This document shows, piece by piece, positions 1 to 64,000 of a DNA stretch of 64,000 nt (within the stretch, counting starts at the first letter, position 1; every line of letters starts with the position of its first letter). The stretch is from the NCBI RefSeq assembly GCF_964355755.1, contig NC_092678.1, forward strand, positions 5,410,422 through 5,474,421. The letters run 5' to 3'. Made by a program: the position numbers and the translations under genes. Source of the DNA: Antedon mediterranea (Eukaryota > Animalia > Echinodermata). The notes below the pieces were generated by a model that made no database searches, had not been told where the DNA came from, and saw only the letters and a list, made by a program, of their open reading frames with translations.

Positions 1-708
1 TAAATAATCTCTTTTAAATATTTTTTAAAAAGTCATGTTCTTGTGCAAGTATTACAGCTTTTACCACTAGACAAAACATTTCAGTTGGCAAACTCTGTTT
101 ACACAAGGTATTTAATTTAATCCATGCTTATATAGCGCCCTCTATAAGGTCCCATATTATATCATAGTTATTCTAATGAATTATTCATAACTTCCTGCTT
201 TAATTGGATAGGAGAAAAAATAATGCATCCCAGGACCACACTCTATAAGTCATGACTATGAATGGATGATTTTTGGGAGCAGGAATGCTTGTAGACCAAA
301 CCCAGTCCCGTTTTGATTCCGATCAATCAGGAAATCATTATTAATCCTCATTACATTATAAAGATTTCAGTCAACTACTTTTAACATGACTATTTCACAG
401 GTAAATCTTCTGATGGGGAAGAACATTCAAAGGCACCCACATCACAGACTGTTGACTCCATGAAAGAAGGTAATAACATTTTAGCGTTTAAATGACACAT
501 TAATGTAAGGAATACTTTTTTCACACACTAATAGTGCTCTGCATTGCTTGTGATACCTCTTGCCATGTAATGCTAAACTTGTTGTTGCTAACATAATTTG
601 CTCTGTTTCACAGTTGAGACCTCTCACACAGAAGTACAAGGGGCATCAACATCACAGTATAAAGGTCTCAACAAATGTGGTAGTTTCTTTTATTTTAATA
701 TCAATTAG

Positions 709-2565
709 TGTCACGAACTCCTCTCACGTATGTTTCCGAGCGGTTGAAAATACTTTAGGAACTCCCTTGTGACATAAAAGTATACACACAAAATCCACAA
801 AGTTGTAAAATAACTCAAAAACAAAGCTTTAATTTCAATCAACTTCAACTTTCAACAATCCAGTAAGCACTTTAAATAACAGCTTCACAATGACTTTACA
901 ATATAACATCCAACCTCTAATCCAACCTCTAATCCAACAACCTTACAATAGTTTACATCCCTTTATATACAAGATGCTCCTATCCTTCTAGATCATTCTT
1001 TATACTTCTCATTATTACATGATTACAGTTTCTATTAATAGCACTTCTGGAATGTTCTTGATTGTTCTTATTAATTATACATGGTTTATTAAATCAAAAC
1101 ATCTTATTCTAGAATGTTCATGTAAATACTATGTTACTCTATATGTTAGGGAATGGTAATTTATTACACTCCCTCCTCTTTCTGAGCTCAAAACTCTTTC
1201 TTGGAGTTTTGAGGGGCAAGTATACACGGACGTGGCAAAATTTAACCCACTCCTAGTCTATGAAACTTAAATACGCCATAATAACATACAACATAATTAT
1301 TAATAATTACTAATAATGAACAAACAATATTCATGTAAATTTGTCGGAATGGTTCACTAATTATTACTGACATAGGAATCATAAAATCCTTAAATTTAGT
1401 TTTATACTTTGAGGCTTTACAATACTCTGTCAACGAAATATCATGTGAAAATTTCAAAACACTATTACTGCAATGATATAAAACCAGTAATTTCTCTATG
1501 GGTTCTGTCTGGTGTTTAGTAAAAACATGCCTAAATAAAATTCCGTCCTTACAGACCGTCATATCTTCCCGACATAAACCTTCTTTCCTTTCAATATCTT
1601 CCCGATGTAAACGTTCTTGGTTATCCATCATCTGCTGCATCAGAAGACTCTGTTGTTGTATTTGTTGCTTCATTAACAACACTAAAAAGTCTATACTGCT
1701 GTACACTTTACCGGATATTGTTGTTGATTGTTTATCAGCCATATTTTAAATCTGGATGAGGGTCTTGTTACTAGTTAATCGTAGTTACCGAGACGTTCAC
1801 AAGTCTACTGTTCCAAATAAATAATGTACTGTTCTTAAAACAATGTTTGTGTTCTTACGATTAAACAAAACGTAGCACCGCGGCTTCCGTAAAATATCAC
1901 AGTATTGTAAGTACCGCTTTCACAAAATATCAATAAAGTACAGTTGATCCTAAAACAGCCACCAATCTATGGCAAAATACAGTAGATCAAACTGCTACCA
2001 CAAAATATCACAACAGTACTGTAGATAAATACACAGTTAAGTCGAACAGTAGATCGAAATAACCGCTGCCACCAAATTAGGCTGAACACCGCTGCCACCA
2101 AATTATGTCACGAACTCCTCTCACGTATGTTTCCGAGCGGTTGAAAATACTTTAGGAACTCCCTTGTGACATAAAAGTATACACACAAAATCCACAAAGT
2201 TGTAAAATAACTCAAAAACAAAGCTTTAATTTCAATCAACTTCAACTTTCAACAATCCAGTAAGCACTTTAAATAACAGCTTCACAATGACTTTACAATA
2301 TAACATCCAACCTCTAATCCAACCTCTAATCCAACAACCTTACAATAGTTTACATCCCTTTATATACAAGATGCTCCTATCCTTCTAGATCATTCTTTAT
2401 ACTTCTCATTATTACATGATTACAGTTTCTATTAATAGCACTTCTGGAATGTTCTTGATTGTTCTTATTAATTATACATGGTTTATTAAATCAAAACATC
2501 TTATTCTAGAATGTTCATGTAAATACTATGTTACTCTATATGTTAGGGAATGGTAATTTATTACA
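709..2565 (-). mobile_element. Non-autonomous (internally deleted) Gypsy-type LTR retrotransposon in an intron
   Basis: Direct repeats 709-1168 and 2106-2565 (460 bp, TG...CA). 5-bp TSD ATTAG at 704-708 and 2566-2570. Minus-strand PBS TGGTGGCAGCGGTG (2087-2100) and PPT (1169-1182). ORF 1242-1742 fuses a gag-like N-terminus to integrase-like remnants (EPFRQIYMNIV). The paralogous intron at ~36323-36343 is the empty site. Confidence 0.92.
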
Positions 2566-4451
2566 ATTAGTATTTCACATCATAAGATCTGTTATGCTTT
2601 GTTTAATATCTTGATATATTTCTAGATTTATATGATTTCTTTGTTGTAAGTGATGATGGTGAATGGGAAAAAAGAGTAATAAGAGAGCTGAAAAAATTAA
2701 GATCTGATGTCACTTGCCTAAGTCAAACAGACTGGAACCCTTCACTTATTGACGCAGAAAACATGTCAAACCTTTCAGAAACATGTAAAATGGTATTAGT
2801 GGGATTTACATCAAACCCTATTACAGGTTTTTCAACTTATATTGCTAACCTACTGGTTCAACAATCGACTCGGTCAAAGAATAAAAAACTACAACTTATT
2901 ATAGCAAGAACAGAAAAAGGTGTTGTCATACCACCTTACTTTGGCGGAGTATCTGTTAGCAACAGTTGGGAAAAGGATTTCTATACAAAGATCCTCAACA
3001 CATTAGATGAAGAAGGTAGAGTTACTCCATACCTATAACAATTCTTTTTAATTCGCCATAGTAGACTTCCAAGCCATATTTAACAATATATACACATGTT
3101 CATCTTGCACTAAAATGTTGTTTAACCTTGTTTTATTATTACATTTTTAGCTCCATATGATTTCTATGTTGTAAGTGATGATGGTGCTTGGGAACAAAGT
3201 GTTATAAAGGAGCTTCGAAATCGACAACCAAATATAAAATGCCTAAGGCGCCAAGAAAAGATTCCTTCATATGAAAACTTGCGAAATTTTACAAAGAAAT
3301 GTAAAACGGTTGTAGTGGGCTTTACATCAACTGGACCACATACTCATATTTCAAGAGAAGTTGTAAAACATATGCTTAACCAAAAAGAAAAGACAACAGC
3401 ACAACTGATTGTAGCAAGAATAGACAAGCATGTTAGATTACCCCTAAGCTGGCAAACATTATATATTTGCAACAGTTGGGAAGATGATTTTTACAAAATG
3501 ATCCTGAATACACTAAATGAAATACGTAAGTTTATTTCATATCTAGCAATATTTTGATCTTCATAGCTTGATGTCATAATCCATAGCAAAATTTAAACTT
3601 GCAAGCAAGACCAAATCATATTATTAATCAAATTACAATATATTTATGAAAATAAATTGAAAGATTTTTAAACAGAGTATGCTGGAGATTATAATGGTTT
3701 TTGTTTCATTTTGGGCTTATTAATTTTCTTTTTTCCCAAACGCATCCAACAGGGAGAAACTTACCGGATGGATAAACTATTATGCTTATAATCTTAGAGC
3801 TTAGGGGGTGGATTAGAAAGACTCGTGAGTTATAACTGTGATACTAGGATACTAGGACCGGATTGAACCTATTTAAAAATTAAATAATCTAATATTTGTA
3901 TAAACATAGGTATTCCCATGAAAGCATCAACAAAGGATCCCAAAAACGAAAATTGTGCTTTCAATCATTCAACTTTTAAGAGATTGAAAGAATTTTTTCA
4001 GAGAAGATTTTGCGCCATATTAAGATGTATTGGAAGGGGATCTATAATCTTTCATCTTTTTGTAAACGATGGCAACAGATTAAAGGCATTATGGGAAAGT
4101 CATGTAAAGAAAGAGTTGGATAAAGAACTTGAAGCAATATTGGATTGTTCTGGATGTGAATTAGAAACAGATATAGATGCACATGATTACAAGGTTGTTC
4201 TCAGAAAACTAATGGTAAAAAGTACGTGAGTTGATTTTTTTTTAAACACCATCTATTTTTATTATGTCCTAATTGTAAGATGAGATATATTTATTGTGCG
4301 CTTTTTTATAGGTTTACATTAATTTTTATCTAAATTGTTTCTTAATGGACCAGAAACCTTATATAATATTAAAAACGAATGACTAAATTTATCCAAAAAA
4401 ATTTTTGACAAAGACGATAAATCCATTACTGTTACTAAAAGGCAAACATTT

Positions 4452-5474
4452 GTGGTGAGGGCAACTTGTTTAGATAAAAGTGATACATGTAATGTAGTTG
4501 CTACTCTGATAACTCCATCAGGTGAACAAACTGCCACTGAGGTAGAAGACATGGGAAATGGAGAGTATAGAATAAAAGGAAGATGTGACGAGGAAGGTGA
4601 CTGGAAGATGAAGGTCATGGCTGGAGTGGAACACATCAAAGGAACACAAGTTAATATCAAAGTGGAACCACTAGGACTTGTACATACAATTGATAAAATA
4701 GCAGACCACAAAGTAGATAAAAAATACTCAATAACGGATGTAGATCTATATAAAGATGGTTGTATCTTAGTATCAAGTCTCTCTAATGAGTTACTCAAGT
4801 TTAATCAATCAGGTGAATTTGTTGCCAATATTCAATTGGCACACAATGTTAGAGTCAATAAAATGTATACAATGGTTAATGGTTGCATTATGTATAGCGA
4901 CACAGAAGGAAAGAGGGTAGTAATGTGTAATGACAAATTAGAAGAAATCAGTCAATTTGGTAAAGGAATATTGAAACATCCAAGTGGGTTGACGGTAAAC
5001 AATGAAAAAAGAGTTATGCATGTTGCAGACTTTATTGATCATTGTGTGTTTAAATTTGATATCGATGATGGAAGGAAGCTGGGTGAGATAGGTTTTGAGG
5101 ATGGAGAATTGTATTATTCACGTGATGTCAGTTTAACCAAGGAAGGTAATTTATTGGTTACTGATTGGGATAATCATAGAATACCAATGTTTGATGCCAA
5201 TGGTACATTTGCCAAAACATTTGTAAGTGAAGGTGAACAAGATGGAAAAGTCAGGTATCCCTGTGCTATAGAAATGGACAGGGATGACAACATAATAGTA
5301 GCTAGTGAAAACAAAGTACAATTATTTGATGAAAATGGGGTTTTCATCAAACGAATAGATGGCATAAATGATGGCATTAATAGTCCATGTGGAATCAGTG
5401 TGATATCCAATAGACCAAGGAGAGTAGCCATTGCAAATGGTGGAAAGAATAATGTGAAAATATTTAATTACTAA
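4452..5474 (+). CDS. Filamin + NHL-repeat beta-propeller coding segment (TRIM2/3/71-like C-terminus), copy 1
   Basis: Filamin motif (TPSG..EVEDMGNGEYRI...HIKG..V.I.V) followed by NHL blades (HPSGLTV, VTDWDNHRIPMFD, PCGISV). Confidence 0.85.
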   Translation: MVRATCLDKSDTCNVVATLITPSGEQTATEVEDMGNGEYRIKGRCDEEGDWKMKVMAGVEHIKGTQVNIKVEPLGLVHTIDKIADHKVDKKYSITDVDLYKDGCILVSSLSNELLKFNQSGEFVANIQLAHNVRVNKMYTMVNGCIMYSDTEGKRVVMCNDKLEEISQFGKGILKHPSGLTVNNEKRVMHVADFIDHCVFKFDIDDGRKLGEIGFEDGELYYSRDVSLTKEGNLLVTDWDNHRIPMFDANGTFAKTFVSEGEQDGKVRYPCAIEMDRDDNIIVASENKVQLFDENGVFIKRIDGINDGINSPCGISVISNRPRRVAIANGGKNNVKIFNY

Positions 5475-5544
5475 ACAGAAAAAATGTTTTGTATTTAAAA
5501 CATTACTGAAAACTTATAAATATGTAATAAGTATTATGTAGGTT

Positions 5545-6264
5545 AACAAGGCCATATAGATGGCTGCAGTCGCGTGCTTAGTGTTTACCGACCGACCGAC
5601 CAACCTACCAACTGACCGAAATTACTGAACATGTTTAAAAATGTTGAAATGTTTAAAAACAGTTATATTTTCTTAATTTACACGTGCGTAGCCTGTCACT
5701 TTTGATGTACTCGTATATCGTAATTTCGAGTTGAAAAGTAAGTCAAGAAAACAGAAATCGGGCAAAAAGAGTGCGCAATAACATTTAACGTGCAGTGCGC
5801 GCGCAAAAATCTGCGCACTCATGCCAATTTTGTAAACGCTTAAAATTGCCTGAAACGTACTCTTATTTCATCGAAAATAAATTTTGAAAATTTTAAGCGC
5901 GCGTACCCATGCGTTACATGCGCTAGGCACATAATTGTATTGCCATATGATGATTTATGCCCTGAAATTTATGAGTACCAAACTTTATTTAATTATGATT
6001 CATGGTTGTGAAGATATGATTACAAACGTGATTTTGTTAAATCGTGCGTAGACCGTGTAATTTTTTATTGCGCATCGTGAAAACATAACCACATCGATTC
6101 CTGGCATAAGGAATATACTGTGAAAAATTGACTTAGCTAGATTAAACTGATATCAAGATAAGGTCAGAAAGCAATAAAACGCATAGTGATACCGGACCGA
6201 CAGACAGACAGACCGACCGACCGACATAGTGTGAACTATAGAGTCGCTTCCACGCGACTAAAAA
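5545..6264 (-). mobile_element. DINE-1/HINE-like non-autonomous Helentron-associated element
   Basis: Subterminal inverted repeat AGTCGCGTG/CACGCGACT, terminal hairpin GCCATATAGATGGC, GACC/GACA microsatellites, A-rich ends; related copies at 16592 and 26385. Confidence 0.65.
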
Positions 6265-6462
6265 CAAAGAAACTTAGCTTGCTGCAATTTCTGAAACTTT
6301 AATGAAATATCTTGTACTAAATGTAATACAGTATAAACTAATGTATGATTAGATTTGATGATATTTTAGTAATGAAAGTAGTTAAAAAGTGAAATAAAAT
6401 AAATAAATCCAAATATTTTGAATAGTGAATTTCTCAATTAATGCGTTCATCTTTAAATAGAC

Positions 6463-6730
6463 CGTGGCATATAGTGCAGTCGGTGGTGGTAGTCACTGTG
6501 TTGTGCACTAAAACCGTGAAAGACCATAGGTTTCCTTTGATCCGCGGTTCAAATCCTATCTATGTGTGTGTGTTCCAACTGGCGGGTTGGAATACATGTA
6601 GTTAGCGCACGTCCGTCTTTCAGATGAGATGTTAAGCTGTTAAGAGTCGAATCCTCTACTTTCACCTTTTCGTTCTTGTGAAAGAAGTCCAATTGTAGCG
6701 TTTGCGAAACAGGGTGAATTAAGGTTATTT
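6463..6730 (+). mobile_element. tRNA-derived SINE-like repeat (duplicate at ~17504-17755)
   Basis: Pol III B-box-like GGTTCAAATCC at ~6546 after an A-box-like segment; no clean cloverleaf. Confidence 0.4.
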
Positions 6731-7171
6731 TTTCAATCAAAATAAAAAAATTGTTGTTCTGTTATTGCACTTGATAAAACAATAGAATAAACATTGAATA
6801 ATGGAAGACAATAACTTCGTAAACACAATAAATATATAAAACTAAAATTTGCTGTTTAGCGGCCAGAGGATATTTACCAGTGGTCAGCATTTTGACATAA
6901 ATAATGCTGGCCAAAAAAAAAATTCTTGGGCTGGAAATTTTTTGTATTATATGGCTGCCAACACTTTTCATTTTTTTTTTAAATTGCGATGCATGTCATT
7001 TCAGGAAAATTATAAAAAAAATTACTTTTTTTTAGACGAATAATTTATTTCCTCATCTCTAGAAACCTTTCCATCAGTAAATGGCAGTCTGTTGGATAAA
7101 ATTGCTTAAGCAAAACAAATCTAGAATTGCATAAAACAAAAAAAGTAATAAAGTTTCACCACATAAACTAA

Positions 7172-8073
7172 AGCTCAGTTCCCACGATCGGTTTTTTTCT
7201 TCTGTCTTCCAAAGGGACACTGTATTGATTGATGGAAAGTGCCTGTTTCCAGTCACCTTTAGGGTCAAATCTATTATTTTAACTGCTCCCTTGTGTATAA
7301 AAGAGAGAAAATAGTGACTTATGAGTTTAAGTGCATGTCCTATTATTAACGAAACTGACACCAGTTTTTTACACCAATAGCCAATCAGATGGGCAGGAAT
7401 TTGGCTTGGTAGGGATCAACATCTGAATATTGTAGCAGAGAGATATAATATAGTTCACTATATATCTTTTGATTATAGATACTTGAAATAACTTTAGTTA
7501 GGAGTTGAATGGAATACAAAGATTATAAAGTGTTATTAAAAGTCATAATATATTATATATTTATATATAATTATAGATAAAATTATTATATTTTTCTATG
7601 TCTTCTACTTCCAGTTCCTTTATTAAATCATGGTATGCTCCATGGGATTTTCGCCGCTGTATCCATGGTTTCACCCACACACTGCGTTTCTTTTGCAATC
7701 GTTTTTTTCTTCTGCTTGCGTTTATTTAGTTCTCTTACCATATCAAAACTTTCGAAAGTAACACTAAATCCATTTCGATTTGTATTAAGAATATACAATA
7801 TCACAATTGAATTCTAAATGATAATAGAATAGCAAAGCAGAGAGCAGAGAAAGTATTTACACAATGGTTGACAAGGTCAATCCTTGAATACCTACAATAT
7901 ACAAAGATTGTCCCTAAATTGCAAGCTTATGACATTCTATTCAAAAAGTAGGTCATTAGTGACCAAGTGAAGAAATGACTGTGGGATTGCAACACTCTTC
8001 TCCTGATGTCCTATCAATCAATACAAGTCCCTTTGGAAGACGGAAGAACAAACCCGATGGTGGGAACTGAGCT
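7172..8073. mobile_element. MITE / non-autonomous DNA transposon with ~60-bp TIRs (PIF/Harbinger-like)
   Basis: AGCTCAGTTCCCAC..ATCGG..CTTCCAAAGGGAC..TGTATTGATTGAT is mirrored at 8012-8073; flanks TAA/TCA; absent at the paralogous sites ~18189 and ~41635. Confidence 0.75.
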
Positions 8074-9103
8074 TCAGCTGTGGTGAGACTGATGATGATA
8101 ATGTTGACGATGATAATGACCATAGTGATGATGGTCCTGCTCATAAAGGTAAACATATACAGACGAAACTGAGCAACAATTTCAAATAAATGTTACTTGG
8201 CCTTGTTTGGGATGGATTGAGGTGTGTGAGGACGCCGTACAAGCATTGGTCCTGACGCCTTTTCAAACATCTCTTTTGTTTGTGCTTTTAATATGTTTGG
8301 TTCTTTATTAAAACGTTGTGGTTTTTTTTCCGGGGAAACCCATATTATTAAGGGGAAGATTTGATAGGTCCCGAATGTTTCCCTTTAATGGGATTCTATT
8401 GTATTATCTTAAACAAAATAGGCCTGGGTAAATATTTAGACTTATTATTCCAAACATTATATTGATGTTTGGGTAGTTTTATTATCAAAGATGCTGTACT
8501 TTACCAACATTTATAACATATTATATTGCATTGTAAATTTGTTTTACGCTTTTACAATGCAGTACTGTATACATTGTCAAATGTCAATTGTACCTAAAAT
8601 ACTACAATGCCTTAAATAAAATAATAAGGTCGGCTGCATAAAATAAAACTTTAACAAGTTAAGTAATTTCCCCAGAGACATGTCATATTTGTTACTATGG
8701 TAACTATTCAAACATAGTCTTATCAATGTGCATTATCAAACAATTGAAGAGGAAATTATGAACCTGTAAATTAGCTACTGCTTGCGTTTACTTTCTGTAA
8801 AGCATACAGATTTTTTGGGCACGAACAGACGGACGTGTATTGGACTAAAGTAGAAAAACAGCGATCAATTTGGAAAAAGTGAATTTGAAGTAAGTAATTA
8901 CTGTATTGTAAGCATAACTTCTTCAACATTCGCAAACAGCAGCAAACATTTGTCAAAATGTATCTAGACTAGACAAAAACACTTTGGGACAACCACAATA
9001 GCCTAATCGCATTACCAGCTGCAAAACAATTGAGCTAAATTGAATTACTTATTTATTATGTAGTCAATATCAATATTATTATTATTCATTCCTCTTCCAG
9101 AAA

Positions 9104-9638
9104 ATGTCAACAGACGACCTAACATTTGCAGACTTCCTTTCAGAATTAAGTAATGAGTATGAAGGTGAAAAAAAATTTTGGCTGAAATTGTTGCTATTCA
9201 ACCACTGTTCAGGAGCATTGTTAGGCAGAGACGACATCCAAGCACATGAGCTGTTTAATGAGCTTGAGGAAAAAGGTTACATTACTTTTGAACCATTAGA
9301 TGTAGAAGTTCTAGTGGACATTGCTAAAGTAACAGAGCAGAAGAAGGCTTTAGACCTAATAGAGAAGCTTAAAAATGAGCAAGTCAATAAGAAAGAAGAC
9401 GACTTTACCAATGGTAAACCAATAACACCATTTCGCAAAAACCTTTACAATGCTTTAAGACAAAATTCAAAGAAAGTACCAAAAATTGCTGCTGCCTACC
9501 GCCTTGGACATAAAGAATATAAGAATATTTGGGATCTTGTATTTGAGCTGGAAAAGGACAAACGTCTGCAGGATGAAAAGGAGTCAAAGGAAAGGTTTGC
9601 AAAACAACTCGACAAAGATGCAGGAGACATTTTGCTCG
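9104..9638 (+). CDS. Tandem death-effector-domain (DED)-like exon, copy 2
   Basis: F.DFLSELS...LKLLL..H...ELFNELEEKGYI...VEVL.DI fits the DED helical pattern; a second, degenerate repeat reads ITPFRKNL...WDLVFELEK. Confidence 0.7.
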
Positions 9639-9939
9639 GTAGGTAATAATAATATAAAATATACACATACTCACAAGATTCAGGATCAATCATTACATAA
9701 AAGAATTAGTTTCCATTGGGGTCTTTAAAAGAACAATTCGAAAGTAAATCAAAGAAAAATAATTTAAACGTTCAACAATAACTCTATACTGTACTTTTGT
9801 TTTTAATTTTAATCATTTTTAATTGTTTCAACAGTGTGTTACATTGGCCTATGGCAATTTTGCAATTTGCGTTTTTAGCAGTATTTTAACATTGGCCTAT
9901 TAACAGCATTTTATGTATTGTTTTATTATTGACTGGTAT

Positions 9940-12840
9940 ATCTTTATTCAAAAATGAAAACAACAAATTTACAAAAAAATTCATAAAATATAGCAGCATT
10001 TAGGGACGCATGCGTCCCATGCTGAATTGCATTTCATGATAACATTAAAACAAGTGATAACAATTTAAAAAAAAAAAAAAAGGATCGAGGGGCTTAACTC
10101 ACAAATTAAATTCGTTGATTAAGTTAATCAAATAAGGCAGAGGACTGTTACTATGACGCACTGTATTACAATTGACATTGCGAATCCTGTCGGCATTACG
10201 GGTGTTGTATTTGTGCACAACATTACCCCTGGAAGGAAGAAGTGAGAACAATTTAGACTGAGGATTCAAGATGGATTTAGCAAAGGCAATACATAGGTCC
10301 CGACGCCTGTGACTCAGACCATCCAGGCGCAACGTGACCAAAGCATCGTCATAACCAGTATAATTCCTACCCAAAACAATTCTCCAGGCACGTTTCTGGA
10401 CCCGTTCGATTGCATTAATGTGATCAATTGTAAGGCCACCATTCCAAACGGGTACCGCATATTCTAAAACTGGTCGTACCGCACCTAAATACACTGACAC
10501 AAGATCATCAGAAGGAACACCACGACGTTTAAGCGTTCTCAAAGAGAAAAGTTTGCTATTACCTCTTCTAACTATGTAATCAACATGTCTGTCCCACTTT
10601 AAGTTGGACTGAATAAAAATGCCAAGCAGTTTAACACAATCACGTGTGAAAATAACCTGATCATTAAGGATGATATTAGGAGGAGGAGGGGGTCTGTTAG
10701 AAAAACAAACGTCCATAATGTGACATTTTTTAGGGTTAAGTCTCATGTTGCTTTTTTCGGCCCAAGCAAGAAGACTAGATGCACAACCAGGAAGTAACGA
10801 AGATTGACTAATCTTACGGGATTCTACAAATGTAAGATCATCAACATATTTATAGTGTTGGATCAGTTGATCATTGTTGTTACCGGAAGCGTCATTAATC
10901 ATTGCCGAAAAGACAATTGGTCCTAATTTAGTGCCCTGAGGCACTCCAGCGTTAACAACAGCTTTATCGGATAAGGTGCCCTTATATTTAAGTTGATGAA
11001 CACGGCAACTCAGAAATTCAGCAATCCAAGCGATATTAGCAGAGGGAACATTCATGTCCCACAGACGCTGCACAGCTATAGAATGATCAACAAAAGATCG
11101 AATGCTTTGGAGATATCCGTAAAAAGGATAGATGAGACAGCACGAGGAGTATCAGCGTGACGATGTAGCTTATTCAAAACACTGATAAGGCAATGGTTGG
11201 TAGAGACTCCTTTCAAATTACCGAATTGCATTTTATCCAACTTAGCCTTCATTGCTGAGATGGTGTCAATAGCAACGAAATGTTCCGCAATCTTCGCGAA
11301 ATGATCCGTAATGGCAATAGGTCTCATATTGCTCAAGGAAAAAGGAACATTGACAGCTTTGGGAATTGGAACCACATAGGCCCGCTTCCATTGGTGTGGA
11401 ACTACCGATTCTTGATATGAACAATTAATGACATGGCAAAGAGGACCGGAAAGTTCATAAGCAAAAGATTTAATAAACTTGGCAGATATCAGATCGGTCG
11501 GGTCCACACGAGGTGCGTAGTTTGACCTTATTCAGTTGCATGAAAACTTCCCAAGGCTCTACTTGTTGAGGTTTATTCGATGGAAGAAAGGCTGGTAATA
11601 TCTTTCTGTCTAATGCCTCAAGTGAATCATTGACATTGGTCAAATGAGCACAAACACTATCAGCAATAACTTTTTCAGCGTTATCCAACACGATATCTCT
11701 TTGTTTACATCGCCCCGAGAGGGTACGAATGTGTTTATGCCACTCAGCGGAAGACATACCTTTTAGGTTCCTAACATTTTTAGCGTAGTAGTCCTTCATG
11801 TCTGCACGTATAACTGTATTTACCTTGTTACGAAAAAATCTCCACAGGTGTTCCTTGTTTTTTGCAAAGGCGTCTTGTCTCTTTTTAATTAATGATTTCG
11901 TCAGAGCGGAAACCCAAGGTTTGTCAGTCGGATGACGTTTCACAACACGTTTCGGGAAGAACGCATCAATAGAATCCTGGAGAGTATCGTAGAATTTTGT
12001 ACATTTTTCTTGTGCTCCAGAGGCACTAAAAATATCACTCCAGTCGTGATCAATGATCCACTGTCCATATTCACATATTTTGCTATCAGGCATCGGGCGG
12101 ACGATCTGTTTACTTGACTTATTGCAAACGCGAACATTTGCAACAGGCTTCAAAAGAACACAATTATGGTCACTCAGACCTAAGGGTGGTAATATAACAG
12201 GAGTATTATAATGTACACTCACGTTTGTGATTATCTTGTCCAAAATAGCATCCTTTCTGGTGGGTTTATTAACAATCTGTGTCAACGATTTAGATAAAAT
12301 ACCTCTTAGCTCAAGACGATTAAAGTCACCCATGATAATAATGCCGGTCAAAGGCTGCTTAGTGAAGATCTGGTCAATTGTTGATGACAAGTGATCGATG
12401 AGGGAATTGTGCTTTCCGGAAGATAGTAAACAACACCAATAACCAACCTGGCAATAGACCTAGGTAGTCGTCGCGGACGAGCTACAACCCATAGGCATTC
12501 GGTATCGTTTGACACAATTACGTCTTTAAGGATATTACAGTTGATGTTGTCTTTAACGTATAAGGCGACTCCACCACCACGTCATGCATCACGGGAGTTA
12601 GAATGAAGCGTATATCCGTCAATACTTAAACATTCCACAGGATGGTCAGAAGCAAACCAAGATTCAGTAATCGCAGCAATGTCAACATTATTATGGTCTA
12701 ATATAAGTTCAAATTCCTCAAGTTTATTGTTCAGTGATCTAGGGTTGCTGAGCAAAAAAGATGGAAGAACAAACTCACCATTTTTTTTGTACGAGCACAC
12801 CGTTTTTATATTAACGAGATTGTTCAGGTTTTTGTCTTAA
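9940..12840 (-). mobile_element. CR1/L2-clade LINE ORF2 (APE endonuclease + reverse transcriptase), frameshifted, in an intron of copy 2
   Basis: Endonuclease motifs NPRSL, ITESW, GDFN, LDKI, SDH; RT motifs RPIAIT, DISKAFD, GVPQGTKLGP, YVDD; split over ORFs 12582-12800, 11470-12390, 11076-11507 and 10099-11073. Minus-strand AATAAA near 9943-9948; ends approximate. Confidence 0.88.
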
Positions 12841-15279
12841 TTATGCCAAGCAAAATGAATTTCCTAGTGTACCAATAAAATATCAGGTATAACAGGTCTA
12901 ACTCATATATCAGTCTATTAGCTCTAACACAAAAACAGGTAATAATTGTTACTTTTTTTAAAGTAGTAGGCCGGTTAAACATTTATTATTCAGAATGCTT
13001 TTTATTGAAGGATGACTTAGAATTTGGACAGTCTAGTCCTAGCTTAAATTCGGTTTTCAGAGATGCTTTGGGAAAGAAATTGTAAAAATCTGTTTATCAA
13101 ATTTTTGTACACAGTAGATGAACAAGAACATTCAGATGCGTCCACGGAGAGTGTTGATCTCATGGAAGGAGGTAATTTTATTTTTCAGCATTAAAATGTA
13201 TCCCACAATTGACTATTTGATATCACCCTGTGCTCTACATTTATGGCCAGAGATATCCCTTGCCTTTTTATTCATCAACAAATTTTTAAAATTATTCAAG
13301 TTTACTACTTTAATCTTTAAAAAAACCACTCTAATTAAGACATTATAATTACTTGTGTACCATAAAGCAATAACAGCAACACTGGCATTCTTTTAAAGAT
13401 ACACATAGGCCTACAGATGTGCAAGGTGTATTCACATTACAGTCTGAAGATCCTGAAGATGGTAAACATTTTAAATTTTCATGAAAAGTATTTTAAATTA
13501 CCTGGGAATCAGAAAAATACACTAAAACATTGTTTAATCTTGTTTTATTATTACATTTCTAGCTCTTTATGATTTCTACGTTGTAAGTGATGATGGTCTT
13601 TGGGAAAAAGGTGTGATAGAGAAGCTGCAAAAACGAAATCCAAATATAAAATGCCTGAGTCGCCAAGACAAGAAAACTTCACTTGATAGAGTAGAAAACT
13701 TGGTAAATCTTACAAAGATGTGTAGAACGGTAGTAGTGGGCTTTACGTCAAAAGTACATAGTCATGTTTCACGAAAAGTTGCAACACATATGGTTGACCA
13801 AAATGTATTTGAGAACAAGAAAACGAGCACAACTGATTGTAGTAAGAATAGACGAGGATGTTAGATTACCCACAAACTTGCAAACATTAGATATTTTCAA
13901 TAGTTGGGAAACTGATATTTACAAAAGGATCCTGAATACACGAAATGAAATACGTAAGTTTATTTCACATCTAGCAATATTTTGATCTCCATAGCTTGAT
14001 GTCATAATCCATAGCAAAATTTAAAACTTGCAAGCAAGACCAAATCATATTATTAATCAAATTACAATATATTTATGAAAATAAATTGAAAGATTTATAA
14101 ACAGAGTATACTTGAGATTATAATGGTTTTTGTTTCATTTTGGGCTTAATCATTTTCTTTTTTCCCAAACGCATCCAACAGGGAGAAACTTACCGGATGG
14201 ATAAACTATTAGGCTTATCATTTTTAGAGCTTAGGGGGTGGATTAGAAATACTCGTGAGTTATAACTGTGATACTAGGATACTAGGACAGGATTGAACCC
14301 ATTTAAAAATTAAATAATCTAATATTTGTATACACATAGGTATTCCAATTAAAGCAACAACAAATTATCCCGAAAACGAAACTTGTGTTTTCAATCCTTC
14401 AACTTTTAAGAGATTGAAAGAATTTTTTCTAAGAAGATTTTGCGCCATATTAAGATGTATTGGAAGGGGATCTATAATCTTCCACCTTTTTGTAAACGAT
14501 GGCAGCAGGTTGAAGATGCTATGGGAAATTCATGTAAAGAAAGAGTTGGATAAAGAACTGGAAGCAATATTGGATTGTTCTGGATGTAAATTAACAACAG
14601 ATATAGATGCACATGATTACAAGGTTGTTCTTAGAAAACTAATGGTAAAAAGTACGTGAGTTGATTTTTTAAAAAACACCATCTATTTTTATTATGTTCT
14701 AATTGTAAGATGAGATATATTTATTGTGCGCTTTTTTATAGGTTTACATTAATTTTTATCTAAATTGTTTCTTAATGGACCAGAAACTATATATACTATT
14801 GAAACGAATTACTAAATTTATCCAAAAAAAAGTTAAACTTTGCCAATTTAACAGTTGCAGTAGGGACCCTTATAGGAAACTTTGTAATTTTGTTTACAAC
14901 TATTTTGTGAATATATGATGAAAAAGTGCAATAACAAAAACATTCATCAATCATCAATTTCGTTTAGGTGCAAGCAGCCAAACAGCAACCGAAGGAGCCA
15001 TTGCATCAATCAGTACTACAGTAAGTTTTCAATTTATCTAACATGCCGATGGACATGGCATGCAACAAAAGCCAGTTTCGGACTTGAAATAGACACAATT
15101 TAACCCTTTTCAATGCAATCAGGATAAAAAATATTCAGATTTGTGTAAATAACCAAAGTTCTAAGAAAAATCGACCCAAAATCTTTGAATGCACACGAGA
15201 ATTGTCACCATGACCACAGTTAGTTAGTCCCAAAATTGGAAACTCGTTAATAACTAACTATAAATACAACATTTTACAG

Positions 15280-16521
15280 GTGTCAAATCAAGAAATGCAT
15301 ACTAGATGTGAAGACCATCCAGATAACGAAGTACTATTGTTTTGTGGAACATGTAGCAAACGTGCCTGCAAGAATTGCCAACATTTTGTGCAGTGCTATA
15401 AAAAACATGATACTTTACCAATGATATACCTGTCATCAACACTCGTTATCATTGATAAAGACGATAAATCTATTACTGTTACTAAAAGGCAAACATTTGT
15501 AGTGAGGGCAACTCGTTTGGATAAAAGCGATGCATGTAATGTAGTTGCTACTCTGGTAACTCCATCAGGTGAACAAACTGCCACTGAGGTAGAAGACATT
15601 GGAAATGGAGAGTATAGAATAAAAGGAAGATGTGACGAGGAAGGTGATTGGAAGATGGAGATCACTGCTGGAGTGGAACACATCAAAGGAACACAAGTTA
15701 ATATCAAAGTGGAACCACTAGGACTTGTACATACAATTGATAAAATAGCAGACCACAAAGTAGATAAAAAATACTCAATAACGGATGTAGATCTATATAA
15801 AGATGGTTGTATCTTAGTATCAAGTCTCTCTAATGAGTTACTCAAGTTTAATCAATCAGGTGAATTTGTTGCCAATATTCAATTGGCACACAATGTTAGA
15901 GTCAATAAAATGTATACAATGGTTAATGGTTGCATTATGTATAGCGACACAGAAGGAAAGAGGGTAGTAATGTGTAATGACAAATTAGAAGAAATCAGTC
16001 AATTTGGTAAAGGAATATTGAAACATCCAAGTGGGTTGACGGTAAACAATGAAAAAAGAGTTATGCATGTTGCAGACTTTATTGATCATTGTGTGTTTAA
16101 ATTTGATATCGATGATGGAAGGAAGCTGGGTGAGATAGGTTTTGAGGATGGAGAATTGTATTATTCACGTGATGTCAGTTTAACCAAGGAAGGTAATTTA
16201 TTGGTTACTGATTGGGATAATCATAGAATACCAATGTTTGATGCCAATGGTACATTTGTCAAAACATTTGTAAGCGAAGGTGAACAAGATGGAAAAGTCA
16301 GGTATCCCTGTGCTATAGAAATGGACAGGGATGACAACATAATAGTAGCTAGTGAAAACAAAGTACAATTATTTGATGAAAATGGGGTTTTCATCAAACG
16401 AATAGATGGCATAAATGATGGCATTAATAGTCCATGTGGAATCAGTGTGATATCCAATAGACCAAGGAGAGTAGCCATTGCAAATGGTGGAAAGAATAAT
16501 GTGAAAATATTTAATTACTAA
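15280..16521 (+). CDS. Terminal exon of copy 2: B-box2 zinc finger, filamin, NHL repeats
   Basis: CEDH...FCGTCSKRACKNC...C...H is joined directly to filamin; NHL part nearly identical to copy 1; acceptor TTTTACAG ends at 15279. Confidence 0.88.
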   Translation: MSNQEMHTRCEDHPDNEVLLFCGTCSKRACKNCQHFVQCYKKHDTLPMIYLSSTLVIIDKDDKSITVTKRQTFVVRATRLDKSDACNVVATLVTPSGEQTATEVEDIGNGEYRIKGRCDEEGDWKMEITAGVEHIKGTQVNIKVEPLGLVHTIDKIADHKVDKKYSITDVDLYKDGCILVSSLSNELLKFNQSGEFVANIQLAHNVRVNKMYTMVNGCIMYSDTEGKRVVMCNDKLEEISQFGKGILKHPSGLTVNNEKRVMHVADFIDHCVFKFDIDDGRKLGEIGFEDGELYYSRDVSLTKEGNLLVTDWDNHRIPMFDANGTFVKTFVSEGEQDGKVRYPCAIEMDRDDNIIVASENKVQLFDENGVFIKRIDGINDGINSPCGISVISNRPRRVAIANGGKNNVKIFNY

Positions 16522-16591
16522 ACAGAAAAAATGTTTTGTATTTAAAACATTACTGAAAACTTATAAATATGTAATAAGTATTATGTAGGTT

Positions 16592-17304
16592 AACAAGGCC
16601 ATATAGATGGCTGCAGTCGCGTGCTTAGTGTTTACCGACCGACCGACCAACCTACCAACTGACCGAAATTACTGAACATGTTTAAAAATGTTGAAATGTT
16701 TAAAAACAGTTATATTTTCTTAATTTACACGTGCGTAGCCTGTCACTTTTGACTTACTCGTATAACGTAATTTCGAGTTGAAAAGTAAGTCAAGAAAACA
16801 GAAATCGGGCAAAAAGAGTGCGCAATAACATTTAACGTGCAGTGCGCGCGCAAAAATCTGCGCACTCATGCCAATTTTGTAAACGCTTAAAATTGCCTGA
16901 AACGTACTCTTATTTCATCGAAAATAAATTTTGAAAATTTTAAGCGCGCGTACCCATGCGTTACATGCGCTACGCACATAATTGTATTGCCATATGATGA
17001 TTTATGCCCTGAAATTTATGAGTACCAAATTTTATTTAATTGTGATTCATGGTTGTGAAGATATGATTACAAACGTGATTTTGTTAAATCGTGCGTAGAC
17101 CGTGTAATTTTTTATTGCGCATCGTGAAAACATAACCACATCGATTCCTGGCCATAAGGAATATACTGTGAAAAATACTTAGCTAGATTAAACTGATATC
17201 AAGATAAGGTCAGAAAGCGATAAAACGCATAGTGATACCGGACCGACAGACAGACCGACCGACCGACATAGTGAACTATAGAGTCGCTTCCACGCGACTA
17301 AAAA
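16592..17304 (-). mobile_element. DINE-1/HINE-like element (segmental duplicate of 5545-6264)
   Basis: Near-identical sequence and flanks to 5545-6264. Confidence 0.65.
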
Positions 17305-18059
17305 CAAAGAAACTTAGCTTGCTGCAATTTCTGAAACTTTAATGAAATATCTTGTACTAAATGTAATACAGTATAAACTAATGTATGATTAGATTTGATG
17401 ATATTTTAGTAATGAAAGTAGTTGAATGAAAGTGAAATAAAATAAATAAATCCAAATATTTTGAATAGTGAATTTCTCAATTAATGCGTTCCTCTTTAAA
17501 TAGACCGTGGCATATAGTGCAGTCGGTGGTGGTGGTCACTGTGTTGTGCACTAAAACCGTGAAAGACCATAGGTTTCCTTTGATCCGCGGTTCAAATCCT
17601 ATCTATGTGTGTGTGTTCCAACTGGCGGCTTTGAATACATGAGATGTTAAGCCGTTAAGAGTCGAATCCTCTACTTTCTCTACACCCTTTGGTTCTTGTG
17701 AAAGAAGTCCGATTGTGGCGTTTGCGGAACAGGGTGGATTAAGGTTATGTTTTCAATCAAAAAAATAAAAAATTGTTTTTCTGTTATTACTTGATAAAAC
17801 AATAGAATAAACATTGAATAATGGAAGACAATAACTTCGTAAAAACAATAAATATATAAAACTAAAATTTGCTGTTTAGCGGCCAGAGGATATTTACCAG
17901 TGGTCAGCATTTTGACATAAATAATGCTGGCCAAAAAAAAAATTCTTGGACTGGAAATTTTTTGTATTATATGGCTGCCAACACTTTTCATTTTTTTTTT
18001 AAATTGCGATGCATGTCATTTCAGGAAAATTATAAAAAAAATTACTTTTTTTTAGACGA

Positions 18060-18795
18060 ATAATTCTTTTCCTCATCTCTAGAAACCTTTCCATCAGTAA
18101 ATGGCAGTCTGTTGGATAAAATTGCTTAAGCAAAACAAATCTAGAATTCCATAAAACAAAAAAAGCAATGAAGTTTCACCACATAAACTCAGCTGTGGTG
18201 AATGTTGACGATGATGGTGACCATAGTGATGATGGTGACCATAGTGATGATGGTGACCATAGTGATGATGGTGACCATAGTGATGATGGTGACCATAGTG
18301 ATGATGGTCCTGCTCATAAAGATAAACATATACAGACGAAACTGAGCAACAATTTAAAATAAATGTTACTTGGCCTTGTTTGGGATGGATTGAGGTGTGT
18401 GAGGATGCCGTACAAGCATTGGTCCTGATGTCATATCACCTTTTTCAAACATCTCTTTTGTTTGTGCTTTTTTAATATGTTTGGTTTTTAATAAAAACGA
18501 AACCTGAAAAGAATTTTACTCAGTAAACTGGAACACAAAAAGATGAGAAAAATAGTAGTGTGTGAATCATGACATCATTTTACACACAATAGGACATAGT
18601 TTGTACTGAGCATGCTCAAAAGTGAAAAGACCTCCATACCTGTATGCCATTTGTTGACTGAGATCATTCGTTTCTTTTAGTGTTTAGGTTGTGGTGGCGT
18701 GACTGTCGTGTAAGACGCTACTCCATTATTTGACGTTTTTCAAATGCAAAACGAGCACGTCCTGCTTTTTTAAAACGAAGTAGTTGATTCCTACA
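18060..18795 (-). pseudogene. Degenerate duplicated exons of the minus-strand gene at 40-47 kb
   Basis: Matches 41480-42580 (e.g. TTCCATCAGTAAATG, TTGGCCTTGTTTGGGATGGATTGAGG, CAAATGCAAAACGAGCACG) with internal deletions; a shorter copy lies at ~7030-8300. Confidence 0.65.
18210..18308. repeat. 18-bp tandem repeat (GATGATGGTGACCATAGT) x5
   Basis: Read directly; single unit at the paralogous site ~8110. Confidence 0.9.
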
Positions 18796-20601
18796 TTTTA
18801 AAAGAAAAACGTTTTTAAACTTAGTTTACACAAGTACAATTAAACTCAACAATTGAAAAATACCTCAACGAAAAGGCGGCAAGAATATTTCTCGGTCAGC
18901 AGTCAGGTCAGCAGTTTCCTCAGTGTCAACAAATTTATAAAAGTAGTATCATTTTATGATTATATAATACACTGGCGGATCCTCCGTACCCTCCGTACGC
19001 CCCCCTCCCCTCCCTTATAAATCTGGAGATTAAAAAATTATCCAACTATAAGGGAAAAAAATTGTGGAAAAAGCGTAAAAAAGAGTAAAGTACTTTCACT
19101 TTTGATTCAGCGACGTGCTAATTTACTTTTATTAGAGGTCAACACTGCCGTTGCTGTCTGTAAATTTCTAAGAGTTGCGAAATGAATTGCCAATTCACCT
19201 GAAACGCATTTTGGTCCCTGGATGCAGGGAGTTGTTAACTCCCTGCTGGATGTAACATGATATTGACGCGTGATATCGTACCCATACTCGGGGCGCACGA
19301 ACGATTCGTACAAAGAACACCGCTATACAAACGCGTAGGCATACCTATTGTTTAGATCACTGGCAGGCAGAAGCTTAAATATAAGTGTATATACGTCAAA
19401 AATGGAACGCCGTGGTTACCACCTACAGATCATCATCATAGAGGATATGTTAATAATAATATAGTACACTAACTGTGGTAACTGTGTACTATAGTATACA
19501 TTATATCAACCGATTTTTTTTCTAGGCCACCCACCCAACTGTATCAATACCTATTTATATATATAATATTTAATTTCTTCAACAAATTGATGTAGGCCTA
19601 CATCAATATTGAACTATAATAAGCATTACATTTTCGCTTTTTCGAGGCTTCCACTAGATGTACGCATTGAACTTTTGAACGCAATCAAAACTATATTATA
19701 ATACTGAGTGAATGAAATCGGCAACAAAATGTTATATCGTCCTGTAATTAGTCACGTGTGTTTATCGGAGGGAAAAAGTATGATCTTTTCCTGCAAATTA
19801 GAGGTGCCATTTATCATGAATTTAATTTTATGTGCGACAGTACCATTTCTTTCGGCCATCTCGCCACAGGTCCTGTGGACAAGCAGCTTTTTCCGCCATG
19901 TACGTGCAAACGCTGACTTGCTCGAAACGCCCTGTTGTGACGCTTTTACTAAAAAAAGGCCTATAGGGAAAATGTCACCCTTTAATAGGCTTGTACCTCA
20001 GTTTTCATACATAGGTGCGGATTGATATTGTTTTTCATAAACCATTTCTATACAACGTTCTAAAGTGTATAGTTGTATTTTAAATATAAATCTATACAAG
20101 GAAGCTTTGCCCCAACCCGGGTCATTTACCTCCGCCACTATACACATTGTATTTTGTGTTTATAATTGCATTATTCAACATAGCCCCGAGCTGAAATTTC
20201 ATCTATCGCAATCAAACGAACGCTATAATAATGGTTTCAATTGTTGTTATAATTTCTATTGATATGCATATCAATAATAAACGGTTAACCATATGAAGTA
20301 CTTCATGTAAATTCACTAATAACAGACTACGCAACTAATAAACTATGGAATCCTCTTTCAAGAAAATATTTTTAGAAAAACATTAAAAATAACGAAAATG
20401 CCTATTAAATGTATTAATGATTCGTTAATAATATAACACTAATAATCTACTTTTCTGAATTTTATTTTCCATTGTTAAGTCAACCAATACTAAACGTAAT
20501 CATACACCTATTCGTACATAACAATTGTTGTCGATTTTTATTAAATTGTGCATATCATTATTATCGTTCCTAAAAGATAAGACTGTTCTTTGATCTTCAA
20601 A

Positions 20602-23600
20602 ATGTCGGCACAACAAGGGAGTATATCTTCTACAGTAAGTATGAAGTTTTTAAGGCATACTGTGTATATATTATTATCAATAATAATAGCATATTTGTGT
20701 AAAAATCAACCTTGCTACCATTACTATGTATCAATTGTTAAGCCTGGGTAGGGAACATACATACATGTGTTTGTATTTAAGGGTTAGGTTGTTAAAGCCG
20801 GGAAATATTTAATTCAATATTCTCCTGTCATGTGGGCACAGCTTGTCAAAGACATTAAAACACAAGCAAAAGATATAGAACTGGAATATGAAGTACGTAT
20901 TAATGATACAGTATAAGCATTTTTTACCTTGAATGATTTGCTTTATGGTTTTAAGAACATGCAAGTAACCAAACATTCTCAGAATTACTTAAGGAAATAA
21001 GTGATTTATATAGATATAAATTAAACAAATACAGTTTTTGAATCAAATTTAGTTGCATGTAGCGATGTGTCTAAAACGTCAACCAACGACATGAATGATG
21101 AATTATCCAATCCTTTAAACAGACTAAAATTATTACCATTCTTCAATTATCACTCTGCGTAAACTCGCATTCTTTCTCAAATATCTACAACATATAATCG
21201 TTCCCGTGCAAGTTGAGTGAACATTGGAATGACGCGATGTTGTGTATTAAAAATTATCACAAAAAAATGTTTTTGTTCTTGCACTTGCGAAATATGGAAT
21301 GGAATGACAAGAACTGCTGATCTAATCAAATTACTAAATATAAATCAATCAATCATTTGAGTGAGGTCCAATAGAAGAAAAACGCCTAAACTTTTTTATA
21401 AAAAATGGCCGTCATAAATCAGATATAACTTGTGACGTCGTACGTATCAAGAAGTATTTTATTATAATAGACTAAATAATGGCTTCAGTTATGCTTATAA
21501 TTTCCATTATACGCACAATATGTATAACAATAACTTAACAGTTCATGTTTCTTGAATGGTGGAAACACACAAGACGCACCTTTCTTCATCAAAGTGGTTT
21601 ACGAAAGTACTTTAGAAATGGTTTTTATTTAATAACATTATGCCTAGAATGCATTAACACGGTTTAAAATACACAAATATTAATGAATATTTTGTATAAT
21701 TTTTAATTTCAATGTTCATGCAAACAAATGGAATATCAAATATTTTAATAATACATAACATTGTCCATTCATCCATAACACTCGTATTTGTAAAGATTTT
21801 TACTCTTCAACTTATCGTTGACAATAAACTGCGCTTTGCCTTCAAAATGTTGGAAAACTTAGAAAATATATCCTCTACCGTAAGTATACAGTTGTTTACA
21901 TGTTCATAAACTTTTACATGTTTATAAATGTCAGTAGGCTGACTACATTAATCTACAACAAGCTTTGCTACCAACATTGCCCGATGTTATGTGGTGTGGC
22001 ACGCACTGGGGTTTTGTGTGTAAAGTTATCGAGCAATTTCTTTGGGCTATGATTAGGTTAGGGCGAAAAAATAAATTTATTCTAAATTGTTCTTCATAAG
22101 GGAAGCATTCATTATGATTTATGAATAGATAAAAAAAACGTAATAAATGAATAAAAATAAACATATTTATGTTTTAGGTTTATTATTTGGTCTGTTTTAA
22201 AAAATATTGTTTATTTTTTCTTATCCAGGAAGAACAATTTGATGAATTATTGGAGAAAGTAAGTAAAAAATTTAAAAGGAAGAAAGAATTACTCGAGCTA
22301 AAAATTCTGTTGATGGACCACTTTGGCGACATGGCATCACACGAAATAGAAAAAATCAAAGCACTGGATTTGTTTAAGAGACTCAAATCCAATCGTTACA
22401 TTTCTTATGAACCTACAGATGTAGAGATTTTGATTGTCATTGCCGAGGAAACCGAAGAGGAAGAGACACTTAAATTACTAAATGAATTTAAAAATACGTA
22501 TAAAAACAACAATCTCGCGTACAGATTTTCCAAGGGCCATCCAATAGGTAACACACCGAAAAGCATTCTAACAACAGCAACAGACGAAGAACAATCTGCG
22601 ATGGAACTAAAACGTACTTTACGAAGGTACACTAATATGCATGAGCATGTTTATGGTGATACACTCATGCCTGAGGAAGTACGTAGAATGGCGGATAGCA
22701 CCGTATCAAGGGTAAAGTTTGAAAATTTGCTATTTTTATTAATATTGCTTTAATATTGCTTTTGTATTTTCTACTACAACTATTGTATTGTGTAGTTTGC
22801 TATAGTGATCCTCTTAATGAGTTTAATATTCCAAATCTTGGCAAAACAAGTAATATATAAGTAAGTTATCCGATCGGGTACTTATTTTAAAGTTTATATG
22901 ATTGATGATTTATTTTATGATGATTAACTTTACCATTCCAACAATTAGGGTAGGGCAAGAACATGAGGACGAGTTTAAAGCATCAAGAAGAGAAATGATG
23001 AACAATCCATAATCAAAAGTAGAGTCCACTAATCCCAGAATAAAATTTGTTTAGGCCTATTTGTTTTACTATTCCAGAAAAAGAAATTTCGTGACATGCT
23101 TTTAGATCTAAGTATTGCATATGGAGGGGACGAGGAAAAATTCCTCCAGCTAAAATATCTGCTGAAAGACCACTGTGACGGAATGCCGCCTGACGAAGGA
23201 ATAATGGAAGCACCGGCTTTGTTTTATCAACTTGAAAAAAGAGGCTATATTTCTCATAACCCTACAGATGTAGAGATTTTGTTAGACATTGCTAAGGAAA
23301 CAAAAGAGAATAAGGCATTTAATCTAATTAATGCTTTTAAAGAAAAGTATCGAAACAACGTCGGAAACTACGTGCCTACGAAGAACAAACCAATAGAGAA
23401 AGCTCGTAAAGAAATTCTAAGACAAGCAAGAGACTATGATCTAGACTTATATAAGATATATCATACAGATCCAGTAATATCGATTGAGGATATGTATTGT
23501 AATATTCACACATCTTCTGAAGAACTCAAAGAACAACAAAGAGGGTAAAGACTTTTTTTTTAAGCGATACATTTTCATAATAAATATTAAACTTCAATTT

Positions 23601-24833
23601 CCAAGACATATTTGATTATTGATTGTAAAGTTTGATTGTTTGATTTTGTGTTTATTATATTTATTTATTTTCCTTCGATCAGGATAATGGAGAAGAGGTT
23701 TCATGAACTAGAACGAAAGGAGAAAGAAAAAGGTAATGATGTGATCATAATGTAGCCTACAAATAATGTAAATTTATACGAAAATGTAATATAAATACAC
23801 ATACAACTCCACTGCAATTATTCACTATAAAGAAATATAGAACATCAAGGCCATTCAGAGGAGGCATCTATAGTTATGCATTTCCACAGGCAACACCTAG
23901 TTAATTAGAAAGGAAAGTGTTACTCGTACCTATTCTTCTGTTGGTACTTTTTTTGATCGCTGCAGAAAAGAATCCTCTTTTTAATCATATATCCCACGTG
24001 TTACCCGAATTTGGAACAACTTACCCGGTGAACTTCGCAATTAAGATATTTCAATCCAAATTATTATCGCAATACTTATTTTTTAAATAATTTTAATGTT
24101 GAAAATGTGTGTAGTTGGTCGCTTTCTTGTAGGTGCTTTAATTGCAGAATGTAATTGTTTTTGTTTGTTTATTTCTGTGCTCTGTTCCGATACATTCAGC
24201 TTCCAGACAATTTCTATTGTTTTAGCTGTTCACGCCTCTCACAACAATGCTCTTCTAAAGCTAGTTTCAATCTCTCCCACTGCTATTGTTGTTGCTTTCA
24301 CACCAGTTGTTCCACCCAATTTCACTTATACAGTATATCCTAGTTTCTTGGACTTTCTGGATTCTCATTTCTGAGGACAATAAAACGTCGAGAAACTCAA
24401 CAATTCTTTTCAGAACTACACACGTGGTGTAGCGAAAACGTTATATCATAAATAAATGTTCTTGAAATGAAATTCTGTCATAATCTGTTTTCACTTAAGA
24501 CTCAATCTAGACATTATTGACTATACCATATATGAGAGATTAAAATGCTTACATTTGTTTATTTCAGAAAGAAAAAACATCTACAAACGATGTTGGTATG
24601 CTTCGTCTATTGTATTGGCGCTGTGTTTTTTGTTGGGAATTTTACTTTATTTTATCAATACAACAGGATATAGAGTTTGTCTTGTTATTTTTATGCTGAC
24701 CGTTTTTGTTTTTACTTGCTTGTCATTCGAACTTGGTAAAAAGTATTTAAAAATTGTCAATTTAGTTTCAGCATGCGTGACTATAATTTCAATTGGGGCA
24801 TTGTTGACATTATTTGAAAATAACGATAAATAG
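20602..24833 (+). CDS. DED-DED-like protein with a charged/coiled segment and three C-terminal transmembrane helices (~432 aa)
   Basis: Exons 20602-20634 (or alternative 21847-21879), 22229-22711, 23078-23544, 23683-23732 and 24568-24833 sum to 1299 nt in frame with GT/AG sites. Both large exons carry the family DED motif (LK.LL.DH...LF..L...YIS..PTDVEIL..IA.ET). The last exon has three hydrophobic ~20-aa segments. Confidence 0.72.
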
Positions 24834-25254
24834 CGAAAACAGATATCTAATCAAAATTATTCTATCTTCCCCTTTTAGTTGAGTAGTTAGTAACACACAT
24901 AATATTTTGTTGTAAAGAAAAAAGATCATTGAAAATCATCTTAAGAGCATCTCTTCTTGTAAGCTATGAGAATTAAAGTGAAATAACCGTTGGCACCATA
25001 CCATTCCAGTCTTCCCTGATAAATGGTGTAATATGAACCATATAGGAAAGCTACCTCAACGGAAAATTAAATAAAGGAAAACAGATAGAGAGACAGTCTC
25101 ATCCCTTATTTTGCTAGATTCATTAATGGAACATAGTAAGTAGGCCGACGTTCTAGTTCGGCTCTTAGACAACGACGTTGTTTTTTTTTTGATGATTATT
25201 CAAAATTTAGATGACAAATTTCGTTTTTGTAAAAGCACAAGTTAACGGAGTACT

Positions 25255-25812
25255 TACTCGAACGTTTCGATCTCTATCAGAGATCCTTCTCAACTGACTG
25301 CGGAGTGTTAATGCAGCTTGGTCATTCTTGACGTCATCTGTTGATGACGTTGTACGCCTCTGGTTGTAGGTTGGAGGTTGTGCGGGGCTCGGCCAGGTGA
25401 TGTGTCTATCAAATCATTGTACAAATGCGAGAGTTCGTGGGCTCCAGTGTCCCGGTTCATGGTCTTCTCTTTATTTCTCCTTATATGTAATGATTCTCTA
25501 ATCTGTCTGTCTTTGCGTTTAGGCTCTTTGGTTAAGATGGTAGCCTCCCAGTTCGGTACATGATTGTGTTTTATGACATGTTCTGTAATGGCAGATTTGT
25601 GTATGATCGAAGATGTGGATGTTCTGGAGGCCCTAGTCATTACTCCCCCCGTGTTTGTTGTAACATCTTTTTTGTGATCATTAATTCGTGTTTGTAATGC
25701 CCTCCCTGTTTCCCCAATGTAAACTTGTGGACAGTTGCGGCAGGTGACTTCGTAGATTACTCCACATGTATCCATCTTCTCGATTTTATCTTTTGGGTGG
25801 ACGAGGCTATTC
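25255..25812 (-). mobile_element. Penelope-like retroelement 3' fragment (GIY-YIG endonuclease)
   Basis: GVIYEVTCRNCPQVYIGETGRAL..RI.DH, SAITEH...NH, R.IRESLHI...MNRD.G; hammerhead-like motif downstream at 25261-25294. Confidence 0.88.
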
Positions 25813-26384
25813 AAAATTTGTTAATATTAAATTTTTTTTATTTTGTTTTTATATACACTTCTACTAAATGTACATAGTATTTTGTTTTAAACATTCACAT
25901 TAGTAGCAGGGTAACTTGGTGTTCTCTTTGTTTTGTATATATGTTTCACAGTCATTATTAATTAATTACTGTAGTATCACTAGTGTTAATTGTCGGAGAC
26001 CTTTATGGTAATTTTAACTTGTTTTTTAAAGTTGTTTTAATTCTTATAATGATTGTATACATGTGTGTACTGCGCTTATGAGCAATCATTGATTGGATAT
26101 ATGTCGCATTAGAAATGCTTTTATTATTATTATGCTAGTAGTAAATACTGTAATACAAAAATATAAAAATATTTTAAGAGCTTATATGGTATATCAGTTA
26201 ATAAAAAAGTTATTAGATTATCCTATCGTCTTGTTCCTTCATTCATTTGTCAGGTGAATAGTATTTAAACTAATTTTTCTAAGAGCAAACTTCCAACTCA
26301 TGTTAAAGAAGTCTTCAGAATACGGATTTCACACAAGTAGGCCTATACATTTCACTAAAAAACTTGTTATTGCACATTATAGAA

Positions 26385-26541
26385 CAACATGCCATATACA
26401 TGGCTGCAGTCGCGTGCGCAAATTTGAGTTAGTGATTACCGACCGACTACCGACCGACCGACTACGGACCGACCGACTACGGACCGACCGACTACCGACC
26501 GACATAGGGAGTTAAAAGTCGCGTTTGCACGCAACTAAAAA
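26385..26541 (-). mobile_element. Short DINE-1/HINE-like element
   Basis: GCCATATACATGGC hairpin, AGTCGCGTG repeat and GACC microsatellite, as in 5545-6264. Confidence 0.6.
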
Positions 26542-26764
26542 TATGATGGAATCTAGAAGTAGCTTTATTGGTGGAAAATAATGCGCAATGAAATGAATGT
26601 ATGTATATACAAACAAAACTTCTATGTGAAAATAAGCAATACATTTTGAAGTCATCATTGTTAACACAAAAAAAGAACATTTTTATGGTTCATGTTCATG
26701 GGATAAAATAAATACAAAAAATCATACAAATATAAAGAAACTTTACTTTTAAAAATAGGATAGA

Positions 26765-26930
26765 TTAGACACCAAGAGGCTTGGTGTTGGAATAGTCCTT
26801 TCAAGCTAGGCTATTCTGTGAACCAGTTCACCAGGGTAACCCCCTACTCGTATGGATTGATGAACTGTATACTTGACCTACAGTTTATAGTCCTTAACCA
26901 AGAAGACTTGTACCACCACCAGAACTATGA
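26765..26930 (-). mobile_element. SINE fragment (same family as 50055-50350)
   Basis: Reverse complement matches GTTCTGGTGG..ACAAGTC..CTTGG.TAAGGACT...GAGTAGGGGGTTACCC at 50143-50245. Confidence 0.6.
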
Positions 26931-26979
26931 GCTATCGGCCTTTAACCCATATGCCGATATTGTTGGCCTTTTTGCTGTC

Positions 26980-29900
26980 CGCCAGTTTGGCTGTTATGTC
27001 ACGTACGGCGCTCCATATGAGCCCTCGTTGTTGTTGTTTTACATACGAATGTTTACTGTTTGCTTTGTTAATAAAGTTACATTATTGTTATACCTCAAGT
27101 ATCGGTTATTCAGTTGTATTATCTGTGTGAGTATTGTCTATATTATTACCAAGTTGGCGTGGTGGCAGCGTCGGGAGACGAAAATCCTACGCAACACATT
27201 TTACTGCCCACAAGAATATCGACTTACCGTCTACACAGGAGGCAGACCTAGGCCTAGCCCTATAACTATAGTACTTATACTGCCGTTATCGCACATCCAC
27301 AGGCGAGCAACTGACCGGCGCATACTGCAGTCGCTGTAATTCTCCGTTCGTCAATAGAGGAATAACGTTTCATTCAGTACACTTTGTATAAACACCACAA
27401 CAATGGCTGCATCCAATCGTGCCCCCAAGCAATGGTGCTTAGGTAAAAACGAAACAATAAACACATTTGAGAATTGGCGTCAAAACCTCATGTACACGTT
27501 AACATTAGACACTAAATTCGCCAATTTCCTGGTGGAAGGTTTCTCGTGGGGAAAGAAAACCAGAGCTTCCCCACTCCGAGGGTTCACTGATGACAATGGT
27601 TTTGAAGACAACGTAGCTAATGCTTTATCTGCACAACAGAAAGTAACCATGTTGGAACTAATGTTAGGTCAAATTGCTAACTATTGCCCTGTAATCTCAA
27701 GAAACACTATCGTAAAATCATCCACATCACTACCTTGCATCTGGCAATGCATACGATTACATTACGGGTTCCAATCTAGTGGGGCTCATTTCTTAGAGTT
27801 TGCTAACATTAGTCTGGGCCCAGATGAACGCCCAGAGGATCTATACCAACGTTTGCTAGCTTTCATTGATGACAATCTTCTTCAAGCAGACAGTGTTATA
27901 ACTCACCACAATCAACCTATTACGGAAGACGAAGAACTCACCCCTTCACTTGAAAACCTACTCACACTGACATGGCTACGCTTAGTTCACCCTTCACTTC
28001 CCCAACTCGTCAAACAGAGGTATGGCACAGAGCTTCGCTCACGTACACTGGCGTCCATCAAGCCTGAAATTTCACAAGCTATGACTTCCCTATTAGAAGA
28101 AATCAAAACTTCCGATGACACAAGAGTCATGCGTTCAGCGATTTTACCGTTTCAAAGACCAGCTTCTCTTCCTTCTCAACCACCGCGTTCCCGCTACCCA
28201 CCTAAGACATTCAATACTCAGACATACAATAACAAACCAAATAAATGCTGCCCATTTTGTAAACAAGGTGGACGACCAGACCGCCACTTTCTCAGTGAGT
28301 GCAAGTTCCTTCCGGAACGCGACCGCCGCTACATGGCACGTGCCCGGGCCGCAAACATCTTCGACGATGACGACAGTTACTGCTATGAACAGGATTCCAC
28401 CCGTGTCGAGGATCCCAACGACCCACCATCTGGTTCATCCTCAGCTCTTCGAATACAGGTACGTCAGTCGCCATATCTCGAAGCCTTTCACGGCTATAAT
28501 ACCGTACATATTACTATAGACAGCGGTGCTACTGGCAACATGATCCGTGAATCAACTGCACGTTTACTTGGCGTTCAGATTAAGCCCAGTAGTCAATCAG
28601 CACACCAAGCCGATGGATCTTCGCAGTTACAGGTTATGGGCGAGACAAACGTCACCTTTACACGTGACAATAAAGACTTGACTTTCAATGGCCTCGTCGT
28701 TAAGGACCTCGACGTTGAGCTACTCGCTGGTACACCGTTTATGGAACAGAATGATATTTCTATCCGCCCCGCTAAGCGTCAAGTAGTTATGGCCGATGGT
28801 ACAACATACATCTATGGCTCCTTGCCTACCACTTTGTCCGAATGCCACTCGATCAGACGCGCTCATGTTCTCCGTGCTCCCTCAACACGCACTGTGATAT
28901 GGCCAGGTAGTTACATTGAACTTTCACTCCCAAATGACCTCACCGACATAGACACTGTTGCTATTGAACCTCGCGTTGATGCACCAATCTCGAAAACATC
29001 TTTGCCATCTCATGTTTGGCCTGAACCACGTATCATATCGTGCGTTGCCGGACGAATTCGCATTCCTAACCTGTCAGACGAACCCAAAGTGCTTTCACGC
29101 AATGAACAGTTTTGCCAAGCTAGCCCTGTGTTTACACCTAACCTACCTGACACTTCATCATCCCCGATTAAACCACCAAAGCTTAGCACTACAACAGTTC
29201 ACACTTGCTTCTCTGATAGCATTAAGCTGGATCCGGATAGCATTCTACCTCGCAACATACTCGAACAATTTACTAGCCTCCACAAGGAGTATGATGACAT
29301 TTTCAACCCTTCCTTTAAAGGTTATAATGGTGCTGTAGGCCCGTTTGTTGCCACCGTAAATATGGGACCAGTCCAACCCCCACAACGCAAAGGTCGCCTT
29401 CCTCAGTATGCAAGAGACAAGCTCCTCGAACTACAACACAAGTTCGACGAACTCGAAACACTTGGAGTTTTTGCCCGTCCAGAAGATGTTGGAGTTGCTG
29501 TAGAATATCTCAATCCGTCATTCCTCGTGAAGAAACCCAACGGCGGTTCCAGGTTAGTGACATCCTTTGCCGATGTCGGCAGGTACAGCAAACCACAACC
29601 GTCACTCATGCCTGACGTCGACTCCACTCTTCTTAAAATCGGACAGTGGAAATACATTATAACAACGGATCTTACCAACGCTTTCTACCAAATTCCACTT
29701 TCAAAACCGTCTATGAAATATTGCGGAATCGTCACTCCATTTCACGGTGTCAGGGTATATACCCGTTGCGCAATGGGCATGCCGGGGTCAGAAACCGCAT
29801 TGGAAGAACTTCTAAGCAGAGTAGTGGGTGATTTTTTAGAAGAAGGTTCAGCTACAAAACTCGCTGATGATCTTTACTGCGGCGGTAATACAGTTGAAGA

Positions 29901-32660
29901 GGTCTTGAACGTATGGAGAAGAATCCTTCATGCACTATCCAACTCAGGACTACATTTATCCGCTACCAAAACCGTTATCTGTCCTAAGACTACTAACATT
30001 CTTGGGTGGATATGGAGCCATGGGACACTCCGAGCTAGCTCTCATCGCATCTCAACATTATCTAGCTGCCCGAGACCAGTCACCGTGACCGGATTACGAT
30101 CGTTCATTGGCGCATTTAAGATGCTATCTCGCGTTCTCCCGCGATGTGCACCTATTTTGTCACCTCTTGAAGCTGCTGTCGCTGGACGACAATCCCAAGA
30201 GAAGATAGACTGGTCTGACGAATTGCTCGCTAGTTTCGCAAGTGCGCAATCTATCCTCAACTCACCACACACGATTGCCATCCCACGAGCAAGTGACCAA
30301 TTGTGGATTGTAACTGATGGCGCCGTCAAGAAATATGGCATAGCTTCCACCTTGTATGTCTCCCGTGACAGCAAACCATTACTCGCTGGTTTTTATAGCG
30401 CTAAACTACGCGGACGACAAATGACCTGGTTACCATGTGAAGTCGAAGCTCTTTCAATTGCCGCATCCACAAAACACTTTAGTCCATTTATCATACAATC
30501 CGCACATCAGGCACACATTTTGACAGACAGTAAGCCATGTGTCCAAGCCTACGAAAAGTTGTGCAGAGGTGAATTCTCTGTGAGTCCTCGGGTTTCAACC
30601 TTCTTATCCACTGTTAGCCGCTATCACGCATCTGTTCACCACCTCGCAGGTTCCGCAAATATGCCGTCCGACTTCGGGAGCAGGAACGCACAACCTTGTG
30701 ACGCTCCTTCTTGCCAAATCTGCTCTTTTGTCCAACAAACCGAAGACTCTGTTGTTTTCCAAGTGAACATTAAAGACGTTATATCTGGCTCCACAAAGCT
30801 ACCTTTCACTAGTCGTCCTGCCTGGCTGGCCATCCAGTCTGAATGTCCGGTCCTACGACGCACTCACGCTCACCTTTCTCAGGGTACTCGCCCCCACAAA
30901 AAAATCACAAACATTAAAGATGTCAAGCGCCTTCTACGATTTTCTACCATAGCCAAGGATGGTCTTTTGGTCGTTCGTAGGGATGAGCCACTCGCACCCG
31001 TACGCGAATGTATTGTTGTTCCTCGTGATGTCCTCGAGGGCCTTCTCACAGCACTTCATCTGCGTTTTGACCACCCTTCGTGCCATCAGCTTAAAACGAT
31101 CGTTCGTAGATATTTCTTCGCTCTCGACATGGATGCCTCTGTGGAGCGTATCTCAGCAAGATGTCACCACTGCGCTGCCCTTCGCTCTATTCCACATACC
31201 GTTATCCCGCAGTCCACCGGAGACCCACCCGATGCAGTTGGTACCACCTTCGCTGCTGATGTAATTAAGCGTGAACGACAACTTATTCTAGTGATGCGAG
31301 AGTGTGTAACATCATTTACAGTCGCGTGCATTATCGACAGCGAACGTCACGACAGTCTACGAGACGGTTTAATCCGCCTTTGTATTGAGCTCAGGCCTCT
31401 TGACGGCCCACACGCTGTAATTCGCACCGACCCTGCTCCTGGATTTGCTTCGTTGGTCAGCGATAAGTTGTTAGCGCACCACAGAATAATGATTGAGCTA
31501 GGAAGAACCAAAAACCCAAATAAGAATCCAATCGCCGAAAAGGCCGTACGTGAAGTAGAAAACGAACTTCTTACACAAGAACCCACTGGTGGATTAGTCA
31601 CCCCAACTATGCTCAAAATTACTATGGCTTGCTTAAACTCTCGACTACGCTCATGTGGTCTCTCTTCTAGGGAGATGTGGACACAACGCGACCAGTTTAC
31701 TAACGACCAAATTCCTCTGTCTGACAGTCAATTAATTATCTCACAGCACAAACGTCGTTTAGCCAATCATGCACATAGTGAAAGATCAAAGGCTCCAACG
31801 GGCCGTTTTCCAGCAAGCTCCGATATTGATGTTGGTGATCTTGTGTACGTCTTAGCCGATCGCAACAAGTCAAAGGCCCGTCATCGCTATCTCGTAACGT
31901 CGGTTGATAACACTTGGTGCAATATCCGCAAATTTATCGGTTCTCAGTTACGTAGTACGGCGTACAAAGTCAAGCGTACGGAATGCTACAAGGTTCCCTC
32001 GTCACCATCTCCTCGATCGCAACATTATTACCAAGAGGACTCGAACAGCGATGATGATTATCAAATTCCTGAGCCACCGCGTACAGAAATACCTATTGAG
32101 CTGTCAACCCCAGCCGATCACGCTTACCAGGTTGATCCATTGCCTGCTGGTACCGACTCAGAGTTCTTAACTCCTGCTGCTTCTGATGATGTCCGCCCTC
32201 TCACCGACCTTCATAAAGTCGTTATTCCACCACCAGTGATAGAACCCAGACGATCTACTCGCAGTCATCGCTTACCCACTCATCTTAACGATTTTGTACT
32301 TGACAAGTGATTCCTGATAAGTATTGTGGGGCAGAATAATCCCCAAGCTGGAGGGCAGTCTACCCGATGAAAGCTCGTTTTTCAATTTTTTATATATGAT
32401 TCACAGTTTGTCCCGATTTGCCGTTTTTGTTGTTGACTTTGTTTTTTTTGAGAAAAGAAAAAAAAAAAAAAAGGTAGTCACGCCAGTTTGGCTGTTATGT
32501 CACGTACGGCGCTCCATATGAGCCCTCGTTGTTGTTGTTTTACATACGAATGTTTACTGTTTGCTTTGTTAATAAAGTTACATTATTGTTATACCTCAAG
32601 TATCGGTTATTCAGTTGTATTATCTGTGTGAGTATTGTCTATATTATTACCAAGTTGGCG
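26980..32660 (+). mobile_element. Full-length Gypsy-like LTR retrotransposon with 180-bp LTRs and a 3-bp TSD (Troyka-like)
   Basis: LTRs at 26980-27159 and 32481-32660 with termini CGCCA...TGGCG; GTC flanks both ends; PBS TGGTGGCAGCG at 27160; A-rich purine tract at ~32450-32474. Confidence 0.92.
27403..32310 (+). CDS. Gag-Pol polyprotein (gag, aspartic protease, RT, RNase H, integrase), 1635 aa
   Basis: Zn knuckle CPFC...H...C; protease IDSGA; RT DLTNAFYQ and KLADDL; RNase H VTDG, E, TDSKP; integrase H..H..CHHC, D..D..E. Gypsy domain order in a single uninterrupted ORF. Confidence 0.95.
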   Translation: MAASNRAPKQWCLGKNETINTFENWRQNLMYTLTLDTKFANFLVEGFSWGKKTRASPLRGFTDDNGFEDNVANALSAQQKVTMLELMLGQIANYCPVISRNTIVKSSTSLPCIWQCIRLHYGFQSSGAHFLEFANISLGPDERPEDLYQRLLAFIDDNLLQADSVITHHNQPITEDEELTPSLENLLTLTWLRLVHPSLPQLVKQRYGTELRSRTLASIKPEISQAMTSLLEEIKTSDDTRVMRSAILPFQRPASLPSQPPRSRYPPKTFNTQTYNNKPNKCCPFCKQGGRPDRHFLSECKFLPERDRRYMARARAANIFDDDDSYCYEQDSTRVEDPNDPPSGSSSALRIQVRQSPYLEAFHGYNTVHITIDSGATGNMIRESTARLLGVQIKPSSQSAHQADGSSQLQVMGETNVTFTRDNKDLTFNGLVVKDLDVELLAGTPFMEQNDISIRPAKRQVVMADGTTYIYGSLPTTLSECHSIRRAHVLRAPSTRTVIWPGSYIELSLPNDLTDIDTVAIEPRVDAPISKTSLPSHVWPEPRIISCVAGRIRIPNLSDEPKVLSRNEQFCQASPVFTPNLPDTSSSPIKPPKLSTTTVHTCFSDSIKLDPDSILPRNILEQFTSLHKEYDDIFNPSFKGYNGAVGPFVATVNMGPVQPPQRKGRLPQYARDKLLELQHKFDELETLGVFARPEDVGVAVEYLNPSFLVKKPNGGSRLVTSFADVGRYSKPQPSLMPDVDSTLLKIGQWKYIITTDLTNAFYQIPLSKPSMKYCGIVTPFHGVRVYTRCAMGMPGSETALEELLSRVVGDFLEEGSATKLADDLYCGGNTVEEVLNVWRRILHALSNSGLHLSATKTVICPKTTNILGWIWSHGTLRASSHRISTLSSCPRPVTVTGLRSFIGAFKMLSRVLPRCAPILSPLEAAVAGRQSQEKIDWSDELLASFASAQSILNSPHTIAIPRASDQLWIVTDGAVKKYGIASTLYVSRDSKPLLAGFYSAKLRGRQMTWLPCEVEALSIAASTKHFSPFIIQSAHQAHILTDSKPCVQAYEKLCRGEFSVSPRVSTFLSTVSRYHASVHHLAGSANMPSDFGSRNAQPCDAPSCQICSFVQQTEDSVVFQVNIKDVISGSTKLPFTSRPAWLAIQSECPVLRRTHAHLSQGTRPHKKITNIKDVKRLLRFSTIAKDGLLVVRRDEPLAPVRECIVVPRDVLEGLLTALHLRFDHPSCHQLKTIVRRYFFALDMDASVERISARCHHCAALRSIPHTVIPQSTGDPPDAVGTTFAADVIKRERQLILVMRECVTSFTVACIIDSERHDSLRDGLIRLCIELRPLDGPHAVIRTDPAPGFASLVSDKLLAHHRIMIELGRTKNPNKNPIAEKAVREVENELLTQEPTGGLVTPTMLKITMACLNSRLRSCGLSSREMWTQRDQFTNDQIPLSDSQLIISQHKRRLANHAHSERSKAPTGRFPASSDIDVGDLVYVLADRNKSKARHRYLVTSVDNTWCNIRKFIGSQLRSTAYKVKRTECYKVPSSPSPRSQHYYQEDSNSDDDYQIPEPPRTEIPIELSTPADHAYQVDPLPAGTDSEFLTPAASDDVRPLTDLHKVVIPPPVIEPRRSTRSHRLPTHLNDFVLDK

Positions 32661-32739
32661 GTCGTTGTATTATTAATGTCATTTGTAGTAATCTGTTTCT
32701 GCAAGTACAGATATATATATCTAAAATAATATAAAAATG

Positions 32740-33610
32740 ACATACTTTATTTGGGTTAGTTGATTGTGAATGCTGTAGATCACCTGGCACTGTAGATACT
32801 ATCTGTTTGGATCTTGTTTTGTTCTTTGCTAGCGTCCTAGTCCCTTTTTGTGTCTTCTTCTAAATAACACGTTTGGAGGCTAAACTGAGTTTCTGAAAGT
32901 GTACAGCACATTATAACAGAAATACAGGAAAAATGTAATATAATGTGTCAAGTCAATTGAAAGAAGAAGGGCAACTAAGAAGAGGCAACTAAGGAGGACC
33001 AACTAAGGAGGGGCAACTAAGAAGAGGCAACTAAGGAGGAGCAACTAAGGAGGGGCAACTAAGGAGGGGCAACTAAGAAGAGGCAACTAAGGAGGAGCAA
33101 CTAAGAAGGGCAACTAAGGAGGGGCAACTAAGAAGGGGCGACTAAGGAGGGGCAACTAAGAAGAGGCAACTAAGGAGGGGCAACTAAGGAGGGGCAACTA
33201 AGAAGAGGCAACTAAGGAGGGGCAACTAAGAAGAGGCAACTAAGGAGGGGCAACTAAGGAGGGGCAACTAAGGAGGGGCGACTAAGGAGGGGCAACTAAG
33301 AAGAGGCAACTAAGGAGGGGCAACTAAGGAGGGGCAACTAAGAAGAGGCAACTAAGGAGGGGCAACTAAGAAGAGGCAACTAAGGAGGAGCAACTAAGAA
33401 GGGCAACTAAGGAGGGGCAACTAAGGAGGGGGAAGGTAAGGAGGGGCAGCTAAGAAGGGGCAACTAAGGAGGGGCAACTAAGGAGGGGCAGCTAATACTT
33501 GAGTAGAATATTATATGAATATAATAATAATTTTGGATGGTGTTTGTGTATATACAAAATAAGTCTTACTTCATTTATCTTGATTTCTGTATCACTTGAT
33601 AACAGCCTAT
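32740..33610 (-). pseudogene. Duplicated exons of the minus-strand gene (match 46140-46690)
   Basis: Shared blocks such as TGTAGATCACCTG.CACTGTAGATACT.TCTGTTTGGATCTTG and CTTACTTCATTTATCTTG. Confidence 0.55.
32988..33495. repeat. 15-bp purine-rich minisatellite (GGGGCAACTAAGGAG / GAGGCAACTAAGAAG variants), ~33 units
   Basis: Read directly; contiguous units with no spacers. Confidence 0.95.
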
Positions 33611-34302
33611 GTAAACAAAACAAAAATAATAAAATGTCAAGGAGATTAATATATGATTACAGTATATCAGATTAGTACTAAAAGAGAGCTGCAAGTTGCA
33701 TCTTGCCAGACACATAACAAAACTCATGGAAATAGTAAGAAAAAATAAAACTTGGTTAAATTTATTAGCTTTACTAGTATATCATTTACATGTATTAAAA
33801 TAAAACACATAGTAAAATAAAACATATTTCACACAGTGAATATTTATCTTGAAATATTCTAATAATTTTTCTTCTAAGAAGTGTGACATGTATTGACAAA
33901 AGACAAACAAAATGGTGGGCATCTGTATATAAATTATCAAAGTTTATAGTCCCATTATATGGATGTTTGTTTTGATAAATACAATGTTGTACTCTGCACC
34001 TTGTTGAAATTTTACAATACGTCGTGAACTGTACTTATTGGTACATTACATTAAGTAAATTAAGTAAGCTGCTTTAAATAAAAATGTAGCATACAAAATG
34101 GTACTATGTAAATGGCATATTAAGTGTAAATATTCCAGACTAGAAATACTACAGTAGATATATCTTATCATTGTTCTGTAATACGATAATAAACACAAAG
34201 GTTTGGTACTGTACTGAATAATAATAATAGCTGACCCTTGACACCAACTAGTTGGTATGATTCAATAATCAATAGCAATTATTATGCATAATATAAATAG
34301 GA

Positions 34303-34312
34303 GGGAATTTCC
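34303..34312 (+). promoter_or_regulatory. NF-kappaB consensus site GGGAATTTCC upstream of copy 3
   Basis: Perfect GGGRNWYYCC, about 155 bp upstream of the first-exon donor (34469); positionally conserved in copies 4 and 5. Confidence 0.6.
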
Positions 34313-35098
34313 AGCTTGTAAAGGCTATGAAGGCGTACATTATCTTGAAAATGTAATTAGGCCTATTAAGGCCAAGAAAGGTACTGTAGATGTATTGCAA
34401 CCAATATTACTTCATCATAAAAAATAATAACAATACTCAATTTGGAAGATTCCAGAAGCTGACAAACCGTAAGTAATCATGAAATTCAATAACTAGTGTA
34501 GGAATTAATATAATCTCTACAGCATTCAATACTACATGACATTTGAAAATTCAGAGTAAAGGAAAGTAAAAATATACCAACATGGTATTATAATAAAAAA
34601 AAAATAACCTTAAAAAATAGACTAGTGTGGAATTAACCTAATCATTCACAAACTAGTATAGGCATTGGAGGAAGTGGGAAAGTAAATAAAGTAAATATTT
34701 TCAGTATAAATAACAAAAAATACTCTGTCATGTACCATACAGGTACATTACAAGGATCATCTTATTTAAAATAGTATGGAACATGATATTAAAATTGTGA
34801 ATTCAAAACCTATAAGAATTATTTTGCACTAATTTATTTGTGTTTATTTAACCTGCACAACATAGTTCTGTCACTTGAGAAATTTACAACTACTGTACCA
34901 TTAACATTCTTAAGTTCCTTTAGTCTTTTCATTTATTTTTTTTATGGATTGTACATTGTGTTATCATTTAAACTTCAAAGAGAATTTAGTCTCTAAAAGT
35001 ATGTTTGAATTTATATTTTACCATGTAGTTGTTATTATTATTCTATAATTGAATTATTTTAAATATTTTTAAGTCTTTTGTTATTCCTCTTCCAGAAA

Positions 35099-38000
35099 AT
35101 GTCACCAGACAACCTAACATTTGCAGACTTCCTTTCAGAATTAGGTAATGTGTATAAAGGTGACAGAATCTTTTGGCTGAAACTGTTGCTATTTAACCAC
35201 TGTTCAGGAGCATTGTTAGGCAAAGATGACATCCCGGCACTTGAGCTCTTTAATGAGCTTGAGGAAAGAGGTTACATTTCTTACAAACCATTGGATGTAG
35301 ACATTCTAGAGGACATTGCTAAAGTAACAAAGCAGAAAGAGGCTTTAGATGTATTAGAGAAGTTTAAAAATGATCAAGTCAACAAGAAAGTCGACAACTT
35401 CACCAAGGGCGAACCAATAACACCATTTCGCAAAAATCTTTATAATGCTTTAAGAAAAAATTCAAAGAAAGTAACAGACATTGCTCCTGCCTACAAACTG
35501 GGACATGAAGAATATAAGAATATTTGGGACTTTGTATTAAAGCTGGAAAAGAACAAACTTCTGGAGGATGTACAGGAATCAAAGGAAAGGTTTGCAAGAC
35601 AACTCAATAAAGATGCAGCAGATATCTTGCTTGGTAATTACACAAAAAATTAAAAATCAATAACGATAATGATATGATCAGATACTGCCGACAGCAGAAT
35701 ACATTCTTAGCCACTGTATAATTTTTAATATTAATACTTGGTAGTAATCATATATAAAAAATAAAAACAATAATATTGTGATAATAAGATAACCTGGTTT
35801 TCATTTTATTGAAGTATGACTAGCAATTGGAACAAAACTACTTTTTCACAGGTAAATCTTCAGGTGTTGATGAACAAGAACAGCCCAAGGCATCCACATC
35901 GCTGTCTGATGAAACAATGGAAAGAGGTATTTAATTTCTTTCAGAATGTAATAAGCCACAATTGCATATTATACTTGAATGAACTGAGGATAACACAAGA
36001 AAGAAAAACATTTGTGGCTGGCATCTCTCATAATATGTAGACAAGCTACAATAACAACAACAAAATGACTCTGTTTCACAGTTGCAACCCGTCATACACA
36101 ATGCATGGCAACCAACAACTATAACTTTATTATTACACATTAACAACTTTTATCCCATAATAATGGTGCTCTGCTCTTTATGCATTTTTTGTCATGCTAA
36201 AGGTTGCTAACAATATAATTTGCTCTGTTTTACAGTTGAGATCTCTCATACAGAAATACAAGACACATCCACATCACAGTCTAAAGGTCTCAACACAGAT
36301 GGTAATCTTTTACATTTTGATGTCAATTAGTATTCCACATCATACATTGCTTTTATTATGCTTTGTTTATATCTGTATAATATTGTTACATTTCTAGATC
36401 TACATGATTTCTTTGTTGTAAGTGATGATGTTGAATGGGAAAAAAGAGTAATAAAGGAGCTGAAAGAAAGAAAACAGGATATTCAATGCCTCAGTCAAGC
36501 AGACTGGAACCCTTCACTTAGTGAGGCAGAAAACATGTCAAAACTTTCTAAAATATGTAAAATGGTATTAGTGGGCTTTACATCAAACCCTATGACAAAT
36601 TTTTCAAAGTATACTGCTAGACTAATGGTTCAACGATGGACTAATTGTTCAAGTATCGAAAAACTAAAACTGATTATAGCAAAAATAAACAGGGATGCAT
36701 TCATACCAGAATTCCTGGAAGTAGTATCTGTTAGCAAAGGTTGGGAAAAGGATTTCTATAGAAAGATCCTCAACACATTACGTGAAGAAGGTAAAGTTAT
36801 TCCATATCTAATAACAATTCTTTTTAATTCGCCATAGTAGACTTCAAAGTCATATTTAATAATATACACATGTTCATCTTGTGGTTATGTTTAAACAAGA
36901 GTATGATTCTATCACAATTGATATTATGATGTTTTTCATATACATTGTGTGTTTAATAAAAAATATGTAATAACTTATTATTTGTATATTTATAGTTATT
37001 GGAGTGATAGTAAAACCCCAGAATTCAGAAAAAGAAAAACCTGTTTATAATTCAAGTGTCAAGAAATTTCCAAATATGAGCAAGTTCTTCGAAAGAAGAT
37101 TCAGAGTCATCTTAAGATGTATTGGAAAGGGATCTATAATCCTTCACCTTGCTGTAAATGATGCCAGCAGTTTGAATAGGTTATGGGAAAGTCATGTCCA
37201 GAAAAAATTAAAGAAATATCTGACGGTGATATTAGATTATTCTATGAATGAATTCGATACAGACATAGATGAGAATGAATACAAGATTGTGCTCAGAAAA
37301 CTAATGGCAAAAGGTATAGTTGATTTTATAGTACAAAGATTTATGTTTTCGATCATTAAAATGTTGTAGTTTGTCCATGTTATTGTTAGTTAGTATCAAA
37401 TTCTTTTATTTAATTTTTTTGTCAGTTTTAAAAGTAAATTAAAACAATTAGTTATATTAAAATTTGCGATTTTAACAATGCACAATCTTAATATTTAATA
37501 TTGATATTAATTAATAAATAATCTTTAATGCAACTTTTTAGATGCACAAAGCAGACAAACTGAAGGTGTCATTGCATTAACCAGTACTGTAAGGTTAGAT
37601 GAACGTGAAATGGCTGTTGCAGTAAGTTTCAAATTCTTCAAAACATTTATTACCTGTCCTCTGTAAAGTGCAACAACCGCCCCACACCTCATCACACCAA
37701 TTACGGTTGAGATTTTTTGGGGGAAGAGGGTTGTATCGTAATTCAATTTCTTCAAAATACAAAGAGTATATATTAACTACAATATTTGTCAGTTCATACA
37801 GTTGAGCATTATGTAAATCACTTTAAAAAACAAAACTGCATTATTATTTTTATATCTTTTATATCCAATGATGTATATCTTGTTCTTTCTTAAAGACATC
37901 TGGAACGTTGGAAAATGAAAAATTCATTGAAACACAAGAGAATAGGAATGAACACTACCAAGTGCAAATACTCTACATTCCAACTATCATTGGAAATACC

Positions 38001-39665
38001 ATGTATGCAGGATGTCACTTTAATCCTCAGAGTGGTTCACAAAACTTCATCACCAATATAATCCACAATATTGTAAAGAATAAAGAAGTCCTTCCACCAG
38101 TTATTGATAAACAGGGTCAATTATTACCGGTAAGGGCATCAGTTACAGGACCAGTAAGAACATCAGTTACAGAACCAGTAAAAACATCAGTTACAGAACG
38201 AGTAAGAACATCAGTTACAGAACCAGTAAGAACATCAGTTACAGAACCAGTAAGAACATCAGTTACAGAACGAGTAAGAACATCAGTTACAGAACCAGTA
38301 AGAACATCAGTTACAGAACCAGTAAGAACATCAGTTACAGAACCGGTAAAGGCATCAGCCACAGGACTGGTAAAGGCATCAGCTACAGAACCGGTAAAGA
38401 CATCCGCTACAGAACCGGTAAAGGAATCAGTTACAGAACCAGTAAATACAAAAACACAAGACTATTGCACATCAAATACCAATGAAAATAATCAAAAGGT
38501 TGAAAGATATCAATATAATCAACAGAATACTCAAATCAAGATAATAAAACAAGTAAGAAAGATCTTTAAAATTGTTGATGATAAATTTACCATTGATAGA
38601 AAAGATACATCTTTGACTGTTACAAAGGGACAGCCATTTACAGTAACGATAACAAATATGGATAAAAATGATGCACGTAAAGTAACAGCTACTCTGATAA
38701 AGCCATCTGGTGAAAAGATTGCCACTGAAGTAAAACACATGGGACGTGGAGAGTACAGAATAAAAGGAAGATGTGATAAGGAAGGTGATTGGAAGATGGA
38801 GATCACTTCTGAAAAAGGGAAAATCAAAGGAACACCTGTGAAAATCAAAGTGGAACCACTAGGACTTGTACATACGATTGACAGCATAAAAGAACACAAA
38901 GTTAATATGGAATACAAAGTATCAGATGTAGTATTACACTCAGACGGTTGCATATTAGTGTCTAGCTGTTGTAATGAGATTATGAAGTTTAATCATTCAG
39001 GTGAATTTGTTGAAAATATTCAATTGGCAAACAATGTTAACGTCAGTAAAATGCATGAAATGTGTAACAGTTATATCATGTATAGCGACACAGAAGGAAA
39101 GAGGGTTGTAATGTGCAATGACAAATTTAAGGAAATCACTCAATTTGGCAAAGAAATAATGGAATTTCCATGTGGTTTGGCAGTGAAAAATGAAGTTCTG
39201 TATGTTGCCGATATGTTTTCTCATTGTGTATTTAAGTTTGATGTTGATGATGGCCTGCCACTGGGTAAGATAGGTTCAAAGGGTACAGAAGAGGGTCAAC
39301 TGTGTTACCCGAGTGATGTCACTTTTACCAAGGAAGGCTATTTGATGGTTACGGACTGTGGTAATCATAGAATACAACTGTTTGACGCAAATGGCACTTC
39401 TGTTAAAATACTTGTGTGCAAAGGTGAAGAAGATGGGAAAGTTATGTACCCTTGTGCAATAGTAATGGACATGGATGAAAACATAATAATAACCAGTATG
39501 AATAAAGTACAATTATTTGATAAAAATGGTGTTTTCATAAAACGAATAGATGGCATAGATGATGGCATTAATAGTCCATGTGGAATCAGTGTAATATCCG
39601 ATAGACCAAGGAGAGTAGCCATTGCAAATGGTGGAAAGAATAATGTGAAAATATTTAATTACTAA
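35099..39665 (+). CDS. Array copy 3 (intact, ~1078 aa): DED-DED, TIR, TRADD-N-like, Thr/Ser/Pro repeat stalk, filamin, NHL
   Basis: Exons 35099-35633, 35852-35926, 36236-36301, 36398-36790, 36996-37313, 37542-37621 and 37896-39665 total 3237 nt, in frame with canonical splice sites. Confidence 0.82.
38127..38444 (+). repeat. Coding 24-bp tandem repeat (PVRTSVTE) x13
   Basis: CCAGTAAGAACATCAGTTACAGAA units inside the terminal exon of copy 3. Confidence 0.95.
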
Positions 39666-40229
39666 ACAACCAAACTATTTTAAAAAATCACTTCACCTTG
39701 AATCATATGTAAATATGAAACATTATTTATCCTGCTGCAATTGCTGTAATCTTAGAATAATATATAATATTTTAAACATTCACTGATAATAACCAAGAAA
39801 CTTTAATAATGCAATATGCAATATTTGTACTACTCTACATGTAATATAATGTATAATCAAATATTAAATTCATATTTTTCTGTTTTATCTAAAAATGACA
39901 CGACTATTTATATGTTATTTATATTTTAGTCATAGGGAATGTAGCGAAAAGTTTATAATGAAACCAGTAATTAGTTGGAAAAAGTAATATAAAATAAAGC
40001 CATAAGGTACAAAATATGCTTTGTGAACTGATATGTGATCTTTTAGTTGTGCGTCTTTAGTGAGCAATTAGTAAGGTCTACAGTAATAGATGAGCATACG
40101 AAACAGCATAAATACTACCTTGTGAACAGATAGGCACACTCCTATACATGTTAAGACAAACAAATAACTGACACCGCTACATACAGTTGTTGGATTACTT
40201 CACTCTACTTTAGTTAGTTAGTGTCCTTA

Positions 40230-43200
40230 CCTTCTTTTTGCTGGTAGGGTTGACAATGACAGACTGTTTCATCGGTGATTTCACTTCTATTTTAACATTA
40301 ACAAGACTGTAGCTTGCCAGTTGCTGCAGGACTGGTTCACCAGGTGCTGTTTCTACTGGTAACAATTTTAGTGGCTGAATATCAATCAATGACTTCACAT
40401 CTGAAAGTAAATGGTCAATACATTTTCTGTCAGTAGATCAATCAATTATGATATTAATTTTTTAGGCTATACAATTTACTTGAATTACAAAATAATTGAT
40501 TGGTCGCGTAAAATAAATTCATCATTACTATTTCTGAAAAAAAGGCAAACATCTACTCACCATATAATTATTCTTTAAAGATGAGCTTGATCAACAATGT
40601 GCTGCAACAAGCATTAGGCTAATTAACTAAAATATACAATTACAATATGCAGTGTTCTCTTTATTGATCCAATTGTTCAATCACTCTTGGTCAATGTTTT
40701 AAACTCAAAGTGTTTATTTAATTCCTGTTATGAGTCAAGTTATTCCTGTAAATCTTGATGGCAAAAACTGCTTCAGAGAACACTGGTATCAGGTCACTTT
40801 ACACACAACAAAACTACAATTTTAGGTCCATTTTCCTTTATAATTATATACTTATTACAAATATTAATAAACAAAAACAGTATTAAGTGTATCATGAATT
40901 AATTGTTATGAATGCAAAATATGCATTTTATAATCAACTTAAGTAATAGCATACCAAGTGGTTGTGTGTAAATTGCTCATTTACACAATTCGGTATAAAG
41001 AAATACAGTATGTACAGTACACTATTGGAAAAGAGTAGGAATCATCTGGCGGTATGCTGATCATGGTCATGTGCACTGGGGTCTCTGGGAGGACAGTCTT
41101 TTACTGAAGATGTCCCCCAGTATAAAGAAACAAATAAAAACAATTACATAAAGTTAAATAGATTATACAACCTCAGAATATGGTATTTAGTATTCTGATT
41201 GTTATGAAAGCAGTAGTTATAATTTTCATTCAAAATAAAAAAGTTTGTCTTTTTATTGCACTGCACATGGAACATGGAAAATTATAAATATATGTACAAA
41301 TACACTAATTAATTCTTGACAAGAAAAACAATTCTTTTGTATGATATGGTTTTTTGGCAAACACACTTAAAAATTGCGGTGCATGTCATTCAGGAGAATT
41401 ATACAAAAATAAACATTTTTACAAGTAGGATACCAAAACGTTTGGTGTTGGAATATTCCTTTCAAGCTCATCATGATGGATGATTCTTCTTCTCATCTCT
41501 GGAAATCTTTCCATCAGTAAATGTTCTTCCAGTGGTGAAGGCGTCAGTCTGGCTGTTGGATGAAATGGCTTGAGCAAAACAAATCTAGAAGTGCATAAAA
41601 CAAACAAAAAGCAATGAAGTTTCACCACATAAATTCAGTTTTGTTGTGAGTGATGATGATAATATGTTGATGATGATGATGATAATGTTGATGGTAGCCA
41701 TAGTGATGATGATCCTTCTCATAAAGATAAAAATATGAATAGTAACTAATTGATACAAGTCATACTTGGCCTTGTTTGGGATGGATTGAGGTGTGTGAGG
41801 GCGCCGTACAAGCATTGGTCCTGATGTCCCATCAGCCTTCTCAAACATCTCTTTGTTTGAGCTTCTCAATATTTTTGGGTGTTTATTTAGACGAAACCTG
41901 AAAAACAATTTACAATTTTACTCAGTAAACTGGAACACAAACGAGGATGAAGAGATGAAATTTCAAAGCATATAGGATAAATGACATAAGACAGGAAATA
42001 CAGTATTGTGTGAATGATGACATCATATTACACACAGTAATAAATAGTTTGTACTGAGCATGCTCAAAAGTAGAAAACACATCCATACCTGTATGCCATT
42101 TCTTGACTCAGATCATTTGTTTCTTTATAGTGTTTAGGTTGTGGTGGTGTACCAGGACGTGCTTTCATTGCTGGTGACTGATATTTCTTAAATAGATCAA
42201 GTGAACTATCTGAACGTGTTAGGCAATCTGTAGAATAGTGTAAAAAACTTGTATTATTGCTTAGATTAATATGACATTGAAACAAAATACACTATTATAA
42301 AATTCCAAATAAATTTCAAATAAACTGTAAAATTCTAGAGTAAAAAAAAAACTCACACGTATTAGTTTGGTCAGGGATATCAGATGAGCCACTACGATGG
42401 CCCTTAAGTGCCTTCTGACGCTGTATTAGATGAGCCTCCTGCTCAGAGATGTCACCTGCGCAATTATGATGGCCCAGAAGTGACTTTCGTCGTTGCCTAA
42501 GATGCTCCTCCATTATTTGACGTTTTTCAAATGCAAAACGAGCACGTTCTGCTTTTTTTAAACGAAGTAGTTGATTCCTAAATTTTAAAAGAAAAACATT
42601 TTAAAACTTAGCTTACATAAGTAAAATTTAAATAAACTAACGCCGTATTCTTAAACCGGACTTTAGTCGTAGTTCGAGCTAAAACTATAAAAATGACATC
42701 ATTTTAATTCATAAACCGAACTTCAACTAAATCGCCGACTAGTTCACGCCAACCTCGACTAAATCGAGACGAATTTTGATTGATTTTTTTAGTCCTGGAG
42801 GGGGCAGGCTAAATGGTCGACTAAATAGTTATTAAACGATGTTTATGAAAACCGTAACAGTCATTGAGTTGTTATATTGGCCATATATTGAAAAATGAAA
42901 TATCTATTTTTATATTAGCTTAATTAAGTATACATTGGTATAAGTTGTAATAATGAAAATAATCTTTATTTACAACCGTATACAAATTACATTATTTTCT
43001 TCGCGCAAGTCCGACTTGAACTACGTCACGCCATAGCGACAATGGCAGATGCGGAAATTCACCACGCGATGGAATGTTTAAGGGGCCTAGCGTTTTCTTG
43101 TCACGCGATGAAGTGCGTGGTTCATCGCGATCATACTTTATTGGTGGCCTAGAAAATATAAAAGTTACCGTACCGCCATGGTTCCTGAATATATTTTGAA

Positions 43201-46200
43201 TATTTTGTTTGTTGTTAATCAAAAGTACTTCACTGTTAAATTGATACTGATCTTGTTCTAATAATTAATGATTAAAATTACTTTTCATGTATATAGTCCT
43301 GATGCGTAAAAAGTGTTGTAAGAAAATGGAAAGTGATATCAATGCGCAAAATTTCGTCTGCTCCTCAAATACTCTCTTGTCATTGGCCAATGAATAGCCT
43401 TTGTTACCCAGACGTGTGCAACTCGACTAAAAGCTCGACTTCATTAAGTCGAACTGCAAACTTCGACTACTTCGTTTTTTAATCGAATTTGAAGTAATAG
43501 CTCGAACTACGACTTTTTCAAGTCGAACTTCGAACTACGACTAAAGTCCGGTTTAAGAATACGGGCGTAAACGTTTTTATTAGAAAAAGTAAATGTACCT
43601 ACCTCTCTATCATCCTATCTTGCCAGTTGTCATCAAACCTTGTTCCATCGTTTCTTAATAAATCAACAGGACTTCTGTATAAATAACAAAAAGCTCATTT
43701 ATTTCATATTTTAATATCAATCCGTCTGGAAATCTTTTCATAGCATATGGGTACTATTTGTATTTATCCTCATTACTTTACAAAAAGTAAAACCAATATA
43801 GATTATGTTAACTGCATACTGCTTTTTTAGGAATTACATGTGTACAAAAAACCTTACTTTACTAGTGTCATCAACTCACCCTGGCAAACTGATATTTCGT
43901 TGTAAGTAATGCGAATCAAATGACATCTTGAAGACAAAAAAAGACAAAATCATATTTTTTTTTTTTTAAAGAAAAAACATATTTTATTTTATTATACATA
44001 TATATTTACTAATCTTGAATGTTTCTCTCAGGCAAATTAGTATTTCTCTCTGACTGTTTATTTAACCTTTTTGTTTTTCCCACAGCATAGTGTAATCCAG
44101 TAAATTATTATTAATTACTATTATTATTAACAGATATAAATCTTACATCATCCTGTAAGGCATAAAGATCTCCTGTCGCAACTGTATGAGGGCGCTCTAA
44201 AGAATATCGTCTTCCTTTAATAAAGAAAAATAATTTATGATGATTAATTAAAAACATACTTATAAGAATATTTTATAACTTGTTTCATGATTTTGTTAAC
44301 TACACAAAATGTTTCATATTATCTTTCATTTAAAAAATAAAGTATTTAAAGGGTTACTGTTTCCATATTCCGCTGTGTTTGGTCTCGCAATTGTCCCGTC
44401 ATCTACGGTAGATTTCAAACACATGTTCATGTCAGAGAACAATGGATGAATAAGACTTTCTTTTGACCTTCCTCTGACCCCACTTTCTTCTTCAAAATAC
44501 GATTGCTCATCTGTACTCTGTTGTTGCAATCTTATTAATGATTTTAAGCCTTTAGACTCCTTAAGTCTTCTAGAAGTGTTCTTTTTCTCATCCCTAGATT
44601 CTTCTATTAAATACTCTTCTTCATCTAAGTTTGGATCATCTGTATCTATACAGCTAGGCTTATACCCTGCAGGGGTTGCTCTACTCGAGATGGCAGAGCT
44701 TGTATGGTACTCAGTGCTTGTTGTGACAGAGGCTGAGCTAGGCCTGCTTTCTTCTTTACTAATTGACTTCCTTGATGCTTTATGAAGACTGTACTTCTCA
44801 GTGATGGAAAGTCTTGAGGCTGCTTTTAAAAATGACATACTTCCTACAATTGAAAGTATAAAATATAATATATTTATAGCTATATATACTGTATGCACGA
44901 TGAATATTTGTTAAAATGATCCACTGTCTCTTTTAGCTGTAAAACTTGTATATGTTCTCTAAACCTAAGCTAGTCAATTCACTGTCTTTATTTAAGGAGA
45001 TACACAGTGCATCTTCAAATTCCAAGTTCCATACCTGTATCTTTTGATTTCTTTGTGTCTGCTTCTTCTTTCTGCTTTCCTTCAAATCTTCCATCTTTCA
45101 GTAACTTATCTTTTGATTTTCTTTTATCATTTAAATTCCTCTTTTGTTTTAATCCTTTTCTCTCTGTTGAATCCTCCTGGTTTATTTGTTTCTCTGTCAT
45201 TTTTGATTTCTTCCCTTTCTCCATCTTCTCTCCATATGGTAACCTATCGTTACTCTTTGCACTTGAAGGATGTCCTACTTTTAATTTCCCATCAGGAATG
45301 CTTATCACTGAGATGACATCAGATTCCTTTCCCTTAAAAGGGAAATAAAAACAACATCAAGACTTTAACCTCTGTCTACACTATCAAAGTTTATGTGAAA
45401 AAAAATGTAATATCATATTTGGGCATATCAATACAATATTTGGGCACATCACACCTTTTTTGTCAAACTAGTTTGATAGTTGAGACAGAGCTTAAATCGC
45501 CACTAGACAGAAAATCAAATATTTACCTCAGTACCACTAGCAGATGAAGGTTTCAGTTTCCACACATCAGTAGTAGCATCACTCTCAGCTTCTCTGCTAC
45601 TGTCCAATACAAGCGCAGCCCCAACTCCCTCTGCCTCTGGTGAGGTCTGTGACTTAAGCTCAAGTGCCAGGCCAGCTTGGCTTCCTGATGCTGGCTGAGC
45701 TACATCTGATGACACATGGAGAGCAATATCTGATTCAACAATTGCTTCTTTAGCTTCACTTTCATCTGCCTTTGTATATGTGTCATTTTTAGTAATCTGT
45801 TTACAAAATACAAATATATACAAATAAAATGTGTATGGATTAATTATATAAAAACCTATTTAAACTATACTACTGTTTGTAATACAATAAAAAAAAAAGG
45901 TAATATTTATACATACTTATTTAAAAACCACATTCAAACAGAGTTGATCCATAGAGTCCCTTACATTTATTGGGACAGATGATTCACTATTCAATGTCAT
46001 CATCTTCCTTTACTGTTCAGAACTTGAGTATAATCCCAACAGGGAGATTTAAATCTTGCTGGTCACACACAGGTGGATATTAGGAACTTTTAGATGGAAT
46101 AAATTACAAAAAACCTCTTTCCTTTTCTAAAATATATACAAATGACATACCTTCCTTTGGTTAGTTGACTGTGAATTCTGTAGATCACCTGACACTGTAG

Positions 46201-46850
46201 ATACTGTCTGTTTGGATCTTGTTTTGTTCTTTGCTAGTGTCCTAGTACCTTTTTGTGTCTTCTTCAGAATAACTCGCTTAGAGGCTGAACTGGGTTTCTA
46301 CAATTAATTAATTATCTGTATATTATTCTTCGCAAGGTAAGGTGAATGCAACGCCTAACTAGGCAGGCTTATTACATAAAGGAGGCCTAGCTACCCGACC
46401 CAGCAGTAGATATTCTACTTGTTATTGGCTATATAATATAACAGATATCACCTTTTATATCGGTAAAATATAGGATTTGATATTCCCTCGGGAATGATAT
46501 TTTGTTCGAGAGAATATATATTTCCCTCTAACAAAATATCATTCCCTCAGGGATATCAAATCTTATATTTAACCTTTAACTGTATAATATAAGATGATAA
46601 TTTTGATTAGAGCTTGTGTATACAAAACAAGTCTTACTTCATTTATCTTGGTTTCTGTATCACTTGTCTGGTGACTAACAGCCTATTTAAAATTTAAAGA
46701 AAATTAAGATAATGTCATGTAGATTTAGTCATGTTCACAAATTATAATAATTAATATAATTATATTTGATTAGTACTAAGAATGAGAGTTGTTTCTGGCC
46801 ACACACATTAACAAAACTCATGGAACAGAAGTCTCCATTTTGGTGCTACC
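40230..46850 (-). CDS. Multi-exon minus-strand gene (partial) encoding a charged, low-complexity protein of unknown function
   Basis: Open exons with minus-strand AG/GT sites, e.g. 45527-45796, 44358-44843, 42357-42577 (NQLLRLKKAERARFAFEKRQIMEEHLRQRR), 41766-41897 and ~40230-40400. No recognisable domain; start and end not resolved. Confidence 0.55.
42641..43567. mobile_element. PIF/Harbinger-type (Tourist-like) MITE
   Basis: ~37-bp TIRs CGCCGTATTCTTAAACCGGACTTTAGTCGTAGTTCGA, TAA on both flanks. Confidence 0.85.
45368..45492. mobile_element. Small palindromic MITE
   Basis: CTCTGTCTACACTATCAAA ... TTTGATAGTTGAGACAGAG inverted ends in TTAA/TAA context. Confidence 0.65.
46432..46592. mobile_element. 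Palindromic MITE-like repeat
   Basis: GATTTGATATTCCCTCGGGAATGATATTTTGTT mirrored by AACAAAATATCATTCCCTCAGGGATATCAAATC. Confidence 0.55.
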
Positions 46851-47309
46851 TGTGGAAAAAGTCACAGTTTTTAATTGTCATGAATTTAAATGCCTATTAA
46901 TTTTGTATGGTACATATATGTGAATGGACTAAGATAAAAATTCAAACATGAGATGTTTATCTTGAAATATTCTAATAATTAATAATAAATGTGAAATGTA
47001 TTGACAGAAAACAAACAAAAATGGTGGGTATACAAACATGCAGATATATATTCAGAATTAATATTGATGTTTGTTATATTGATGTTTTTTAAACACAATG
47101 TTGTACTCGGCACCTCATTGAAAATTTAGAATCCATTGTGAACTGTACCTATTTCATTAAGTAAATAAAGTATTTTGCATTAAATAAACATAAATTGGCA
47201 CAAAGTATACATAATACAATTTCAAAACGGTACTAAATGCCATAAAGTGTAAATATTCCAGACTAGAAGTACTGTATGAAATACATCATTTTCCATAATA
47301 TAAATAGCA

Positions 47310-47319
47310 GGGAATTTCC
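47310..47319 (+). promoter_or_regulatory. NF-kappaB consensus site GGGAATTTCC upstream of copy 4
   Basis: Same TATAAATAG..GGGAATTTCCAG context; first-exon donor at 47453. Confidence 0.6.
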
Positions 47320-48140
47320 AGTTTGTAAAGCTTCTGCTATTTTGAGGCGTACCTTTACGGTCGGAAAGGTAGAATGTATTGTGGATAGATTAATACTCAA
47401 TGTACTGTATTCCTGGCAACGATTCTGAGCGGAAGTGAAATTGAAACCAGCGGTAAGTAATATGCAATTGGTGTAGAAATTAATGATCTCTGCAACATTC
47501 TCTAATAAAATATATATATATATATATATATAGAGGGTTTGACAATTCAGATCAAATGTAAAGTCAAAAAGAATACTAGTGTTTTGTAAGGAGCAATTAA
47601 TAAATGTATCACCACCTTATTTTAGGTGCAAAAACTGTTAAGTTTGTAAATATTTGGTGATCCACCACAGTCACACTATCTGTTTATTCTAATCTAAATT
47701 GGCAGCAATCAGGGCGTAATTGTAAATATATAAACTTAATTTGTTTACTATTATTTTGAATTACTGTTAAATAAAGTTAAATTTATTTTTTATGGGAAAG
47801 TGAACTTAGTAACCTTAACATTTCTCACTCTGTCAATTAATTTGCATAACAAAACATTACAGTTCTACCATACCTCCCTGGTTCTACTACCCATTTGACT
47901 TCTAGAAACCATAAATTATTTGTATTGTATATTAGATATTCTAATATCCATTTAAATTCAAGCAACCATAAATTCTTTGTATTGTATTTTAGATGATTAT
48001 ACAGACTTAGTTATTCACGCCTTAGTGGATACTACAGCAACATTTTTAAGCATACTTGCTTATAACACTATATTTGTAACTTGGGGAATTTACAACTATT
48101 GTCAATTTCTAGGTAGTGGCATTATGAAACTGTTTATCAT

Positions 48141-48400
48141 TTCTATTCTATTCTATTCAGGTTTTTATATGGCGCCCTACAAAGAACAGAGCGCCTAACA
48201 ATACTTAGTAATTAATTTAAAAGAAAAGTTTTATTAAGTTGACGTTTAAATACAGGAAGCACGTTCCAGATCCGCGGAGCAGTGGCAGAACAAGCATTGT
48301 CACCAGCTTTCCGATTAGGTCATGGAACGAAAAGTCGGGTAGGACCATTAGAGGAGCGAAGTCGACAACTGTAATTAAATGAAAGCTGATCACGGTTAAA
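48141..48400 (-). mobile_element. 3' fragment of a CR1/L2-type LINE
   Basis: Minus strand reads GDNACSATAPRIWN (RT C-terminal G.RAFS..APRLWN-like) and ends in a (GAATA)n tail. Confidence 0.55.
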
Positions 48401-48635
48401 CTTAATTAAATCAAATTTGAGGTACAAAAGAAAAACAGAGTAAATACATTTATAAACAAAAACATTAATTTTATACAATATTTTTTTTATGGAGATCTTT
48501 CAATAAACCACCATCAGAGGACTGATCCCGTCCACACGCAAAGACCAGCCGCGCCGTCTAATCGTCGTCACTGTATTATTGACTTTATAATTGTCATACT
48601 ATTTTAATAATTCTTTATTTTTACTATTCCAGAAA

Positions 48636-51600
48636 ATGTCAAAAGACGAATTTGCAGATTTACTTTCAGATATAAGTAAAGAATATGATGGTGATGAATA
48701 TTTTCAGTTAAGATTTCTGTTAAAGGACCACTGTTCTGGAGCATTATTAGGCAAAAAAAACAACACAGGGCAGACATTATTTAATGAACTCATTGACCGA
48801 CGTCACATTTCTTATCCCCCTACAAATGTGGAGATTCTGATTGAAATTGCTAAACTGACAGAAAAGCCTCAGGTTTTAACTTACCTTAATAATTTTAAAA
48901 AAGAACATGAAAATGCAAATGAAATCAAGGCCAAACCAATTACCGAATTTCGTAGAAATCTTTATAAAGCTGTAACAACAAATGCAGTTGAAGTATCAAG
49001 AATTGCTGCTGCGTACCAGCTGGATCATCATAATTATGGGAATATTTGGGATCTTGTATTCAAGCTTGAAAGAAGCCAACAGTTGGTGGATACAAAAGTG
49101 TCAAAGAAAAGGTTTGCAAAACAACTTGACAAAGAAGCAGGAGATATTTTACTCGGTTGGTAACTTTTTTATATAAAACTATTAAAATAAAATATTAAAC
49201 AATGAAGGTGCAGGCAAAGTAATATTCCTACTGTCCATTTAATGACAAGGATATATAGGGCTTAATGCAAACATATCTATCCTTACATTTTACAGGTAAA
49301 TCCTCTGGTATAGATGAACAAGGCAGTTCTGTGTCATCCACACTGCAGTCTGGTGACCACATGGAAAGAGGCAATATTATTTATTTATCAAAATGATTTA
49401 AGTCAACACTGGTTCTTATAATAATATACAGTAAACATTTTCCAGTTTTCATTTTATTGAAGGACGTTTAGAATTAGGCCTTATCAAAAGATTGGTATAA
49501 AACTACTATGTTCACAGGTGAATCTTCTGGTGTAGATCAACAAGAACATTCCAAAGCATTTGCATCCCAAAATGTTGATCCCATGGAAGAAGGTAAAATA
49601 ATTATTATCATTATCATTCCTATCATTAAAATACAGGCCTTAACTATAACTTATATATGGACACATGAAATCCAATGATTTCATCAATTACTCTGCATTT
49701 GTGGTTTGGTATCTAAATAAACATTTTTAAAATCTTATCAAGCCATGCAACAATAAAATTGGTTTGTTTCACAGGTGGGTCTTAAGTATTAAGACAGTAC
49801 TATTTTTTTTACTTCAATCCATGTCAAGTTCCAAGATAATTCTTGTTCATCATCATTTCTATCATTTTTATCAAAATGTTTTTAAAAAGAATAAATAATT
49901 TCTTTTTACATTTCCAGAACTACATGTTGAGTCCCATCATACAGACGTACAAGATGCATTCAAATCACAGTCAAAAGAATCTATTAAAGACGGTAAAATT
50001 GTACTCTACAAGAGTCACATTATTAATATCATCATCATTATCATTTTAAGTCACGTCAAGTGACCAAGCAGTTAAGGCAGGGGCGCCACAAACCATAGCT
50101 ACAGTATACAATCAGCACAGGTTCAAGGCCCTCCTCGACCATTGTTCTGGTGGTTGAACAAGTCTACTTGGATAAGGACTTAAAACAGAAGGTCCAGTGT
50201 ACACATCTTTTGGAAGAGTAGGGGGTTACCCCGGTGTACTGGTCCATCTTAGCCCTGTTGATGAATGAGCGCTGTTTGGTGGCAGCACTTGACACAAAGA
50301 GAATCTTCGGGGAGAATAAAGTTGTATGTGTTGTATGGTTATTCCCCCACATTTACATTTAAAAGCACAGGTTGATGTTTAAACTGTTTTAATGTTACAT
50401 TTTTAGAACTACATGATTTATATGTTGTCAGTGATGATGATAAATGGGTAAAAAAGACTATAGGCGATCTGAAAAGAAGAAAACCAGATATTCAATGCCT
50501 GAGTCAAAAAGACTGGAACCTTTCATTTAGTGCAGTTGGAAACATGTCAAATCTTACAAAGCAATGTAAGATGGTATTAGTAGGTTTCACATCACGACTA
50601 AAAACTAATGTTTCAAATTATGTTGCTGAACTTATGTTTGAACGATGGCTATATGGGAATAAAAAACTACAACTTATTATAGCAAGAGTAAACAAGGATG
50701 ATGTCATACCAGACTCCTTCAAAGCAGTACCTGCTAACGACAGTTGGGAAAGTGGTTTCTATGATATGATCCTGAACACATTAAATGCAGAAGGTAAAGT
50801 TTCTAAATCTCTTTTTAATAATGTTAACTGTCCCATCCCATACTGTAGAAGTCAAAATAATATTATTAAAAGTTATGCACATGTAAATATTTGCATGTGT
50901 TTTGTATCTTGACTTGGGTACTTGGATTATCAAATTAAAAATATCAATTCTCCTTTTTGTAAAGTATCAAATCAGATTATGATTCAACCAGTTATAATGA
51001 TTTTCATTACACTTTGTGTTTGATAAACAAAACAAACAATTAAATAATTCAATATCTGTATCATTTTAGTTATGAAAGTGAAAGTAAAAAAACAGAATTC
51101 AGAACATGAAATACCTCTTACTTCAAATGTGGAGCAACGGCAAGGCCTGGGAGCATATTTCAAACAAAAATTTGGAGCCTTTTTTGGAGGTCATGGAAGG
51201 GGGTCTATAATCTTCTACCTTTTTGTAAATGATGCCAGCAGTTTGAATAAGTTATGGGAAAGTCATGTCAAGAAAGAGTTAAAGAAAGATCTAGCAGAGA
51301 TATTAGGATATCCTGCAAGTGAATTGGAAACAGAAATAGATGAGCATGAATACCAGGATGTTCTCATAAAACTAAGAGGAAAGGGTAAGTTGAATTTTGA
51401 AGCAAAACTAGAATTACACTTAAAAAACTCTTTTTTAGGCATTTACTGCCAGGAAAAGTAATTTCAGCGTAATAAAAAAATGGCAATTTTAAATGTACAT
51501 ACCGCAGAACAATAATACATGTCGTTTACAGGAACAAATAAATAAACAGGGTGATTTATGTACTAAACTAAAATTAGCACCCTGGGAATTACTTCTGAAA

Positions 51601-54600
51601 GAGAAACTTGTCACAAAATGAGACCAATTGTTTGAGTCAAACTAATTTGTGGATGGGAAAGAGGATGGGTGCAAAGAGGAAAAATTTTTTAATATATTCT
51701 TTATCCTTATTAATTGTTTTCATGTTTTACAAATAATATACCTGTACCACTCACAGTAAAGCACTGCGATTTAATACTTTGTTGAAACTATCACCGTCAT
51801 AGTCGATTGAAATAGTAAAGTACATGTAAACGATACACCACTACGACGTTTATATTTTTTTGCAATTACAGTATTAATTAATACAAACATTGAGAAGCAA
51901 CTGTGAAAAACCTCTATTCGGGCCAAATTATAAATTCTCTTTAATCGTCAATAAATAATTATTTAACTCAACTGAATTAGTAGGCCTAATGGTTTTCAAT
52001 TGTTTCTTAGAGCCAATTTATACTTAAGTTGGTTCCTTAACCCACCACCTTCGTCGTACTGTAGGCCTCTCCTATACTGGCTTTACAACGCTACTCATGC
52101 CATTGAAGGTGGTGTGGGTGGTGGTTTAACTGCAATAATAAAGTTGATTGTACATTCAAAACGTTACAGTAGCTCATTATCCGTTTAAAAAATACCCAAC
52201 CTCTGCAGCACAGATTGAAAGAAATTAATCGAATTGTGTACTTGCTTTTGTGTTATTACGACGTCTGAGGGAATAGACGCTTGTGGAAGAGAGATTGGAA
52301 TTGGGATTCCATTTATAGCTAAGCAATACGTTTATACAAATATATATATTAAATCTATCAAAATACTATTTTTTAAAGAAAATCAGCTTGTCTTCAACAT
52401 AAATGATGCTGTACTAGACAGTGTATACCTCGATCGAAAAACACCCCTATTTGGGGCAAATCGTTGAATCTAAATTCGTTTTAGTTGTCAATAACTAATT
52501 ATCTAACTCAACTTAATAGTAAACAGGATTACATTAGGTGGTTAAAATCAGTGGCGAACGTATGAACCAATTTTATATACCATCGAGTAAAAATTCTAGA
52601 AGTAACGCGCGATTTACTGAATTTTGCCGTAACGCAAATTTATATTTATAGATGCTTATATTTGAAAAGTGGAAATTATTGCATTTTGATACAAGACTGT
52701 TTAACTTTAGTGGAATGTTATGTGAGGCGTGTGGCGCAGTGTGTTGAACGTTTGACTACTGATCGTGAGATTGAGGTTTGAATACAACTCTCGCCGCATT
52801 GCTTGTATCCTGTGTCAAATCTTTTTCTCTCCGCAAATTGTTTTCACAGAACTCGCGAAGGGAGCCCATGTGTGTATACTTCCACTGTTTTAAAATGTTC
52901 CGATAAAAACATTAAAGAACTAAAAAGCAAGTGATGAAAATAGGGTGCATAGCATAAACAAACAATAAAAAAGATAAAAATTCGTCGCCATAATCGCTAG
53001 TGGACAGTTTTATTGGCCGGACATACCTTGACCCTTTCTTACTGGAAGTCAGTATACTGGTTATATTTCTGGATAGTTTTATCGGTAATGATGCAGGCAC
53101 GATGCAGTTATCTATACTGGTATCAGCCGGCACTGCACTATACAATGCACCTTACTAGAATATCGATAATTATAACAAAACAACCTTTACTGCAAATCTT
53201 GTTTAGGTGCAATGAGCCAACAAGTAACTGAAGTTGTAATCCCAACAGCAAGTACTATAAGACATAAGCCTACACAGAGTCTTGCTTCAGTAAGTTTTTA
53301 AATGTATTCACTACTACCATTATTTACAGGTAGACTTACTGTATATGATGCAAAAAATCACCTCTTCACACAGAGCAGCCTGCCAGGCAGGAATAGATAA
53401 CAGTGTAATTGATGTACAAGCTATTGAATTTTAACAAAATACATATGCAGAAGCGTTATATAAATGCACAGTATAAGTCAATCAGCAAACTATTTACGAA
53501 ATTGTCAGTGACATATAAACAAAAACTCATAATACTTGCATGCACACTAGAAATTTTCATCCCCGAGTCCTAAATCAAAATACTGAATTCTTAATCGTTT
53601 ATTATTTTACAGATGTCAAGTCAAGAAGTGCAAGGTACCTGTTGCCAAGACCATCCAGACCACACAGTAGAAAGATTTTGTACAACTTGTAACAAAAGAG
53701 TATGTAGGAGATGTGTTAAGGGTTGTTATAATGATCATCATGGTATCGTTAAAATCAGTAATGCTATAGAAGCATTTAACAAACGAGTAACTGAAGTGAT
53801 CAGGTCAGCTGAAGATGTCAAGCAAGAATTAGAAACTACATTTCATTCTATAATGGACGACAAAGCAGACTTTGAATCACATGTAAAGATGATCAGAGAT
53901 GTTATTAACATGCATAAAGAAACTATTGTTTCTAAAGTTGAAGAAGAAACAAAAAAACTATTGTTGGATCTTGAAGATGTATGTAAGCAAAGGAATGATG
54001 CCATCGAAGGTCAAGTGAAAGAGCTAGAATCACATCAAATGGAAGTGCAAAGTCTGAAGAGGTCAAGTTTAGAAACAATGAACAAACCAGAAAAGACAAA
54101 AACACTTGATGATATCAATACAAATATCCATGCAGTCAACCAAAACATAAAGGAAATGAATTCCAGATACTCATCTTGTGGAAATAATCTCAAACCAAAC
54201 TTCACATTTAATACCGAACTGGATGATGCTCTTGCAAAAGGCCTTGGTGACATCACAAGTATTGATAGTAGGTTCATCATTAACAAAGATGATAGATCCA
54301 TTACAGTATCAAAGGGACAAACATTTGAAGTGAAAGCAGAAAGTCTGGATAAAAGTGATAGATGTAAAGTAGCGGCTACTCTGATAACTCCATCAGGTGA
54401 AAAGATTGCTACGGAGGTAGAACACATGGGAAATGGAGAGTGTAGAATAAAAGCAAGATGTGATAAGGAAGGTGATTGGAAGATGGATGTCATTGCTGGA
54501 GTAGCACACTTTAAAGGATCACCAATGAAGATCAAAGTGGAACCACTAGGACTTGTACATATCATTAACAACATAGATACACACAAAGAAAATAATGACT

Positions 54601-55337
54601 ATAAAGTATCAAATATATTGTTAGACTCTAAATGTTGTATATTAGTATCAAGCAACTGTAATGAGTTATTGAAGTTTACAAAATCAGGTGAATTTGTTGC
54701 AAATATTCATCTGGCGCAACATGCTAACGTCAGTAGAATGCATAACATGAGTAACGGTCACATTGTGTACAGTGATGCAGGAAGACAGATCGTTGTGATG
54801 CTTAATGATAAATATGAAGAATCTACTCAATTCGGTGAAGGGGTATTGAAACATCCGAGGGGGTTGACGGTAAACGATGAAACACAAGTTCTGTATGTTG
54901 CAGACAGTGAGGCTAACTGTGTCTGCATGTTTACTATTAATGATGGCAACCTTCTGGGAAAGATAGATTTGGATCAATTGAAACGTCCATGTGATGTTAC
55001 TTTAACTAGGGAAAATCAGCTAATGATTACTGATATTTTAAATCATAGAATACAAATGTTTGATGCAAATGGTACCTTTATTAAAACACTTGTAAGTGAA
55101 GGTGAAGAAGATGGAAAGGTTATATCTCCCTGTTATATAGTAACAGACATGAATGAAAACATAATAATATCCAGTCAGAAAAAACTACAATTATTTGACA
55201 AAAATGGTGTTTTCCTAAAACGAATAGATACTCTCGATGATAAGCTGACATATCCGTTTGGAATCGTTGTACTTTCCAACAGACCACAAACAATAGCAGT
55301 AGCCGATTTAAACAGTGTTAAAATTTTGAATTACTAA
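48636..55337 (+). CDS. Array copy 4 (intact, ~1084 aa): DED-DED, TIR, TRADD-N-like, B-box, coiled coil, filamin, NHL
   Basis: Exons 48636-49155, 49296-49370 (GC donor), 49518-49592, 49918-49992, 50407-50793, 51070-51384, 53207-53289 and 53613-55337 total 3255 nt in frame. B-box CQDH..FCTTC...CRRC...H followed by ~150 aa of heptad-rich helix. Confidence 0.82.
50055..50350 (+). mobile_element. tRNA-derived SINE in an intron of copy 4
   Basis: A-box-like GTGACCAAGCAGTTAAGG and B-box-like GGTTCAAGGCC; body shared with 26765-26930. Confidence 0.55.
52725..52880 (+). mobile_element. tRNA-derived SINE-like fragment
   Basis: GTGGCGCAGTG (A box) ... GGTTTGAATAC (B-box-like). Confidence 0.4.
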
Positions 55338-55999
55338 ATAGTCTCTTAAAATCTACAGTATATAGATTTAAAAATTTGGCAAACTGCTCAAGAGGAATTG
55401 GTGGGTGAAAAGCAACATAAATTGGAAAAGTTTTCATTTTAGAACTATAGAATAAACATTATGCTACCTTTCATGAAAATAATATATTTAAAAACGTCCA
55501 ATCAAATGACTAGGAATAGTAAATATTAATTATGACAATTTGATAGCTAATACAAATAATGAATAATGTCATGAGTTGGATGGTGAGAATATTTCATTTG
55601 GAAAATTGACTGTTCTATTTTTAAAAGATTTATAGATAGCATGAACAGCAATTTGATCATTGAATACAGATCATTCAAAAACCTCGTGCGGCAAACATTC
55701 TCAAAATTCTCAAAAAAATTAATCAATTAAGTAATAAACTAATTGAAAAAATAGATGTACTGTTGGAACTATCTTTATTCTAAACGTAATGTGAATAATA
55801 ATGTAAGAATACTTTTACTGTACTTATACACCTAAGATCAATATCTAAATATATACATTTACATCTACATGTTTATCAGTGTGTGTATTAAACTCATAAA
55901 ATCAACAAAAAAGCTTGTTTGTATGTTACTTGTTGTCAAAAGTTAAAACTGTACATAAATCTTTTCTACACCCTTCATACTAAATTTGTTAAGACAAGA

Positions 56000-56290
56000 T
56001 GTTTTATGAGTTATAATATAAAGAAGATCATGATATAATAGAATGAGTGATGCTATAGAAGCATTCAACACACAAGTAAACTGAAGTGATCAGGTCAGCT
56101 GAAGATGTCAAGCAAGAAATGGAAACTATATTTCATTCTATAATGGATGAGAAAGCACATTTTCAATCACATGTAAGGATGATCAGAGTTATTGAAGTGC
56201 ACAAAGAAACTATTGTGTCTAACGTTGAAGAAGAAACAGAACAAATATTGTTGGATCTTGAAGATGTATGTAAGGAAAGAAATGAAGAAT
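56000..56290 (+). pseudogene. Orphan fragment of a B-box end/coiled-coil exon (paralog of ~53720-53995), frameshifted
   Basis: VIRSAEDVKQEMETIFHSIMDEKA vs VIRSAEDVKQELETTFHSIMDDKA; extra base at ~56080; no downstream filamin/NHL. Confidence 0.75.
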
Positions 56291-56819
56291 ATTATCTGTA
56301 GCAAATTATGGACAAGGCAATGTGAAAATACTGAATTACTAAACTTGAAGTCAAAATAAGACACATCAAAATGGAAACAAGGGGTGTTAAAATATATAAA
56401 TGTGCAATCATACAATACAATTCTTAAAAGAATACAACTTAACTACTGTATATATATATACTTACAAATAAAAATTAAATATTGATTAATTTACTTAATT
56501 ATTAAGTATTGAAATCAAGAAGTCAATAATTTTTTAGTTTGTATATTGCTTTTATACAATGAGAATAGATTTTTCATGATTTATAATTATTTTGAATAAA
56601 ATCACTTAAAACTTTAATGCAACATTCATACTAAATACATTCTTTGTTACTTGTATGATCAGAATTAAAGTTTTCTGTTTAATCTGTACATTAAATTGTA
56701 AAACATTATTTATATACTACAGTATTTATAGTTTAGTCAAGGACCTGTGAAGTATTTAAAGAGTGAGAATTTAAAAAGTGTACAAAAAATTCATCTGGAA
56801 TTAAAAATGTTCAATGTCC

Positions 56820-59110
56820 AGTGTCCTTACCTTCTTTTTGTTAGTATAGTTAATCTGTTTCATCAATGATTTCACATCTATTTTAACATTGACAAGACTG
56901 TACCTTGACAGTTGCTGTGGGATTGGTTCATCAGGTGCTGTTTCTACTGTGGTAATGGTTTTGGTGGCTGAACAACAATCAATGACTTCTGAAAGTAAAT
57001 GGTTCAAACAGTAAAAAATCCATTCAGTTTGCATCTTTTACAAGCTATATTTTGTGGTGGTCTCTAATTTTAAGGGGGAGGGCATTTAGTGGAGATATAG
57101 CTTGATGTGCTTGGCTTCCAATCCTAGGGTTCAATCCTGACTTAGTGTAAGGGTTATAATTTACTACTCTACTCTCTAAGATAAGATAAGATAAGATAAC
57201 TTTTATTGATCCTCAAAAAGGAAATTCATTGCTCGTCATAATAACAAGAAAACACAATAAAAACAAATATAGCATAAAACCATTCATATAAAAACATCAA
57301 AAATACAAGATAAAATTATCTTCTTGACTTTCTGTTGTTAGTTTATAAACACAATATAGTTTATCCATCCTAGTAATTGACAAGTTACATTAACCCTGTC
57401 ACATCACCTAGCAAACTCAGTTACATTGCCCAGATATGTGTAAAGTCCGGCAATGTGAAAGGGATTGGACTGTATGAAATAAAAAGTGATTGGAAGCATT
57501 TCTACTAGAGGGCACCTTAATTAAAGAGTCTCAATTGGAAGGTGATTCCAATATTTGAAAAGATCTCCTATTTGAGTAAAAACCTTCCTTTGAATCCTCT
57601 TTTGATTTTAGTTTAATAAATATTTAAATGTAATCTAACCTAGAGGGTGTTCTGTGGTGCTTAGTGATTCATTGATGATTTCTTTTGTCTTCTTCATCTT
57701 ATATCTAAAAAAGAATGCAAGCATACAAATGAAATTAAAATTATGATATAAATCTTTGAGGCTATACAATTTACTTGAATTACAAAATAATTGATTGGTT
57801 ATTGTTAAAATTCATCATTACTATATCAGAAAAAAGGGCCAAAATCTACTCACCATAATATTTAAAAATTATGATGAATTTTATTCTCTAAAGACGAGCT
57901 TAATCAACAGTGTGCAGCAACAAGCATTATGTTAATTAACTAAATATACAAGTACTATATGCAGTGTTCTCTTTATTGATCCAATTAAAATCAATTGATC
58001 AATCACTTTTGGTCAATGTTCAAAACTAATAGAGTGTGTATTTAATTCCTGTTAGGAGTCAAGTTATTCCTGTAAATCTTGCTGGCAAAACCTGCTTCAG
58101 AGAACACTGGTATCAGGTCACTTTACATACAACAAAACTACAATTTTAGGTTCAATTTCTTTAAAAATGTTCCTATTCCTATTTAAGCACTACTGTTTGT
58201 AATACATAAAAAGAAAGGTAATTTTCATGAAACCTGCATGTAAATAACTTTAAGATAAATGCCATTTTGTAACTGTAGCGGCGCTATACAGTATTTGGTT
58301 TGGCGCGTCAGTAGCAGAAGAGGTACTAATGAGATGCATCCTTCGTCGCTGCTACTCAATCTTATGCATCAAAAAAGCTTGTTTTTGGTCAACTTGTAAC
58401 TTAACGATTACTGAATTGAAGGTTTGTAATTTATGAGTTTGCGCCATAATTCATTCACTGTAGAATATCTGGGCTTGATGTAGTTTACGAACAATGAGGG
58501 CACCAACACAACAACGCAAACTATGTAAAATTCAGTACTTTTATTCTCTGACTCTGAAAATAGTCTGGTGAATTCCATAGAGTTCCTTACTTTTTAATGG
58601 AACAAATGATTCAAAAATTCAATTTCATCATCTTCCTTTATTGTTCAGAACTTGATTTGAGTATATTCACACCAGGGAGACTTGCATCTCCCTGGTCACA
58701 CACAGGTGGATATTAATTGAAGTGTTTTGTGACAAAATACACAAATGACATACCTTATTTGGGTTAGGCAATTCTGAATGCTGTAGATCACCTGACACTG
58801 TAGATACTATCTGCTTGGATCTTGTTTTATTCTTTGCTAGCGTCCTAGTCCCTTTTTGTCTCTTCTTCTGAATAACACGTTTGGAGGCTGAACTGGGTTT
58901 CTACAAGTGGATTAAGTTAAATGTTGCGCCGTTTCATCATAAAAATACAGCAAATTATAACAAAAACACAGAAAAAACCATTACAGATCTGTCATATATA
59001 CATAGATACAGTAGTAGTAATAATATATGAAGTCAGTGGGCAACTATGGAAGACTAATAAGTAGAATATTACATACTTACTTCATTTATCTTGGTGGCTT
59101 CAGAAAACAG
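56820..59110 (-). pseudogene. Deleted duplicate of the minus-strand gene (40.2-40.8 kb joined to 45.9-46.7 kb equivalents)
   Basis: ORF 56801-57034 resembles 40210-40398; 57750-58150 matches 40460-40830; 58590-59090 matches 45950-46650. Confidence 0.6.
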
Positions 59111-59776
59111 ACTATGTAAAATATAAAAAAATAAATAAGATGTCATGGAATTCAGTCTGATTTTCACAAATTACTAATTTAATAATAAATTAATAATTAC
59201 TAATAGTAAAGTATAATCTAAAGATCGAGAGCTGAGAGTTGTGTTTTTGCTTAAAATTGTTGTTATTTTAAATTGTCTTTGAATTCTATGAAACACAGTT
59301 GTTCAATGTACATTTTGTTTGAATTGGATTAAGATGAAAATCTATTTAGCTTTAATTAATCAATTTAAATAAATGATGTTCTTTATGGTTTGGACTTGCA
59401 AGAGAAGTGTGAATGTAGGCTACTGACAGTAGAAAAACAAAATGGTGGCCTACATAAATATTCAGGGTAAGTTGTTGCTGATGTGTTATTGATGTTTGTT
59501 TTGGTAGTTGTAAAGTGTGCACCTAATGCTATAATGCCTTTACTTTAAATAAGGTAAACTAAATCAAACAAACTTTATTGTTACAAAGACAAATACATTT
59601 TGAATGGTAAATAATGCATTAGAGTTCATACTATGTATTCATACAATTGTTATTCATTACAATAATCACAAAGGTTTGGTACCGAACTGAATGTAATTGA
59701 CCCTTGACCTTCACTACGATTCAATAATCAATCCTTTGTATTACAATAATCAATCCTTTGTAAATTATAAATAGAA

Positions 59777-59786
59777 GGGAAATTCC
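59777..59786 (+). promoter_or_regulatory. NF-kappaB consensus site GGGAAATTCC upstream of copy 5
   Basis: TATAAATAGAAGGGAAATTCCAG; first-exon donor GTAAGT at 59907. Confidence 0.6.
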
Positions 59787-60084
59787 AGGTTTTAAAAGGC
59801 GTACATTTTTTTGGAAATATTATTCTTAGGAAAGAAAAGTAGAATGATATGTACTGTAGTTTACATTCTTTGGACTATTTAGACAAAAGTAAAACTGAAA
59901 GCAACTGTAAGTATAAAGGATCATAATTGTATTTTAACTACTGTTGAGTAGCTTTCCATCAGGGAGTTGAGAGTAATCAGATGTTTGCCCTACTCTGAAG
60001 TAATTTTTTCTTTATACTAAGTGTCATCCTGTTGGTGCAGTAACCACTTTTTACGTAAGCTCGAACCTAACCCTTAACTATCAG

Positions 60085-60155
60085 CGCAAGCTTGGTGGTC
60101 TAGAGGAAAGAAAGCCAGGCTAGTGATCTGAAGGTCATGGGTTCAAGTCCCACCA
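60085..60155 (+). mobile_element. tRNA-derived SINE head
   Basis: TGGTCTAGAGG (A-box-like) and GGTTCAAGTCCC (B box); no complete acceptor stem. Confidence 0.4.
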
Positions 60156-60392
60156 AAAATTATTTTTAGTACATGTTCTCAATGTTCTTAGTGTTATATA
60201 ATATATATATAATAAAACTGGTGTAGAAGTTAATATAATCTTTACAGCATTCAATAATGTATGTATTATAAAATTCATTAGGGCCTATAAATTCCATTTT
60301 AAAATAAAATTTTACTGTGAGGTTATCATTGTTTTGTAAAATAATTACTATCATACTAAAAAATAAATATAAATTTTGTATTATTCCAGAAA

Positions 60393-62801
60393 ATGTCAAC
60401 AGCTGATTACAGATTTTCAAAATTCCTTTTAAGTATAAGTAATAAGTATAATTGTGAAAAGTATTTATGGCTGAAGCTTTTGCTATTTGACCACTGTTCA
60501 GGAGAATTGTTAGGCAGTGACAACGACTCAGGACTTTCGTTGTTTAATGAGCTTGAGGAACAAGGTTACATTTCTTACAAACCACTGGATGTTGAAATTC
60601 TAGAGGACATTGCTAAAGTAACGGAACAGAATGCGGCCTTAGAGCTAATAGAAAAGTTTAAAAATGAGCAAGCCAACAAGAAAGAAGACAACTTCACCAT
60701 GGGCAAACCGATCACAAAATTCCGCACAGACCTTTTTAAAGCTTTAAGAAAAAATACAAAAAAAGTACCAGACATTGCTGCTGTCTACAAGCTAAGACAT
60801 GAGAATATTTGGGATCTTGTATTTGAGCTGGAAAAGAGTGAATGTCTGGTGGACACGTGGGAATCAAAGGAATTGTTTGCTCAACAACTCACCAAGGATG
60901 CTGAAAATATTTTGCTTGGTATGTACTTTATCATAAATAATGGATTTCAATAATAATATGACACAGAGAATCAAATATTTCCTGCGCACTGTACACAAAA
61001 CCCACTGAACTTCTTCACATAGATAAACCTGAAGGGTATCATTTCACCCACAACTAAGTCTTGAAGTAATAAAACAATTAATCTATATAACAGAAAATGA
61101 AAACTCTTTTTTTTAAGGTGTCACATCAAGCACTAAGCCAGCATTATACAAGTCTGACATGCTTGATATCGTAAGTGTTCAATTTAGCCAACATGAGTTA
61201 CCTTTCATATTTCTGAATTTGAATATTTAAGAAATATAATCCTAACTCACCACCATGGTTAAGATTTTTGTTTGCATTTCCAAATTCAATTTCTTTATAA
61301 AATGGAATAAGTAAAACATTCCTTAAATCTATTTAGTTGCAGTAGTGTACTGAGCCACTCTGGGAGTTTTGTTGTAGAGATATTATACCCATTTGTTTAA
61401 ATGTATATATTGGTACCTTTTTTCTGTGATTGTTATTATGTTTATACAATAATACTACAATATATATTATCTTTTATTTTAAAGATAAATAAACAGTTGG
61501 CAAACAAGGAAATTGAAGCAGAAGTGGATAGATTTGAAAACACTCATCTGGATTCAATATATCCATCTTATCCTCAGGTTTCTCCAACTAACTTATTAAA
61601 GAGAGTGTACCAACGTGGGAAAGATTTCATGAAGAAGAACACCGATAATAAAGAAGACCAACTATCAGTAAAGAAATCAGATGAAACTCAAAACTTGTTA
61701 ATAAAAGAAATCATTCAACTGCCAACTATTGAAAAATTAACCCTTAATAGAGAAGATACATGCATAACAGTCACAAAGGGACAGCCGTTTGCAGTGAATG
61801 TAACAAATGTGGATAAGAGTGATGCACACAAAGTAACTGCTACTTTGATAAACCCATCATGCAAAAACATTCCCACTGATGAAGTAGAATACCTAGGAGA
61901 GTATACAATAACAGGTAGATGTAATGAGGAAGGCAATTGGAAGATGAAGATCACTGCTGGAGTAGCACACGTCAAAGGATCACCAGTGAATATCGAAGTG
62001 GTACCACTGGGACTTGTACGTACCATTGACGACCTAGAAGAACACAAAGTATCAGATGTAGTATTAAACTCCGATGGTTTTATATTAGTAGCAAGCTATT
62101 GTAATCAGATTCTGAAGTATAATCAATCAGGTGAAATTGCTGCCAATGATGAAGTGACACCGAACACTAAGTTGAATAAGATGCACAAAATGGGTAATGG
62201 TTACATTTTGTATAGTGACACAGAAGGGAAGAGAGTTGTAATGTATACTAACAAACTTAAAGAAATAAGACAATTTGGTAAAGGAATATTGGAATGTCCA
62301 ATGGGGTTGACAGTAAACAACAAAACAAATTCTATGTATGTTGCAGATGAAAAACTTAATTGTGTATTCAAATTTGATGTTGATGATGATACAAAACGGG
62401 ATGAGATAGGTTCTAAAAATAGAGAACAAGCTAAACTGAATTGTCCGTGCGATGTCACTTTAAACAAGGAAGGTCATTTAATGGTTACCGACTCTGGTAA
62501 TCATAGAATACTAGTGTTTGATGCAGATGGTACCTTTATTAAAAGACTTATAAGCAAAGGTGAGGAAGATGGGAAAGTTATCCATCCTAATGCTATAGTA
62601 ATGGACATGGATGAAAACATAATAGTAACGAGTGAAAATAAAGTACAATTATTTCATAAAAATGGTGATTTTATAAAACGAATAGATGGCATAAACGACA
62701 GTATTGATAAACCATGTGGAATCAGTGTGATCTCCAATAGACCAAGGAGAGTAGCCATTGCAAATGGTGGAAAGAACAATGTGAAAATATTTAATTACTA
62801 A
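60393..62801 (+). CDS. Array copy 5 (intact, ~631 aa): DED-DED linked directly to filamin and NHL (no TIR, TRADD-N-like domain or B-box)
   Basis: Exons 60393-60918, 61118-61170 and 61485-62801 total 1896 nt in frame with canonical sites. Confidence 0.8.
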
Positions 62802-63067
62802 ACAGCCAAATGTTTTTGAAAATCACATATCATTATAGTTTTTTAAACTTTTTAAACATTCTTTTAATTATAAAGGACCTAAATATTTTAACTCTTTAGA
62901 CGTTCAATTAGAAATTGCAATACTTTTTTAAATTTTAAAAGTAAATTAAAGAATTTTATGCTTAATAATGATACATTTTAAATGTTTATCTTCCTAACCT
63001 TTTTACATCTTTCCTTTTAATTTATATATATATATAATGATATATATATAATGATATAATGATATAA

Positions 63068-63228
63068 TGATGAAGGGCTAGTGTTGCCCGAAAGCTCTGC
63101 TAACTTTTCTGGCTGTTTACTTTATCGTTTTGATTTAGCTTTTCGCTTTTTATTTTTGAATCTCCATTGAGATCCAGCCACTGATACCCACAGCATTGTC
63201 ATTTTTTTCAGTAATTTGCCTTTGGATT
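63068..63228 (+). mobile_element. Penelope-like terminal repeat fragment inserted in an AT microsatellite
   Basis: TGATGAA-GGGC...GCCC-GAAA hammerhead-like head; flanked by (TA)n/(ATGAT)n repeats. Confidence 0.45.
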
Positions 63229-63859
63229 TATATATATATACTTTATTGAATTTTAACTATTGTAATATATTTTTTTACTTGTAATGTTGTAATGTAGCTT
63301 GTATTGTTGAGGGCCCCTTGAAATATTGTTGAATAAATAAATGAATTCATTATTTGAAAAAGTTGCTATTGCATAACAATTTCAAAAGCAACATTTTTTA
63401 AGCATATTACTGACAATTACCAAGCAACTTTAATAATGTACAATATTTGTACTGCATGTAATATAATGTATGATAATGAAATGTCATGATCTTTAAATAC
63501 AAAATTCATATTTTTAAGTTTTATCTGAAAATCACAGACAATTTATGTGTTATTTATATTTTATTCATAGGGTATGTAGAGAAAGGTTTATAATGAAATC
63601 AGTAATTAGTTGAAAAAAGTAATATAAAATAAAGCCATAAAGGTACAAAATATGCTTTGTGAACTGATATGTGATCTTTTAGTTGTGCGTCTTTAGTGAG
63701 CAATTAGTCTACAGTAATAGATAGGCATACGAAACAGCATAAATACTACCTTGTGAACAGATAGGCACACTCCTATACATGTTAAGACAAACAAATAACT
63801 GACACCACTACATACAGTTGTTGGATTACTTCACTCTACTTTAGTTAGTTAGTGTCCTT

Positions 63860-64000
63860 ACCTTCTTTTTGCTGGTAGGGTTGACAATGACAGACTGTTT
63901 CATCGGGGATTTCACTTCTATTTTAACATTAACAAGACTGTAGCTTGCCAGTTGCTGCAGGACTGGTTCACCAGGTGCTGTTTCTACTGGTAACAATTTT
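63860..64000 (-). other. Duplicated exon of the minus-strand gene (near-identical to 40230-40370); continues beyond the window
   Basis: 63500-64000 closely matches 39865-40370. Confidence 0.7.

Follow-up and report, generated by a model that had tools for sequence, protein, structure and literature searches.

The window (the whole stretch of 64,000 nt of Antedon mediterranea DNA that was analysed) contains five paralogous multi-exon genes, arranged head-to-tail and all on the + strand (tblastn with the copy-4 exons). The array is real, unannotated and lineage-specific; fusions of this type have been catalogued before, in corals and further marine invertebrates. The genes are read as linking, in one open frame, DED, TIR, a likely TRADD-N and a RING-less B-box/coiled-coil/filamin/NHL body, and the products are taken to be likely cytosolic sensors: a ligand bound by the NHL part would cluster the adaptor domains and set off death-fold/TIR signalling (estimated probability of this reading, about 0.6).

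Gene models (Table 1): the short open reading frames, proposed in the initial annotation to join at splice sites into single frames, were rebuilt into spliced models. Copy 4 (8 exons) had 0 internal stops, and the claimed lengths of 3255 nt (copy 4), 3237 nt (copy 3; 7 exons) and 1896 nt (copy 5; 3 exons) were reproduced exactly, all open. Frames of 632–1085 codons, stop included, are intact in 3 of the 5 copies (3, 4 and 5); the partial model of copy 1 is open throughout (758 codons). Make-up differs among the five copies within 62 kb: copies 1 and 5 are cut-down forms, copy 5 being without TIR and TRADD-N exons; copy 2 is frameshifted; in copy 3 a 24-nt × 13.3 tandem repeat occupies the expected B-box/coiled-coil place. 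Retrotransposons occur within the copies as well as between them; the cluster contains a GIY-YIG ORF, a LINE and an LTR element. Copy 1 runs off the window start, its DED exon lying upstream of the window.

Table 1. Exons and other features of the array (window coordinates).
Feature	Position	Strand	Remarks
Copy 1 linker mini-exon L1	401..469	+	69 nt; aligned with L1 of copies 3 and 4; AG/GT, phase 1-1
Copy 1 linker mini-exon L2	614..679	+	66 nt
Copy 1 TIR exon a	2626..3015	+	
Copy 1 TIR exon b	3151..3525	+	tandem duplicate
Copy 1 TRADD-N-like exon	3910..4221	+	
Copy 1 filamin/NHL exon	4414..5474	+	B-box, coiled coil and L3 deleted; acceptor weak
Copy 2 DED exon	9104..9638	+	with start ATG
LINE remnant	10099..12459	-	endonuclease and reverse transcriptase ORFs; in copy 2 intron 1
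Copy 2 linker mini-exon L1	13115..13171	+	57 nt
Copy 2 TIR exon	13563..13953	+	391 nt; 1-nt frame break
Copy 2 TRADD-N-like exon	14340..14651	+	
Copy 2 mini-exon L3	14968..15020	+	53 nt; phase 1 to 0
Copy 2 B-box/filamin/NHL exon	15280..16521	+	coiled coil deleted; first codon GTG, not ATG
Orphan DED-like exon	22238..22753	+	without start ATG
Orphan DED exon	23078..23548	+	ATG lost; Pfam DED E 1.6e-4
Copy 3 exon 1	35099..35633	+	DED and helical region
Copy 3 L1	35852..35926	+	75 nt
Copy 3 L2	36236..36301	+	66 nt
Copy 3 TIR exon	36398..36790	+	3' part present in RefSeq protein P0014
Copy 3 TRADD-N-like exon	36996..37313	+	
Copy 3 mini-exon L3	37542..37621	+	80 nt; same frame coded in P0014
Copy 3 last exon	37896..39665	+	open leader, 24-nt × 13.3 repeat (38126-38445), filamin, NHL propeller
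Copy 4 exon 1	48636..49155	+	DED (residues 6-90) and helical region
Copy 4 L1a	49296..49370	+	75 nt; GC donor
Copy 4 L1b	49518..49592	+	75 nt
Copy 4 L2	49918..49992	+	75 nt
Copy 4 TIR exon	50407..50793	+	
Copy 4 TRADD-N-like exon	51070..51384	+	
Copy 4 mini-exon L3	53207..53289	+	83 nt
Copy 4 last exon	53613..55337	+	B-box, coiled coil, filamin, NHL propeller; 574 aa; ATG right at acceptor
Stray coiled-coil fragment	56080..56286	+	79% identical to copy 4
Copy 5 DED exon	60393..60918	+	
Copy 5 mini-exon L3	61118..61170	+	53 nt
Copy 5 filamin/NHL exon	61485..62801	+	

Splice phases: phase 1-1 is shared by all N-terminal exons. The 8 linker mini-exons that precede the TIR exon have lengths divisible by 3 throughout (75/75/75, 75/66, 69/66 and 57 nt). 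L3, before the NHL exon, measures 53, 80, 83 and 53 nt (2 mod 3 in 4/4 copies) and converts intron phase 1 into phase 0 of the NHL-exon acceptor; its AG and GTAAGT sites are conserved. In the RefSeq model P0040 the same phase-0 acceptor serves internally. From acceptor to first Met the NHL exons are open for 35 codons (copy 3) and 48 codons (copy 5); the chance of such leaders is ~0.07 and ~0.03, respectively, at the background stop frequency of 0.072. Taken together, the linker lengths, the L3 phase shift and the open leaders place the joined frames above chance expectation. The one unusual junction (49370, copy 4) has a GC instead of a GT donor, and omission of that exon stays in frame (3180 nt). 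Because the N-terminal exons are all phase 1-1, exon duplication (copy 1), loss (copy 5) or skipping (the broken exon of copy 2) is frame-neutral, which is likely the route of diversification of the family.

Splicing of the adaptor exons to the NHL exon is predicted from the genomic sequence and the open frames; the main transcript is presumably the long spliced form. Each repeat unit might instead be a pair of genes, one for a short adaptor (DED, linkers, TIR, TRADD-N, L3 and a retained-intron tail), the other for a RING-less TRIM-NHL protein under its own promoter. The in-frame join would then be left over, unused, from an ancestral fusion or represent a minor isoform; we consider this arrangement rather doubtful. 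It agrees with the RefSeq A. mediterranea protein P0014, the sole RefSeq model in the window, which is encoded there letter for letter and joins TIR exon, TRADD-N exon and L3 exactly like the rebuilt copy 3 model, then stops 14 codons into the intron after L3. It agrees also with the NHL-exon size of the RefSeq paralogues P0038, P0039, P0041, P0042, P0044, P0046 and P0048 (568–582 aa). The two examined, P0038 (571 aa) and P0039 (577 aa), are close paralogues on the same chromosome-size contig, consist of the NHL exon only and start with the Met of MSSQE; the copy-4 exon begins with this Met too, its ATG lying directly at the acceptor. No protein of at least 315 aa matching the copy 4 NHL exon at 100% was found. 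Against two genes stand the consensus GTAAGT donor of L3 and its length fitting the next acceptor in 4/4 copies, the Met-free leaders of copies 3 and 5 together with the GTG of copy 2, and the Anneissia RefSeq protein P0052 (see below), which unites adaptor and TRIM-NHL parts.

Selection and decay: dN/dS between copies was 0.39–0.53 (DED), 0.33–0.52 (filamin/NHL) and 0.73–1.17 (TIR exon; almost neutral evolution). That most of the array consists of decaying, functionless duplicates, with frames open only because the copies are young, is improbable. Such a reading would accommodate the frameshifted, LINE-bearing copy 2, the loss of B-box and/or coiled coil or adaptor exons in copies 1, 3 and 5, the orphan DED exons and stray coiled-coil piece, the TIR ratio of ~1 and the retrotransposons in the cluster; it is opposed by the three full frames that are intact despite dS of 0.4–0.9 between copies, by the values of 0.33–0.53 in the DED and NHL parts, and by the indels in the 12 mini-exons, every one of which keeps the frame.

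TIR exon: the assignment of this exon to the TIR domain, suggested earlier as TIR-like, is well supported and was borne out by profile and structure. A profile built from 4 window copies and 8 homologues matched the TIR domains of TLR3 (E 5e-5) and TLR2 (E 7e-4); among the PDB matches listed, 11 of 19 sequences were TIR proteins, the top 6 all being TLR TIRs. The AlphaFold model of the copy 4 TIR (pLDDT 69, pTM 0.71) gave in VIA-align a best 19 rows that all contained TIR, with MyD88 (Z 12.8) in the lead and MAL at Z 12.5; CheY-like receivers start at Z 10.4, a modest margin. Foldseek alone did not separate the model from other flavodoxin-like folds. Pfam TIR_2 matched 11/17 scanned homologues, all below cut-off, and PF01582 was above cut-off in one; the window TIR exons scanned by themselves had no Pfam match. 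The BB-loop, whose Pro-Gly we take to be box 2, was placed via the TLR3 alignment: crinoid homologues read (R/K)D..PGK, and the window copies retain Pro in 3/5 and Gly in 0/5. This is a degenerate adaptor surface and does not exclude the TIR fold. No conserved Glu after strand C (the TIR NADase catalytic residue) was seen by eye among the window copies. A paralogous TIR of Antedon, P0011, encoded elsewhere in the genome, is fused to NACHT-LRR.

DED exon: a Pfam DED (PF01335) match was obtained in 5 of 6 first exons (best E 5.4e-7, 30.2 bits against a cut-off of 35.9 bits; profile positions 1-82 of 82), and caspase-8 DED matches in the PDB were weak (E 0.025–0.057), so that the putative N-terminal DED is supported below the Pfam cut-off. 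Of the tandem DED proposed before, the first ~90 residues stand as a DED match; the following ~75 match neither Pfam DED nor any solved structure and gave an hhalign probability of 0.1 against the first half of exon 1, leaving a second DED unsupported.

TRADD-N-like exon: the exon with the GS(I/V)..L..LW motif is likely a TRADD-N-like domain, as the initial annotation had it, on the strength of sub-threshold Pfam matches and language-model neighbours. TRADD-like_N (PF20694; cut-off 23.7 bits, the window match being lower) was found on the GSII..LW stretch in 1/4 copies (E 0.019) and in P0014 (E 0.048); the neighbours are TRADD-like_N clusters (0.92–0.93; 206–219 shared features). The AlphaFold model of the exon was of low confidence (pLDDT 46), and the profile search recovered no solved TRADD.

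TRIM-NHL body: NHL repeats scored 27.2 and 33.7 bits (Pfam cut-off 20), filamin matches were below cut-off (E 2e-4 to 5e-4), and the PDB relatives of the NHL body are Thin/TRIM32, TRIM2, TRIM71, TRIM3 and Brat (E 4e-26 to 2e-15). The C-terminal body is of TRIM-NHL type and RING-less: no exon matched RING, and queries with whole P0052 and with the RING-bearing N-terminal parts from 16 crinoid TRIM-NHL proteins found no RING segment in the window. Own E3 ligase activity is not expected with RING absent. The B-box and coiled coil ascribed to the whole array occur together in copy 4 only (residues 10-146 match the TRIM3 B-box/coiled coil, E 7e-4; Pfam zf-B_box E 0.0048, below cut-off); copy 2 has a B-box only, and copies 1, 3 and 5 have neither.

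Proposed mechanism: DED, TIR and TRADD-N are adaptor domains of cell-death and innate-immune pathways, and dimerisation through the coiled coil is established for TRIM proteins. The NHL propeller would be the sensing part and bind the ligand; the coiled coil may dimerise as in TRIM proteins; binding would cluster the adaptor domains, of which DED, TIR and TRADD-N may recruit caspase-8/FADD-like, MyD88-like and TRAF-like partners, respectively, whereupon death-fold/TIR signalling would start. An innate-immune function of the array products is predicted on these grounds. The opposite view, that these are classical TRIM-NHL regulators of RNA (TRIM71/Brat type), active in development or in the control of translation, with adaptor domains that serve assembly only, fits the nearest solved propeller relatives (TRIM32/Thin, TRIM2, TRIM71, Brat) and is the least probable of all, given the known death/innate-immune roles of the three adaptor domains and the fusion of TIR-family relatives to NACHT-LRR, CARD, kinase and SKI2-like helicase parts. 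A fast, copy-variable, lineage-specific expansion likewise suits conflict genes (PMC8195603).

Known relatives: the initial annotation knew no counterpart of the domain combination, which was overstated, since coral proteins and an Anneissia japonica protein come close. In Kaur, Iyer, Burroughs and Aravind 2021 (PMC8195603), DED+DED+TRADD-N+coiled-coil+filamin+propeller proteins are given for a coral, and lineage-specific DED + TRADD-N expansions (DEDD2 clade) with variable sensor/effector ends and associated retrotransposons for marine invertebrates. The window genes share with these proteins the constant N-terminal part, a putative death-fold domain and a likely TRADD-N, and the coiled-coil/filamin/propeller (TRIM71-like) end, and with the expansions the numerous fast-changing paralogues and nearby retrotransposons; they differ in placing TIR and three Ser/acidic linker mini-exons between DED and TRADD-N, and their host is a crinoid. 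No crinoid member was found in the portion of the supplement covered, file 13 lying outside the search. Provided that the TRADD-N call is right, the array would count as a DED + TRADD-N expansion.

Hybrid 'direct connector' immune genes of amphioxus (Zhang et al. 2008, PMC2575513) are similar in that death/TIR adaptor domains are fused to each other and to sensors, and CARD+TIR+TRADDN-DEDD2 proteins of amphioxus are listed in the supplement of Kaur et al. (PMC8195603). Unlike in the window genes, the amphioxus sensor ends are LRR, NACHT and others; NHL or B-box had 0 occurrences in PMC2575513. The resemblance to NLR/STAND receptors is confined to the layout logic, with adaptor, oligomeriser and repeat sensor combined in a single chain. 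No window exon matched a NACHT or NB-ARC NTPase, and oligomerisation would rest on B-box and coiled coil instead of a NACHT or NB-ARC ATPase; the parallel is an analogy, not membership. The TRIM-NHL proteins (TRIM71/LIN-41, TRIM2, TRIM3, TRIM32/Thin, Brat) have B-box, coiled coil, filamin and six-bladed NHL propeller in the same order; the window genes differ from them by the missing RING and the N-terminal DED/TIR/TRADD-N modules.

P0052 (XP_033109932.1, 'E3 ubiquitin-protein ligase TRIM71-like', 1005 aa) is from the feather star Anneissia japonica; it is an automatic RefSeq model, uncharacterised and named by similarity alone. A single chain holds TIR, a TRADD-N-like stretch, RING, B-box, filamin and NHL. 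Unlike the window genes, P0052 is without DED and has a RING and first B-box (residues ~272-430) to which nothing in the window corresponds. Copy-4 residues 251-493 align with P0052, identity being 31–33% over TIR and TRADD-N, and the NHL exon of copy 4 is 44% identical to it. Both have this TIR family and TRADD-N-like stretch, then B-box, coiled coil, filamin and NHL, and the tail reads ...NVK(I/M)FNY.

The window is AT-rich (GC 0.30–0.37) and carries a head-to-tail gene array on the + strand, located by tblastn of four large ORF pieces of copy 4 against the window (see table). The DED, TIR-like and GS-motif (TRADD-N-like) exons possess conserved AG acceptors and GT donors with introns in phase 1, and the last large exon (NHL exon) possesses a strong acceptor in phase 0; direct joining of the GS-motif exon to the NHL exon was ruled out, the donor being of phase 1 and the acceptor of phase 0. 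A mini-exon preceding the NHL exon (L3), of the form TTTAG/.../GTAAGT, was found by intron alignment; it is 53, 80, 83 and 53 nt long in copies 2, 3, 4 and 5, respectively, each of the four lengths being 2 modulo 3, so that phase 1 is converted exactly to phase 0. A downstream alternative acceptor, TCAAG/AA, conserved in copies 2 and 4, was abandoned after the discovery of L3. The linker mini-exons between the DED and TIR exons (L1 and L2) are 57–75 nt each, and every one is divisible by 3. Copy 4 (8 exons, 3255 nt), copy 3 (7 exons, 3237 nt) and copy 5 (3 exons, 1896 nt) were rebuilt at canonical splice sites as single frames open from ATG to stop, the lengths claimed in the initial annotation being recovered to the base; copy 4 has one GC donor instead of GT, and its frame is kept if the exon concerned is omitted. 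Copy 1, as far as it falls within the window, has an open frame of 758 codons; copy 2, the TIR exon of which is broken by one base, is open when this exon is skipped. Owing to the symmetric phase 1-1 exons, two TIRs (copy 1), no TIR (copy 5) and a skippable broken TIR (copy 2) are all accommodated in frame.

Features of the array and of the intervening DNA (window positions; empty cells, no entry)
Feature	Position (nt)	Strand	Content	Search
Copy 1		+	TIR-like exon (two), GS-motif exon, filamin/NHL exon	tblastn
Copy 2		+	DED, TIR-like, GS-motif, B-box + filamin/NHL	tblastn
Copy 3		+	DED, TIR-like, GS-motif, NHL exon	tblastn
Copy 4		+	DED, TIR-like, GS-motif, B-box/coiled-coil/filamin/NHL	tblastn
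Copy 5		+	DED + filamin/NHL only	tblastn
Orphan DED-like exons (two)	22238–22753; 23078–23548	+		tblastn
Stray coiled-coil fragment	56.1 kb	+		tblastn
Compared introns, copies 1 and 2	4222–4401; 14652–14830			
Compared NHL exons, copies 1 and 2	4416–5471; 15463–16518			
Repeat in last exon of copy 3	38126–38445	+	24-nt unit × 13.3	
LINE remnant	10099–12459	−	three broken ORFs (endonuclease, reverse transcriptase)	
GIY-YIG ORF	25308–25820	−	GIY-YIG nuclease domain	
LTR-type retrotransposon	27358–32310	+	gag-pol ORF, 1650 codons	
Unrelated gene	42357–44910	−		
ORF of 194 codons	44326–44910	−		
Very high-copy repeats	42070–46738; 51408–53408			

The DED exon of copy 1 would lie before the start of the window. 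Copy 1 differs from the near-identical 3' half of copy 2 by a deletion taking out L3 and the B-box; the compared introns are 94% identical, the dS of the compared NHL exons is 0.03, and such near-identity suggests that duplication or gene conversion took place very recently. The two orphan DED-like exons have no start ATG and no TIR, TRADD-N or NHL exons downstream; they are either relics or pieces of an unrecognised gene. The repeat in copy 3 is in frame, encodes (V/A)(R/K)TSVTEP-like octapeptides and occupies the place of the B-box and coiled coil of the other copies; a Pfam "Cornifin" match on this copy was discounted, its source being the repeat.

Stops occur in this DNA at a background rate of 0.072 per codon. 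From the NHL exon acceptor to the first Met, 35 codons are open in copy 3 and 48 in copy 5, and these two leaders are unrelated in sequence; by our arithmetic, the chance of such open leaders is ca. 0.07 and ca. 0.03, respectively. Copy 2 has GTG at the position of the ATG of copy 4. The frame is kept by 12 of 12 mini-exons although their lengths vary among the copies. The dN/dS values between copies (dS mostly 0.2–0.9) are 0.39–0.53 for the DED, 0.33–0.52 for the filamin/NHL part, 0.39–0.91 for the GS-motif exon and 0.73–1.17 for the TIR exon; these values indicate constraint on the DED and NHL parts, and a TIR exon that is relaxed or diversifying.

Read literally, the public annotation speaks for two genes in each unit. 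The RefSeq protein P0014 (Antedon mediterranea, 223 aa) is found letter for letter in the window (36562–36789, 36995–37312 and 37541–37663); it splices the TIR and GS-motif exons and L3 identically to the rebuilt model, then runs on for 14 codons of the following intron before ending. Protein database search recovered nothing of at least 315 aa that matches the copy-4 NHL exon at 100%; the closest, P0038 (76% identical) and P0039 (74%), on the same 26-Mb contig, are models of the NHL exon alone, starting at the same MSSQE. As P0014 stops after L3 and P0038 and P0039 hold the NHL exon only, the fusion is absent from the public annotation at this locus. Against two genes stands P0052 (Anneissia japonica XP_033109932.1, 1005 aa), in which one model combines this TIR family and the GS-motif domain with a RING, B-boxes, a coiled coil, filamin and NHL. 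Other protein models link TIR with a B-box (P0013), TIR with the GS-motif domain (P0015) and DED with TIR (P0008); no longer proteins matching the DED exon were found by word-based search. No data set listed as containing the stretch is recorded as RNA. Over 35400–55399, contigs of runs X5 (presumed to be RNA) and X1 show no intron joint of the gene family and many joints driven by repeats; the X5 contigs on the family are short and lie within the copy-3 NHL exon, apart from one on a DED exon with 13 differences. The putative single transcript per copy rests on sequence logic and a related protein model rather than on RNA.

The TIR exons of the window gave no Pfam match on their own, and of 1.84 billion representatives a profile search with them recovered only 21 proteins; 20 were looked up (14 from Anneissia japonica, 4 from Antedon mediterranea, 2 from hemichordates). 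Pfam TIR_2 was matched by 11 of 17 homologues, all below cut-off, and PF01582 above cut-off by one; the family profile matched TLR3 (E 5e-5) and TLR2 (E 7e-4) in their TIR domains. The AlphaFold model (pLDDT 69) has a flavodoxin-like fold; in VIA-align its best 19 matches all contain TIR, MyD88 being first (Z 12.8), and Foldseek did not separate TIR from CheY or flavodoxin. Language-model neighbours of the exon are TIR clusters; the Gly of the loop aligned to the TLR3 BB loop is lost in all five window copies. The profile matches to TLR3 and TLR2, the lead of MyD88 and the Pfam matches of the homologues bear out the assignment as TIR. Elsewhere this small family is joined to NACHT-LRR (P0011, Antedon), a kinase-like region (P0018, Anneissia), a SKI2-like helicase with DSHCT (P0025) and CARD (P0026, Saccoglossus), which suggests that this TIR has been shuffled widely in ambulacrarians.

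A tandem DED had been proposed; the first DED is supported by Pfam matches in five of six copies (best E 5.4e-7, full length, under the curated score), and the second is not supported, the following 75 residues being without DED signal. Designed pentatricopeptide repeats topping the PDB profile search of this exon were taken as helical-repeat noise. The GS-motif exon is probably TRADD-N: TRADD-like_N was matched below threshold on the conserved G(R/K)GSII..L.VND...L..LWE, and language-model neighbours are TRADD-like_N clusters (0.92–0.93); the PDB profile search gave chance matches only, and fold prediction gave no usable model (pLDDT 46). In the C-terminal body NHL is above the Pfam cut-off, filamin and B-box are under it, and the solved relatives are Thin/TRIM32, TRIM2, TRIM71, TRIM3 and Brat; no RING was found anywhere in the window, in agreement with the B-box/coiled-coil/filamin/NHL body without RING described initially.

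Lineage-specific expansions with a constant death-fold + TRADD-N region and variable ends, TRIM ligase domains included, and linked to retrotransposons are described for marine invertebrates in Kaur et al. (2021, PMC8195603), the table of which lists DED+DED+TRADD-N+coiled-coil+filamin+propeller in a coral, CARD+TIR+TRADDN-DEDD2 in amphioxus and DED+DED+TRADDN-DEDD2 in a sea cucumber; amphioxus hybrid adaptor genes are a precedent set by Zhang et al. (2008, PMC2575513). No crinoid member, nor any of eight crinoid accession numbers, was found in the incomplete supplement text of Kaur et al., and literature searches on the architecture and on the species with immunity found no description of the crinoid family. 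The crinoid genes differ from this kind by the inserted TIR, the lost RING and the phase-adapter exon; P0052 shares the TIR family and the GS-motif domain with the window genes and, unlike them, has RING. The crinoid genes are thus a variant of a computationally described kind, not a new class, and the view that the combination is unknown is overstated, similar architectures being already present in Kaur et al. and in P0052.

In TRIM proteins the coiled coil forms dimers, and B-boxes favour assembly of higher order; the ligands of NHL propellers are RNA or protein; DEDs and TIRs signal through cooperative assembly; and in vertebrates TRADD-N has TRAF2 as its partner. As the simplest reading, we infer that the product would be a cytosolic sensor: ligand would cause clustering via the NHL, coiled-coil and B-box parts, the adaptor domains would be brought together, and caspase-8/FADD-like, MyD88-like and TRAF-like partners could then be recruited; with no RING, ubiquitination by the sensor itself is not expected. 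We assign a probability of about 0.2 to the full reading of a receptor class of the crinoids' own, in which a TRIM-NHL propeller lacking RING would detect a ligand from a pathogen, viral RNA perhaps, in one chain with DED, TIR and TRADD-N, one binding event could feed the caspase, TIR and TRAF branches simultaneously, and phase 1-1 cassettes shuffled, duplicated or skipped would give a combinatorial repertoire from one cluster. The initial observation is confirmed, and the initial interpretation, fusion genes for innate immune receptors, is partly supported, its functional side being what we infer. If long transcripts exist, the array would be a clean natural case of innate-immune receptor assembly by exon shuffling, with one adaptor domain per symmetric phase 1-1 exon and a small phase-adapter exon linking the adaptor exons to an older single-exon TRIM-NHL gene; since the reference annotation (a 223-aa fragment and NHL-only paralogues) misses the fusion, crinoid immune-gene counts based on that annotation would be wrong. 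The NHL propeller, an RNA binder in TRIM71/Brat, may have been recruited to sense pathogens.

The gag-pol ORF in the middle of the array is uninterrupted and encodes protease, reverse transcriptase, RNase H and an integrase zinc domain; it accounts for the GC-rich block at 28–32 kb and, with GC 0.48 vs 0.32 around, looks young and possibly active. The LINE remnant lies in intron 1 of copy 2. The GIY-YIG match is above the Pfam cut-off (E 4e-5), and the ORF may, we presume, belong to a Penelope-like element. On the unrelated opposite-strand gene, an X5 contig of 1196 nt covers 44357–44838 and 42357–42576 and skips the intervening DNA, as in spliced RNA; the 194-codon ORF had no Pfam match. In both runs the summed contig depth over the high-copy repeats lies between thousands and hundreds of thousands, and one of them sits in the 2.2-kb stretch of copy 4 that separates the TRADD-N and NHL exons.
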